Under the pieces are notes generated by a model. The model did no database searches, had not been told where the DNA came from, and was given only the letters and a program-made list of their open reading frames with translations. From positions 8,956,411 to 9,020,410 of the forward strand of contig CAJINV010000004.1 in the NCBI GenBank assembly GCA_905178155.1: a stretch of DNA of 64,000 bases. Reading direction: 5' to 3'. This document shows positions 1 through 64,000 of the stretch, one piece after another; the stretch's first letter is position 1; each line of letters opens with the position of its first letter. Position numbers and translations under genes: made by a program. The stretch is from Amoebophrya sp. A120 (Eukaryota > Protista > Dinoflagellata).

Positions 1-382
1 AATTCGGGTGGAGAGGTTGCTTGATTTAAACGACTCGGAGACGAAGGAGGAGTGCCAAAAGTTGAAAATCGACATTCTGAAAAGTGACCGAAAGGAGGCT
101 TTGATTGTGAAGTTGCTGAAGAAGGATTCTTCTAAAAGCGACAAGGCAACTGCCGTGAAATGCCTTTTGCAAAACGCCGCCGAGTCGGCGCAGGAACTGC
201 AGAGCTTGTGGGAACAGATGGGGGAGCTGGAACTGGAGAATAAGAACGAGACTTCAACTTCTTCTAGCGACATCAAGGAAAAACACCAAAGACGGTCGGA
301 TCTGGATCGGGACATTGTCTTTCAGATGCAAAGGCACAGGGACGCGAAAACGGTAGCGGACATGCTGCGGGATTTGTCATAA
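1..382 (+). CDS. 3' end of tandem-family gene (SAP/HeH-like terminal exon)
   Basis: SETKEECQKLKIDILKSDRKEALIVKLLKK resembles the terminal exons of the other paralogs; stop at 380-382. Confidence 0.65.
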   Translation, partial: IRVERLLDLNDSETKEECQKLKIDILKSDRKEALIVKLLKKDSSKSDKATAVKCLLQNAAESAQELQSLWEQMGELELENKNETSTSSSDIKEKHQRRSDLDRDIVFQMQRHRDAKTVADMLRDLS

Positions 383-1056
383 GAGATGCGGAAGTAGCGG
401 AAGAATGTTAACACGAGGTTCGACATGACACAAGAAGAGAAAAGAAAGCTCTCGGGGGCATCCAAGATGACGACAAGGAACTTACAGATAAAGGGAATGT
501 CCGCTCTCACGGGAATAAAGTTAATTGTGAAAAACTTGTGTAAAAACGCGCGCTAGTATGCTCTGGTTTTGTAATAGTAAGTACTTACTTACTTTTCCAG
601 CGACGGATGCGGCTTTTGTGCGAGTTCCCATGCGCACAAAAAGGATGCAGCTCTGATGCGGGCCACAGGGTAAAAATTGTTCGCTGTCGGAGGAGGTGTT
701 CTTGGTAAATTCTAGAGAAACATACGACGTTTGTCTACAACATCTACTAGGAAGTGTAAGTGTTGACCCGAACAATGGTATCAAGTATATGGAGGAACGA
801 GTTTACTCGAAAAGATATAGACGAAAGTGTTATGCTTTGCGAATCGCAAAAGTCGTATAGTTTTCTGTCTGTGTCTGTGCAGGCATCGTACAATTTTCGT
901 CTGCGTTGTACAGCAGAATTTCGCCTTTCTCTTTCCAGTCGTGTACAAGATTTTTTTGTGTGGCAATTATACGCTTCGTCCAAAAAACATCATCAACGAG
1001 CTTCAATCCGACGCCACAGAGCTGCAACATCTTCGAGCCCAAAGCCGTCCAAAATT

Positions 1057-3384
1057 ATGGCCACCACAAACGTACAAGGCCCCCCCAAAGGTGCCCCCGC
1101 TGGTGCCCCCAGTGAACAATCTACGACCACCTCTGTCGAGCTCTTCGTGAGGGTTTGTGAAAAAAAAGAGGTCCAAGACTGGTACTACCCCGACGACGAA
1201 CGGTCCGCCGAGTGGAACGAGGAGCACGAAAAGATCGAGAAACAGATCAAAAAGCAGTTCGAAAGGCTCGGGTGCGAGATCACACAGTACAAACGGGAGT
1301 TGAATCACGCCGGGAATGAGTTCGCGACCGTGTCCTTCGAAAAAGAGGAAGACCAGGAATTTTTCCTCATGGCCTGCAAGCGCGAGCATTTTCGGAGCAA
1401 ACTCTCGCCCAACCCGTATCCTGTGCAAAATAAGTATCGTACTCATATAAATGCAAGTCTTGCATTACAAATCTTGTTCTCAAGGCAAATCCGCATTACA
1501 AATTTCATTTCTCATGCTGAGAAAATTTGTAATGCATTTATACGAGTACGATAACGATACTCATACTTTTGCAATGCATAACCCGGACTACACGTCGATC
1601 TGCGTTTTCGGAAAACACCACCACATCACCGAGGCGGTGCGGACCTTGCGGGTGGCGAAGGAGAAAGCGATGTCTGCGGTTTGGTTTCTCCAGGAAGAAA
1701 CGACCCTTCATAACCAACCGTCCGACGCTGTCATTGTGGAGGAGGAAAGGGGGGACGCGGAATACCGGCAGCGGGTCTTGCGCGCGGCCATAGATCACGC
1801 GAGGAAAAAGGTGGACGAGGCTGTTGAGAACAACGGGAAGGACTTTATTCCGCAACCGGTGGCGGACCACCTCGCAAAGGAGATTAAGGTTGCGCAAGCG
1901 ACTTACCAACAGAATCGGTTGTTGATTATCGATCTGGAAAAAGTAGTAGCTCCGGCAGAGGTGGAGGAAAAAGCCGAGGGAGGAGCGGCTCCAGGTACTG
2001 TATTTGCATTATGCTTTTTACTCATCAAGCCATTTTTATTTTTTGTCATGCTGAACCTGAAGATAAAAAAATAATTCTAGTGCTCCACCTTTCGATGTAT
2101 AGAAGTACGCGACGCACCGTGAGGACTAGTCGTCGACATTGGAAATAACTGAACTTGACAGGTGCCACCGAAGAATCAGATGAGGTTGGGCCGGGACGAG
2201 CAACAGCCGCGGCAGTCGAGTCTCCACAGCAGCTTGCACCGGGAAAGAGCGCGGATCTACTTAGCACTCCTGACGAGCAGCCAGCTCTGGTTGGCCCGAC
2301 CCAGGACGAGGCGCACAGCCGTGCAAATGATCCGGGAGACTGGGGAAGAAGTTGCTTTGCTGCTAGAGAAGAAGTACGGGACTGTATTTCATCCGAAGCT
2401 GTGGAGGTTTTTTCCAAGTCCAAAACGACCCGCCGAGAAGATGAAGAGAAACGGGAAGTAGAGCAGCAGCACCAGGAAGTTGTAAAGCGATCGACAAGAA
2501 AGCGACGACGGAGCGGCCTACTTTGTGGTCCGCCCGATGCACCAGAGGATGATCTTCACCCGGCGGCGAAACGGACTCAGCACGAGCGTATTTGTTCACG
2601 GGAGGATGGGACGAGGAGTGGAAGGCGAAGTGGTGCGCCACGATCAGGTACTACTCAGTAATTTCCTAGCTGTTTTAGTTAGACAGGCGAGTGAGACACC
2701 AGCAGTACTTAAGCATGAGATCATCATCTTTCATGCATGGTAAAAATTGCGGAAGCAACTGAGTTGAGTAGAATCTACTGCTTTCCTCTGACTGAAGTTG
2801 AAGACAATCAAAAGTTTACCACACCAGAAGATGAACCATTCGCAGAAGCAGTGAGGACGACAGACGGCGCGACCGAAAAACTAGAAACGGCGACAAGCAG
2901 CTCGGCGTCCCTCTCCCTTGAGTCCCAAATCGATGAGATCCTTGATCTGGAGGCGAGAACCGAGCTGAAAGAACAGCACCACTTGCTCGATGACTGCCGT
3001 GAAAGCCGGGGCTGCAGCAGGAAAGAACTCACTGCGAAAGCCGTCGGGCTGAAGCTCTTCCGAAAGTTTCATTCGCACGACGGCGGGAATAAAATCCAGA
3101 ACGTCCGGCTTTATCTGTGCAAGAAGGCCAGTCTCGCGTGGGCTCGCGCGAACAGGATATGCGAGCTGTTGGGGAGACATTATGGGGAAGATGTAGATGA
3201 TGAAGAAGAAGTAGACGAACGTAACAGGAGGAGCTGTAGTAAGGGTTATTTTGAAGAGCAAGAGAGAGAGTACAAAGAAGTGAAGCTGATGGCAGATTTG
3301 GTTCGAGAAGTTTACACACAGCTTCTGGACGTGGAGCGCACTTCTTGGAAAGAAGGGTCAACATCAGCAGCTACCAGATACTAG
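1057..3384 (+). CDS. Tandem-family protein: RRM-like, helical, low-complexity and SAP-like C-terminal modules
   Basis: ATG 1057; introner 1417-1580; GT-AG introns 1995-2161 and probably 2648-2827; frames join as KLSPNP|DYTSICVF and AAP|GATEE. Confidence 0.7.
1417..1580. mobile_element. Introner family B
   Basis: TIR TATCCTGTGCAAAA.AGTATCGTACTC; TSD ACCCG/ACCCG; frame restored. Confidence 0.9.
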
Positions 3385-4680
3385 CTTTGAGTGAGTGGAA
3401 AACTACAGGCTGCACTTGCAGCTCCGTACAACAACTGCCGAAGACTTATACACTTTCTTGTGTCTTCTATACAACTTATTGTCTTCTTGATACCAGAGAA
3501 GCATCGTCCGTTAAGAAAATAGAAGCAGCATCAACTGCGCTGTGAGGTAATTAGGATGGGAATAAACCTGCTCCGGTGCGTTCTTTTGTGTGCCAACAGT
3601 TTTTTTTTTTTCGTTTCCCGAGAATGAATGAAGGCACTAGGACTCCGCTAAGCTAATGTCAATGCGCTGCAAGAAGGAGAGAACGACGGTGGCAACGAGA
3701 GAAAATGAAAGAAGTTTTGGAACTGCCAATAAATACCATTACTTACTAGAAGTATATCACCGAGCGCCAAGGCCAAGTAGATACGGGTGGGTCGTGTGTC
3801 CTGGTCGGGTTTTCTAGTTCCGATTTCCTTAGTCCGTCCGAGGAGATGCAAACACAAGTAAATCTTCCGAGTGAGTGTGGTATCTTCCTCCGCGACACAG
3901 CAATAGAAAAGTGAGGCAGCATCACTTCTGAGGCCAATGAGATAAATGCAAGTTTGCACCATGTACGCGGGAGCACGAGAAGCCACCTAAACAGGCAGCG
4001 CTGCTGCTCCGTCAATCTTCTCATTAAAGACGAGCCTTAACATGAACAACACAATATTAGAACAGCAGTGTTTTTTCTTTCTGACGGGAACAAGGGAACT
4101 GATAGTAGGAATGCGACTGGCGCGACGTTGTCCCTGTCTAGCTGCCCTTGGTAGTGCCACAAGAATGGTGGTGCGGGTCTTGTGAGTTATGGTTATCGAA
4201 CATACAACCTACTACCAAGCACGAGGCGATGCTTTTCTTACTCTTAGTTGCACCTCCGGCTCAGTCCTCCAGGATCTATCTGCTACTTGCGCATTTATCT
4301 TCAAACGATACTAAAAAGGTGAAAAAGCACAAGCAGTGCTGATGTTGTTCTAGCTCTAGAGCACTGAGACGGTAATTTGCTTTCATTTTTGATGACAAAT
4401 GTAAATCGTATTCCTCAAGTTTTATCTGTCATTCTTTCAGGACGTCAAAATCTCCAAGTCAGGTGCAGCTTCATTAAGAAAATTAATTTTTTCAAGGATT
4501 TTATCAAAGGATTGTATTGCATTACGACATAGTCATAGTACCTAAGTTTCAATGCTGTGTGGGGGTAACAACATGAGCATTTTTTTTGACTGTGTTGTGC
4601 CTACCTCTTGCTTTTTCACATGATAAGTTTTTAAAGTTGTAAACCGTAAGCCAATTTTCATTTCTTCGCAGGGAACAAAA

Positions 4681-7600
4681 ATGTCGGCGCCAGATCCGCC
4701 CTACGGCGCATCGGGTCCTCCCTTGTCCGCCCATCAGCTTCTAGAGCACACTAGTGTGGAAGAGGTGGCTATGCAATACAAATTTCCTGCACATGTACAA
4801 AATGCATCACAGATTTCATCAATTTGGAGTGTAAGAATGCTTGTCATGCTAATTTAAGATCGGGGCCAAGTTTTGTCATGCAGAGACCGCATTGGTTTTG
4901 GTACGTGCCTGTGCGGGAAATCTACTGTGGATAGTGGCAGCTAGGTTGGACGCAGCGATCGGGGAAATCGGGGACATCGTCCGCGAGCAAGCCGTATGGA
5001 TTGCAAATATGTCTGAGTCTGGAAAGAACTTGTGATGTAAGCCAGGCAATATTGGGCCGGCGCACTGTCATACATGGCCAAGCGTGACAAGTTTTTGAGC
5101 TGCTACGTGTACCGCGTATTCCGCATGGCAGACTGCGCTTTTGCATCACACACAAAGCGATCCTTTTGCACCTACACAGGACAGAGTTCCGCGTCATGTC
5201 AGACAAGCATGACAAATCTCGCAGTCTTCCAGACCCAGTAGACATATTTGCATTTTATAAGCCGACTCCTTTCTCGAGTCGTTTCCGTCTCCGTATGCAC
5301 TGCAAGAAAACTTGCGACAGAAGTTCTTGCTGCGCAGAGACAGACAGGCGCGCGGCGATGACATTTTGATTCTTTCCGAGGCCTGTTTAGTCGTCCAGTG
5401 ATCACGCGCCTCCGCCTGTAGAATACGCCTTCGCAGATGCCGCCTCATCCTGATTGCATCAACGCGATTAGATACTTGCAGACCAAACAAGAACGAAGCG
5501 AGCATTTTCATATAAGGGGTGTTTTTGTCATCTGTGTAATAATATTGCAACAAAAATCGCAGGAACAAGTTTTCGCAAAAATGCATACGGGAGACCAGGA
5601 CTACACGACCAACCTGCAACTGCGCGCGGGCGTCAGGTCTATCCGAAGCTTTTGGGAGGACGCGCTCGCGCTGGGTGGGAAAGCCGACGAGTTGCAGGAG
5701 TCGCTGGAAACCATCTGCGCCGCGTCCCGGAAGGGAGAAGCAGCGGCCGTAGTTCCCGAGGTGATTAGTAAATGGCTCAGCGAAACCGCGAGTCCAGTCG
5801 TGGACGACTTGAAGAAATATGAGGCGGAACGGCTCTACGTCTCCCTCATTTGTTTGCCGCACAAGGTCAAGGTGCGTAATCCTGTCGGTGCCCCCGTGGC
5901 GGTATTTGCATGACAGAAGTTGTTACAGCCGAGTCGCAGCAAACCTCGTAGAACCCAGCCGCCTCATAACTTTCATGCAGGATCTCCCTCAAGGTCAAGG
6001 TCAAGGGTGAGGCCCCGTGTCAATCCTGTAGTCTTCGTTGTTGTGGATGTTCTTCGACGTCAGTCTTCAAATGAGGGGGAATTGTCCAGCCGCATAAACG
6101 AAAATACAATAACAAAACTACTCGGCGCAAAAACGTCCCCAACTACGACCCACGCGCAAGATGAGAACTCTGCAAGGCAACTGCATATCTTTTGGGACCC
6201 GCGCATGACAAATTTCCCTTTGTTTTTGTAGCGTAGTGCGCGTTTGGCTTTGGTTGCAGGGATAGCCGCATTACAAAGCCATCCGCTTATCCTGTCATCC
6301 GCATTACAAATTATGCTAAAAAAACCCGACGGCTGAGATTGCCTCTTATGGGGATGCGCATGACTACAAATGCGTCTCCCGTAGATTCTAATCTGCATGG
6401 CAATGCTTGGGGGGGATTTTTTTCCTCAGGATAAGAGCCGAGCCGTTCCTCCTGAGAAGGCTGCACGAGTATGAGCGCGCTGCCGCGAGGCGCTTTGGGG
6501 CCCGGCAATGTCGTCACGGGCCGAAAATTATGCGGGGCAAGTGCAAAAACAAACGCGAGTGCGTCAGGGTCAGTGAGTTTGAAAAAAGTTGCAGTCCGGA
6601 ATGAATAAAGCTGAGAAAGTTGCTTGCCTGCGACGGCTCGACTCAGTCCTTTCCGGGACTTTAAGGTAGCGCACGATAATAGAGACTTGCACTACAAAGA
6701 GTAGTAGTAGCTGAAAACGCAAGATAGTCAATCACATGAAAATAACTCGGCAGGTGTTAATATACGCATGACCAGCACTTACAGCTTAAGAAATTGCGCC
6801 GGTTTTTCCGTTGGCGAACGCCATACCTTCGGCGCCTTTCTGAACCCAGAGACACACAAAGAAAGATTTGCACTCCATAGGAACTCCGGGGGATTGGCAG
6901 TGCTGGCACTGCGGCACATATCGCGACAGGTCGGAGACGCACTGCGGAACCATCGAGCAGCTGCGGCAGGGCCGTGGGTGCAAGAATATCTGACAGCAAA
7001 GTCCGCCCATAAACAGTAGAAAAACGCTGCTTGCGTGGCGCAAACGCTTGCCGTGTTGTTTGCATGGCGCAGGCAAGTAGCTTTTTGATGGCCGGCAAAG
7101 CCAGACCATGAGTGAGGCGAAAGCCTGCCGCGCAAAGTTGAGACGTCTGTGACGAAGCAAAGGAACCAGACACCAAAAGAGTTCCTGGCGTTCTTGAATA
7201 GAAGATAAAAGCCCCAGTATTGTCGCTTACAGGGCTGCGCCACAATCACAAGCGTTTCTAGTTCTCTATGGGCGCGCTTTCCTGCAGGATAGAGAAGCCG
7301 AGATACTTTGAGCCGCCGTTCTATGGATGTGTCAGGTTTGAAATCAACAAAGTTGAAATGATTTCTCATGCATAAAATGCGACACAAAGACTGACTCTAT
7401 TGCAGAGGACGCAAAGGAAGCAGATTATAGTGCTGGCAAGGGTCATAAATTGGGTTGCTGGCTAGCATCACATGGGGGAGCCCTCTTGCCCTAAACAGCA
7501 TGACAGACTTGCCTCAGAGGCCAGGAAAATTTGCCATGCGCCGATTGCAAAGTGGGGGTCCAAGTGGTATAGATTTTATGCATGACAAACTATTTCAACT

Positions 7601-10600
7601 TTGACGATTTCAAACCTGACACCCCCATACGTTCGTCCTGAATTCCCGGACCGCCATGATCGCACTATCATATGCAAAAGCGTGCGCGCGGCCCCATATA
7701 TATTCAAGCTATGGGATCAGCATAGACAAGTCGAGGAGCGCTTTCGCGGTTCGAGGATGACAAGTGTGGGCGCGCACTGTAATCATGCCCAGCTAGGCCA
7801 ACTGCGTCACAAAGAACTTTCTCTATTGATCAGCGCATGACCACCCAGAAATTCATCCGTACTGCGACCCTGACCCAATTTGCCTGCCTTGCGGTGCCGC
7901 ATGAGAAGAAAGTGATTGGGGAACACTGCAAATACGTGCGACCACAAGAAAAATCTGGGGCCGCGGATTACCACGCTTATTTTGCACTGGATACGCGCAC
8001 CACTTTGCCGAGGACGTTCCGGCGCCGGATCTGGAGTATTACGCCCCACCACCACGACCGCCGCTCTCCGCGTCCACACCTACCACAGCAACCACTGTGA
8101 GCACGGCGACGAACGGGCTACCGCCACCAGTATCCTGGGGGAAAGCGTTTCCGCCCAAGAGTCAAAGCGGGAACTACGCTAGACAAGCCGCCGCGTTTTG
8201 GCTGTTGCGTGTGACAAGTTTGGAGCCGTTGCGAAATCGTCTTTGGGTAGCGTAGCAGCATGACAAATTTAGAGGAGCCCTATCTTGATTAGAGCATGGC
8301 AAACTCCTACACAGCATGATTGGTGAATGCTCCGCATGGGGATGCCCTTGAGAAAAATTTGGTGCTTGCAAATTTGCAGAGCGAGGCCGTGGTGGAGATG
8401 TTTTTCCTCAGGATAGCCAGGGTTCGTCCGCGGCCGGGAGCAGGACATGTTGGCCCTCGTTCCTCCTTCGCGCCAACTTCTAAACGCGGCCACAAATGAT
8501 CTATCGCACGAAGAAACTGCTTCACCGTAAAATTGTGACGCATAGAAAAATGGAACGCAGAAACAGGAGTATTCATTTCTATATATGTCTCTTGCTATAG
8601 AGTGAGGCAAGACATTGGATACCTAGCCTTGCTGCTTATTTCCCTTCCTAGGATAGTACGCGCATGTCAAGTTTTCTTTACGTGTAACGAACTAGCGATG
8701 CAGAATTTGTAAAATCACTCGAGTAAACGCGAAGCAGCTTTTTCTCAGGATATACTCCATCTTCGCAGAAACTTCTTCCCCGCGGGGGCAGTACCAGCCT
8801 GCACGTGGGCCTTGCGTCAACTAGCGCGGCACCGAAAGCCTCCGCGGCTTGTACTGCCACACCTCGACGTGCTACCACGCCAGCGGTTGCGGTTGCAAAG
8901 GTCTTGCGGTGGCCCGAGTATAATCCTGGTGCGATTATGGAAGGCTCTAGCACTGCTGCAAAAAGCGAGGGGCGAAAAGGTATACGTTGATAAGTATGTC
9001 TTTCTCAGTGCTGAGCAAGCTACGTATGTCGATGAGGACACCGATCATAACAGCGTGGTTTGATGTGTGTAAGTAGAAATTAATATTTCTTCAGTTAATT
9101 TTTCATGTAAGTCCAATGAATGTACTACATGCAGGCTCCGAAACGTGTTTCACCAGTGCGGGGGCTGCTGCCAGAGGACAAGACAAAGACTTCTTCAACT
9201 CGTTTCACGGAACCTATGGCGTTCTCAAATGTTACATTGTTCTCAATTGTTACATAAATTTGTAATGCAAGAACGGCGAAAGTGAAAGGGACAAGATTGC
9301 GCCTTTTGCATTACAGATTTGGCACAGATTTACATGCTGTTTAGCCCTTCGGATATTTGTCATGCGAAGCAGCTTAATCGTGGCGATCTTGGTGGTAAAT
9401 TTGCATGACAAATCATGTAACAGGTGGTAAATTTGCATGACAAATCGTAGCAGCTTGGCCACATTTGTCATGCAGTTTTTCGTTTTGGTCATACTCTCTG
9501 GTTTTTTCCTCTCGTGGCAATTTGTACCTGGTGTCCCTGTTTGTCATGCAAATCCTACCATCTACGCTGTTTCTGGCCTCTTGCATGTTGGTCCTTGGAC
9601 GTTGGTGCCACGATCGCAACTCCTTTTCCAGGACCTTAGTTTCCCGCCTGCTACAACCTCGTGCTTCCACTTTTTTGGATGGTGTTTTACTGGGGGTAGA
9701 ACTGTGTCATAGTTCCTGCTTCAAACCCTTTTACTTTTTAATTTGGTTCCCTCGGTGCTGAGACAGGGAGTTTGCACAGAGTTATTTCTACCTAGATAAC
9801 AACCAACTCACGTCGCAGCCGTCCCAGGAGTTTCGGTTGTTGTCTCTCGGTAGAAATCACGCTGTTCAAAAAATTTCTGTTTTGGAGTTTACCGGGTACG
9901 CGGTTAAGAGTTTGTCGACGTAATTTACAAAGGGACGCCCTGCCCTTAGTTTCCCAACATGACAAATCATGTAACAGCTGAGAATGTAACAGTTGAGAAC
10001 GCCATAGAACCCTGGAGGCGGGCGGGGAGCAGAGACACCGGATTTTTGGCTTGGCGCGGCACATAGAGACGCCCGTTTTCGTGAGTTGCGACAGCGAACA
10101 CAGTATGTTATACGGGTTCAACAATAATTTTTGTGCGGAGGACGAGCAGGACCTTAACATCAGCAAAAACACCAGTACAACTACCAGCCTCCTGCCCGAG
10201 CGCGAGACCGAGGTGAAAAGGATGCAACACTTCTCCGCAATACAGAGGGCGGAAGACGCCGAGACGAACTGCCAGCCGAAAATAACCCGCAATCAGGACC
10301 ATCAAAACGCGAAGCTGCAGAACAAGTACCTGAGTCATTTTGTCACGAAGGAGACGTGTGAGTTTTTCCACGCCATTCCCTTTGAGCAGGCGAAAGAAAG
10401 GCTCCGTTCCATTTTGACCGAGGTCAAAACGACTATCGCGACTGCGGAACAGCTTGCGAAAGCGGCCACACAATCGCGGCTGGATCTTGCGCAGGCGGGC
10501 CCGGACATCAAAATTGCGGCGCTACAAACGTCAAAGGCGGTGATGAAAAAACAGTTGGACGGCATGCAGTGGCTGGCGCCGAAGCTGGGTGTAGTCCTAA

Positions 10601-11325
10601 AAGCGGCGGGCAAAGCGCTGGACTTTCTCACCTTCATTGTCGACGCGGAAACAGGCACTGGGAGTAGTACAACAAGCACAGGAGGAGGAGTTGTTGCAGC
10701 TGCACCCACGAAAAATTTGCTATCGCAGCAGAGCTGCAAGAACCATCAGCAATTGCAGGTGCACACGACGTCGATCAAGGTCGCGAGTAGAGCTTGGCTC
10801 AGGGGAACCGCGCGGCCGCAACTGCAGGAGCTGGCAGCGGCGTGGGAGATGAAAGTGAAAGACCAGGTCGAAGGTATCCTGAGTAAAAACGTCCCCAGAC
10901 CAGAGTTGTAATGCAGATTTGCAAAGATAGGAAGACTTGTAATGCGCATCCCCATGAGAGCCATTGATTTCCAATCGTGTTTTGGAATTTGTGATGCTGT
11001 GAACAGGATGCGCAGATGAATCTGTGACGCAACTGCACTTGCTAACCTGCACTACACTGCGGAGTGCAACTTGTCATGCGTGACTCACAAAACTCCTAGG
11101 TTTGTGCTGCGAAATCCCCATCCTGACTCTGGTGTGGGGACGTTTTTACTCAGGATAGAAGGAGAAGAATCTGCGCTGCGAGAGCTGCTCCGAGACGAGC
11201 AGGAGCTGGTGGACCGGCCCGCCCAGGGGAATAAATCAGCGTGGTCGTTATGGGATTTGGGAAAACTTCAAGTTGCGATTGTGTATATCAAGCACGGACG
11301 AGAACGAGCAGGAGCACGACTTTGA
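4681..11325 (+). CDS. Tandem-family protein with RanBP2-type zinc finger (model unresolved at about 5820-6435; could be two genes)
   Basis: Continuous frame 4681-5817 and 6439-11325 after removing introners and GT-AG intron 8980-9134; GDWQCWHCGTYRDRSETHC...GCKKPR at about 6889-6986 plus 7297. Confidence 0.55.
4770..4933. mobile_element. Introner family K
   Basis: TATGCAATACAAATTTCCTGCAC...GTGCGGGAAATCTACTGTGGATA; TSD GTGGC. Confidence 0.85.
4995..5259. mobile_element. Introner family A
   Basis: TIR TAT..TGCAAATATGTCTG.GTCTGGAA; TSD AGCCG. Confidence 0.9.
5294..5587. mobile_element. Degenerate introner
   Basis: TATGCA...GAAAACTTG / CAAGTTTTC...TGCATA; TSD diverged, but element + 5 nt restores frame. 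Confidence 0.6.
6529..6879. mobile_element. Degenerate introner (A-like)
   Basis: TATG...GTGCAAA / TTTGCACTCCATA; removal + 5 nt gives GPKI|PGDWQC. Confidence 0.5.
6987..7291. mobile_element. Introner family M
   Basis: TATCTGACAGCAAAGTCCGCCCATA / TATGGGCGCGCTTTCCTGCAGGATA; TSD AAGAA/GAGAA. Confidence 0.85.
7322..7629. mobile_element. Introner family H
   Basis: TIR TATGG..GTGTCAGGTTTGAAATC..CAAAGTTGAAAT; TSD CGTTC. Confidence 0.92.
7666..7993. mobile_element. Introner family L
   Basis: TATC..TGCAAAAGCGTG..CGCGGCCCCA imperfect TIR; TSD CGCAC/CGCGC. Confidence 0.8.
8131..8415. mobile_element. Introner (M-like)
   Basis: TATCCTG.GG.AAA / TTTTTCCTCAGGATA; TSD ACCAG/GCCAG. Confidence 0.8.
8502..8752. 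mobile_element. Introner family I (degenerate)
   Basis: TATCGCACGAAGAAACTGCTTC / GAAGCAGCTTTTTCTCAGGATA; TSD TGATC/TACTC; frame restored. Confidence 0.75.
9215..10006. mobile_element. Introner family D carrying an internal insertion of about 550 bp
   Basis: TIR TATGGCGTTCTCAA.TGTTACATT; TSD GAACC; 792 bp versus about 235-250 bp for other D copies. Confidence 0.9.
10875..11157. mobile_element. Introner family C
   Basis: TIR TATCCTGAGTAAAAACGTCCCCA.ACCAGAGT; TSD GAAGG. Confidence 0.95.
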
Positions 11326-11424
11326 CTAAAGAGACTTGCGTTATAATTTGTTCTAATTCGTATGTTTATGTTTTGATTTTTTGGTACGATCATGCTGTGA
11401 AACTGTGACGCTGTTCCAACGTTA

Positions 11425-14400
11425 ATGTACGCAATGCTGGAGCATCAACTTCAATATCAGTTTGAATCTGGCAACGGAAATTTGTGTACTTCTGCTACTA
11501 CTTCGCCTGCTAGACGATATTTCCTTGTTTTTCACCCTCCATACCCGCAACGAGACGACGACCAAAGTTGGAAAAAATTGGCGACCAGCCGCACGCAACG
11601 AGACGGGCTACAACCGGGGGAGGCGGCCAGGGCGGTGTTTATCAATTTGGGAAACTTTTACAATGAGATATCAATTGCAAATATGTCTGGGTCTGGAAGA
11701 GTGCAGACATTTGTGAAGATGCAGTTTTTGCCTAGCCCAGATCGTCGGGCATGCGAGCCCTAGCATCACAAATTCCGAGCAGGTATCCCAATGCCTAATT
11801 CGCATGACAAATGCCCCCTTTCTGTAACAGGAAGTGGGGCCTTTTGCTGACCATGCATGACAGATTTTGCCATCTTCTAGAATTCGCATCGCAAATTCGA
11901 ATCCATCCAGACCCAGACATATTTGCAATGCATATGAGAAATACGGTCACGATGAAATGATGTTCGAGCAGGACCGCCTGGATATGCTGTGCAAAAGTAT
12001 CGTATTCGTATAAATGCAAGTCTTGCATTACAGATCTCTCTTTTAAGGTAAATCAGCATTGCAAATTTTTTTTCTCATGCTGGGAAAATTTGTAATGCAT
12101 TTATACGAGTACGAGTGCGATACTTTTGCGGTTCATACTGGACGTGCAGCAGCAGCTCTCCAAGCTCCCGGGCGTGATCTTTGCCGACGTCAAAGGCTAC
12201 CGGCGCCGGCCGCCGAAAGAGAACCAGTGCTACTTCGTGGCGGTCCTGGACAGCGAGCCGGCAAGGAAGCGGGCTTTGGGTTTGGGCACGCTGGCTTTGC
12301 GGTCGCAACGGGGAAGGGGAATACAGATCATCCGCTACCTGGTGAAGCCTCATTGGGAAGTCGAAGGCTGCGACCCCCCGCCGAGGAGGGCGAGAAACAC
12401 GGGCAGGTCAGTCGAACGTATATCCTGAGTAAAAATGTGCCCACACCAGAGTTGTTATGCAAATCTGCATGCCAAAAAAGTTTCTCGTGCTGATCCCCAT
12501 GAAAGGCGTTTTCTACTCGTGTTTTGGGGTTTGTGATGCTATAATCAGCATGATATGCTAGATCTGTGATGCTGCTGAACTAGAACTAAACAGGATTACA
12601 TTACAAGGACAAACCTGTCATGCGAAACAGCCAAAGCTGGTTGATTTGTCTAGCAGATTTACCACCTTGACTCTGGTGTGGGGACGTTTTTACTCAGGAT
12701 AACGTAATGATGAACATCATCGAGAAAGGAACAATATCAAAAGTAAAAATGTCTGGGTCTGGAAACTTGTGATGCTGGGTGGCGTCTCATGATGAGGCTA
12801 CAAATGCTGGCTCAGCATGACAAGTTTCTGAGCTCCTAGGTGTTGCCTATTCTGCATGACAAACTGCGCTTCTGCATCACAGAAAAACGGAGCTCTTGGG
12901 TAACGTGCATGACAGATTTAAGAGTCATGCCAGACAAGCATGACAAACATGAATTCTTCCAGACCCAGACATTTTTACAGTTGATAAACAACTACTCCGG
13001 TCGTCGTGGCCGCCGCCGCTCTGGGTCGACAAGTCGCCACCGAAAGCAGGACCGCGCGCCAAGTCGCAGTCCAAGAAGAAGCACCAACCGAACAAACGCA
13101 AACCGCATGAAGAGTCGTCGAAGGGCAAGCAAAAGCAGATTTCGACGTGACGACGGTCAAAGAGAAAGTAGAGACGACGTGCTGTCCTCTCGTCGAGATC
13201 AGGGTGCTGGACGCAAGAGCGTGACGCGGAGTCGCCGACACGCGGATCGAGATGAGCGAGAAGGAGGTCGAAATAGCGCCAGAACGTCTACCCCTGCTCG
13301 TAACACCTCCTCCGCTGCACGACCGTCATCGACCGCTATATGACGATCTCAAATGTTACATTCTCAGCTGTTACATGATTTGTCATGCAAAATGAGCACC
13401 AACGTCCACACAGTGAAGCTGCCTCGCATGACAAATGTTGGAAGGGCTAATCAGCAGGGGAATCTGTGCCGAATTTGTAATGCAAGAGTTGCAAGATCCG
13501 GCCTTTTCCTGTTGCCATTCTTGCATCGCAAAGTCATGTAACAGTTGAGAATGTAACAATTGAGAACGCCATACGCCAACAATCTGGTCCGTCGAGACGA
13601 TCGGCGGGAAGATAGAAGCGGACGGTCTAGAGGTAAGTAAATCCATTCTTTTACAGTCCTCTTGTTGATCTTGATGTACTTTTTACTTTGCTGCTTCACA
13701 AGCGCGTCTTACAGGCTTGATAGATTTCTGGTCTGCATAGTAGGTACTTGTGACTGGTTGCCCGCGAGGACACCAGCTCCGGTGGGGATGATTATCTCTA
13801 GAAGAATTTGAATGCAACTCCCTCCTACCTTTTTTCAAAAATCTCTTCACCCAACAGCACGCTCCCGAACCCGGTCCGCAGACAGGAAACAAAATGAACC
13901 TCCTTGGCGCTGCCCGCGCTGCAACCAGAAGAACGATGGGCGGCAGGCCTTCTGCTACGCGGATTGCGGTTTTGAGTACAAAAAACCAGAAGTAGATGAA
14001 TCAAACCGCAAAAATTATACAAGAACTCCGAGGAATGGCGGACTTGCAAAAGGATGGGGTCACGTGATTGACACCTCGTCCCACATAGAAGTGCAACAAC
14101 AGCCCCCGCTGCAGTCCTCTACCGGCGACATTCGGGATTTGAGTCCGTCGGAAAAACCTCGGGCCGTTTTTTTGGAGTTTTTCCTTCCCCCGCGAGCCGT
14201 ATGAGAGTGCACAACTCCCCCTCCCCGTCATTTGTATAGCATGAACAGCAATACAAACACCAGCACACGTTGAGCCTACGCATGACAAACTTGCTTGCCT
14301 AGCTTAGTACTCCTGTTTGGGCTTCCGGAATTGGTCATGCAAGCAGTGCCATAGGGTAGCGACTGGAATTGGGATTTTGCATGACAAATGAGGGGGAGGG

Positions 14401-15825
14401 GGGGGGTTGTGCACTGTCATAAGCCGAGGATCACCAAGGACTGAAGGACTACCTGTTCCGGTTTGCCAAGACGGAAGATTTTCAATTGGAAAATTACGCG
14501 GCGGTGAAAGTATGAGAGTGCACATCTCCCCCTCCCCCTCATTTGTGATGCAAAATACCAAATCCACCCTTTGCCTGTTGGCACTTTTCGCATGACAAGT
14601 TGTGAAAGCTCAAACAGGACTACAATCCTCGGTAAATGTGTCATGCAAATCCTGCATTCTATCTTGGTCTTGCCGACACTTGTATTGCTGTTTGTGCAAG
14701 GCAAATCAGGGGGAGGGGAATCGTGCACTCTCATACAAAGATGGCCGGATGCAGAACGCGGTGGCCGTATTCGATCACGAGGAGGCAGTGACTCGTCTCG
14801 CAGGGAAGAAGCAGCTTACCTGTAAAAGCAGTGTCTCCAGGGAAGAGTTCCGGGTCGCGGTCTACCCGTTTCGGCAAAGTAGCGTAAGCAGGGGCGGTAT
14901 CGCGGTGAAGGGATGGAGAATCGATTTTGCGCAACAGCAGGCGATTGAAGAAGAACGAGCAAGAGGAATTTCTATGGAGATGCGAGACGGGGTCGTTGTC
15001 GAGCGGGAGGTAGATTACGAGCTGCTACAGCTACATGGAGTAGACGTGGCAGTATCGACATCAGTGCGACATGATAAGCGGCAAGAAGAGCGGTTTTTTT
15101 CATCGTCATCTCATGCGGACGTCGCGGGAGCGGCGGAAGGGCTTGCTGCTGGAGACGAGTCTAGCGAGCGGGATATGGAGCAAGCCTCTTCGAACAACAG
15201 CCGAAACGTGCAACAACACCTCCTACATGAACGCTACTGCAAGAACACCAGCTTTAAGCAGGCGCATGCTCCAGATCTTCCAAACCCCAAGGCGGACCTG
15301 CTCCACGCGACTGCGAGTAACAAGAAGGCCTCGTCTTTGGAAGAAAGAAAAAAGAGCATCGCCGCCAAGATTGCGGAGAAACGCAACCAAGCTCTACAGA
15401 GGACCAACAAGGTACTAGCGGCGGCTGCGGTGGAAACAAAGACGAAAAAAGAAGAGGAAACAACTTTTATGAGCAAGGGGGTGATGTTGCCAAGTTCTGG
15501 AGCAGGTTGCGCGACATTTTCAACATCCACCCGGAATGGACGGCTGCTTGTGGAAGAAGACAACTACACGATGAAAAGAGAGGACGATAAAAGCGCGATG
15601 AAACAAGGGCGACTGCATGCACGCGAACAAGATCATGGTGATCACCGCCACCAGAAGGATGTTCTTTCCCAGCGAAGAGGCAGAAGCAATAGTAGTGAGG
15701 AAAAGTCACAGGAAAATCTACCGCGCGTAACTACAGCCCGGCAGTACCGTCGCGACGAGGAAAGCGGTTTACAAGGCGGCGCGCTTTCGAAGCGGCGGAG
15801 GGTGGGGAAGAGCAGGATGAGATAG
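11425..15825 (+). CDS. Tandem-family protein: RRM-like, RS-rich, RanBP2 zinc finger, second RRM-like
   Basis: 7 introners plus GT-AG intron 13633-13857 give one frame; WRCPRCNQKNDGRQAFCYADC at 13905; RAVFLEF...EDHQGLKDYL...NAVAVFDHEEAV; start codon uncertain. Confidence 0.7.
11669..11934. mobile_element. Introner family A
   Basis: TIR ...ATGTCTGGGTCTGGA; TSD TGAGA. Confidence 0.95.
11983..12137. mobile_element. Introner family B
   Basis: TIR GCAAAAGTATCG; TSD CTGGA. Confidence 0.93.
12421..12701. mobile_element. Introner family C
   Basis: Family C TIR; TSD ACGTA. Confidence 0.95.
12735..12986. mobile_element. Introner family A
   Basis: Family A TIR; TSD AACAA; near-identical to 55171-55422. 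Confidence 0.95.
13339..13573. mobile_element. Introner family D
   Basis: Family D TIR; TSD CGCTA/CGCCA. Confidence 0.92.
14200..14421. mobile_element. Introner family E
   Basis: TIR TATGA.AGTGCACAAC.CCCC; TSD AGCCG. Confidence 0.93.
14511..14735. mobile_element. Introner family E (opposite orientation to 14200)
   Basis: Family E TIR; TSD GAAAG/CAAAG. Confidence 0.93.
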
Positions 15826-16037
15826 AGAAGATCGAGGAGTTTTTTTAAACTGAAAAAGCCGAATGTCGTTAGTTTCTACAGCTGTCTGCGACGCCAGCGA
15901 CAGAATAAAAGAACAAGTCAAGTTCGACAAAGTATAGTTGCAAAATAATAATAAACGCACTTTCAGGCTGAAAGCAGATTTCTGCAGTGGCATGATTCAT
16001 TTCGCAAAGGAGTCTTTTATTTAAGTACCAGTCTATA

Positions 16038-17217
16038 GTTGAGTTTTTCTTTTGGTCTTGACGACCACAACGACCACAACTCCGACTAAAGAAGCTATCG
16101 GGTAGCGCCTAGCGCTACAGCCTCAAACCATGCTGGCGCCAATGGCGAAAAAAAGAAACGGCAGCGCCCCTGGCCTTTTTCCCTCGACCAGCGGGAGCGA
16201 AAGCAGTGTAGGTAGAGAGAAGGCCGCGAGGCGCAAGGGGCGGTAGGGGGCGCACAGCGCACCCCCTGCCCGAGCCGCCACAAACAGGTCCGGCGGAGAG
16301 CGTGCCAGGACCCTTTTCGACGGCCCGGGAGGCTAGTCACAGGTGGAAAAAGAACGAAAAGAGCGCGCCGATGGCCGAACGGCTAGAAATACGGCCGGCG
16401 CCAAGCAAAGACAAAACAGGGCAGGCAAGGAGGCAGCGGGAAGGCAGAGAGGGCGCTGCGGGTGGTTCTCGCAAGAAACCAGACAACCCCCAAAAAAAGT
16501 AAGCAGGCCAAAGCCCGCGCCCGGGGAAGAGGGAAAAAACCCCGGAAACGAAAGGGGATGGAAGCGCCCGAACAGGCCGATGGGGCGAAATCAGGCAGGC
16601 CCGGCGAGGCCGAAGAGCCCCCGCGGCCGGCAGAGGGCACGCGACGAAGCCCGACCTGGAGAGCCACAGGCGGCAGGGAAAGGCGCAAACTGCCGCCAAC
16701 CTCCTCGAAACAGGGGGCGAATGGCAAGGGGCGCCAGAATGCAGCACGACTTCGGCCCGGGGCAGCCAATCGGCAGCCGCCAAGCAGGCGCCGAACGAAG
16801 AACGTTCGGCAAGGGGAGACCGCAGCCCCAGGCCCCCCTGCCCGAGGCTCCTCGAAAGGCGGCCCGGGCGAGCTTTTACTGGTCTATGTGTTGTGTTTCC
16901 CTCGGGGTTTCTCGCTCCGGCTGCGTTAACGGGTTTTCTCACTAGTGTTTCCGCTTTCCCAAAGTCGGCTTTTTTGTCACTAGTGGCTCCACTAGTGAGT
17001 GCCTTCACTAGTGGCGCCTGTCACTAGTACCTCTCGCGCTTTTTTGTCACGCTAAAAACACTAGCAGGATTTCTACTAGTAGCTGTTTTTCTACTAGCAG
17101 CTTTCCACTAGTAGGATTCCTACTAGTAGCTTGCAACCCCGCGTCCGCCAGAATTTTTCCAATAGTATTATAGATAATTGTTGAGTTTTTCTTTTGGTCT
17201 TGACGACCACAACTCCG
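16038..17217. repeat. Direct repeat of about 38 bp flanking a 1.1-kb GC-rich insert
   Basis: GTTGAGTTTTTCTTTTGGTCTTGACGACCACAACTCCG at 16038-16084 (with an internal CGACCACAA duplication) and 17180-17217. Confidence 0.8.
16940..17130. repeat. Cluster of about 10 ACTAG(T) palindromic motifs
   Basis: CACTAGTG / CTACTAGTAG / ACTAGCAG repeated within 190 bp. Confidence 0.75.
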
Positions 17218-18048
17218 GCATATTTTTCGAACACGGAGACGGAATCGAATGAATCTTCAACGAAAAAAACTGTAATGCGAACACGACTTTTTGAAAATTT
17301 AAATTGCGGCCATCTACTTCCACCGACTGGGCTCTTCTTCTGCGGCAGCCTGCTTCGTCCGCCGTGGCTCTTGCAGAAGGACTCTCGTGGAGCAGTTGCA
17401 GTTTTCACTGTTTGTCGAATCTGTGGCGAAAAAAAGAGTTGGAGAACAGCCGTAGGGGTTCCTTCCAGATTCATCCAAGATGTGAACGAGGTTGCAGACG
17501 AAAAGGGGAAAAGCGCAACAAAGTTCTTGGGGCTGCGGCTTCAAGATGGATCTTAAACTTGATAAACGAGATCTCCGTGAAACAGTTGTATTCATCACAA
17601 TCTACTATCATAGCTCCTGGGGGAAGTTAGGGCGACGTTAAGGTGAGGGATGGAAGTTTTAGTTCCAGATAGAAACTGATGATGAGGAGAAGGGCAAGCT
17701 CCAGGACCTTGCTCAGCAAAGGCGCACAGAGGGCCGCCAGCTAGGGTAACTGACGGCATGAAAGCAGCCTGTTTTTTTTTGTGAGTCGAGTATCCATTTA
17801 TACTTTCTGACCAAATAAAGTGCTGACTTTCAGTCGGAGCGCACCAGGCCAAAGCGATTGTGCGAGCGGAGGCGTGGCACGAGTTTTGTTTTACGCAAAA
17901 AAAAATAGAACCAATTAACTCAAAAAAATACACTTTTGCTCTCGTTTTTTGTCGGCTACGCGACCTTATCTGAGACTGAGTTGCAGCACGACCAAGACGA
18001 TATTCTAATACTACATTGACAACTGTTTCGCCACTAGAACGTGATCAC

Positions 18049-21000
18049 ATGACGTCCTCTTCGAGCAGCTCGATACACGCTGCAGCAGCAGCTTCAGGAG
18101 ATGGAGAGCAACCTCCACTCATGGTCATGCTCGGCCCTTGGCGGTACATCCTGGACCTGAATGCCTCCGACGATGCCCCAGACCGACACAGACGAGTGCC
18201 AGTGCACTCCAATACATCCTCGAACACGTCGCCAGATATTTTCAACTCGCAACAGAAACAAGCCACGTCATCTTTCTCCGACCTCCAAATGCTCATTGGC
18301 GCGAAGATTTCGGACCAGCAGAAGAACCTGACCTCCTTACAAACTACCTTGCAGGGAATTCAGGGTTTGAATGCCGCTATGAACTGCAAAAGTATCGTAC
18401 TCGTATAAATGCATTACAAATTTTCTCAGCATGAGAAATAAAATTTGTGATGCTGATTTACCTCAAGAGAAAGATTTGGAATGCAAGACTTGCATTTATA
18501 CGAATACGCTACTTCTTTTGCACAGGATAGCCGCGGCGCAGATTAACGAGCAGGCGGTGGTGGACTCGTTGAACAGCCTGAAAACGATATCACAGTGAAA
18601 ATTGCACCCACCCCCAAAGTCGCAAAAACTTGTTATGCGAAGTTTCCAAATGAAAATTTTTTGTCATGCATGAACGAAGTATGAATCTTTCTGATGCAGA
18701 GTCTAGGCGTGTATCGCATCACTTGTATGACAAGCGCCGCTCTTGCTGGCGTCTTTTGCAATACAAATTTTTGCTATTCACGATTGGAAAAAATCTGTGA
18801 TACTGATAGATGCAAGAGTGCGAGTGTTTCGTTTGGATTTGGAATGAAAGGTTTGCAACACAAATGCTCCCAAGTTCGGGGATCTTGGGTGCATTTTTCA
18901 CCTTGATAAACGAAGATTTTGGAAACGGGCAAGACCGCGGACGATTTGCTGCAGTTTTTGCAGTTCGTCCTGAGCTCCGAAGCAGAGGAAGAACAAAATG
19001 GCCACGTCGACGACACAAGAACCAGGGCCGTTCGCGAGGCGGGGAAGTGGCTGCGCGATTTTGCGGACCCTGCAATGGGGGATTTGGTGGAGTGGTTCAA
19101 CACAAAACTAGAGCCACAACTGGACAACTACGTCTTTGGATACTCTTACGACTCGCAAATTATGTGTCCGGGTCTGGGCTGGTGAGGAAATTTGTGATGC
19201 TTGTATTGCAGTTTTGGGCAGTTCATCTGGAAAATTTTCACGTGTTGTCGTATGGCACCAAGAGCAAGATGAAGTACATATGCGCAGCTTCCTTTGTCGT
19301 GCGCTCTGAAATTCTGCTTCGAAAATATGTCACGCGTCGTGATTCATTTCAATTTCATCTGCACGTAGAAAAGATAAAGAAGCTTAGCGCCACCTCCATG
19401 AAATAAATCATGCTTATCGCAAGAAATCCGCTTGATATGCTGACAAAGATTTGCGATGCATAAGTCGCAGTGGCGTTCTCTCGGTATGGCGGAATGTACG
19501 AGAAGGAAAAGGCGGGGCCGTGACCACGAGGACCTCCGTATTGTCTTCTTCTCGTTTTGCACATCTACTATTCCTGTCAATTACCAGTAACTCTTAGTTG
19601 TTTTCGATGATACACTGAGCAGTTGACGTTAACGAAAAAAAGGAGCGTGCCTCCTGTGTGGTGCTATGCGTTTTTCATTGAATTGTATGCGTAACTGACC
19701 TCCTGCTTCATATGATACACCAGCCGGCGACTGGACCTGCCTCGTTTGCACGAGTGGCACCACAAACTTTGCAACCCGTATCAGTTGCTGCAAGTGTGGC
19801 TCCCAGAGAACACCGATGCGGGTACCCGGAACACAGCAGCTCCACGACCCGCTGCAGAGGGAGACGGCGGACCACAGCAGAACTTGGCTCGTCCGTGACT
19901 TGTCGGAAGACGAGCAAGCGCGGGCGGTTCTCTTCCAGTTTAGGACCCAGACGGGCGAGTACAGCCGCTGCGACATGAAACTGTTGGTGCGCAACGCGTT
20001 GCGGGCACTGCCGGAGGCGTATCTGCAATGCGTGCACGACTACGCGGTTACTACGTTCGGCGGTTATCCCATGGAAAAGCAGGCACCTGTTCCCGATAGT
20101 ACTCTACAAGGAAATATAAAGGAAAATCAGGAAAAATCTCTGCGAGTCCTCGCGCATGACAAATTTGATGCCGTGTCAGGGTTGTGCGTAGATTCTAGCT
20201 TGCGTGGCCGCATTACTAAAGCCGCCTTTTTTTCCTGAAGATTCGAGCACCACAAAGGGTCCCGGTGCAAAAGAGCGTTTTAAGTAAACGTGGGGCCACG
20301 CATGAGACACATTCTGGGCATGCGGATTTGCATGACAAATGTTGGATGGGCACGTTTCTTCACAGAATACCTGCACGGTGCTGTTTGCGTCCACCGCGGC
20401 GGCGTCGGGGGTCATTGCTCTCCAGGAGATGATCTTCAGTATCCTGTGTAAAAACCGATAGCCATTAATATACGCTGAAGTCAAGATGCAATGTCTGCTA
20501 GAGCACAAACAAAGCAGAAGCTTTGCGATTTCCGCATGACAAGCCTCGAGAAGCACTGTACTTACTTAGTATGAAAGCCAGGAACCCAAAGCCAGTTTTT
20601 ATCAGATCCTGACCAGCGCATGACTAACAACTGCTCCCAGTCCCAGACGTAAGAATAAGGGGCATTCACCATAGTTCCATGAAAAGCCGCAGAAGAGATT
20701 TTGACTTGTTTGGCATACAAATATCCACGTGAGGCCTTCGGGTGTTGGATATCGGTTTATTTTACACTGGATGTTCGGCTGTGCTACTCTTCGGGCCAAC
20801 AACTCCGGTTACTGGCAGCAAGAGATAACAAAAGCGGTGTTTTCAGCGATTGGGGGCCCGACTAGCAGTGTAGAGCAGGAGAAGAACAGCGACGCTCTGG
20901 TAGCGACTCTCTCGCAAGGAGCTGCGAGTCACGTAGCGGCCCCAGCAGTGCGGCCGCGTCTCCTTTCGCATGACTCTTCTGCGACTTCAGTGCTGCCATC

Positions 21001-21898
21001 TTCTTCTTCAACAACCACCGCAGCAGCTGCGACACAAAAACTACAGAAGCCGGCTGTAATATCGCGGGGCGCCACTACTACAGATGACGAGCAGAAAAAT
21101 TGTTCTGCCAGCAACGCCAACGCCAAACCCGAAAGCGAACAAACTGTCCCGCAGCACGCCAAAACCACAGATCCCACGGGTGGCTGGAGGTGCCCAACTT
21201 GCAACGCGCTCAACTTGCCCTTCGCCAGTCGATGTACTCGAGGCTGCAAGTCGAAAGCGCTCGTCCAGCTGGCGCCGGCACTGGCTGCCAAAAAGGCGGC
21301 AGCACGTGTTGTTGCGGAGACAACTTCTACTACTTTGTGCGGGGGAACAAGCACGAACTACCTGGGTGCCGGAGCAGCAGGCGGTCTCGATCACAAGCCC
21401 CAGGTTGGTCGTGCAGAAAGCGCTGACGATGCTGGATTTTCTGCACACCAGGAAGAAGAAATTTCTGCTGCAGATGAAAACAACGACCAAACCGAAACAC
21501 CAAAAACTGTCCAGGCGGATAATGGTACTGATGCAAGGGTCGCAGATATCAAGAAGCGGTTGGCGACAAAAGTGCGGGTAGAAGGGTGCGCGTCCGCTGC
21601 AAGCGAAGGTTCGAAACAGCGCAGCGGGAGAAACGGTTGGATGCCGCCGGAATCGGAGGACGAGGGCGACTTGGTCGACGACACAGCGCAGGGCTGCAGT
21701 GGCATTGAAGAAATGTCTTCTCGCCGCCGGGGGGACCAGCTCGACTGCGATGAGAGTCTGCAAGGAGGTGCGAAGCGGCAAAAGACCGGACCGGCGCGGG
21801 TTTCGCAAGAGCAGGAGCATCTTCGCGGGGGCAGCAGACAGGACAAACTGGTCGCGCTGGCGCTGCTCGCGAAGGGTGCGCGGGGGATGAAGAGGTGA
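18049..21898 (+). CDS. Tandem-family protein with two RanBP2 zinc fingers and an RRM-like domain
   Basis: 5 introners plus intron 19538-19723; GDWTCLVCTSGTTNFATRISCCKCGSQR (19726-19809); WRCPTCNALNLPFASRCTRGC (21185). Confidence 0.7.
18378..18529. mobile_element. Introner family B
   Basis: Family B TIR; TSD GCCGC. Confidence 0.93.
18588..18908. mobile_element. Introner family J
   Basis: TATCACAGTGAAAATTGCACCCA / TGGGTGCATTTTTCACCTTGATA; TSD AACGA. Confidence 0.9.
19147..19462. mobile_element. Degenerate introner (A-like)
   Basis: TACGACTCGCAAAT..GTCCGGGTCTGG / ATTTGCGATGCATA; TSD ACTCT/AGTCG; frame restored. Confidence 0.65.
20065..20369. mobile_element. Degenerate introner
   Basis: TATC...ATA ends with internal GCATGACAAA motifs; TSD lost, but removal + 5 nt gives FGG|TVLFAS. 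Confidence 0.6.
20440..20773. mobile_element. Introner family N (ATG end)
   Basis: TATCCTGTGTAAAAACCGATA / TATCGGTTTATTTTACACTGGATG; TSD TTCAG/TTCGG. Confidence 0.85.
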
Positions 21899-22664
21899 GG
21901 ACGTGGCGAGGACCACGGAAAGAGGTATTACAACACTTGTGGTCATCTTACCTGCATGTGTAGCCTAGGAAAAACAACGAACCAATAATGGCGAAGAGCT
22001 GCAAAAGGCGACGTCCGTGTTGAATGCAAGCTAGACCAGACTGAAAAAGAAAATGAAAGACGAAGATGGCTGTCAGTCGCATCCGTGATTGATCCGTATC
22101 TACCAATCCCAAGCGGCCGCTCGCTAGGAAGTGCGCATCTGTTCGTCTTCAAAACGCATTTTTCTATAAATGAAGCCAGTCGACTCTCGTTTTCGAACTC
22201 GGGCTCATTTTCTGGTCGTGCAACTTGTTTGGTGATCTGATGACAAAAAAAGAGCTGCTCCGCGGTCAGTTTTGAAGTAGTGTTTTGGCGAATGGGTCTT
22301 CCGGCGCACAAAATTTACAGAGGAGCCCATGAAAGGTTCGCTGCCTCGCTTGATCACAGTAGCCTCTGTGTGGCCGCCTATTTTCTTGATTGATTTCATT
22401 ACCGGTGGAGCCTTGACCAAAAGCTCCTCTCTTCTGCGAAGTTCCGCCGCGTCACAATATTAGCAGCAAGATCACAGTTTCTTTATTTGACAACGACAAG
22501 TAGTAGAACTCGAAGAGAAGCACTACTGCTAAAAACGGATGTTTGGTTTTAATTTATGTACGCCTTTTACATTCCACTTTGCGGTTACGATGAAGTATAT
22601 GCTTGTTCTTTCAGGATCGAAAAAATTTGTGCAAAAGGCTTGAAGAAAAGAGAACAACAAAAAG

Positions 22665-25183
22665 ATGACGGGAGCTGTTGCAACCGCGTCAGCAGATTAC
22701 CCTGTCACTGTCTGGCTGCCGGACTGGGACGATAGAAATGTTATCCTGTACACATTGACGGCAGACGGGGAACGCAAGCGAACCGAGCCGAGCAGCGCGC
22801 CCGCGGATGCGCATAGCTTGGTGCAATTGAAGGACTACCTCGCGAAAAAGTTGTCGGAACTGAAGGGACTCATTGAGAAAGCCGACAGGGAGATCCAGAT
22901 ACAACCCTGTCCAAGCTCGTCCTCGTGTGTGGACGAGAACAGCGACACCGACGCCATGAATGCGAAAATTCAACTTGGCTACGATACACAAAAAACGCTG
23001 CAGAGTTTCGGCATGCACACAAAAGACGTCTACGAGCTGATGGACCATATTGTAGACCACGAATTTTGCGCCCGTTCGGTTGCGACATACGTTCAAACTG
23101 ACGCGAGCAGCGCGATAAAGGGGCTGGAGAAAAAGTGGGAAAAGTCCCTCGAGCCGAGGGTCAAGGACTACATCGAACATTACCACCGAAAAATCGAGCG
23201 CGTGTTGGACAAGGCGGGGTGGCGCAAGGGCTGCGGCAAGGGGCGCGAGCCCTTGCCCGAAACAGTGGAGCACGTGGCGGAAGCAAGGCAGCAGGGGGCG
23301 GCGCCTACCCCCCAGATATTGACGGCAGCGCGTGAGGGGGCAGGAAATGTAGATAGTAATGGCTACGGCATCGAAGTAGAAAAGGGCGCGGCGGTCTGTG
23401 GTGGTGATATGACCTCCTCCTCCACCCAGGCCGGGTCTGGGAGCGTCATGGGCGTGGCAGCGAGCTTCTGTGGGACGAGGGGCTCGGTCGAGTCTTCCTC
23501 CATTGGAGGGCCCGAAAAGTCAGAACCAGAGGCGCACCCCCAGGAGCCGTCGAGCCCCCGCAACAGTGATCGTTTAGGACCAGGCGCCGAGGTTGCCGCG
23601 CGGCGCCCAAAAGAGGGCGCAGGGAGCTCGGTTGGCTTACCGCCAGGTAGAAGAAGCGCTAGGCGCCAACCTTCTAGTCGTCGTGCGACCCGCAGGTCTT
23701 CGCACAGTCGCGCAGCCAAGAGCCGTAGAAGAGACTGCCGGGCGCCAGGATACTCAAAGAACAGGCGACGCCGTCGAAGCGTGTCCTCGTCCTCGGAGCC
23801 CATTCGGCCGCGGGGCCGTCGGCGTGATCGCTCGCAATCGGCGACAGGAAAGAAGAAACGCAGGCCGTCGGTCGATTACGATTCCCGCACACCCCGCAGA
23901 AATAGACCACCCCCGCGGGAAAGTCGTGCTCGGAGGCGGTCGTCAATCCGACGACGACGCAGTCGAAGACGCTCGCGCCGGGACCGAGATTCGCGAGGGA
24001 GAGACCGTACGAAACCATCGCCGGCGGGCAAGGGACGTTGCCGCAGAGAATCGTGGGAAAAGTCTTCGTCTCGAAGAAGCAGCGAGGCGTGTGATGCCTC
24101 GCGGCCCTCAAACTCTGTGTCGCACCGGAGCGTTTCTGCTGGGTCACGCAGCCCGGCGGAGAGCCGAAGGAGTGCATCGAACCAGAATCACGATGATCAT
24201 GGTGAAGATCATGATGATGGTCATGTGATTGTTGATTCTTCTCCCGTGGCGCCAGGTATAATTGTGGCGAAGGAGCCTGCCTCGCCATCCCGACGAAAGA
24301 GTCTAAGTGCGCGCTCGCAGATTGCGAATCGAACACAAGTGGCGGCTGATACAGACGACCTGGTGGACGGCGTCCACATGGTTTCGAGCACGGCCGGCGG
24401 AAGTCCGTCTGCAGACGGTTCGGCAGGGAGCGCTGTGCCCCTGAAAAAACTACAGGGGCCTCCGCCGATTAGAATCCCTGAGAAGCCGGCGAAGACCAAG
24501 AACCCCATATTAGTCATGGAGGACAAATGGCCGTCAGAACAAGATTGCGGGGTAGCAGAAGATGGTATAGATTGTGTTTCTTTGGCTTTGCCAGATCAAG
24601 AGGTCGAGCACAGAAGGGCGACGAGAGATCGTCGCCTAGAAACTCATCGAAGTACCACTTAGTTTCATTTTGCTTCTTACGCCGAATTATCAATTATGTG
24701 CTCGTAAATCAGGCAAATGCACAGAAGATAGCACTTTCCTAGAGTAATACAAAACCACTTTTTTTCGAACCGTCGACAGTGGCAAATTCCGTGGCACAGA
24801 AGGTCGATGGGTTGATGTCCTCGGAGCTCCGGGAATTTGAGCGCGACATGAAAGCATGTGGTGTTTCCATGAGCCCGGGCGAGGAACGGGAGGTGGTGAT
24901 AGCGCGAATGCTGTTGCAGGAGTTCTTCGTAAACTTGGGAAAGGACGAGCAAGCACGTGCAGTGGAGGCGTTCTACCGTCGGGCGCAAGATTTTACGATG
25001 AAGGCGCATCACGTTCTTGCAGCCCTCGGCGCAGGCAACATGGAGGCGAAAGAAAGGAATGGCCTGGCCGTCGAGTCGGGACAGGATGGGATTTGGGCCA
25101 GTAGCTGGAAGCGCCATTTGAAGTCTCGTGATTCGATGAAGCGAATTGCGGACGAGATCCAGAAAATTATTGAGTTGCAGTGA
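22665..25183 (+). CDS. Tandem-family protein: helical N-domain, RS-rich region, SAP-like terminal exon
   Basis: 665-aa ORF; predicted phase-1 intron 24565-24779 joins to ELREFERDMKACGVSMSPGEEREVVIARML. Confidence 0.7.
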
Positions 25184-26135
25184 GGGAATATCCCGTCGCT
25201 CTTCGGACCTCGCCATGGTTGCTTTTGCTTGATGAGAGCCAAACTTTATCCACATACTTACACAGGTGTTGTCCGCTCTTTGTCGTACATCCAAAAAGAA
25301 AAAATGTTATTAGCGACAACTTCAGCTACTTGAATAGCAGCACTCCTGTGACAATTCTTTAGTACCCTTCTGCGCATCTGTCGGAAAGGTGAAAAACCTG
25401 TGATGCATTTTGCAACGAAGGTGAACTGAAGATCAGAGAAGTTGAAAGAACCAAATTTCCATCTCATTCGCTCGTAGTAGAAAAGAAAGAGGTAAGTATT
25501 ACCTTACAGCTTATTGTTTCCTCCCTCGTCATTGTCATCGATAATCGAGATTTCGATTTGTTCTTGGCGTTGATTGCTTACTTGTCGTAGTCTTTCCACA
25601 CGAAGATAGAGATCATGATCTGCTGTCGTCAGGCTTCCACCACTGTCGCCTGGCCGCTGACAACGCAAACATTCAATCATCCCACTGCGCGTCAGGATCC
25701 TCTTCGTCGCTTACTCATTCGATCACAGCGGTCCTACTTCATCTCGTGGTCATATCAGTTCATTCTTCGGTGGTGGAACTGGAACCGCGATCAAATTTGT
25801 GGAGGTATAAAACAAAGCCTCTCACACTTGTCGCCGTGAGCAGACAGCTCCATGGCCAACCATCCATCGTGATCGTCAGCAGGTGCTTTTTGTTGTGATT
25901 TTGTCTATCATAGTCAGTGAGGTTTTTGCACTAGCAGCAGTCTTTAATGTCCAAGATTGATTATGAGCACGAGAAACTCAAACTACTCGTTCCAGTCGTG
26001 TAGTCAGCCCGGCCTTTGTTGTGAGTGTGATTGTGAGCCTTCAGAGTCTGTCAGTCAGAACAAAACAGAAATAGAACTAGCAAGAAGCATCAACCCGCCG
26101 TTCCCTGGCATAGATCGATCTACATCAACATCATC

Positions 26136-27462
26136 ATGGCAAGTACTTCTACCAACGCGGCTAGTTCATCTGCAGCGGTGTCCGGCATACATCAGAAAAG
26201 GCATAATTACAAGCTGCGCGTGCGCATTGAGGTTGATGAGGTCTCCAAGTTTCTGGAGTACGGCCCGGACAGAGACTCCTTCGAGAGGGACCATGACGAA
26301 ATTCGAGCGTCAATTACGAGTTTTCTCGGGCGCGGCACCTTTTTCCAATACGTTCAGGACCCTCTCCGCCGCGAGTGTGCGACAGTGGTTCTTGCGCAAG
26401 AGGCGCAAAGGGCCGTGGTACTAAAGAAATGTTCGTCCGCCTCTCCCACCGGTCTCCTGGGCCACAGGTTGGCGCTGGTTCGCGTATCGGCTGCTGAGGA
26501 CGTTCTACCTGACTGTGGTGCAACCGCAGGCACAGCAGCAGAGGATGCAGGTGCGTTCGGTGGTGCCAACAAGGGGTTTAAAAGGGCAGCACCTCCTCCT
26601 CCGGACGTAATATTGGGACGAAACTCCGCCTTAGCGGGTAAGGTTCGACGCAAAACTGACGCGGGTCATTGCGACGTCCAACCACAGAACTGCTCTGAAG
26701 CTTCGCGAAAAGTGTCTGAGCACGACAAGCTGACGCTTCCTGTTGTTAGCGTTCGTGACGAAGCAGCAGCAGACCCGTTGCGCTGCACCGATCGCGATTG
26801 CGATAACGGAATCCACCAGACTTCCAAGACGCGAGCACACGGTGGGGAGCTTGCCGACGGCCGCGCGGAAGTAGACGATCATGGTAAGGAAGGAGGGCAG
26901 AGGCATAGTGATGGCATTTTTTCCTGCACTGTATCATGAAGATACTTATTCCGATAAAAATCCTACATATCAGATTTTCCAAATAGCCCAACAATTGACT
27001 TTTCTGCTTCCAGGTCAACACCGGAGTCTAATTCCTGTGGATGCTCAGCTCCACGCAGGTCGAAACCCCACGAATGTGCTGCGACATTTGCTGGAGCTCG
27101 ATTACACAGCGCTCAAAGCACAATGTCGTGAAGTCCACGATATCTCTGTCTCCTGCGACGAGCCGCAGGAGAAGCTGATCAGCAAAATAGTGCTGTCTCT
27201 GTGTTCCCAAGACTGCGACCGTTCGGCGATGGTGCGGTTTCTGGCGGCAAAAGCCGCCACGGAGTGCCGTCAGCTTGCCGCTTTCTGTCCGCGATTCTGC
27301 AGCGCAGCCGTGAATTCTGCCGAGCGCCGAGACCTGGATGAGCAGTGCAGAGCTGCAAGGAAGAGGCTCGAGAAAATGATGACCGTGCGCGAGCACTTGC
27401 TTCATGACGGCAGGACCGCATTGATGGCCCAGACGAGACAGGATGCTGTGGCGGGTCCGTGA
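26136..27462 (+). CDS. Tandem-family protein: RRM-like plus SAP-like terminal exon
   Basis: KLRVRIEV...RDHDEIRASI...CATVVLAQE; intron 26884-27013; LKAQCREVHDISVSCDEPQEKLISKIV. Confidence 0.75.
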
Positions 27463-28630
27463 AGCCGTCGCCACATTGAGCGAAGCTGCTTCATGTCCTC
27501 ATTCCGTGACCCTAACCGCCTTCTGGTTCTGTTGCGGCGAGCCGAGCCGGACCATCGTGTGAAGGAAGAAGATCCTCCGTTCTGAACTGAGAAGGCAACC
27601 GAGAATCACATCGTGCAAGGAGAACCAATTCCCTCCTCATGCAGGCCTGTAAGAAAGTGAAAGTACCGGGTCCGACCTCAAGTGCAGGATAGGTGAAATA
27701 ATATGTATTTGTATCTGTGGAGATGCACTAGTTTTAGCTGTGCATAGAAATAGTTAAAAAAGATGCTGAGATGTAGTACCTTGTAGGACGACCGGTTTCT
27801 CGGCGTCTCTGTGGCAGGAGGAGCACCGGGAGTGTCCTCTTTGTGTCAGGGAAGAGTGTCTTTGGATCCTGCAGTTCGCATTTGGTCACGATGTGGGATC
27901 ACTTCTGTGTCTGAGTCTGGTCCTCTGTCTCGTTGTGGCTATTACTACAAGTGGAAGGGGCGGTTCCTGGTAAACAATGTTGATCTTGATCTTCAGTAGC
28001 CATTCTCAAGAATGGAGGCGGCATACCCGCCTGTCTTGACGGGGAGCAAATGCACCACTGATCACCATCTTGGGATAAGATGAACACCTTGATGGCCCGG
28101 ATCCCGAACAGGATGGCTGTGTATGTAGAAACATCAGCTGGCCAGCGATTGAAGATCACGAGTTAGGAGGTCGATTGTAATACTCTCGATGGATTGTTGT
28201 TGATGGTTTCGGAGTAATCCGGATCACGCAGAAGTGATGGCGTCCTACCCACAGCTTCGTGAGGTTCAGGATCTTCCAGTTGTAGGGTTCGCAATTTACT
28301 CGATGACTTGTTGCATCATGCCACTGATCCCACGCCTCGCTCGCTGATACAAATAAAAAAAAAACAGAAAAAGCAAGTACATGCCTATGGTATAGTGTGT
28401 CCGCTACAAATAATCATAAGCACGAAGTATCTTGCACCAGTAAAAGCATGAGTCCTGGTTGGTGACCTGTATCTCTCGAGCGGCAAACACATACTCTTCG
28501 TTCTTCGTCAGTGAGATTGTTCTTATCGTAAGGTTATTTTTACAACACTTGTTATTTGCAACGAAACAAATTTATCGATATCGCCGTGAAGGTGAGCCCT
28601 CAAATTCGCACTTGTGCAGTGATAGTGCAG

Positions 28631-31600
28631 ATGGCGAGTAGTAGTGCCACAGAATTCTGCGTCACAATCCGGCAGCGCGGGGGCCGGAGAAATGACGACG
28701 TCATAGTTTTTCGCTGCGTCGGATCAGACCACCAGCGGGAGCTTGTCAAGGAGCCGCCAAGCTCGGCGTTCACCATGCGCGAAGCGGAGACATTGTGCAA
28801 GTCCCTTATCAAGGACGCCGGTGACTGTGTGCGCGACTGCGAGAGGTACCTTAATGCTCGCAGCGACGAGCTTGTGCCATTGGAGTTCCTGTCCGTCGCC
28901 GACCTCGAGAAGCGGCTCCGCGCGCTCGACGACCTATCCTGAGTAAAAACGTCCCCACACCAGAGTTGTAATGCAGATTTGCAAAGACAGGAAGACTTGT
29001 AATGCGCATCCCCATGAGAGCCATTTCGATTTCCAATCGTGTTCTGGAATTTGTGATGCTGTGAACAGGATGAGCAGATGAATCTGTGATGCGGCTGCAC
29101 TTGCTAACCTGCACTACACTGCAGAGCGCAACTTGTCATGCGTGACTCACAAAGCTCGAGCTCCTGGGTTTGTGTTGCAAAATCCCCATCCTGACTCTGG
29201 TGTGGGTACGTTTTTACTCAGGATACGAGCTCCGCGGTACGGTGTTGGAGAACGGTAGAAAGGCCGAGAACTTCGTGAAATTCTATGGCGTTCTCAAATG
29301 TTACATTCTCAACTGTTGCATGATTTGCCATGCAAAATTCCAATCAGAGTCGACACAATCAAGCTGCTTCGCATGACAAATCGCCGAAGGGCCAAATAGG
29401 CTGAAAATCTGTACCAAATCTGTCATGCAAAAGGCGCAAGCTTCCCCCTTGTAGTTTTGCCATTCTTGCATCACAAATTCATGTAACAGTTGAGAGTGTA
29501 ACGTTTGCGAACGCCATGAATTCCTTCGCTTTATCGTGGACGACAAGGACGCCGACGTGTGGGCGGGCATGAAGCCGTGGCTGAATGACGAGGCAAAGTC
29601 TGGCCTGGACACGATAAAAACACACTGGACGGGAGTCGTGAGCACGAAGTGCAACGAGTTGCGCGAGCGATACGACGATCTTCTTGAAAAAAAGATCACG
29701 CCATCTTCTCTTTTTGGCCGCGGGCCGAGCACAACCACAAACGGCGGCGGTAAGTAGAGTTTCAATTCTACCATGATGCTAACATAAGGACAAACGGCAG
29801 AGCGTGCAAGCGTTCTTTCTGTACGAAGAGTATTTTCATCACATTCATACTCATGGCTGTGACTTTTGCGTATAAGAGTGAGACTGCTGACGCTACATAA
29901 ATCGTGGGGCTTGATGCAGCCTCACCGAATCTCATACATAGATACTTTGCTGGAGTGAAAACACATAACTCAATAAACGCAGATCTTCAACGTCATCAAG
30001 AGCGGCCCACAACCAAGGGCGAGCACACGATGGATGCGACAGGGCAAGGGGGAAGCGGTTCGGGGGTGGTCCTGGCCTGGGGCGCCACGCGCGACGGGCG
30101 ACAAGAGAAAGGAAAACCGGTTTCCAGTGTCGGCCCTGCGCATCGGGCGGACCCGTCGGGAACGCAGTACGGCGTGCAAGGCAAAGGTGGCGGGCTTCCC
30201 ATCGGCGCGTCAGTTTCTTGCGGAGCACTCGGAGCGCCACAGTCCTCGCAGGCAGCTGGATCGGGCGTAAAGCCAACCGGATCCACGAACCGCCAGAATA
30301 GACCTATTCGTATTCATTCTTGTTTCCTAAACAGAAAAGTACTTAACTGAAACTGGTTGCTGCTCACGGCGCTGGTGTCGTGATTTTTGCTATTGCATCT
30401 TGTCATTGAAGGGCGTTTACTACATTTTTGCTTTTTAGTACGAGTACGTGAATAAAATTTTGACTGAACGACCTGCCGACAGCTGGTGACTGGCAGTGCC
30501 CGAGATGTGGCGAGAACGTGTTTGCCAGCAACGTGTCTTGTTTTCGGCGCGAGTGCGGCTGTTCGGAGCGCGATCTGACCAATGCTGCTGTTCGCCCCCT
30601 CCAGGTTCGCGATGGAGTTGTAAGATCTTTGACACAGGAGGAGGCTAGCCGGGCGGTGAAGTTGTGGTTTGCGCTGAAAAATGACATACAGGAAAGGAAT
30701 ATCCACGCTTATCTGAGGAAGTTCCTTCGTAAGCTGTCTACCTCGGCAATGAGTTTTCCTCTCGGCATCGTAGATTACGGGCTGAACAGGAATGATAGCC
30801 AAGAGCCGGTCCAACTGCCTCGTACTGCTGGTGCGGTCGGTGTCTTGCTTTTCGAGTCACGCGAGGCGGCCCAGGAGCTTGCGCGGCAAAAAGTCGTGCA
30901 GATTGCGTGTCCGGACGGTTGGGGGCAGCACGGACCACTGTTCGCCGAAATTTTCGAGTGCGGGGGCGGGGCAGTGACAGCCGGATCAAAGATGGAAGGC
31001 GACGATGCGGTTGGTGGTAAAAATAAAATAGATGTGGATTTTTTGTATTGCGAGGACGTTATTTCTACGCTGACTTCGAATCGTTGAAACTACCAAAGAT
31101 TTCTGTCTGATGCAGTGTTGATACAACCCACGGTCACGGCTCTTTTTGTTTTCCCTCCGAACTCCTGTCCAAGAAGCTCGAGTCGCATAGAATGTGCTTT
31201 TCTTGTTGTAAGGTGATACGAGTAGAAATTACGTGGGCGACGTCGATGATCAGAGTAGACGTGACGCGGACATGGAGTGGCCGGGCGATCGCGACACCAA
31301 GCAACGTGTGGAGAAGCGCCCGAGTGCAGGAGCCGAGGCCGAAAAGCAGACCGAGGTCGACATCGACGAGGCATTCACCCGGCCAGATTCCAAACCCCCC
31401 AAGCGGCAGAAGCTCGACGAGGGCGGAAGCCCCACATCAACAAATAAAGACGGCACGATAAATCAGAAAATGCAATCTGCAGTTGCAGATGCAGCAACGG
31501 GAAGTAGTAGCAAAGCCCATGCTGTTTCACACGGCCCGGTCGCCAAATTAGAGGAAGCACCAGGTGGTGGTCCGCTACGAGCAGTTCCCGTGCGCGGAGT

Positions 31601-32305
31601 AGGGAAGCTTCAGGCTGCGTCAGGCGTGAACGAAGAGGATCGCAACAAAGCTGCACCACCCAAGGTAGACACACAGAAGAACGAACCTGGCAGCAGCAAA
31701 GCATCCTTAGGGCTGGCGAAACTTGGTAAAGAATACAGATGAAATGCACTTCATTTTTCGTTAGAGACGTAAAGGGGAAAGGAGCCCGCTGTTGCACGGC
31801 TTCGACGAGCTCCTCCGCGTATCGGTCGGAAAAACGATATAGTTTATTTGACTGGCTTGCACGTATTTATTGCCAACTTGTCGACAACGATACTATACTA
31901 TTTTGCACAGGTACAGCGGAAAAGGAAATGCGGAAGAAGGTAGATGAGGTTCTAGCCCGCCAGGGTCGCACGCTCAAGACCTACTGCAAACAACTTGGGA
32001 TTAAGGTAAAAGAGAACGAATGGAAGGAGCAACTGGTGATCAAGGTGCTGCTGAAAGAGTTCGGAAATGCGCGAGTGGAAAAGTATCGCACTGTTGTGCG
32101 ATATTTGTACGCAAAAGCAGCCGCCGCGGCTCTAAACGTCAATACTGCATCTCCTTCCATTGACGGAAAAGGGGAGGACGCCTGGAAGGACGGCCTGAAA
32201 GCGTTTGATCTGATCTGGAAGGTTGCGGACGAGATTCGGAACAAGAAACTTCCAGTGACCAGCGGCCCGTCCAGCAGCAGTAGCAGCAGCAGTGCTAAGA
32301 CGTGA
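28631..32305 (+). CDS. Tandem-family protein: N-domain, RanBP2 zinc finger, RRM-like, SAP-like
   Basis: 2 introners; introns 29750-29982, ?-30482, 31017-31212, 31726-31910; GDWQCPRCGENVFASNVSCFRREC at 30485; LKTYCKQLGIKVKENEWKEQLVIKVL. Confidence 0.7.
28935..29225. mobile_element. Introner family C
   Basis: Highly similar to 10875-11157; TSD CGACC/CGAGC. Confidence 0.95.
29284..29518. mobile_element. Introner family D (ATG end)
   Basis: Family D TIR; TSD AATTC. Confidence 0.93.
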
Positions 32306-33085
32306 GGAGATATTGGCTCTACAACTATGATTCAAAGAACTTCCATCTCATGGCTTTTGCCGTTCCGAATCGCTTTGCTCATCACATCGTGGATCCGTTA
32401 AAGGTGGACGTAGCGTACCTAGCAGATAGACTGAAAAATAGCTGCGGCTGCACTGAAGACTCTTCAAGTAGAGAGTCGTGATTTCTTCCTATTCCACTAC
32501 CCTTTTACCGCCTGACGGGTTCTGGCTTGATCCATGACAAGCGGACGATCTCTCAAATGATATGAACATAGTGGAAGACCACCCATTGCGCCCTGCTCCA
32601 GATCCGGCGAATAATGTGTATCACCTCGACATTCGTCGCGCAGCATATTTAGATCCACCTCTTCGTTGAAGTACGGCTTGTTTTCACAGGATGGTCGACA
32701 GCAGGAATTTCAGGAGCAATGCGGCTGGTTCGGGTGCTCCCGCAGCCCTCATAGTGCATCCATTTTGCCCGCGCAATGATTTCCACTGAAACTTCTGGTA
32801 CAGAAAATCAGTGAGAAAAAGTATCGCCTGATACTCAGCCTCAGGTGTCACTTTATATATTTACACACAACAATTAAGGCTCGCTACATGTCTCCTCGTA
32901 TACGTACACTACTTAGATGAGATTGGAATGTCCCCTGACCCTTCTCGCCACACCAACTTCACGTGAGCTGTTATCGGTCGATTCTTTTTTCTTTCTCTTT
33001 TCTCGAGTCAATTGTTTCGTCTTGCTTGACAAATTCCAACTGCTTTAAGATTGTAAGTACGTGGCAAGAGCAAATAAACGAAAAA

Positions 33086-34616
33086 ATGAGCGTGGATTCG
33101 ATGATATGGATCACACTGGCCCCGGTCACCGAAAACGCTAAAGCCCCAGCGGAAACTTGGGAAACCTGGACAGATGACCACTTTTATGATACTTTCAAGA
33201 TAAATGCGTCGCTCGCTGCGTTTTCGGCATGAAAGCGAATTGCGCAACTCCCCATGGCAAGATCTCTATGAAACTTGTACTTGCGACGATTTGTATTGAC
33301 GACAAGCAGCAAGGGGATCAATCCTGAGTTTGATGCCATGCATGACATGATGCCCCGATCATGCCGAGCACGGCGGTAGCAGGCAGGAGAATTTTGGGTG
33401 CTCAGAAGCACGAATGATTCTTGCTGTCGGTTCACTTGGTGTTGTTCATTCCAGACCTAGCAGCAGTGCGACAGCGTTTTTGTTAAGTACTGATACATGG
33501 GAAGCAGAGCAGGGTATTCATTCGTTTGCGGATGGCGAAGAGCCACCAAGATACCAGCGCGATTTGAATCGGCCACGGTGCGCTGTCGTGCGGTGTCGAG
33601 ATGCGGACGAGAAAGACCGGCTGCTTCGTACCTTGAGGAATCCGCGTTGCAGGTTACTTGCGTCGAAGCGCTGCACTGCGACCGACTACAAGGAGCGGCC
33701 CGTGAGTGATGAGGAGAATCATGGAGGGGGCGGCGCGACAGGTAGCTCCGCGGCATCGTCGTCGCGCGGCGCCAAAACGAAACGGGAGGCCGCAGCGGAA
33801 GCCGGGGGTTCGGGCGACACAAAGAAAAGCAAGAAGGCACCGAAAGCGGACAAAAACGTGGCTGGTCAGGTAGAGGATGCGGTCGTGCAGGAGGGGAAGG
33901 AGAAGGCTAGCAGCAGCTCTAGTAGAAAGGCAGGGGAAGAGCTGCCCGAAAACGAGAAGATGAATAAAGGCGAGCATGGTACTGCATTTCTTTTGTTTAG
34001 GAGCCTATGACAGGTGCTTGTATGTGGTGGGGCAAATAAAGTATCATTCCCCGAACCTGACTTTGAGTTTTCACGTTGAATCCGAAATGATGACGTTCAT
34101 GTGGTTGGTAAACAACAACTCGTAGTAGCGATCTCTCTGTAAAAAGATCTTCGTCTTGCAACGGTTCCACAAAAATTTCTTTCAAACATACAAGGTGAAG
34201 GTTCGCAAAAGTCCGTACCTCTGCAGAGCGTCGACTCGTTATTGGACCTGAGTCAAAAGCACGCGAAGGTAAAGCTGGCGGAGTTGTTGGGTGTCGATGT
34301 TGGCAACCTCAAGCTGGAAGGATGGGACAGGCGCGAGGAGCTAATCATCGCCAGGATCCTGCGGAACGCGTTCCCCGCCTCCGATGCCCCCGTCATCAAG
34401 CAGCGCATATCGGAAAGGTCAGAGGAGGAGCTCCGAAAGGTCTCGAGCCTCATTGGGCAGCTCGACGACCTGGCAGCAGAGTCGCCGGAAGCGGACCGGG
34501 TCCGCGAGGAGTGCGAGAAGGTGCGGCAGAATGTGGAAAAATTTCTGCGGGTGCGGGGGCGCTACGCGGAGAAAGAAGGCAAAGCAGATTTGGTACAGGG
34601 CAGCGCAGAACAGTAA
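33086..34616 (+). CDS. Tandem-family protein: RRM-like plus SAP-like
   Basis: Degenerate introner 33185-33495 and intron 33979-34194 give TDDHF|EAEQGI...CAVVRCRDADEKDRLL and KLAELLGV...REELIIARIL. Confidence 0.65.
33185..33495. mobile_element. Degenerate introner
   Basis: TATGATACTT..GTCGC / GCGACAG..AAGTACTGATA; removal + 5 nt restores frame. Confidence 0.6.
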
Positions 34617-35415
34617 ATGCCATTGGTTTATACTTGGATCTGCTAGAAGTGGATGTTGCAGCGAGCGCGCCGCTGCTGATCGAGGGAATTATTGGCACCA
34701 GGGACGAGCATGCAGAAAATGGGGTCTGTGCCTGCAAGAATGCTGCGGCTTTTTTCACCAAAGTAGAAGCGACACTCCTCGAGCTGGTTCCTGTGTCGAT
34801 GTGAACTTTTTCTTGTCTCGCCGATTTTACCGATGCCGCAACTTGTGGTTTCTAACTCAGCTGAACTTAGCTGGCTGCTGATCCACTTGAGCTCTTTTCA
34901 CCCTCCATGCAATTGCGTAGAAAAACGAGGAGATCCCATTTTCATATTCATCACAACTTGTCTTTCGAGAGACGTCCTTTTGTTCGAGGACAGCACACAC
35001 CCAGGTCAATATGGTAGACGTTTTTTTTCCGCTTTCGCTTTTTTCAGTCTTCGTTTGCTGCAATTCATGCTGCGAACTACTTAGTGCGATTTCCATTTTT
35101 CGCTTGAATCTGCATGAAAGCTTCTGGATCTTATCAGGACTTGTTAGATTGGCTTTATTTGTTGATGTTGCGATTTGACTTTATATTTCTTTTTCTGTAG
35201 GGTATGTCTATGTTCTATGTAGGCGAACAACTTGAATTTGAGACATTCACAACCGCTTGCTTTGCGGACAATTGAAGTTCTGGTTCTGGAACACTCTTAA
35301 GTTCAGTACGTATTAGCATCGTATCGAGTTTTTGTCGTTTTTGTCCATCTCAAATAGCGTGTCGCTTAGCCACCTCACTGAAGCTGGCGAGGTAGTTCTT
35401 CGAAAGACACTGAAG

Positions 35416-38400
35416 ATGAGCGTCACAAGAAAAGAGTCTAATTCTCCTCCTTCCACCAGGGAAAGGCAAATCCTGGAATTTTGGGTTCCGGAAAGCGAAG
35501 GTGATCAGACGCAGGTGACTTTGTATACGGCCTCAAAATCTGAGTGCAGATACCGGGCTCGGACAACCAGGCAAGACGAACTGCCAGTCGGGGCTCGGAC
35601 GCTCGAGGAGATGGTTAAATTAGCGGAAAACTCGATCGAGGCGTTCAGCCGCGCGACAGCAGACCTGAGGCTGGAAAGCGGGCGCGATGGCGCACAGCAT
35701 GCGGGAGATACGGCGGACGATGCGTTGCAGTTGCTGGAGTATGTGATCCAAGCAGAAATTGCTTGGGAAGCAAACGGGGAAATAAGGAAGTGTATGATTA
35801 CTCAACACTACCGCGAGCGAGTTTCCGCTGCACGCGAGGGCTTCAATGCTGCGGTACAGGAATTCACGAGAGTATGAAAGTGCACAACTCCCCCTTCCCC
35901 TCATTTGTCATGCAAAATAGAAATACCCAATCCAGATCCACCCTTTGCCTCTTTGCACTGTTTGCATCACAAGTTCTGGTAGCCCAAATAGCACTACAAC
36001 CCTGTGCAAATTTGTCATGCAAAACCGGCATGCTTGCTGATGCTTGTACTGCCGTTCATGCTATACAAATGAGGGGAAGGGGGGGCTGTGCATTGTTATA
36101 GAGAGCCAAGGAAGACCAAGACGCCCGGAATAACCCCATTGTTGGCCGGGCGAGAGCATCAAGAGCGAGTTCTTCGGGTTACTCCCTTTCATCCGACAAT
36201 AGAGAAGCTGCGAAGGTCCAGGGGGCCGCGTATGGTCCGGAGTCGAAAATAAACGGCCTCGCGCCGTCGAGCTCGTCTACATTTCGAAGAACAAGGACAG
36301 AGCGTGGTCGAGACCGTAGAGGAAGAAGTGCAGACTCGGATGGAAATAAAGTAGCGACCAGCTCGTGGGATAGGAAAACAGCCGATGATCGAGATAGGAA
36401 AACAGCCGACCGAGGTGAAGGAGGGCGCGAGCGAGATCGAAGGAGCAGTGGGAGATCACGCAGTGCCCGACGCAGAAAGCGAAGTAGCAGAGCGCGCAGT
36501 AGACGCGCCTCCAAGTCGAAGACCGATCGAAAAGCCGCATCACGGTCACGGTCACGGGATCGAGCGGTGTGGAAGCGGTCGGTCGAGGCCCCTCAACAGG
36601 GGACTGGGTTGCTGACGGGAGCGGATGGGAGTGGTAAGTGTATTTTACTTTCTACCTTTTTTGTCGAGTAGCGATGGAGATAAAGCAAAAACGTCATCCA
36701 GTTTTAGAAAACTCGCTGGGACATCTTTTGATCCTCCTCTACATGATTATTACAGGTGCACCAAAAGCAAAACAACTTTCTTCTTCATCAAGTTCGTTGC
36801 GGCGTTCGTACAACACGTCAGCCAAGAAAAGCGAACGGTTTTTGTCGGAGGCGGAACAGGAGCGTGCAGTCTTCATCAACTGGCCCATGCATTACGAGCA
36901 CGCCGCCGTCTCACCCGCGGCGGAGGCCGATCACGACTGTATTCGGGAGGAGCTGTTTCGCCGGGTCGGAGGAGAGCATCGCGTCGTAGACTACTATTGC
37001 CAGGACGAGCACGCTGTGGTTGCGGTGTTCGCTGACGCAGCGGACGTGGAAAAAGTACTTGAGGCGTCGCAGCGCCTGAGTTTATTGGATCCAGAGTACC
37101 AGGCCGACGCTTTTTCTTACAACCGTGATCGAGCCGCGTCTTCTGCACCTGTTCCGAAGCACGATGCTGGGGCACGGCAATCTGGCTCGTCCGTTCAGCA
37201 AGCCGCTGGAGCTGTTTCCGTTTCATCTGGTTGTGACGTGAAGGAGAAGGAAAAGGAGCAGGACGAGCAGGAGAAAGCAAGAGCAACCGGCAGCAGCAGT
37301 GCGCTAGTAGGAGCCTCTGCCTCCCAGCTAGTTGCCAGAGGCGCTGCCGCGGGAGCCAGTAGCAAAGGCGAAGCTGAAGAAGAGCCACTGGCAAAGCGCA
37401 AGAAGACCGCTGAGAAGAAAGGCGGAGCCCTAGTAACCAAACGGAATAAGGCAGCTGGGGCGGGGCCTGCGAGTGGAAAAAACGAAGAAAACAACCCGTC
37501 CTCCTCGGCTTTAGGGCGTAGCAAAAGCAAATCGACGCGGGCGGGCGCTTCGTCGTCAGGCAGCGGCGTGCTATGTATAGTGATACAACTCTATGTAATA
37601 CTAATTTCTTCTGCAGTAATTATAGAGGCCTTGAGCTACTAGTATTACAAATGCGGATTTCATCTCCTCCTCGTGGCAAGATCTGCATAATATAAAATGA
37701 ACCAAAAATTATGTCTCGAAAACGAATAGGCGCCGGCGCGGCATCGAGGCAGACGGGTACGTTAACGGAAGACCTGGCGCAGCAAGTACGGTTGAAAGTT
37801 GAGGAATTCGTTTTCACCGTTGGCGTAAAGAAGTTGAAAGCCATATAACCTGCTCAGGTGTTACAATCTGAAGCGTTGCAATAGAATATGGAATTTGTGT
37901 TGCAAAATCCGCAACATCTGGCCTACCCCCAAAGGAGCGCGCATGACAAGTTTCGGAGCCCCAAACCCCATGAGATTCTGACGAAATTTGTATTGCGAAA
38001 AGCCCAAGTCTCTGTATTGTAAAGAGGCTGTTCATGCAAGACAAATTCCAGATTGTATTGTAACGTTTGAGATTGTAACATCTGAGCAAGCCATAAGCCA
38101 AGTGTGCGGAGCTGGGCGTTCGATTGCCGGAACGCACGTCACTTTTACGCGTGCGCTATCAAAATGAAAAATCCCCCGTCCCCATATTAAAACGGAAATT
38201 TGTGATGCTGATTTGTGGTCAAACATCGTCTTTGTCTTGCATATAGGGTCATAGGAGCCATTTTACGCATTCCAGAGCAAATCTGTCATGCGCTTTCGAT
38301 ATCAAATGCAAAAATGTCTGGGTCTGGAAGAATGCAACTTGTAATGCGTATTTCAGAACACAGAAAAGTCTCTCATGCATACGTAGCAAAAGCAGCCACT

Positions 38401-39031
38401 TTTTGTCAGCAAAATAGGGGACTTGTCATGCGGATTCGGCATTGCGGAAGGTTCTCGAAACCTGTGATGCTAGAGCTTCCATGCCAGACCTTCTGTGTCA
38501 TGCAAAAACAGCATGAATCTTCCTTTCCAGACCCAGACATTTTTACATTTGATATTCGACTATTGCGAACCTGTACCTGTTTGCCATGCGCAATTGCTAG
38601 CCTTCTGCATACCCAAACAGGCCAAGAAAATGCACCCACGCACCTTCTGCAAGACAGATCTGATTTGTGTACGCAAATCCAGCATCAGAAACTTCGTTTC
38701 GATATGGGGAGGGGGGACTTTTCCTCTCAATATGCGCGCGTACGCGCTGCAGAAATGGAGTAAAACCTTGAAGACAACTGATCGGCCATCTCTACTCACG
38801 CTCGACGAGTTGCGTCGGCGAATCATGGAGATTGGGAAAACCTTGATTGGGCGTCTAAGTGACCTCGAGGCACTTGAGGAGGCGGGGGCAGAAGATGCGC
38901 GGCTGGAAACTGCCCGCGCGGAGTTGAAGGCGGTGTGGGAAAAATTTGATACCATTAAAAAGGTGACGGATTCATACATCGAGGCAGAAAATCTGCCCAG
39001 AGAGGAGAACGAGGAGGGTTCTCAAAACTGA
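35416..39031 (+). CDS. Tandem-family protein: N-domain, RD/RS-rich, RRM-like, SAP-like
   Basis: Introners at 35873, 37844, 38157; introns 36634-36755 and about 37560 (GC donor?)-37729; RAVFINWP...DHDCIREEL...AVVAVFAD; VKKLKA|KCAELGV. Confidence 0.7.
35873..36100. mobile_element. Introner family E
   Basis: Family E TIR; TSD GAGAG. Confidence 0.93.
37844..38095. mobile_element. Introner family F
   Basis: TIR TAT..C.TGCTCAG.TGTTACAATCT; TSD AGCCA. Confidence 0.93.
38157..38732. mobile_element. Introner family G (hosts a nested element)
   Basis: TIR TAT...GAAAA.TCCCCC.TCCCCATAT; TSD TGCGC. Confidence 0.92.
38300..38554. mobile_element. Introner family A nested inside the family G element
   Basis: Intact family A TIRs with their own TSD TTCGA. 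Confidence 0.93.
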
Positions 39032-39638
39032 AAAACTTTTGTACAACTACTGCAGGAAAAGGGAGCAACAAGAACGTAAGCACGCTTGTGTACAACTGGT
39101 CGCGACTCATCATGAAAAGTGTGAAGCTCCCCCTGACCGCTCGGACTCGCGCCCCTGCGGCCTTTAATTTCGCAGCGAGCAACCAAGTAGCACTAGCCGG
39201 CGTGGCGCGGATTATCGATCCCGCAGTAATTCAAACGTGCACACGCGGCCAGGCTAATTTTCGTCTTCAGTTCGTTGGATGCTTTGCACTACTACCACAA
39301 AGTGGCAATTTTTGTCCTTATAATTTTTTTTTTGAAGAATGGTAAATGTCAGGCTACGCATGCAAAGTATGACTTTCTTCGGCAACAAGCAATAAAGTAT
39401 GATTTTCTTCGGCACCGAGGCGCACAACTAAACCGGTATACAGTGGCAGTCAGGCCGACCTAAGTCACAGCCGAGCGAGGACCACGCCCTGACTACGGGA
39501 AAAAATAGAAAGAAATTTTTTGTATTTCCAATTCCGACTTAGCGCAGCACAAGACGAATTTAGACTTGTTACCTAATAGCATTAGCATTTTCTTTGTTTT
39601 CGTAGAAACACAGCAGTAGAAACACAGCATCTGTCATA

Positions 39639-42600
39639 ATGAGTGTCCGTTCCCAAGAAGGGCCTCCGAATGGTGTGGGGGATGGGAGTAGGGAGGACGA
39701 CGAGGGGCATGAATCTGAGGACCCCGACTCATGTCAAGAACATACAGAGGACGATCCGGAGGCGGAAAGCAGGTACCTCCAACTGTATATAAAGATTCCG
39801 GACGTCGAGCCCGAGCTGCAGGAAAAATACGCCGCGCCCTTCAATGCCGGCAGCCGCGCCGAAACCGCTTGGCAAGAGTTGTACGACGACGCCTCTTACC
39901 AGGTGCAAAAGTGTCTGGCTCTGGAAGATTGCCAGGTTTGTCATGCATTTTTCGCATAACCTTTACCTTAACCCGTGAAGATGCCTGTAATGCATGACCT
40001 AGCATCACAGATTTTCAAAGGGCCTTCTGATGCGTATTCCGCATGAGAAACGCCCCCTCCGTGTAGCACAAACTGAACTCCTCTTGCTGGCCATGCGATA
40101 CAGATTACAGTGGTTGAGGGGTAAAAAAGGTCATGCAATACAGATTTTTTTTACCTTCCAAACGTATTATTGTCACAAATTGCAACCTTCCAGACCCAGA
40201 CAGTTTTGCATTTGATACCTCTGAGGAATTGGACAGATTGCTGGGCGAGGAAAGCGGTCTCGAATCTATCTACAAAGGCACCCGTCTATCCTGTGCAAAA
40301 GTATCGCACTCGTAGTAATTGCAATTATGCATGACAAATCTCTTTCTCAACGTAAATTAGCACTACAAATTGAATTTGTAATGCTGGGCTAATTTGTAAT
40401 GCAGTTTATACTAGTACGACTACAATACTTTCGCAATGCATACCGTCGGGCCCCCGAGGTGGTGGAGGCGTTCACGAAGGATGAGAAGGGCCGCGACTTC
40501 CTGGCAGCCGCGCTGCGGAGGCGTCCCGCCGCCCTATACCTAGGCGAAAAAGTGAAGGCCACCGTCCACGCCCTGCCGCTGGATTTTGACGCGCTTGAGC
40601 CGCTGCGGCGTTGCGGGTACGCTGCTGACGACAGTGAGTCCGCGGTCTCCACCCTCGAGCGCGCCGTGCTACGCGGCAGCTCCTCCTCCTCGTCTTCTTT
40701 ATCGCGCGACGCCGGCGCGTTCCCGGAAGATGACGGCGGCCGAGAGGCACTTGGCTGCCTCGCCCGGGCTGCCGAAGAGCAGCTGCAGGCGTTCCGCGAG
40801 GCGTTAGAGCAGTGCGCACAGCAATTCGGTGCGCCGGGTGCGACAGATTTCCTACCCTCATTTGCCGCGAAGATGGAAGAGAGAGTGCTGGAAATGCAAG
40901 AAGAAATTGCAATCCACGAGTCCCGGACCAAGCACGCTCTATCCCAGGTCCCGAAGGTGGAGCCCCCGCCGGGCGACGCAGGTAAGCGGTCAGCGTGGCT
41001 TTTGTTAGAGATTCGCCGCGCTCCCTACTTAAGTAGCGACTTTAATACTTCGTATTGCTTCAGCATACCAGATCCTTCCCACTTCGTTCATTCCCCGGGT
41101 CGCATGCTTTGATATCGGAAACAAAAAAAGAATGAGAAAGAGATAAAAGGAGCAACTCATCTAACAGCGCAGTGTCGTACAGCCGCAGCTAGGAGCATAT
41201 AAAAGCATTCAATTTGATGATCACAGGTCGCACCTCAAGTTCCAAGTTAGCTCCGCGAGGCGGGAGAGAGCAGTCGGACGATGAAGTAGAAAAACGAGCT
41301 GCTCGTTCGGAACAGCAAACGGGTCGTGATGAAGAGCGGAAGACGACGAAGAATATTACCGTGAGTGCTCCTATCGCCGCTCCGGCCACAAGAGGGACGT
41401 CCATCAGCAACGCCAACAAGCCAACTACCTCTACTTCCAAACAGGCGGCGCTACCAGAGTCTTCACCAGCAAACCGCCTCAACAGCGGTCTTCCGCTGGC
41501 AGGGTCATCTACTTCAGGCACAATTCTTGCGGGGGCTTCCTCTACCCGACCGATGAAGCGACATCAAGCGCTTGGTGAGAGTGGGAGTGGAGCGGAAATG
41601 ATCGCAGTAGACGAATTTGACGCACCAGCTTCCAAAACGAAAAAGTCCAGGCGTGTGGACGGGCAGGAAGATAAAGACCCTCTGCCGAAGGAGCTCTCGA
41701 CGAAGCTTCCAGAAGATGAAAACAGAGCCACCTCCGCCTTGAGTTCGACAGTATTGGAAAAGAAGAAAAAGGACGCGGAAAAAGAAAAACAAGCCAGCTC
41801 AAGAAGTAGTGCAGCTACAAGAACAGGTTTGCGTTGTATAATTTGCGTCTTTTGCTGCAACATGAGTGCTTGTTCATCGACTATAGGTTTTCTGTTGTCG
41901 GAGTCGGTGTAAGTAAGTATCTACATCTAGTGCTCAACATGCCACAGAAAAAGAGACGCGGAACCGCAAAGTTCAAAATGCGCTTAATTTGCGAATTGAT
42001 GTTTTTACACCAGGTCCTCACGATCATGCCCTCGATCGTCCGACGGGAGCCACAAGCAACTCTCGAGGAGGAGATCACGACGACAAACCCCCGCCCCGAA
42101 GACCCGCGGCGCTCTCGAACGACTGCAAATCCAAGGTCGAAGAGGTGCTCATGTTGTCCAGCAACGAAGCGAGAGAACGTTGCGCGAAACATGCCGTGGA
42201 GATTGTTTTTGGAGAGCGCACGGAGATATGTATGGCCCGCCTTCTGAAGCACGAGTTTTCATCCTCGAAGCCCAAAGAAGGCGCTATGAAATGCAAATAT
42301 GTCTGGGTCTGGAGGAATGCAAGACGTGTCATGCAGATTTTCATTTTCCATGCCACATCCACATGAAGTTTGGAATGCAGGACTTAGAGTGACAGGGTCT
42401 TCGACGTCTCTATCATGCCTATCCTGCATGACAAACTGCCTCTAAACTTGTTCAAAAGTGTACAGCTTTTGGTAGTCATGCACCACAAATTTTTGTACGA
42501 TCCAGACTTAGCAATAGCATGAAAAGTTCGCGTCCTCCCAAGACCCAGACATATTTGCAATGCATAAGCGCGAAGCAAGTGCAACAACCTCCGCGGGTTC

Positions 42601-42896
42601 ACAGCTACCTTCTGCAGCGGGCGCGAGCTATGGTGCATCAGGAGCTGCGGGCGAGAAACGGTGGCCCGCCGACCGATTCGGCGCCCGCGGCCGCCCTCGA
42701 TCCGAAGGCCTACGCAGAGCGGGTTCGCAATGCCGGATCCTTCGAAAAGAAGGCGGCTCAGTGGAAGCTGGTCTACGATTCTTTGTGCAGCCTCGATAGC
42801 CCGGAGGCTGGTGCTTCTCGCAGGAGCACAACAAAGGCGAAGCCTTTAGGCCTTCAAGGCGCCGGTGACCAAAGCACGAATAAAGCTGGAGGCTAG
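39639..42896 (+). CDS. Tandem-family protein: RRM-like, helical, low-complexity, SAP-like
   Basis: 3 introners; introns 40982-41226 and 41827-42013; EARERCAKHAVEIVFGERTEICMARLLKHEF. Confidence 0.7.
39897..40217. mobile_element. Introner family A (TAC start)
   Basis: Family A TIR; TSD CCTCT. Confidence 0.9.
40287..40442. mobile_element. Introner family B
   Basis: Family B TIR; TSD CCGTC. Confidence 0.92.
42285..42566. mobile_element. Introner family A
   Basis: Family A TIR; TSD GGCGC/AGCGC. Confidence 0.93.
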
Positions 42897-43723
42897 CGGA
42901 GATGTTCCGGCTTGCGCATCTTGTTCTGTCGTGGCCTTATTTTCATCCTGACCGGCGCAGCCGCTGCAAGATCTTTGGAAAGTGTGAAGAGCTGTAGTGT
43001 CAGAAAGACAACAGGAACAGGATGAAAAAGGTCAATATCCCGCCACTGATTCAGATTTTAGTGGTGGGTGGCCGCAAGGATCATTGGATGGGGTTCTGCT
43101 TGAATCAAAGAAGGTTTAGGCTACATCTTCATATTGCGACGCGTTGTAATAAGTTGGGCATTTCAGGCACCACTGCTTTTGTCCGTTAAGTGTCCAACAT
43201 TTCAATTCCAGGCTTGAGTTTGTTTTCTAACGAAGCTCTGATGTTCATGTTGCAGCTAATGCAAATTATGTTCGTTCTCGCATCATGCCATGGCATGCTT
43301 TGTTTTTGGTCCTGAAAATGTAGAAAGGTGAGTGCTTGCTCGAATGCAACTGGTTTCTGCGTGCGCGGCGTATCAGACTTATTCTTGCCTATAATCTTCT
43401 GCCGACAGTGGACAGGAATGAACCCGCAGGAGGAGCTTAGCTGCTACACGTTTATGGTGCTACGTCAAGATGCCGACGTTACAAACATAGACATACAAAG
43501 CACATAACTTGTACACAAAATCGATTTAAACATTGTTTGCGTTCTGATTACAAGGTCTTTATTCGAATTCCCGCACTGTGACGAGCTCGAGAACTAGGTG
43601 TAGAAGATATCATACAAATACAATTTTCTTCTGTCGTGTGACTTGTTTTTGCTTCAGCTTAAGTTAAAAAATAAAAATGCCGTGACACAGTAGAAACCGA
43701 TCTGCGTCTTTCTAGGTTCAAAA

Positions 43724-46700
43724 ATGACGACAGACAGACGAGACGACGATGCGGAGCGGTACGCGATGTACGACTACGAAGACAAGGAGTATTCTATTTA
43801 AAACGTACCCACCCCATAGTTGTAATGCGAATCTGCATGCTGAAAATGTTTCTCATGCGGAGCCCCATGAGAAGCATTTTCTAATCGTGTTTTGCAACTT
43901 GTCATGCTCCAATCAGCATGGTATGCTAGATCTGTGATGCTGCTGAGCTAGCTCAAACAGCACTACACTACGAATCCAAATTTGTCATGCAAAACAGCCA
44001 AAACTTGTGGATTTGTCTAGCCGATTCCCCATCTTGACTATGGTGTGGGGACGTTTTTACTCAGGATAAGGAAGCAATCACCGTTAAGGTTCCCCGGCTT
44101 TGTCCCGCCTCGTCCTCTGCCGGCTCCGGTGAAAATCCCGCCGTGGATGACCGCGTCTTTGACGTTTATTGGAAGGCCACGAAGTACCAACCGCGGGGTA
44201 AGATTGCCCTTTCCGCCAACCGTGTGCGGGAGAACGCGATTAGCATGGGCGCCCTGTTGAAAAAATTCGAAGTCGCTATAACGCAGTTCGACAATGCTGT
44301 GTGGGTTTTCAAAAATTGCAATTCGTCGGCCAACCATGGCGCGCCGGAAGATGTGGAGAAAACGTTGGAGTGGTTTGGCGACTGGGCCTTGGACCTCAAG
44401 CAGTTTGTCGGGTACATCCTGGAGGAGGATGGGAAGAACTCGCACCAAAGCCTCAGTGAAGCGGATTACAACCAGGCCCGCGGTATGGATTGCAAAAATG
44501 TCTGGGTCTGGGAACTTGTGATGCTGAGTGGCGAATCACGAGGACGTCACAAGTGACGGCTCACCATGACAAACTGCGTTTTTGCATGACAGAAAAGTGG
44601 AGCTTTTGGATAGCGTGCATGACACACTTGAGAGTCAGGGTCATGCTAAGCTGAGCATGACAAACTTGCGCGCTTCCAGACCCAGACATTTTTGCATTTG
44701 ATACGCGAGTTGAAGCTCATGTTTGAGGAAGCGGCCAGGGACAAAGAGTGGTTAGCGCTCAAGGCCCGGCGGAAAGCAGGTGTCGTGGTGGACGACGACG
44801 GCGCTGTGGAAAAAGCTTCCGGCGGCGAGGCCAGCGCGGGTGCGGGTGCGGGGCAGCCAGGATCTTCATCCGACGACGGTGTTCTAGAAGTACCCGCAGC
44901 AACAAGACACGGCACGGGCGGTTGCGAGATCAGAGGTGTGTCAACTAGCTCTACATATTTCTTGCTGTGCAAATCCAAATGCAAAAAAGAAGACCATCTT
45001 CTAGGAGTCGTCGCGTGAAGAAATCAATGTACTATCAGTTCCTGCTTTTTCCTCGTTTCTTTCTCTTCAACGTGGTAACCCAGCCCTCAACTTTACGTGC
45101 CTGCAAAATCGAAGGGCCTGCAGGAAAATTTATCTATATCCTTCCACAAAGGCCAAGATAACACTTGGCACGCAGAGTGAGTGACTCTCCTGTCACTCCG
45201 CACACAGCAGTACTGGGTGCCCGTCCACTCATTAGAATGAGAAAAGATAATGTTTATCCCGGACACGCACAAATATGATGATGATGATGATGATGTAAGT
45301 TTCTCATTCGTCATCTTGAAGGTGCGTCTACTTCGAGCCAGTGTAGAAGTGGTCCGAAGGGGGAACAACAAGACACGAAAGCTGTAGGAGAAGGCTCAAC
45401 TGAAGTGAAAGGTCGTTGTGGTTTTCCAGTACGAAAATTTTCGCTCGAGAACGAGCCATCTTTGCGAGAGAAAGACCCTGGGCGCCGCGAGAAGGAGGGC
45501 CGTTGTTCCCATCCGCGTAAGAAGACGGCGAGCAACACTAGGCACCACCAGAGGGGGCACGGTAGGTGGAACAAGAGCAGGGACTACACCAGAGACCCCC
45601 GTGGTCGGGACGACCGCTACGCCGCCGACCGCCGGCGCCGATCGTCTGGTCGAGGAGATAGAAATCGTGACTTCCATCATGGCGGCTCATCGAGGAGGCG
45701 AAGCGCCGGAAGGGGCAGGTCTCGCTCACGAGAGGACCGGGATAAAGACAGAGACCGGAATAGAGATCGCGACCGGGACAAAGATCGAGATTGGAACAAA
45801 GGTCGCGGCCGGGAGAAGGGTCGTCGACACTGGGGTTCGAAAGATCGGGATTGGCGATCGCGAGACCGTTACCCCGACCAGGGTCGCCGGGATGAGCGAG
45901 ACAGAGATTGGCGAGACGACCGAGGCTGGGGCCGTGACGCGGGTGACGCAAGGAATCGGGATCGCGACAGACGAGGGTGTGATGATGACAAAACCGGCGG
46001 GGCCAAGCCTCGGGACCATCAAAGCCGCTGTGGTAAACCAAGTCCGCGCGACAAGCGGAAGCGGTCCCGTGAGGAGCGCCAGCCTTCCTCGAAAGCAGCC
46101 GTCGCGGCAGGAGGTCCTGGCCGCTTACTTACTATGTTATCTTCTGCAGTCGCTACTTGTACTTCTGCTGCAGCCTTGTTTTCTGATGTTTCACTGTTCT
46201 GCCGGGTCGTTCTTTTTACGTAAGATGAAAAAAATACCGGAGACCTGTAGTTGCTTTGCAAGCTAGATAAGGATCGCCACTGTTAAATTGACGCTTTTGT
46301 CCCTCACCATGAACAGTTCGAGATCGCGATCGTGGCCAGGAGACGGAGCGATGCTGGAAGCTGACGCTTACGAGCCTGTGCATTCTCCCCCCTGGGAAGG
46401 CAGAGCGAGCAGTTTACGTGAGACTCCCAAAGGACTACTTCGCCGCCAGTACTTCATCCAGCGATGCCCGCGACCTACGCATCAGGGAACACGAGTGCAT
46501 CTGGCGGGAGCTGTCATCTCGCACTACGGACGCCGAGCGCGCGATCAAGGAGTATTTCTGTGTGTGCGACAAATATGTCGTCGTCGTGTTCAACACCCCT
46601 GCGGACGCACTGCGAGTCCTAGAAGCCCCTGTGACGCGCGTCGTGCTATCCGATAACATCTCGGTGGCGGACGTGGCTCCTTACAGTCGCGACAGAGCCC

Positions 46701-48498
46701 GTGGGAACAAGTTGCCCAGCGAACCAAAGCCGGCTCTGCCACGGCCCGCTGCTGTGTCCTCGTCCCCTAGTACTACATCGACCGCAGTGGTAGTACAGGG
46801 GGCCGTACCGAAGTCTGCGGCACGGGTAGTAGCGACTGCGAAAGGCGACCTCCCGGCTGCGAATAAACCACAGGACGCCGCATCTTCGGTAGTCATTCCG
46901 GTTGCTACTGGTTGCACGGCACCTAGTTGTACGGGACCACCAGCATCTTTAACCGGTGCCGCGAGTAGACCTCGTCCTGTCGACCACGGCCGCGCCCCTG
47001 TATTGAATGAAAGCGAAGGCGGTGGGCGTGTAACGCGGCAAAAGCAAAAGCTAAAAAGGCCGAGATCGCCCGAAGGGGCCGTGCCGCTTTGCGACGAGCA
47101 GCCGCACCAGGGCCAAGAAGAGACTGCAAGAACTTGTCACGAAACTACGAGGCTGGACGCGCACGCGACTGCGGCAAGAGCTGGTGAGCAGCCCACGAAA
47201 AGGGCAGAACGCACCCTCGCAACATTTATATTTGGCGACAAACGACCTGTAGAGGAAGCACAGCGCGTTGATCAACTAAAAAAGACGAGCCCAACTAGAA
47301 CAGTTCCCAACAAAAAACCGTCATGCGAGAGGATAAACTACGATGAACTCGGTCTCGGGCAGGCATGCAGCAGCACCGAAAGAACGGCGGACACGCTGAA
47401 TGCGCCTGCACCGGCTTGCGAGAAAGTAACGCCACTTGTCCCCACAGCAGCTTGTGCAGCTTCAGTGGGCATCAAAGTCGCAGGCCAGCGCGCTGCTCTT
47501 CAAGAGGAGGTGGAGGTTCCGCAGAAGTCACAACGCGGGAATAACAATAAAGCGAAGGCGATGAAAACTGCTGCCGGACCGCCCCTACTTGCAGGTGGAG
47601 GTGCGAAAAGGCCCGCACTAGCAGAAAAGCAGAGTGCTGTCGTTCAGCATCCTGCGCCGAAGCGGAGAAAGGCAGGTAACAAAGGCTCCGCGGTGGCCGT
47701 CCAGCAGAACAAGAAAGCAGCCGAGGGCGGGGAGGTGCCTACTACTGCAGCATCAGCCTCGGCCGTTAGTCTACAAATGCCAACTGATTCCGGGATCGCA
47801 CGGAATAAGGCGAATTTGTCCTCGGCGACATCATCGTCCACCTCCGCTCAAGTTCTCGGTAAGGATGAGATTATTTCTTTGTACATGCAAAAGTAAGAGA
47901 AGTCATTACTATTGGTTTGCAATTGGTGTCAACATCATGCTGCAATGCCGCAAGAGTGTGGTCTTCAGGTTCAAAATGAGTTGCAGAACCAAGCCAAAAA
48001 ACCAACATAAAAATTTTACATGAGGACGATTTCACAACAACTACGACAGGAAAAATACAAGCACCAGGAACATCAACATTAGCAAAACCACCCCCACCCC
48101 CAGCCATTCCCACGGGCCCGGATGTCCAGCAGAAGGTCGACGAGTGGTTGGGCTTTTCGTTGGCGAGAATTCAGACCGTTTGCAGGGGCCTCGGCGTATC
48201 TCTGGTCGAGGGTGAGCTGAGGGTTTCCCTCATCGCCAAAGCGCTGCGCAAGTGGGAAGCGGCGGACCAGAAATGCCGCGCGGGCGTGTTGTACTGCCTG
48301 CACCACCACGCCGCGCAACTCGCAAGCAGAATCAGCGGGCAGTGGGGCGAGGTGAAACTGCGCGAGGACCACGCGGAAAAACTTGTGCAGGCGAAACAAT
48401 TGAAGGCACAGTATGAGAACGCATGGAAAGTGATCAATGATTTCAGAAGCTATAGTTCCTCATCTGCAAAAGCAAAGCCAGGACAAAATCAAAAGTAG
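43724..48498 (+). CDS. Tandem-family protein: N-domain, RD-repeat, RRM-like, SAP-like
   Basis: 2 introners; introns 44936-45321, 46114-46316, 47859-48049; RAVYVRLPKDYF...EHECIWREL...YVVVVFNTPADA; LARIQTVCRGLGV. Confidence 0.7.
43790..44068. mobile_element. Introner family C
   Basis: Similar to 12421; left TIR degenerate; TSD AGGAG/AGGAA. Confidence 0.9.
44484..44703. mobile_element. Introner family A
   Basis: Family A TIR; TSD CGCGG/CGCGA. Confidence 0.93.
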
Positions 48499-49253
48499 AA
48501 GCAAAGGACGGGTCCTCTTGAGCGTTTATATCCAGGGCTGCGTAGAGTGCTAGTGCCCTATCGAGTATTGATGCGTATTTTTGCTATTCTCTTCTCCAGA
48601 ATTTCCATTTCAATTTTTCTTCTCATTCCTGATTACGATTCGCTGGGGCTGTTTGATTTATTGTCTGCAATAAAAGCTGTACTTAGCTGTGTACAGTATC
48701 AGCAAGTTCCCGACCATATCAGAACAATGAGGCACTTGCGTACGCGAAACAATCCATGTGGGTCCGTTGTGGCGATAAAATCTTGGTGGTTCTTCATCAT
48801 TGCAGCGCCAGTTGGTTGGGCATGAAGCAGGACCTTCGTTTATATAATCATTGGCTGGCAGATCTGGATCCGTGGTGACCGTGTGTGATCGTTCCGCTTT
48901 TCTAGTGTCGTGCGGCGAACCTTAAGAAGTAGTCTGGCAGAGGCATACACGTATTTACGAATTCTATAAGCATATTGATCATGTGGCCGCAGGTTCTCGA
49001 TCATCTCGAGGCAGATGACTGGTAGACTAGACGACATGACATTGGTTCGCCTCAAGTAAGAAGTTATTAGCAACAGCGACGCATCAGAACAAACAAAGAT
49101 CAAGATGTAAGACTCAAAATGTTGGTTTCGCTTGCACTTCCTTCTCCCAACTGAAATTGTTTCTTGCTCGACCGATATTACATCACTTACAACCTAAGTT
49201 ATACATAAGTCTCTTGAATTTTCGTCCGGTGAGGTTGAATCCACAAATAAACA

Positions 49254-51494
49254 ATGAGTAGCTCATCTTCCGCGGCGGCTGAAGACAGGCGGCCGCAGCG
49301 TTGTGAAGTGCAGCTTTTCATCCACGTTGAACCACGACCTCCTGGAGCGAAAATCCACGACCTGCGGGAGCTGTACGACCCCCCGAAGCATACGCGCAGC
49401 TGGGAAGTGTGGCATGCCGCACACGAGCTGGTGGTCGACGAGGTAGAGCAGGTGCTTGGCGAACAACTGGCGGAAAATGCTGAATCCGGGCCCCATTCGG
49501 CGCCGGAATTTCTCCGCGTCTTCCTGCACGGCAGCGACCCGGCCGACTACCTGCGACAGACGATCCGGCGGCACGGGATTGCCGTGATTGACAAAAGCAC
49601 CGGCGCTCGGCTCACCGTCCACGCGCTGCCGCAGGGCCGGGGGGTGATGTCAATGTTGGATTCCCTTAACGACGCCAGCAACGGTGCGGAAGACGCACTT
49701 GACGCACTGGAGGAGGAAATCGATGCGGTCGCCGAGGGTGTTCTTGGCCAGCATGTAGAAGAGGAAATCCGGGCGCGAGTCGAAAGTCCACTAGAATCCG
49801 CCCGGAAGGCGGTCGCAGCCTTCGGCCAGGAGGTCCGGAAAGCGCAGGTCCGCCTTGCCGGGAGGGACGATGAGCTCAGAAATGAAATGCTCTGGGTGCG
49901 GAAGTTGAGGGACAAATTGGAGGAAGTGGCTGGCGACCACAACGAATGCGTCAAGCGAATGGACCTGGCTAGAGAAGTATCCGTGGGAATTGGATGTGAA
50001 CTGCCTTCGTCTTAGTTATGAGTAGTGTATTCAGGAGACGCGGCTTGCATTTGCAATGCCAATGCAAAATAAATATGCGGGGTGAGTGTCATTGTCATAA
50101 AAATGGTCCTCAAGCCAGAATCTACTTCACCCTATCCATGCATTAGGATGCAGAATACATTGCCAGCCCAAGAACTCCAAGTACAAGTTCGAGTTCCTAT
50201 TGAAGGCGAAGATGTAGATTTTGCACAGCATAGATTGCGCTTGACGACATGAAGCGAGAAGCCGCACAAATTGCAGCCGCAAAGTCCTCGTCAAAACGAC
50301 CAGCAGACGCATCAGCGGGGGGTGCGAGCGGAAAGACCACGAAGAAGGCGAAACAGTTGAACAACGATAAATCCTCCGCGAGCTGCTGCCAGTCTGTGGC
50401 AACAGGAAATAAAGCTGCGCAGAGCTCGTCTTCTAGTAGCAGCGCACCAAGCTCCGGCGGGGCGATCGGAGTAGCGGTAGCTGCGCAAGCAAAAAAAGAG
50501 CTGGGAATAGGTAATTAAAGTATTCTAGTCCTACGCCTTGTAGCTTCTGATCCTACAAGAATGGCGCATCACGCGCATGACGTTTGAAAATGAAAACCGA
50601 AACTACTGGACAAACGCCACCTAGGTCACAAAGCGAAGCTGGAACGGGTCTTGTCGATGACGCTCAAGGAGGCGAAAGAGGCCATTAAGGCGAATAGCCT
50701 CGCCGCGCCGGAAGGGGAAACGCGGGGGCGCGCGGCCGAGGCGGTAGCGCGCGTGTTGGCGTTCGAGTTCCCCGGGGAGGACGCGTTGCAACAGGTGCGA
50801 GACTACTATGGGACTCTCAGTTGTTACATTCTCAACTGTTACATGAATTTGTAATGCAAGCATAGCGAAAGTCAAAGGGGGAGGATTGCATCTCTAGCAT
50901 TGCAAATTCCGCACAGATTTCAATGCTGTTGAGCCCTTCGGGAATTTGTCATGCGAAGTCGCTGCGCCGTGTGGATGTTGGTGTTGGTTTTGCATGACAA
51001 ATTCATGATATAGCAGTTGAAAATGTAACGTTTGAGAACTCCATAACTACCTCGCGGAGAAGCTCCGGGGATTGTGGGCGCAGATTGCCGCCTATCAAAT
51101 GTAAAAATGTCTGGGTCTGGAAGAAAAAGAATGCAAGATTTGTGATGCAGGTTTTCCATGATCCATGAGGTCTGGAATGCGAGACCCAGCATGACAGATT
51201 TTTTGAGGTCTCTATCATGCGTTTCTTGCATGAGAAACTCCCGCTCAACTTGGTCGAAAGCGGACAGCTTTTGGTACTCACGCAACACAGATTTTTGCAT
51301 CATTCAGATTTAGCATGACAAGTTCTAACCTTCCAGACCCAGACATTTTTGCGCTTGATACCGCCGCGTGCGTGGACCTGAGCGCAGAAAAAGACGCCGG
51401 CCGGCAGGCCCTCGAGAACGAGGCGAGGAGGGTGGAAGTAATCCACGTCCGGCTGTGTCAGATGAACGAGGGTCGTCGGAGCCACCAAAACTAG
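49254..51494 (+). CDS. Tandem-family protein: RRM-like, coiled-coil, SAP-like
   Basis: Introns 49977-50233 and 50511-50624; introners at 50807 and 51093; stop TAG 51492-51494 in frame. Confidence 0.7.
50807..51045. mobile_element. Introner family D
   Basis: Family D TIR; TSD ACTAC. Confidence 0.93.
51093..51360. mobile_element. Introner family A
   Basis: Family A TIR; TSD CCGCC. Confidence 0.95.
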
Positions 51495-52187
51495 GCAGGT
51501 GGTGAAGCATTTTTAACGTCGCTGCGCATGGAGGTGTAACATTGAATGGTCCGGCGTTTGTTCTGCGCATTTCTTTCTTGCACCAGCACCAGCTCGTCTG
51601 ATCGCCGCAGCAGGATCTGTGAAAGGGCTGGAGACCTAGAACGGCAAGAGTCAGAGTGAAAAAGCGCACGAGCTGCCAAACAAAGGGTCGTAATCCCATT
51701 CAGATTTTTGTGTTGGTCGTGAAGGTGGACTCCGGTTTGATAAAACAAAGAAGACTTAAGCTACATCTTCATAAACACACGTTGCAGATTCAGCAGCACT
51801 GGTGCAGCTACTGCTTCTGACCATGACGGGTCGAACACTTCCCAGGTTCGATTTTGCTTCCTATACGTGATAAAATACGATGCTGCCACAAAAACAAAGT
51901 GTATTCGCCTTCGCCTTCGTTGTTATGCATCTTTTCGGAAGTAGGACTGAAACAGTTTACTCGAGGTCGGCTAGAAGTGAGCTCTATGTGAGAGAAAAAC
52001 AACATGAGCAAGTCGAGCATGAGAAACCCTTTGCAAGGGACAATGCGCAGAGCGAGTCTCTTCGGTAGCGTCTACAAGTAGACAGACTGACAAAGAGAAA
52101 ATAAACTCAATCTTAAAAATACAAGCAAAGCACCAGGAAGATGGTGTGCGTGTCCTTTTGGTCCTAGTAGGTCTGGGCGTCGCAACA

Positions 52188-55100
52188 ATGGTACTATCGT
52201 CGCGTGCGCAGCTCTCTGCGCTTGCTGTTGTACTACCTGTCGCTGCGGCGGCGCAGATATTCGGAAGAGTCGCACCAACGAACGCTGTGGCGAAGGTCGT
52301 GACAACCACCCTACGTGCAGCCGGTTATTTATCCGGTAGTGCAGCAGCACACAGAACAAGTACTAGCAGCAGAGCACAGGCTGCTGGTGCTGCTCTAGAT
52401 GAACACCAGCTGTCGGGTACAATTCTTGCGCAAGAACTTCGACAACACGATGCTGATCCGGAAGAGAAACTTCTTCCCACGACGAGTTTGGAATTTGTGG
52501 TCCAGGATTTTTGTAGCGACGAGCAAGAAAATGAAAATGAAAACAAGAACGAGCTTTCTTTCCATCAGAACCAAAACGCCGATGTCGTGGGACGAGCGTC
52601 TGTTTCGCCACTACACCCGCCCTCGTTCGAAGGCCAGGAGGATGAACATGTCGCGGCCAACTATCATCTTTTCTCCGGAGCAGATGAACCTGCGCACAAG
52701 ATGATGAACCTTGTCCCCTGGCCGGCGAATTTCGAGGCAAACAGCGCCCAGCTCCCCGTGCAGTGCGAGCAGCCGGACTGGTTGTTACGGAAGGACCAAC
52801 TGGTGCTGCCCGTGAACGAGGAGAGGAGCTTCTTGTCGAGCGTGAATGAAGCAACAAGCACACCAACATCAAAAGCCAGCGCAACAACTAAAGTTTCGGC
52901 CACTCTGGTGATGACGCTGTTTCTCGGGCCGGACGGGCCGAACGACTGGAAAAGAACTCCGCCAAGTGGGCAAACTACGCATGTAGCGGCAAATAAAAAT
53001 CTTTACGCCGCTGCGGACTGGCTGCGGGCGCTCTTTGCCGCGAACGTGCAGGTCCTTCGTCGGTTCTATCCTGTGCAAAAGTATCGCACTCGTATCAATG
53101 CATTATACAAATTTCCTCAGCATGAGAAATTTGTAATGCGGATTTGCCTTGAGAAGAAGATTTGTAATGCAAGACATTGACATGCATTTATACGAATACG
53201 ATACTGTTGCACAGGATAGGTTCGGCCACGGGCTGATCTTGCGCACGGACTTCACTCCGGGGGACTTCGACGGGAAAACGCATTTAAAGTCCTGGGAGGT
53301 CGACAGCGAGGACTGCAAGAAGAAAAATTTATCCCCAGCGGACTGTGCCAAGCAGTACCAGCGACTCAATTCCTTCTTCGAGAGGCCGCTCATGGTAGCA
53401 GACTACCTAAACTTACGAAAAGCTGGAAGTGGATCTGCTGGAGATTCGGATTCCAGTTCCACCGCCCCTGAAGATCAACAGTTCCGCTTCACCCACGTGT
53501 TCACGCTGGATGCGGACGCCGCGTTCGTCAGCATGAGTATCGACTCGGTCCGGTTGGCGGCGTGGAATTTGGCGCGGGCGGGAAAAGACGTGTTTGCCGC
53601 CAATGAAGACTGGCAGGAAGAGAAGAACAAAGCGGGGTGGGACCAGGACCAGCTCTGCCGCGGGGTGAACAACGGGTTGTTGTTCGCGGCGAACACGGCC
53701 TTTTCCCGAACGTTCTTCCGAGATCTATGGGATCATGATTCTCAAATGTTACATTCTCAACTGTTACGTGAATTTGTAATGCAAGAATGGCAAAAGTCAA
53801 AGAATGAAGGGAGGTTGCTCCTGTAGCATGACAAATACCGCACAGATTTAGGGGCTGTTTAGCCTTCGTAAAATTTGTCATGCGACGTAGCGTCCCTGTG
53901 TGGATGCTGGTGCTCATTTTGCATAACAAAAAATCATGTAACAGTTGAGAGTGTAACGTTTGAGAGTCCCATAATACATCTTCGCGGCGCACCAGCGCGG
54001 CCCGCGCGCGCAGGCCTGGGAGATCGAGCCAACGATCAGCCTCGTCTGCGCCTCGAACGACCAAGAGTGCGTGCAGAACGCGATTCCCCGGCTGCGACAG
54101 CACTTTCTCACGACGCGTGGCCAGTTTTGGAACCGGGGCCGGTTCGCGAACGACGAAAGCGCGCCGCTTGTGAACGCGACAGCGACCGCTGGTGGAGCAG
54201 GGGAAACAACGCACATCGTGCACTACATGAACGCCGACGGGAACATGAAGATTGCGGAAGAGGATTTCTGCGACCCCGGGTTTTTAGTAAAGCCGATCCA
54301 GGAGGAAACGAAAGTCGCTTTGGGAGTGTGCAGCAGCAGGAAGACCACGAGTCAAGGAGGAGAGGAAAGTGCAGAGGAAGTTGTACAACAACTAGATTGG
54401 CAGCCGCCAGCACAGTCGTGCGTCGGCCAAGGAACTAGTAAGCCACTTGGTTCCGGCAGTTCTGTGGGGGAGAGCATGAGTGGTCCTCACAGTCACGAAA
54501 CGTCGAAGCAGCAACGTCGCCTCCGCGTCGAGGAAATCCGAGTGGACGAGGAAGCTGACACAATTCGATATGACTTGCTCAAACGTTACAATCTCAAACG
54601 TTACATAAAGAATCTGGAATTTGTTGCATGATGACCATGACAGACTCGCACAGCGTTCCAACTTTTGCAATACAAATTTCGCGAGATTGTCTTGGGGTTT
54701 AGGGGTCCGGAACTTGTCATGTGCAATCCTATGAGACTTGGCTAGATCATGCAATCTTGCATCACAGATTTCCATATTCTATTCGTAACGTTTGAGATTG
54801 TAACACCTGAGCGGGTTATATTCGAGCGGGTGGTCCTCCGGATTTTTACCTCCAAACAAGCCCTGCTGAAGAGGAGACGACAGCTGTGGAGCTTGTTGAC
54901 ACGAGTGAAAGAAGTTTTTCCCCGACGACGGAACAAGGGGAAGCGGTGCCTGCTGCAAGCGGTACAACTGGTAGTGCAGCTGTCATCGCTGCAGCTGTTG
55001 GGCATGATGAAGATGAAATGCGTGCTGGGACATTGTCCGTGTTCGTCACGTCCTCTTCGTCTTCACACGACGAGCGCCAGCCTTTGTCCACCACCCTGGA

Positions 55101-58100
55101 CGATGACTTCCTCACCGCAACCCCCCCTTTTTGCAACGGTTGCTGCATCGGTCCGGCCTCGGAAGCCCCGTATCAAAAGTAAAAATGTCTGGGTCTGGAA
55201 ACTTGTGATGCTGGGTGGCGTCTCATGATGAGGCTACAAATGCTGGCTCAGCATGACAGGTTTCTGCGCTCCTAGGTGTTGCCTACTCTGCATGACAAAC
55301 GGCGCTTCTGCATCACAGAAAAGCGGAGCTCTTGGGTAACGTGCATGACAGATTTAAGAGTCATGCCAGACAAGCATGACAAACATGAATTCTTCCAGAC
55401 CCAGACATTTTTGCACTTGATACCCCGGCGAACGTAACCAACATCGGAGATCTCTCCTACCACGCGCGTTGCCTCGATGTGCACAAGTGCGCGGCGGCGG
55501 AGGTTCCTGGCGGAGCTGGTGCTCTTGGTGGTACGACGAATCCAGATGAGCAGCATGATCAGCGCAGGAGGACCAAGTACGCCTTCGTCCTTACCCACAA
55601 GGGGGTTCTGCCCCAGCCGGAGAGGAATACCACGGAATATCAAATGCAAAAGCATCGTACTCGTAAGTATAAATGCATTACAAATTTCCTCAGCATGAGA
55701 AACAAAATCTGTCATGCGGATTTACCTTAATAAACGAATTTGTAATGCGTGACTGCAATTACTACGAGTGCGATACTTTTGCACAGGACACGGAATGGAT
55801 TGACCTCATGTTCCCAAACCTTCGCAGCATGGAGCTGGCCCGGCAGGGAATACTGAGACAAGGAAAATCAGCGACGAAAGATATCGAAATCGACATTCTC
55901 CTCCTCGTTGCGCTGAACCGCGGCATGACGATCGGGGTTGACGCAAAGTGGTGGGAGAAAACTGTATCTTACCTGCAAACCGAACTGCGCCGCATCGCAC
56001 CAACTACGGTCGTGAAGCGCGTGCCGTGGACGGTGTATGCGTTGCAAATATGTCTGGGCGTGGAAGGATGCAACTTGTGATGCGCATTTCACAACACATA
56101 AAAATCTGTCATGCATAAGAAGCAAAAGCTGCCCACTTTTTGTCACCAAAATTGGGCATTTGTCATGCGGATCCGGCATTGCGGAAGCTCCTCGAAACCT
56201 GTGATGCTAGAGCTTCCATGCCAGACCTTCTGTGTCATGCAAAAGCAGCATGACCCTTCCATACCCAGACATATTTTCATTCAATACGGTGCCGGAGGAT
56301 GCGAAGTTTGACCGGAAGGAAAGCTGGTGCGGCGAGGTCGATTTTATCCGGCTCAATATGAACTGCAAAAGTATCGTACTCGTATGAATGCATTACAAAT
56401 TTCCTCCGCATGAGAAATAAAATTTGTAATGCGGATTTACGATAAGAAAAAAATTTGTAATGCAAGACTTGCATTTATACGAGTACGATACTTTTGCAGT
56501 GGATACTCAACGCGTTCAGCGAGACGGACTACGACGCCGTCGTCTACTATGGGAGTGTCAGGATCGAAATTGACAAAGTTGAAAAAATAACTTGTAATGC
56601 ATAAAATGCATGACGCGACTTACGTGTGTTGCAGCAGAGCAGGCAAGTGAGGCCGATCGTAAGCCCGTTTGGGGTTAGAGCTCGGGCCGCTAAAGTAGCA
56701 TGAGAAAATCTCTCTTTTTTGCATAAACAGCATGACAAACTGGATTTAGGCACCACCAAAATTTGTCATGCGCCACTTGAAAACGGGGTTTCAACTGGCA
56801 TCCAATTTATGCATGGCAAATCATTTCAACTTTGTCGATTTCGATCCTGACAGTTCCATATCTACTACGACCGCGATGTGGAGCTGCAGGACACGGGCGG
56901 AGAAAACCTGCTGGCGCTGTTCGAGTGTGTGGCGAAGCAGGACGTGTTTTTGACGGCCACGGGTGGGCTGAACGAGCCAATAAACGTCGGCTTTTTCGCG
57001 ATGAAGCCGAACCGAAAACTGCTAGACGTCGCCCTGGAGTTTTCCAAACTTGCCGACTACAGCGACGACACCGGGTGGGCGGGCAGTGGCTGGAGTCCGG
57101 CGCGCATGTTTTTGGTGAAGGGGAATGAAGAGGAAAGCCGTGGTGGAATCGGTGAAGGCGAGCGCGGAGAAGCTTCTGGAGGTGCTAGTCTTTACCTACC
57201 TGCTTCGTCTTCGACGGGGGCAATAATATCTTCTTCTTCGGGCATAAGAAGTACAGATACTGATTATACAGCAGGAGACGCCGACCGCACTGGTAGTACC
57301 ACATCAACTCAGCAAGAAGACAACCTTCATCTGCTGCGCGAAGGAGCCCCCGGCACCGTGGAAACAAGCGAAAATGACGGGAGCAGTATCATGGGCGGAG
57401 GGAAAGATACAATGAATACCACTTCGCCTTCGCGCGTTAGGAACACGGATTCGAATACTGTGATGTTGTCCGCGGAAGGCGGTAGCAGTAGTACTGATGC
57501 TCATGCTACAGGAACAAGAGCCTCTCGTCCCGGCACCTTCCTGTTCGAGGAGGACGAGCAAGATTTTCTGCGTCAACAGCAGGCGACGACCTCGATGGGC
57601 ACTAGAACCACGACACGGCACGGCTTTGATTCCTTATCAGGCAAAAGCGAAGACCAAGACCACCACCTCGAGCACACGACCAGCAGGTCCTCGTTGTATA
57701 AGCGCGTTCTCCTCGACCCAAGTCTAGTCACCGCGATCCGTCAAGACCGAGACAAATACGAAGCATTTCTGAAAAAGAAGTACTTCGTCGGGGGCGAGTG
57801 CGGACAGGGCTATTTTCTCACGCTCCTCTACCACCTGAGCAATCCCGTCGTGAAAACCGCCTATGAAAAAGCGGGTTTCCCCATCGAAAATATAAAACCC
57901 TTCTCGGTCGATCGCTGCCAGTGGAACTACCAAACCAACAACGGGCACGTCTGCGAGAAAATCCAGTCCAGTTGCGACAAAGTGATCGCGCACCACAAGC
58001 CAGGAAAGGAATTCTACGCCCCAGGCCAGGACGTTTCGAAGGCGGGCGACCAATACGGGCAATGCCTCAAACGCGGCTACAAGCGGTTGGCGGCGGGCAG

Positions 58101-61100
58101 AGCAGCGGCGGGGAGTTTCCTTTCATCTACGTCTCGCAGAAGTAGTGCTTTTTTGGAAGATGACAGCGTATGCATTGCAAATATGTCTCGGTCTGGAAAG
58201 TTGCAACTTGTAATGCTAATTCTGGATCGTGAAAAAATCTGTGTTGCATGAATGCCGAAAGTTGTCCGCTTTTGACCAAGTCGAGAGGAAGTGTCTCATG
58301 CAGGATAGGCATGACAGGGATCTCACAGAATCTGTCATGCTAGGTCCTGCATTCCAGACGACACGAATCATGGCAAATCTGCATCACAAGTTTCGGAATC
58401 TTCCAGACCCAGACATATTTGCATTTGATACAGCGGGATGTTGAACAAAATCGCGCTGAACGTGTTTTACTACGTGGAGAACCCGGACGACAAAAACTCG
58501 CTATGACCTGCTCAAACGTTACAACCTCAAACGTTACAATAGAATTTGGGTTTTGTATTGCATGATGAGCATGACAGACTCGGACAGCATTTCCCTTTCT
58601 GCAATACAAATTTCGCCAGATTGTAGTGCGGATTGGCACTCCAGAACTTGTCATGCGCAATCCTAGGAGAGTTGGCTAGGTCAGTGTTTGCTGTCCCCCG
58701 GGCTGAGGTCACTGTTGTGGGTTTCTGGCGACTTGTGTGGTGCAGGAAATTTTGCCACCACCACTGTCTGGGCCCCGTCTGTTCTGAGGCTGTGCAGGTC
58801 GGGTTACCTGGTCGGGTTGGTTGTCGGGTCGATTCTCTCTATGCCCCTGCCCCTTGATGCCTGCCACTGGGCGGATTGGGAGCGTTTTCACGGCGTCAGC
58901 CCGTTTCTAAGAGCTGAAACTATATGACGCGTGCTGTCTGCTCTTAGACATTATGGGGAGGATTCCTCTTCTCTGTTCCCCCCAGGGCATTGCCTCATCG
59001 TTGGCGCTATCGTGTGACAGCTCTTAGTTGCCGTGGTGCTTTCGGTGGGATGGACGTCCGGTGTTGCTTCGACACTCTTGTGTTGTTGCATTTGTGAATG
59101 CGAGGGCAGTGGTGGACTGAGGTTGCTGGAGTCCTCCGTAAGGACGGCTCCAAGTTAATTTCTGACTACTCCGCTTCCTTGTGCCTCTGCTTTAGTACTA
59201 TTTTTAGTGCTTTAGCTAATAGGCGTCCCCCTCGAATCTCACCTCCAGGACTTCGGGGACCCCACTTTTCCAAGGTTCTTGGTTGTGGATGGTTCCTCGA
59301 GGTCTTTGTGTCGTCTGGGTATTCTTTGGTGCACTTCTTGCAACACAAATTCCAGATTCTATTGCAACGTTTGAGATTGTAACACCTGAGCAGGTTATCC
59401 TCGCGGAAGCACTTTCTGAAGTCCTTTCCCTTGAACCTCGAGACCTGGCTGCTGCACCTCCGGTCGAGCAGAGTGGAGCCGCGGGTGTATTGAGAGGAAA
59501 AATCCCCCCTCCCCATATTGAAAAGGTATGGCTCCGGAAATTTGTGTTGCTGATTTGAGGTCACAAATCACGTCTGTCTTGCAAGAAGACAAGGGCAGAA
59601 GCTTCCGCCATATTATGGAAGCGGTTTGTCATGCCGTTGGGCCTAAAGGGAGGCCGTTTGCCATGCTGAGCAACTAGACCCATACGCCCCCAGCTAGCCT
59701 GCGGATCTGGCCGCCATGCCTTTCTGCAACACAAATCTGATTTGTGTATCCAAATCCAGCATCAGAAATTTCGTTTTGATATGGGGAGGGGGGATTTTTC
59801 CTTTTGATAGGGTGATTCAAGTAACCGATGCGACAGTGCGGACGTGGATCCCCGATGTACTATCCAAGAAAAAAAGTGTGCAAGTGTAACTCTGTAGGAA
59901 GAGCAGCATCACAGATTTGTTTTGCATTACAGAAAAACCTGTCATGCCTGGCTAGTACTGGTGAAAATACGCACGCAGCATGGCTATCAGATGCACTTGC
60001 AGCATGACAAGTGTAACGGTCTTGCGTTTTTTGCATCACAAATATACTCTCACACAGCTTTTTTCTTGCATATGTACCCGAGCAGTTTTACCGATTGCCA
60101 TATAGCCAAGCAAAGTCGGATTTTGTCCGCTACGCGCTCCTGTATTACCATGGGGGGATCTACCTGGACGGGGACTTCATCGTGCAACGGGATTTGCACG
60201 AGAACATCTTGGAAGCCCTGTCCGGAGCAACGACATTTGGTGGCGTCGCAGGAATAAACAGCGGAGGTGGAAATCAAATTCAAAATACCAGAAAACAGTC
60301 GTTCTTTCCCATCGAGCTGTTGTCCTACAACTCCGCCGGGCAGAACTGCAAGGGGATGAGGCCGCCGAATTTCAAGCCGACCTTTTCTTTATGAACTGCA
60401 AAAGTATCGTACTCGTATAAATACATGACAAATTCCCTCAGCATGAAAAAAAAATTTGTAATGCGGGTTTACCTTGAGAAAAAAACTTGTGATGCACGAT
60501 TGCAATACGAGTACAGCACGATACTTTTGCACAGGATATTCTTCCAATTTTCTTGGTGCGACGAAGGGGAGTTTGTACATGATATCAAATGGAAAAATGT
60601 CTGGGTCTGGAAGAGGAGAAGTTTTTCATGCACATTTTCCATGATCCATGATGTCTCTGTTGTATGCAATAGCATCACAGATTTTTTGAGCGCCTATCGA
60701 TGCGCGTCCTGCATGACAAATGCCTTCTCCGCGTAGCCACATTTGACTCCTCTTGCTGCTCATGCAATACAGATTTTTTGAGCATCCAAATGCAGCATCA
60801 CAAGTTTGGCTCTTCCAGACCCAGACATATTTGCAATCCATACATGAAACGGGTCTACGACCTGCAGAAGCAAACGCTGACAACCCCCTGCGAAACCCCG
60901 GAAAAAAACGTGTGCTGCTCCGGCCTAGATCGGAAGAAGCAGTGCCACATCGGTTGGGGCGGGCTGGGCGAGGGAATCTCCACCGGCGGGGAGATCGCGT
61001 TAGCTGCGGCTGATCAGGAAGTTTTGGAACAGTCGGGGGTGGGAAAGGAGATTCGGGAAAACCCGCTGGGGCTCATCTATAGAAAAGACAAGACGAGTGC

Positions 61101-63157
61101 TGATCCTGACGGGAGTAGTAGTGCCACGACCGGCCTGGTGAAGATATCGAGTTCCACAACTTCCACTTCAAGTACACTTTCGCGAAATAGTCCGGTCACC
61201 AACGGTATACAGCAATTTCTAACGACGACTACCGGGATGCCGGGTAGACGTAGCAGCTCTAGCGGTGCAATAAATTACCGAGAGGTTTATGATAGTGACC
61301 AAACAGCAATATCGGAGAATGAAGATTCCGAAATGCAGTTCAAAATCCAGGGCATTGTCGCCTGTTTCCAAAACGAGACAGAATTCGCCGCGTTGAACCC
61401 GCAGTTGCTCGGCGGTAACATGTATCAAGTGCAAAAATTTCTGGGTCTGGAAACTTGTAATACTGCGTTGGGAATAGTGAATGCCCTGCAATGCACAGCC
61501 AAGCATGAGAAGTATCTGCGCTTCTTTGTGTTGCGTCTTTCGCATGACAAACTGCGGTTTTGCATGAAGGGCAAGAAAAGGGTCTCTTCTTGGACACGCA
61601 TCACAAACTTTTTGGTCATGCCAGAAAAGCATGACAAATCTCGCAATCTTCCAGACCCAGACACTTTTTCATTTGATAACATGACGGATGAAAACAGTGA
61701 GGAACGAATCGCCTTTTTCCGAGACGTGCACGCGACGGTTAAGTCCGAGCAAGAGGTGCGGAACGCGCTAGGCCGGACCGCGTACCACATGTTCGCCTCC
61801 AACGGCCTGCCGGAGTGGCTATTGTGAGGAAAAATCCCCCCTCCCCATACCAAAAAGGGGCACTACTGAAAATTTGTGATGCTGATTTGTGACCGCAAAT
61901 CGTCCCTGTATTGCAAGAGGGCAAAGCCAGAGAATCGGCCGCGTTGCCCAAGCACTTTGTAATGTTGTATCGCCTACAGATGATATGCCTGCCTTGCTAG
62001 GTGCCTACAGCAAAACGCCCCTACTCAGGGGCTGCATCTGCCTGCAGTCCTCGACTGCTAGACAGATTGGATTTGTGTACACAAATCCCGCATCACAGAT
62101 TTCGGCTTTGATATGGGGAGGGGGGATTTTTCACTTTGATAGTGGCACGAGAAAAGTTGCGAGGCGTTCGCTACGGACCATTCCACGGTGTTGGGAAAGA
62201 TCTACAGCTCGGCACTGATGCTGCAACAAGAAGACCACGGCGAGGAAACAACATCAAGTCGAAATAATGCCACTGCCAGCACGACGACGACTTTGTCCAA
62301 AATCTGCACTAGAGACGTGATGTCTGAAGCCGTGGTTGCAAAGTCGGTTACGCTGCACCCGGAAATGTCTTTCCCATTGGTGCAGAAGATGCCGGACGAG
62401 GAGGCGGAAAACAAGCAGGGGTCCTCGGAAGTAGGAGCAGGTCATACTACTGCTCCTGCACACAGTGTCGCCGCGTTTGTGGAAGTGGTCGTGGGTGGGC
62501 AAGAAGATGAGGAGGAAATGACAACAGATAGTCCTCTATCCCACGAAAAAACTGTTTCACTGTGAACTTGTGATGCATAGAATGGAAAACAGAACTATTT
62601 GTCTTGCTACGCCTGCAAGGCATTGGGTTCTTAAGCGTGTTTTCCCTTTGAAAGCGCGCACGGCAAATTTTCTGTGTCATGTGTAGCAAACTTGTGATGC
62701 GGATCTTGCAAGACCATCACAGTGAAACGGTTTTTTCGTGGGATATCCTCGTGCGCGACAGAACAGTGGAGAAATCGAGACTGATCTTCATACTGCATCT
62801 CTGCCTGCTCCTTCTGCTGCAGCTCCCCCTGCTGCAGCTTCTACCGATGAACCGCAACCGCAGATCAAGATCATGCACCAAAAGTCAATAACGATAACCC
62901 CGGCCGAGACAAGTTTTCTACAAGAGAAAGTGAAAAGCACCGCGCCGGAACTGGAAGTAGGACCGCGGCCAGCATCCGGACCAGACACGACGGAGAAACC
63001 GCGTCTCCTCCGACGGGCGCTGGACGTGGCGGAGGACGTGGATGGCTTATTTTTCGAGGGTAGTACGAAGATGACATCATCGTCCCGTCAATCCGAGAGA
63101 ATAAAGTCGATTGACCGTGCTGGCAGCGAGCAGGAGGGGACGGAACTGTTGGATTGA
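52188..63157 (+). CDS. Secreted/Golgi tri-domain glycosyltransferase (GT34-like, GT8-like, GT32-like), about 2074 aa after removing 17 introners
   Basis: Hydrophobic N-terminus; THVFTLDADA...GVNNGLLF (GT34-like); DFIRLNAFSETDYDAVVYYDRD...INVGFFAMKP...GQG (GT8-like); AKSDFVRYALLYYHGGIYLDGD...SNFLGATKG (GT32-like); 10970 - 4745 = 6225 nt, divisible by 3, and each junction is in frame. Confidence 0.85.
53067..53218. mobile_element. Introner family B
   Basis: TSD GGTTC; RRF|GHGLIL. Confidence 0.95.
53726..53973. mobile_element. Introner family D
   Basis: Family D TIR; TSD diverged (AGATC/ATACA); removal + 5 nt gives RDL|FAAHQ. Confidence 0.85.
54569..54820. mobile_element. Introner family F
   Basis: Family F TIR; TSD TTCGA. 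Confidence 0.93.
55171..55422. mobile_element. Introner family A
   Basis: TSD CCCCG; near-identical to 12735-12986. Confidence 0.95.
55638..55790. mobile_element. Introner family B (ACA end)
   Basis: Family B TIR; TSD CGGAA. Confidence 0.92.
56036..56286. mobile_element. Introner family A
   Basis: Family A TIR; TSD CGGTG. Confidence 0.93.
56357..56505. mobile_element. Introner family B
   Basis: Family B TIR; TSD CTCAA. Confidence 0.95.
56548..56860. mobile_element. Introner family H
   Basis: Family H TIR; TSD TCTAC; splits the DxD region VVY|YDRD. Confidence 0.93.
58169..58430. mobile_element. Introner family A
   Basis: Family A TIR; TSD CAGCG. Confidence 0.95.
58502..59399. mobile_element. 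Introner family F carrying an internal insertion of about 650 bp
   Basis: Family F TIR (ATC end); TSD CTCGC; 898 bp versus 252 bp for the other two F copies. Confidence 0.9.
59488..59809. mobile_element. Introner family G
   Basis: Family G TIR; TSD GGGTG. Confidence 0.93.
59861..60072. mobile_element. Introner family O
   Basis: TATCCAAGAAAAAA / TTTTTTCTTGCATA; TSD TGTAC. Confidence 0.88.
60390..60538. mobile_element. Introner family B
   Basis: Family B TIR; TSD TTCTT. Confidence 0.93.
60583..60842. mobile_element. Introner family A
   Basis: Family A TIR; TSD CATGA. Confidence 0.95.
61423..61678. mobile_element. Introner family A
   Basis: Family A TIR; TSD ACATG. Confidence 0.93.
61820..62141. 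mobile_element. Introner family G
   Basis: Family G TIR; TSD GTGGC. Confidence 0.93.
62537..62745. mobile_element. Introner family I
   Basis: TATCCCACGAAAAAAC.GTTTCACTGTGA TIR; TSD TCCTC. Confidence 0.95.
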
Positions 63158-63609
63158 AGTGGTGGTGAAGTAGAAAATAGAACTCCCTTGTCGTTCTAGT
63201 TCTTTCCACCTGTAGGATTTAATATGATGCGTTTCGATTTGGTTTTGGATTTAAAAGAGTGAGAGACAGGAGCAGCGGCGCGCCGAACGCTGGCGGACGA
63301 AGATAGTCAACTAAAGAATAACAGAAATTGATTCGGAACCAACTTCTACGAAGCTTATTCAGATGAATTTCTCTTTGAACAAGTAGTACTTAAGCGAACC
63401 AATAACGTCCAAAGATCGTAGTTCCGTGTGTGTTGATGAGTTGCATCCTCCCTTACGCTAGTGGTCAACATGTCCTCGAAGAGAACTACAGGCCATGAGA
63501 AAGATACGTGCGCTGGGCGCTCCTGCCGCCAACCAGGTACCTTAGCTAATACATTTAGGTCATCACATTCTAGGTTACGCAGTCAGCACGCGGGCGCGCA
63601 ACCTCGTGA

Positions 63610-64000
63610 GGACCGGGATGGGGGGACCACCATCTGTGGCCCCATCTTTGTACAAAAGGCTCCGACAACAATCGGAGCCTGTCCGTGACCAAGCCCAAGC
63701 GGTGGTCAGCGAGAGCGAGCGGGGAGGCGGCCACCCTCCCGCGGCCGCCACGCGCGCGCCCGCCAAAGCCACGTACCGCAATCCCGGCTTTCCTCACTGC
63801 CGATTTCACAACACTGCCGTGGCGGGCGGTGAAGCAGCTCGCACTCATGATGCAGCTGGGCACGCGCATGGACACAAACTGCGCCATTCTGCCGGAGGAC
63901 CTCCGCTACGAGCCCGGCCGCCTGCTGGTCTATATTCGCAAGGACAAGGTGCGTAGCATGGAGAAGCGCACTGTGGCCATCGGTTGCAACTGTGCGCAGG
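63610..64000 (+). CDS. Partial tyrosine-recombinase-like ORF (DIRS/Crypton-type?), truncated by window end
   Basis: Frame open from 63610 to the end: LALMMQLGTRMDTNCAILPEDLRYEPGRLLVYIRKDKVRSMEKRTVAIGCNC, matching box-I GxR, catalytic K and the following Cys pattern; absent from the ORF track because it has no stop. Confidence 0.6.

What the first reader, a model, noticed from the sequence alone, without database searches (positions are those of the whole stretch)
1417..62745. One motif, GCATNACA(A/G)A / T(T/C)TGTNATGC, repeats inside all otherwise unrelated families
Seen: elements typically carry several copies, often 20-35 bp apart (about 6 in 12735-12986). It occurs in families with dissimilar TIRs and interiors and is rare in exons and intergenic DNA. 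Inference: it is a shared binding site for one trans-acting factor (transposase subterminal site, or a splicing/excision or chromatin marker) that defines the system across families.
Basis: partly seen in the sequence, partly recalled or inferred. Interest (0 to 1): 0.8.

Follow-up and report, generated by a model that had tools for sequence, protein, structure and literature searches.

The report
Helix-spaced motif shared by mobile introns
Nearly all of the small transposon-like introns in this stretch, likely from the plankton parasite Amoebophrya, carry several copies of one short DNA word that is kept under selection and spaced like turns of the DNA helix, which likely marks the docking site of the still unidentified protein that copies them around the genome.

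Summary
Real. GCATNACARA occurs 104 times (1.2 expected): 96 in 48 TAT…ATA elements with 5-bp target duplications, 6 in decayed copies, 2 in the other 50 kb. The elements match the published Amoebophrya A120 introners; all 10 with a listed joint are removed with exactly 5 nt. In 460 kb of other loci, found without using the motif, it is ~38-fold denser in elements. Corrections: one element lacks it; families share an end grammar; spacing is 31-33 bp head-to-tail (10 of 15 families; 11 of 19 in the loci); outward copies sit 36, 46, 57, 67 bp from the tip (p=0.002). The core changes 0.12-0.14 as fast as spacers on internal tree branches, about 0.4 on tips. Strands are balanced, elements with one orientation only are spliced either way, and two copies stay in transcript contigs, so a strand-read splice signal is unlikely. 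Best reading: a subterminal DNA site for one shared transposition protein (0.6). A host role after insertion is not excluded; that test was inconclusive. No transposase found. Not seen in the papers searched, but this scan already noted the motif and its 31-33 bp spacing elsewhere in this genome.

The parts
1417..1580 (.). Family A introner; 3 exact / 4 matrix sites; removed with 5 nt in RNA? contigs
4770..4933 (.). Family K introner; 2 / 4 sites
4995..5259 (.). Family B introner; 1 / 5 sites
6130..6433 (.). Decayed family C copy (66% to nearest relative; left end approximate); 3 exact motifs
6987..7291 (.). TAT..ATA element with no motif site (exception); a frame stays open only when it is removed; no RNA joint listed
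7322..7629 (.). Family H introner; 2 / 4 sites
8131..8415 (.). Diverged family C (C2) copy; 1 / 2 sites
8502..8752 (.). Diverged element C3; 0 / 1 site
9215..10006 (.). Family D introner with a ~0.55-kb insert flanked by a duplication that starts in a motif copy; 7 / 8 sites
10875..11157 (.). Family C introner; 1 / 5 sites, all on the minus strand
11669..11934 (.). Family B introner; internal sites all on the plus strand; removed with 5 nt
11983..12137 (.). Family A introner; 2 / 3 sites; removed with 5 nt
12421..12701 (.). Family C introner; internal sites all on the minus strand; removed with 5 nt
12735..12986 (.).
13339..13573 (.). Family D introner; 3 / 4 alternating sites 46-49 bp apart; removed with 5 nt
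14200..14421 (.). Family E introner; 2 / 4 sites; removed with 5 nt
14511..14735 (.). Family E introner; 1 / 5 sites; removed with 5 nt
18378..18529 (.). Family A introner, opposite orientation to 1417; 2 / 4 sites; removed with 5 nt
18588..18908 (.). Family I introner; 1 / 4 sites; removed with 5 nt
19144..19464 (.). Old copy with decayed ends, still skipped (TC..AG joint); one perfect motif at 19191
20115..20370 (.). Two decayed element remnants with exact motifs at 20154 and 20330, retained in RNA? contigs (not spliced)
28935..29225 (.). Family C introner; 2 / 6 sites
29284..29518 (.). Family D introner; 3 / 4 sites
35873..36100 (.). Family E introner; 2 / 3 sites
37844..38095 (.). Family F introner; 0 / 4 sites
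38157..38732 (.). Family G introner holding a nested family B copy (38300-38554, own 5-bp duplication, 0 / 4 sites); 2 / 10 sites in all
39897..40217 (.). Family B introner; 2 / 5 sites
40287..40442 (.). Family A introner; 3 / 4 sites
42285..42566 (.). Family B introner; 1 / 6 sites
43793..44068 (.). Family C introner, left end damaged; 2 / 5 sites
44484..44703 (.). Family B introner; 2 / 5 sites
50807..51045 (.). Family D introner; 3 / 4 sites
51093..51360 (.). Family B introner; 2 / 5 sites
53067..53218 (.). Family A introner; 2 / 3 sites
53726..53973 (.). Family D introner; 4 / 3 sites; skipped in an X4 contig
54569..54820 (.). Family F introner; 1 / 3 sites; skipped in an X4 contig
55171..55422 (.). 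Family B introner; 4 / 6 sites
55638..55790 (.). Family A introner; 3 / 4 sites
56036..56286 (.). Family B introner; 2 / 4 sites
56357..56505 (.). Family A introner; 3 / 4 sites
56548..56860 (.). Family H introner; 2 / 5 sites
58169..58430 (.). Family B introner; 1 / 6 sites
58502..59399 (.). Family F introner with a ~0.64-kb insert; 1 / 5 sites
59488..59809 (.). Family G introner; 1 / 6 sites
59861..60072 (.). Family J introner; 3 / 6 sites
60390..60538 (.). Family A introner; 1 / 3 sites
60583..60842 (.). Family B introner; 2 / 5 sites
61423..61678 (.). Family B introner; 3 / 4 sites
61820..62141 (.). Family G introner; 2 / 2 sites
62537..62745 (.). Family K2 introner; 0 / 4 sites; skipped in an X4 contig

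Best explanation
The motif is a conserved, helically spaced word inside nearly all of these transposon-like introns, and it is likely a double-stranded DNA binding site for one protein shared by all families, most likely the transposase or a partner in its complex, that would grip several copies on one face of the helix near each end before cut-and-paste. Shown: elements with TAT…ATA ends and 5-bp duplications; removal with exactly 5 nt in contigs from runs guessed to be RNA; motif density, spacing and conservation. Inferred: that a protein binds it, that this protein is the mobiliser, and that families differ freely elsewhere because only the end grammar and the phased sites must be kept for a lineage to go on copying. 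On this reading splicing would depend on the element ends, not on the motif.
For: Geometry of DNA: same-orientation copies 31-33 bp apart (about 3 turns) in 10 of 15 family representatives (null mean 1.7; largest over any 3-bp window 8 in 1,000 shuffles). Repeated in loci found with a family-B end pattern that lacks the motif: 11 of 19 families (null mean 2.0, largest 8 in 10,000). Outward-facing copies cluster 36-37, 44-47, 56-57 and 67-68 bp from the tip; 30 family-position units, R=0.49 at 10-10.25 bp, p=0.0018 for periods 10-11 and 0.011 for any period 7-16. Spacers between phased copies are near-random across families (0.35/0.31/0.26 against 0.29/0.26/0.26 shuffled), so spacing is kept while sequence is not. 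Selection is strongest where lineages propagate: motif/spacer change ratio 0.12 (0.07-0.19) on internal and 0.42 (0.36-0.49) on terminal branches, 251 copies, Fisher p=6e-11; 0.14 and 0.39 in 351 homology-called copies. No strand bias: 100 plus against 103 minus in a plus-strand gene cluster. 12421-12701 (minus sites only) and 11669-11934 (plus sites only) are both removed; exact copies at 20154 and 20330 are not. Precedent: subterminal repeats bound by transposases of hAT Hermes (PMC10368747, passages) and of the Lemi1/Emigrant MITE pair (PMC1636448, passages); hAT groups with 5-bp duplications exist (PMC12730594, passage).
Against: No transposase or binding protein was found: none among 127 frames of 230 aa or more in the loci. 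Farhat et al. report no transposase in A120 and argue against general transposase mobilisation. Tips still show about 2.5-fold protection, also in close pairs (21 pairs at 92% or more: ratio 0.37, 0.26-0.50; 12 pairs at 94% or more: 0.35), where a pure transposition role predicts a rise towards 1; only the 3 closest pairs show that (0.96, very wide interval). Copies with damaged tips have no extra motif decay (2.7% against 3.4%, 32 against 319 copies). Position C2 of the core changes at only 0.9% on tips, below the ~2.5% duplication clock. Inward-facing sites are not phased (p=0.85). The 46-49 bp opposite-strand spacing is not significant after look-elsewhere correction or in the loci (5 of 19, p=0.06). 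Two good-looking elements have no site (6987-7291; L048:768-1035). Family units are not fully independent.
Confidence: 0.6

Rival explanations
1. Dual or host role: a host DNA-binding protein (a chromatin or co-transcriptional factor) likely marks these elements through the motif in either orientation and helps their removal or silencing, so hosts keep the motif after insertion; mobility selects for it only because unmarked insertions in exons are lethal.
For: Terminal-branch and close-pair ratios stay near 0.35-0.42. No extra decay in tip-damaged copies. Matrix sites outside recognisable elements are about 7-fold over a Markov background (98 against 10-18 in 329 kb); only about 10 of 77 testable ones sit in a good hidden end pair, and several of the 45 printed look like old remnants with the motif intact. 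U1 snRNA is reported missing in this lineage (PMC7789003).
Against: Much stronger constraint on internal branches. Tip-anchored helical phase is what an end-acting enzyme needs. The tip rate (3.2-3.3%) is at or above the clock from duplication mismatches (4.9% per site pair, about 2.5% per copy), so neutral decay after insertion also fits. Copies with mismatched duplications gain as much change in motif as in spacer (+0.76 against +0.71 points, both intervals spanning zero). Motif-bearing remnants at 20154 and 20330 are not spliced. The orphan count has no denominator.
Confidence: 0.25
2. A strand-read RNA splicing signal: the motif would act as a branch point (it contains U-N-A-C, recalled consensus) or pair with a small nuclear RNA.
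For: The free position lies where the recalled branch consensus is free; the last plus-strand copy is often 36-50 nt from the 3' end.
Against: Strand balance 100:103. Elements with only minus sites or only plus sites are both removed; 64 of 355 loci elements carry one orientation only, 34 and 30. The four GT-AG introns 13631, 19538, 46112 and 47858 have no site. Ten-base phasing has no reason on single-stranded RNA. The A120 snRNA sequences were not readable as text, so pairing was not tested.
Confidence: 0.07
3. Shared ancestry without present function: all families descend from one repeat-rich ancestor and simply carry the word.
For: Common end grammar and duplication length; some cross-family alignments of 61-249 nt.
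Against: Core 4.4% diverged against 16.3% in spacers and 21.7% at the N position within subfamilies; spacers near-random across families while spacing is kept.
Confidence: 0.05

Closest known systems
Introner elements (IEs) of Amoebophrya sp. A120 (Farhat et al. 2021, PMC7789003; read: abstract, sections 11, 16, 36, passages, supplement text searches; figures not visible)
   Same: Non-canonical introns with inverted repeats that start TAT, seven looser bases and at least three A, with short direct repeats at the junction; many families; mean length about 240 nt.
   Different: The parts seen describe only ends and direct repeats, report no internal motif, and argue against transposase mobilisation. 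Here the repeat is a 5-bp duplication and the families share a phased internal site under selection.
Subterminal repeats of hAT transposons, Hermes BED-binding sites (PMC10368747, passages); hAT5 group with 5-bp duplications (PMC12730594, one passage)
   Same: Short word repeated in both orientations inside the ends, followed by A/T-rich bases; several copies bound by one multimer.
   Different: Hermes sites are 4 bp and start within about 30 bp of the tip in one family. Here the site is about 12 bp, starts 36 bp or more in, fills whole 150-320 bp elements and is shared by families with different inverted repeats. No hAT protein was found here.
Emigrant MITE / Lemi1 subterminal motifs (PMC1636448, passages)
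   Same: A non-autonomous element whose internal repeated motifs are bound cooperatively by a transposase in trans.
   Different: There the motif copies the 3' half of the inverted repeat; here it is mostly distinct from the family-specific inverted repeats, and the elements are spliced.

Membership tests
Amoebophrya A120 introner elements | Inverted repeat starting TAT + 7 looser nt + at least 3 A | tested here: met
   Family-weighted end profile: TAT at 0.94-1.0, A at positions 11-15 at 0.64-0.92; families D, E, F and H fit the A-tract less well.
Amoebophrya A120 introner elements | Short direct repeat at the junction | tested here: met
   5-bp duplication perfect in 38 of 48, one mismatch in 7, two or more in 3.
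Amoebophrya A120 introner elements | Removed from transcripts without needing GT-AG | tested here: met
   10 of 10 listed element joints skip element + 5 nt; 15 of 29 joints were shown; the runs' RNA status is the tool's guess, one study; the same contigs skip GT..AG introns.
Amoebophrya A120 introner elements | Source organism is Amoebophrya A120 | not tested
   Inferred from the match to the published description; no marker gene was searched.
Non-autonomous TIR DNA transposon (MITE-like) | Terminal inverted repeats, fixed-length duplication, many dispersed copies, short non-coding body | tested here: met
   363 elements in the loci, mostly 100-350 bp; nested insertion with its own duplication at 38300.
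Non-autonomous TIR DNA transposon (MITE-like) | A cognate autonomous element or transposase | tested here: inconclusive
   None among 127 long frames in 460 kb; no whole genome held. Earlier unreviewed notes propose hAT-like candidates elsewhere; not checked.
hAT subterminal repeat | Repeated short motif near the ends in both orientations | tested here: met
hAT subterminal repeat | 8-bp duplication (5 bp in hAT5) | tested here: inconclusive
   5 bp: not the usual 8, fits hAT5 but also other integrase-type enzymes (recalled).
hAT subterminal repeat | Bound by the transposase BED domain and needed for transposition | not testable with these tools
   No protein in hand; needs binding and excision assays.
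Spliceosomal branch-point signal | Sense-strand copy near the 3' end of every intron | tested here: not met
   12421-12701 is removed with minus-strand sites only; four GT-AG introns have no site.

The most novel reading that the evidence does not exclude
One protein reads the phased motif array both to mobilise every introner family and to license its removal from RNA in either orientation, for example by marking the DNA co-transcriptionally in a lineage reported to lack U1 snRNA: a transposon-encoded identity tag that stands in for splice-site sequence.
Probability: 0.12. Interest if true: 0.88.

Novelty: new variant of a known kind. Interest (0 to 1): 0.47.

Why it matters
How the roughly 30,000 introners of Amoebophrya A120 move and how they are spliced without GT-AG is an open question in print. 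A shared 12-bp site with fixed helical spacing suggests that the many families are clients of one machine. It gives a ready bait for pull-downs and a simple mutational test. It would also give a sequence signature for finding decayed introners and the autonomous parent.

Tried and rejected
No whole genome is held for the window and the record behind L026 is not searchable, so no genome-wide count and no orthologous-site comparison were possible. Viral contigs: 5 hits to the family-B end pattern, 0-3 scattered matrix sites each and no element; taken as chance. Transposase search: 127 frames against Pfam gave host-type domains only; the one long element in the loci (L030:505-1608) is a family-H-like copy with a low-complexity insert. 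Age tests were inconclusive: duplication-mismatch and tip-damage contrasts have intervals spanning zero. Orphan sites are not clearly confined to non-coding DNA by a crude frame mask (0.24 against 0.40 per kb). CpG decay does not explain the contrast, which holds for A/T, G/C and CpG columns alike. snRNA pairing could not be checked because the alignments are images. Literature: searches and word searches in PMC7789003, PMC12130899, PMC9860276, PMC11282704 and bioRxiv 2020.10.14.339549 showed no internal motif; one search listed 15 of 2,806 papers, all unrelated; figures, bioRxiv supplements and subscription papers were not seen. One search was uninformative. Three window exon frames had no Pfam match.
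Full report
Observation. GCATNACARA matches 104 times on both strands against 1.2 expected. A finder that looks only for TAT…ATA inverted ends with a 5-bp duplication placed 85 of 104 in 47 intervals. After dropping 3 doubtful calls and adding 4 clear elements it had missed, 96 lie in 48 elements (7.4/kb), 6 in four decayed remnants and 2 in the other 50 kb (0.04/kb). 43 of 48 elements have an exact copy and 47 of 48 a matrix site; 6987-7291 has none. The matrix was trained on these elements, so window matrix counts are not independent; the exact counts and the loci are.

What the elements are. They match the introner elements of Amoebophrya sp. A120 as described in PMC7789003 (inverted repeats starting TAT, seven looser bases, three or more A). 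The organism is inferred, not tested. In contigs of runs X3-X6 (RNA by the tool's guess, one study) 10 of 10 listed element joints skip the element plus exactly 5 nt, and the same contigs skip ordinary GT..AG introns on the plus strand (15 of 29 joints were shown). Further elements are skipped in 53-63 kb, and removing 17 elements from 52140-63160 leaves 2,090 codons without a stop.

Replication. A family-B end pattern without the motif found 175 stretches in 11 of 64 parts of the metagenome collection, all on JACKZZ01 contigs. They merged to 154 segments of 459,847 bp with no overlap with the window beyond repeats. Whether this is another isolate is unknown. They hold 363 elements of the same and some new families; of 408 pooled elements 405 have a site. 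Exact density is 7.25/kb in element-like DNA and 0.19/kb outside (849 against 65).

Are the families unrelated? Mostly in their interiors: most cross-family hits are 18-47 nt over motif copies or ends, with longer ones for C-C2, E-F, D-E and C3-K2, and J joins K2 in the pooled clustering. But the families share the TAT(C/G)-N6-A-tract end and the 5-bp duplication, so they are better seen as one system.

Geometry. Same-orientation copies lie 31-33 bp apart in 10 of 15 window families and 11 of 19 loci families, against null means of about 2. Spacers of such pairs are 0.62-0.74 identical within families and 0.26-0.35 across them, close to shuffled. Outward-facing copies sit 36-37, 44-47, 56-57 and 67-68 bp from the tip (R=0.49 at about 10.25 bp; p=0.0018, or 0.011 over all periods 7-16). 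The 67-bp class is partly 36+31, families are not fully independent, and inward copies show no phase (p=0.85). Opposite-strand pairs at 46-49 bp are striking in D, E and F but not significant across families.

Selection. In 19 subfamilies (276 copies) the core differs from consensus at 4.4% of sites, spacers at 16.3% and the middle N at 21.7%. On trees the motif/spacer ratio is 0.12 on internal and 0.42 on terminal branches (251 copies), and 0.14 and 0.39 in a set called by homology without asking for a duplication (351 copies; 37 of 388 left out for low identity or small groups). So the site matters most for lineages that keep copying. Whether it still matters after insertion is unresolved. 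Duplication mismatches (4.9% per site pair) imply 2.5-4.9% change per copy after insertion; with the tip rates this puts the motif's post-insertion rate at about 0.6-1.0 of neutral (my arithmetic). Close pairs give 0.35-0.37, tip-damaged copies show no extra decay, and the age contrasts span zero. Orphan sites outside recognisable elements are 7-fold over background and several look like old remnants, but without a count of old elements they do not decide.

Splicing. Sites are 100 plus and 103 minus in a plus-strand gene cluster. An element with minus sites only (12421) and one with plus sites only (11669) are both removed; exact copies at 20154 and 20330 stay in contigs; an old copy at 19144-19464 is removed with one perfect site left. 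Four of six GT-AG introns examined have no site; 1992-2158 has one at 14.4 and 2645-2824 a weak one. The motif is thus not sufficient for removal and not needed in a given orientation. That it is not needed at all rests on one element without RNA support (6987-7291).

Mechanism and comparison. The best fit is a subterminal DNA site for one shared transposition protein, as for Hermes BED sites (PMC10368747) and Emigrant/Lemi1 (PMC1636448), both read as passages. hAT groups with 5-bp duplications exist. It works like such a site; membership in hAT is untested, as no protein was found. A host or dual role is the main rival (0.25).

Novelty. The elements are published. The internal motif was not seen in the searches and passages listed under Tried and rejected; figures and some supplements were not visible. 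This scan has already noted the motif, the 31-33 bp spacing and the transposase-site reading on other pieces of the same genome (unreviewed notes). I had recorded the same reading before opening them. Verdict: real, a new variant of a known kind, interest 0.47.

Noticed in passing
window 9424-9975; L030:505-1608: Foreign inserts sit at a motif copy inside an element: in 9215-10006 with a ~20-bp duplication beginning in the motif; in L030 a low-complexity insert begins and ends at motif-like bases.
   Followed up: partly
window 13337-13578 and 14506-14737: Joints at copies with mismatched duplications are compatible with a cut 1 nt before and 4 nt after the element (10 of 10 joints compatible, only 13337 narrowly informative).
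   Followed up: partly
window 20083-20439: Two decayed element remnants appear to be exonised; one X4 contig has an extra T after 20226 that would shift the frame at a stop.
   Followed up: partly
window 16038-17217: A ~1.1-kb insert with a GC-rich first part, flanked by a ~40-bp duplication, with ten ACTAG words in 16870-17140; looks like a retroelement.
   Followed up: no
window 52140-63160: One gene of about 2,090 codons interrupted by 17 elements; hydrophobic N-terminus and a DxD-like stretch near 60.1 kb suggest a glycosyltransferase (by eye; two other exons had no Pfam hit).
   Followed up: partly
window 63610-64000: Open frame running off the window that by eye resembles a tyrosine-recombinase retroelement protein; no Pfam match.
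   Followed up: partly
window 1995-2161, 5874-5980 (approx.), 20440-20777 (approx.): Intron-like stretches without clear inverted ends that each hold one good motif copy; possibly old introners turned canonical (5 sites at score 13 or more outside elements against 1.6 expected).
   Followed up: partly
L048:768-1035: An element with a good inverted repeat and duplication but no motif site at all.
   Followed up: no
window 51274-51360: Run X9 reads match only this family-B interior and run on into other flanks, so a related element lies at another place in that sample.
   Followed up: no

Follow-up and report, generated by a model that had tools for sequence, protein, structure and literature searches.

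How are genes expressed whose exons are interrupted by dozens of inverted-repeat elements, nearly all of them devoid of GT-AG borders? The question is raised here by a stretch of 64,000 nucleotides (the window) from the dinoflagellate Amoebophrya sp. A120. The introner elements of this organism were already described in 2021 (Farhat et al., PMC7789003), with inverted repeats (TAT, then seven less conserved nucleotides, then at least three A), 5-bp direct repeats, hairpins and RNA-seq support; their predominant non-canonical sites are GT-AC, CT-AG, AT-AG, GT-CG, AT-AC and TT-AG. U1 was not found, and the genome authors favour a removal mechanism distinct from the usual spliceosome (PMC7789003). 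The end logo of the window elements is the pattern published for A120. They are the published introner elements, an attribution made in an earlier note on this DNA and borne out by the match of TAT repeats and 5-bp direct repeats, and the basic phenomenon is not new. What is added here is the strict 5-bp duplication, the presence of one family in both orientations, the invariance of TAT and ATA in diverged copies, and a single cut register, drawn from seven introns with unlike flanks.

Relaxed scans, combined with the introns required by an annotated protein (P0002), gave 55 inverted-repeat elements of the TAT...ATA type, which measure 149-898 nt, amount to 23.6% of the sequence and agree in number with the earlier estimate of about 55. 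Their flanking 5-nt repeats are identical at 5/5 positions in 38 cases, at 4/5 in 10 and at 3/5 or fewer in 7. A scan free of any end rule asked only that the 5-nt repeats on both sides be identical and that at least 13 positions match in an inverted repeat of 16 nt. It found 22 hits in the window, compared with 0-2 for 20 shuffles; TAT at the start and ATA at the end mark 20 of these hits, a rule also valid in 20 random loci of the genome. The window, together with 10-kb stretches at 20 random loci, contains 145 TAT..ATA inverted-repeat pairs; an exact 5-nt repeat is found in 69 of them, and repeats of 2, 3, 4, 6, 7, 8 and 9 nt in 9, 1, 0, 1, 1, 0 and 0, respectively: the target duplication is strictly 5 bp. 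No equivalent placement of the borders offers GT-AG, GC-AG or AT-AC in 51 of the 55 elements, two being readable as GT-AG and two as AT-AC; for the duplications AACAA, CCGCC, TCCTC and ACTAC, the earlier statement that no GT/GC-AG placement is possible proved right. The single-base end variants that had been announced were found as well (TAC starts in two elements, ATG ends in two, ACA and ATC ends in one each); they are tolerated, which counts against the reading preferred below. The elements outside the P0002 gene, with left/right flanks, are:

1417..1580, +, element; ACCCG/ACCCG; relaxed scan; frame open across junction
18378..18529, +, element; GCCGC/GCCGC; relaxed scan, frame test
18588..18908, +, element; AACGA/AACGA; end-rule-free scan, frame test
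20440..20773, +, element, ATG end; TTCAG/TTCGG; relaxed scan, frame test
28935..29225, +, element; CGACC/CGAGC; relaxed scan, frame test
29284..29518, +, element, ATG end; AATTC/AATTC; end-rule-free scan, frame test
35873..36100, +, element; GAGAG/GAGAG; relaxed scan, frame test
37844..38095, +, element; AGCCA/AGCCA; relaxed scan, frame test
38157..38732, +, element of 576 nt hosting a nested element; TGCGC/TGCGC; relaxed scans
38300..38554, +, element nested within 38157-38732; own flanks TTCGA/TTCGA; end-rule-free scan
39897..40217, +, element, TAC start; CCTCT/CCTCT; relaxed scan, frame test
40287..40442, +, element; CCGTC/CCGTC; relaxed scan, frame test
42285..42566, +, element; GGCGC/AGCGC; relaxed scan, frame test
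43790..44068, +, element; AGGAG/AGGAA; relaxed scan, frame test
44484..44703, +, element; CGCGG/CGCGA; relaxed scan, frame test
50807..51045, +, element; ACTAC/ACTAC; relaxed scan; no GT/GC-AG placement
51093..51360, +, element; CCGCC/CCGCC; end-rule-free scan; no GT/GC-AG placement
53067..53218, +, element; GGTTC/GGTTC; end-rule-free scan; GT-AG reading also possible
53726..53973, +, element; unlike flanks AGATC/ATACA; removal of element + 5 joins two frames, both exceeding 133 open codons
54569..54820, +, element; TTCGA/TTCGA; relaxed scan, frame test
55171..55422, +, element; CCCCG/CCCCG; end-rule-free scan, frame test
55638..55790, +, element, ACA end; CGGAA/CGGAA; relaxed scan, frame test
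56036..56286, +, element; CGGTG/CGGTG
56357..56505, +, element; CTCAA/CTCAA; end-rule-free scan
56548..56860, +, element; TCTAC/TCTAC; junction peptide VVY/YDRD; end-rule-free scan
58169..58430, +, element; CAGCG/CAGCG; missing in X3 transcript-like contig
58502..59399, +, composite element of 898 nt, ATC end; CTCGC/CTCGC; missing in X3 contig
59488..59809, +, element; GGGTG/GGGTG; missing in X3 contig
59861..60072, +, element; TGTAC/TGTAC; in X1 contig record 7 but missing in X3 contig
60390..60538, +, element; TTCTT/TTCTT; junction peptide FS/SNFLG
60583..60842, +, element; CATGA/CATGA; missing in X3 contig
61423..61678, +, element; ACATG/ACATG; X3 contig joins 61415 to 61677
61820..62141, +, element; GTGGC/GTGGC
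62537..62745, +, element; TCCTC/TCCTC; end-rule-free scan, frame test; no GT/GC-AG placement

Open frames lengthen only upon removal of the element plus 5 nt, and not with +0, +4, +6 or +10, which upholds the earlier claim that loss of an element with one duplication copy restores the frame. Both junction peptides cited for it are present, and exon 60017-60391 of the same gene holds a Gly_transf_sug DXD region. One element-free + strand frame extends over 1042 codons across 10 junctions. Furthermore, P0002 (1502 aa) requires 21 removals of element + 5 nt beside two GT-AG introns, and its residues 1142-1502 match exon 14740-15822 at 100%. The removal system thus runs beside GT-AG introns in the same gene, as had been proposed, but the dedicated machinery postulated with it is not demonstrated. 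The gene is composed as follows:

4681..15822, +, P0002 gene; 24 exons, 23 introns (21 TAT..ATA elements + 5 nt, 2 GT-AG)
4770..4933, +, element; GTGGC/GTGGC; P0002 intron is element + 5
4995..5259, +, element; AGCCG/AGCCG; P0002 intron is element + 5
5294..5587, +, element fixing register; unlike flanks CTCCG/CGGGA; P0002 allows start 1/0 nt before TAT
5818..6096, +, element fixing register; unlike flanks AGAAA/AACGA; start 1/0 nt before TAT
6119..6433, +, element fixing register, TAC start; AAAAC/AGAGC; 1/0/-1 nt relative to start
6529..6879, +, element fixing register; unlike flanks AAAAT/GGAAC; start 3/2/1 nt before TAT
6987..7291, +, element; AAGAA/GAGAA; 4 to 0 nt before TAT allowed, 5 excluded
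7322..7629, +, element; CGTTC/CGTTC; P0002 intron is element + 5
7666..7993, +, element; CGCAC/CGCGC; P0002 intron is element + 5
8131..8415, +, element; ACCAG/GCCAG; P0002 intron is element + 5
8502..8752, +, element fixing register; TGATC/TACTC; start 2/1/0 nt before TAT
8980..9134, +, canonical intron GTATAC...GCAG
9215..10006, +, element of 792 nt; GAACC/GAACC; P0002 intron is element + 5
10875..11157, +, element; GAAGG/GAAGG; P0002 intron; one of the two also readable as GT-AG
11249..11543, +, element fixing register; unlike flanks GTCGT/CCCGC; start 3/2/1 nt before TAT
11669..11934, +, element; TGAGA/TGAGA; P0002 exon map
11983..12137, +, element; CTGGA/CTGGA; P0002 exon map
12421..12701, +, element; ACGTA/ACGTA; P0002 exon map
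12735..12986, +, element; AACAA/AACAA; P0002 exon map; no GT/GC-AG placement
13339..13573, +, element; CGCTA/CGCCA; P0002 exon map
13633..13857, +, canonical intron GTAAGT...ACAG
14200..14421, +, element; AGCCG/AGCCG; P0002 exon map
14511..14735, +, element; GAAAG/CAAAG; P0002 exon map

Two sequencing runs bear on the same point: X3, presumed, not recorded, to be RNA, and X1, which is DNA-like. A transcript-like X3 contig (record 9; 5616 nt, depth 22) lacks exactly seven elements. Its pieces (56861-58162, 59400-59482, 60072-60384, 60841-61415 and 61677-61813) are separated by unplaced stretches of 67, 45, 37 and 0 nt, exactly what removal of element + 5 leaves for the seven; at 61423..61678 the skip is 261 nt, i.e., 256 + 5, and the element with the ATC end is still removed correctly. 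Raw RNA reads of 2026 (X9, X10) barely reach the locus and thus reveal neither junctions nor strands nor excised products at read level. Moreover, in a GroEL homologue (locus L010) split by a 1454-nt element, the surrounding exons align to solved GroEL up to residue 253 and from residue 255, with residue 254 encoded by the split codon. Present in the DNA and absent from both the transcript-like contig and the annotated protein model, the elements behave as introns, removed precisely with one copy of the duplication and without GT-AG signals, which confirms the earlier observation.

As to their nature, clustering of whole elements yielded about 12 groups rather than the 15 or so unrelated families announced earlier; all share an end consensus (T1 A2 T3 S4, G9, A11-14, T16/T18/C19) and some share internal cores. 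Family copies lie in both orientations within + strand genes (6:9, 10:4 and 3:5), and both orientations are represented among the seven elements absent from the X3 contig. Dispersed copies with 90-96% identity occur on many contigs, and nested insertions are observed; within 58502..59399, positions 180-848 are an insert also found alone elsewhere in the genome. An autonomous partner was not found. The elements are short non-autonomous, MITE-like DNA transposons that landed, one way round or the other, within coding exons. When 30 copies of one family are selected solely on their internal part, all 30 retain TAT and 28 of the 30 retain ATA, against deviations from consensus of 11-24% at the adjacent sites; this invariance could serve the transposase instead of splicing. 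At the RNA level, the minimum-energy fold pairs both ends, in a helix starting from the first U, in 19 of the 21 P0002 elements; for 12421..12701 it reaches -118.5 kcal/mol (z -10.45), with an end helix from U1-A(last).

Unlike flanks make it possible to place the cuts. In seven introns, P0002 allows {1,0}, {1,0}, {1,0,-1}, {3,2,1}, {4..0}, {2,1,0} and {3,2,1} nucleotides before TAT within the intron, and the single value common to all sets is 1. We infer one fixed register, with the 5' cut 1 nt ahead of TAT and the 3' cut 4 nt beyond ATA; the seven introns behind it all belong to one annotated gene model, which is assumed to follow real transcripts. Since the register is kept despite a decayed duplication, the sites would be measured from the element ends or the end helix and not from the repeat. 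In addition, T is the second intron base in the published table of A120 non-canonical sites, as the 1/4 register predicts.

Taken together, we hold it as quite probable that these A120 introner elements are MITE-like insertions removed as element + 5 nt in a fixed register, perhaps by a relaxed spliceosome; for this last component, the agent of cutting, the chances appear evenly balanced. The intron start N-U-A-U-S would copy positions +2 to +4(+5) of the host's canonical GUAU 5' splice sites; the four mappable canonical introns begin with GTATAC, GTAAGT, GTATTT and GTATTA, and U6 has the canonical ACAGAGA box. Because the repeat is inverted, an A-run near the 5' end entails, whichever way the element lies, a U-run close to the 3' end, and the hairpin would keep the 3' cut beside the 5' site, replacing the need for G+1 and AG. 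To our knowledge, an arbitrary first and last intron base is without precedent in spliceosomal catalysis.

A less favoured, though serious, contender dispenses with the spliceosome: an endonuclease would read the end hairpin and cut 1 nt upstream and 4 nt downstream of it, and a tRNA-splicing-type RNA ligase would join the exons. It accommodates a register set by the helix end independently of flanking sequence, the irrelevance of orientation, the absence of base preference at any duplication position (n=66), an end helix that begins exactly at the element ends, and the genome authors' argument for a mechanism other than the usual spliceosome (PMC7789003). Similar removal is suspected for euglenid nonconventional introns, which likewise have paired ends, offset asymmetrically (+4-6 / -8 to -6), duplication-like repeats and non-canonical borders, and are excised as circles without a lariat. 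However, no candidate enzyme is known; by inspection of the layout, the flanks do not pair into exon-intron helices as a bulge-helix-bulge site would require; cleavage by RNase III-type enzymes falls within duplexes and not in flanks; and the likeness of the intron start to the GUAU site is left as a coincidence.

It is improbable that the elements never enter productive RNA, be it by a polymerase jump between duplication copies or a template-switch artefact of reverse transcriptase. A hairpin between direct repeats is the textbook situation for copy-choice deletion and template switching, and with a perfect 5-nt repeat exactly element + 5 would be lost; yet the seven introns are removed in one register although their flanks agree at only 1-3 of 5 positions, and proteins including the GroEL homologue need removal in vivo. 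Besides, the joined form in X3 has a depth of 22 vs about 7 for element-internal contigs, and X3 contigs that connect an element with the flanks of other loci indicate that elements are transcribed, unless there was DNA carry-over.

Still less credit goes to DNA excision in expressing cells, the ciliate-like route suggested by the earlier note. Paramecium internal eliminated sequences do have TA-containing ends and precisely lose one duplication copy, and the type of the X3 run is not on record. But exon-element borders are bridged by X1 contigs at depths of 43-52, vs 39.5 for an exon-only contig, and the elements are held throughout the assembly. X3 has a share of sampled words of 0.53, the same as the fraction of the stretch that is exonic, and element sequence is found in it too, at lower depth, as in a transcriptome with some precursor. 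We know of no split between germline and soma in Amoebophrya. Finally, it is hardly tenable that the interrupted genes are dead or that the true junctions lie at cryptic GT-AG sites close by, since, apart from the two elements readable as GT-AG and the two as AT-AC, 51 of 55 offer no canonical option, removal of exactly element + 5 is required by the transcript-like contig as well as by the protein model, +4, +6 and other tested offsets break the frames, as many as 10 junctions are crossed by an open frame, and the GroEL motif is restored to the residue.

The TAT...ATA inverted-repeat elements of this window belong to a system that is already known, since they are the introners described by Farhat et al. 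(2021) from the same assembly. In that work more than 60% of A120 introns were reported as non-canonical, and some 30,000 introns were identified as repeats, making up 68% of the non-canonical class and 17% of the genome (Farhat et al., 2021; PMC7789003). These introners form hairpins, have non-canonical junctions backed by RNA-seq and coexist with GT-AG introns (BMC Biol 19:1). Their inverted repeats carry TAT, seven less conserved nucleotides and then at least three A, while the direct repeats are given as 3-5 nt in the text and as 5 bp in the example figure (Farhat et al., 2021; PMC7789003). The same authors found no U1 in A120, regarded the place of splicing with respect to the hairpin as variable or unknown, and described the removal mechanism as unknown (Farhat et al., 2021; PMC7789003). 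A120 has also been listed among the richest introner cases (Gozashti, 2025).

The elements analyzed here show the same TAT/A-run inverted repeats and the same short direct repeats across the exon/intron borders. What we describe are thus refinements and not a new system: with respect to the published account, the duplication is strictly 5 bp, both orientations occur, the TAT and ATA ends are invariant in diverged copies, and all informative introns fit a single register (1 nt upstream and 4 nt downstream of the element), which was not fixed in that account. With most introns of a eukaryote being hairpin transposons removed without GT-AG, this stands among the strangest intron systems known. 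These constraints, together with selection on the TAT/ATA ends and removal despite a decayed duplication, narrow down how the elements may be removed and bring this question within reach of direct tests, and any proposed machinery must reproduce the 1-nt/4-nt offset from the end helix.

A first scan, which imposed no end rule and required an exact 5-nt flanking repeat with an adjoining 16-nt inverted repeat matching at 13 or more positions, gave 22 pairs in the window, of which 20 have TAT at the start and ATA at the end; the same scan gave 0-2 pairs in 20 shuffles. Relaxed scans, a search using the elements as queries and the introns required by P0002, an annotated 1502-aa protein, led to a final list of 55 elements of 149-898 nt, which occupy 23.6% of the window and agree with the roughly 55 elements with 5-bp duplications counted in the earlier note. 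The duplication matches at five of five positions in 38 elements, at four in 10 and at three or fewer in 7. In the window plus 20 random 10-kb loci, where the TAT/ATA end rule is also valid, 69 of 145 TAT...ATA inverted-repeat pairs carry an exact 5-nt duplication; for repeats of 2, 3, 4, 6, 7, 8 and 9 nt the counts are 9, 1, 0, 1, 1, 0 and 0, the 9 pairs with a 2-nt repeat being at chance level. The target duplication is strictly 5 bp.

In a logo of 92 element ends, T1, A2 and T3 are nearly invariant and A11-14 are strongly conserved, and a consensus of T1 A2 T3 S4, G9, A11-14 and T16/T18/C19 is common to all families; TAC starts and ATG or ATC ends occur as variants. Clustering of whole elements gives about 12 groups, but all share this end consensus, so that the families can no longer be called unrelated, as they were at first reading. 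The elements have the characters of MITE-like DNA transposons: inverted repeats at their termini, a duplication of constant length and numerous copies scattered over the genome. One nested and one composite element are found among them:

38300-38554: nested element of 255 nt inside the 576-nt element at 38157-38732, with its own 5-bp duplication
58502-59399: composite element of 898 nt, made of a roughly 250-nt element and a 650-nt insert

The insert of the composite element is found alone, at 90% identity, at C3:69347, C1:5225974 and C1:14317598 on other contigs of the assembly. At two further loci (L023, 2998-3553; L030, 6694-6995) there are tandem arrays with a unit of roughly 38 nt containing the palindrome CCCCGGGG; they are the source of many false inverted-repeat matches and have no relation to the elements.

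The DNA keeps the elements, and a transcript-like contig and a protein model run without the element and 5 nt. Open frames on the + strand are longer after deletion of every element plus 5 nt, and not after deletion of the element plus 0, 4, 6 or 10 nt; joined gene models were used solely for these counts and for junction peptides, the database searches being made with single exons. One element-free frame extends over 1042 codons and 10 junctions with no stop. The junction peptides VVY|YDRD and FS|SNFLG, which the earlier note named among its cases of a restored frame, both lie within it, and an exon of the same gene carries a glycosyltransferase DXD region.

Mapped back on the window, P0002 defines a gene at 4681-15822 (+ strand) with 23 introns, the exon at 14740-15822 corresponding to residues 1142-1502. 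A TAT (or TAC)...ATA element plus exactly 5 nt makes up 21 of the 23, eight of them decayed copies overlooked by the scans. The other two are ordinary (GTATAC...GCAG and GTAAGT...ACAG), which supports, within a single gene, the proposal of ordinary splicing alongside the elements. Searches with other single exons recovered no further annotated protein, very probably owing to a length filter. Both kinds of intron are also found together at locus L010, elsewhere in the genome:

L010, 225-2730 (G000:C3:67847-71515 of the A120 assembly): GroEL/Hsp60 homologue with two canonical introns and one TAT...ATA element
L010, 225-313: canonical intron, GTATTT...AACCAG
L010, 759-2212: element of 1454 nt with duplication GTGGA, interrupting the conserved AEDV|EGEAL motif
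L010, 2522-2730: canonical intron, GTATTA...GCCAG

Placement of public sequencing runs covered 56230-62180, where every duplication is perfect. Run X1 behaves as genomic DNA: its contigs (records 2, 7 and 8) span the exon-element borders at a depth of 43-52, with an exon-only contig at 39.5. X3, a run guessed to be RNA, contains a share of 0.53 of the sampled words, the same value as the exonic fraction of this region, and one of its contigs, of 5616 nt (depth 22), lies on 56861-58162, 59400-59482, 60072-60384, 60841-61415 and 61677-61813. The unplaced stretches of this contig between the pieces, of 67, 45, 37 and 0 nt, are the exact remainder of the removal of element plus 5 nt at 58169, 58502, 59488, 59861, 60390, 60583 and 61423. 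Transcript support for non-canonical junctions thus comprises 7 elements from the X3 contig and 21 from the annotated protein, at the level of contig and model and not of reads. Micro-exons of 37-67 nt between neighbouring elements (59405-59487, 59815-59860 and 60544-60582) are retained in the X3 contig, and exon definition over them would be unusual.

Members of the same family are inserted in either orientation within + strand genes (6:9, 10:4 and 3:5), and both orientations are represented among the seven elements absent from the X3 contig. As both are removed, the signal must be symmetric, i.e., it must reside in the inverted repeats. The duplication carries no sequence signal, base use being flat at all five positions in the 66 elements with an assigned gene strand; T seemed depleted at its last base among the window elements (2 of 46), but not among these 66. 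The conservation of the ends was followed in 30 members of one family, selected through their internal part alone; all 30 retain TAT and 28 retain ATA. Divergence from the consensus amounts to 16-21% at positions 4-12, 11% at positions 13-35 and 24% in the interior. In several copies the arms are not complementary at positions 4-7, so that conservation of the three end pairs concerns their sequence and not merely a helix. Minimum-energy folding pairs both ends in 19 of the 21 P0002 elements, with a helix starting from the first U and single-stranded flanks; the fold of one element reaches -118.5 kcal/mol (z = -10.45).

Where the duplication is perfect, six junction placements yield an identical mRNA, and the protein decides where the flanks differ. 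Seven P0002 introns, whose flanks share 1-3 of 5 bases, are informative in this respect, and the numbers of nucleotides before TAT that they allow in the intron are {1,0}, {1,0}, {1,0,-1}, {3,2,1}, {4..0}, {2,1,0} and {3,2,1}. In this single gene model only the value 1 is compatible with all seven; the intron would therefore be N + TAT...ATA + NNNN, with cuts 1 nt before and 4 nt after the end helix. It follows that such an intron would always start with N-U-A-U-S and end in four arbitrary bases. The mRNA would then retain bases 1-4 of the left flank and base 5 of the right one, which predicts S at 20440, D at 28935 and E at 44484; flanking 5-mers differ at these three elements and also at 5294, 5818, 6119, 6529, 8502, 11249 and 53726. 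The predominant non-canonical sites published for A120 are GT-AC, CT-AG, AT-AG, GT-CG, AT-AC and TT-AG (Farhat et al., 2021; PMC7789003); their second intron base is T, as the 1/4 register predicts, with the proviso that cases with a perfect duplication may reflect the habit of the aligner. In strain A25, by comparison, the repeats begin with TTA and TT-NN junctions predominate.

With this single candidate register, the intron start resembles a canonical 5′ splice site minus its G. Indeed, the four mapped canonical introns start with GTATAC, GTAAGT, GTATTT and GTATTA, and N-UAU-S corresponds to positions +2 to +4 of the canonical 5′ site (also +5 if S is G) without that G. Taken as a whole, and as a tentative proposal to which we give somewhat less than an even chance, a fixed asymmetric 1/4 register would be set by the ends or the end helix, independently of flanking sequence, duplication state and orientation, with imitation of the 5′ splice site at one end and a 3′ site measured from the hairpin at the other. 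If true, the element ends would mimic the GUAU 5′ splice site of this organism with a free first base and the 3′ site would not be read as AG, which would amount to a splicing mode where neither end dinucleotide matters.

Regarding the machinery, the element would be transcribed together with the gene and its ends would pair; a relaxed spliceosome would then read UAU at +2 to +4, and the hairpin would present the 3′ site. That a relaxed spliceosome does the cutting seems to us an evenly balanced proposition. U6 is present in at least eight copies in the genome, with a normal ACAGAGA box; U1 snRNA was not found in the assembly, an uninformative negative since the U2 reported by Farhat et al. 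(2021) was also missed. The inversion of the repeat means that the 5′-proximal A-run is matched by a U-run some 15-20 nt upstream of the 3′ cut, whichever way the element is oriented. The terminal A of the element, 5 nt upstream of that cut, was considered as a branch point by comparison with the CTAAC-CAG of one canonical intron. This is not supported: elements ending in ATG or ATC exist, and an ATC-ending one is removed correctly. An adapted U2 spliceosome has been invoked in Fritillaria borealis, where the majority of introns are likewise transposon-derived, species-specific and non-GT-AG (Henriet et al., 2019, cited in PMC11282704). AG-AC and AG-AT are preferred there, whereas here both end dinucleotides vary and intron bases 2-4 alone are fixed.

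An endonuclease and a ligase, as suspected for the nonconventional introns of euglenids, could also remove the elements, which we regard as less probable than a relaxed spliceosome. Those introns, studied by Milanowski, Guminska and co-workers in a lineage unrelated to Amoebophrya, share with the present ones non-canonical borders, pairing of the ends at asymmetric offsets, duplication-like repeats, a likely MITE origin, normal introns alongside and an unknown removal mechanism (reviewed in PMC11282704). As in euglenids, non-canonical borders go with pairing close to both intron ends. However, the pairing motif is CAG/CTG at +4-6 and -8 to -6 in euglenids and UAU/AUA at +2-4 and -7 to -5 here. 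Euglenid introns leave as circles, such excised products having been demonstrated in Euglena, and their excision follows the removal of conventional introns. Self-removal by a ribozyme would bring the elements close to IStrons and group I/II mobile introns, where a mobile element also leaves the transcript and the host gene survives; unlike in those systems, the 64-kb window as a whole gave no Rfam match at the gathering score or above, and elements down to 149 nt are too small for a ribozyme.

Excision from the DNA is unlikely, as the elements are kept in X1 contigs at exon depth, although contigs drop rare variants and a minority of excised DNA would escape. The likeness to ciliate internal eliminated sequences, which are also short transposon-derived insertions in genes with TA-containing ends and precise removal, stops at this point, since ciliates remove them from DNA and the DNA-like run keeps the elements. 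Jumping of a polymerase or reverse transcriptase between repeats is also unlikely: the seven informative introns are removed despite unlike flanks, so the repeat is not needed, which argues against copy-choice and reverse-transcriptase artefacts.

Cryptic GT-AG sites are also unlikely. Among the 55 elements, GT-AG can be read in 2 and AT-AC in 2 at any equivalent placement, and the assertion that sliding the boundary yields no canonical sites holds for the remaining 51. The introners of Micromonas, Aureococcus and Polarella are comparable in being inverted-repeat transposons with duplications that create introns on a genome scale (Huff, 2016; Roy, 2023; Gozashti, 2022, 2025). Nevertheless, they bring or create GT/GY-AG, often co-opting the duplication, and these 51 cannot take GT/GC and AG from element and/or duplication as spliceosomal introners do. 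That the genes are dead is unlikely too; the L010 exons align to solved GroEL chains up to residue 253 and from residue 255 (E 1e-37 and 1e-34), residue 254 being supplied by the codon that the element splits.

As to an autonomous partner, some A120 introners are inverted-repeat elements carrying integrase-like reading frames (Gozashti et al., 2025). In the assembly, rve (PF00665) is matched at 15 places within long open frames (366-3639 aa), for example at C13:1158987, C2:6256400 and C180:1549; these are candidates for autonomous partners or retroelements. The longest elements (1.3-1.7 kb, at loci L010, L012 and L036) show no recognisable transposase frame by inspection of L010 and L012, and a search for the RAG1 family gave no match, nor did its controls. 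The Pfam scan returned no family for L010:328-758 and L010:2219-2572 despite matches to solved GroEL at E 1e-34 to 1e-37; as GroEL exons were missed, Pfam negatives are weak here. Motifs of the form W-x-C-x2-C...C-x2-C, of the RanBP2 zinc-finger kind, are seen in genes at 19699-20235, 13812-14201 and 30464-31084, the first with a sub-threshold Pfam match (17.5 bits versus a cut-off of 27).

Finally, two raw RNA runs of 2026 under the same species label, X9 and X10, gave 11 and 2 partial reads at the locus, all on one 34-nt piece of inverted repeat, and both runs probably come from another strain. The X9 reads match 60581-60614 only and then continue into unlike sequence, which suggests that related elements are transcribed in another strain.
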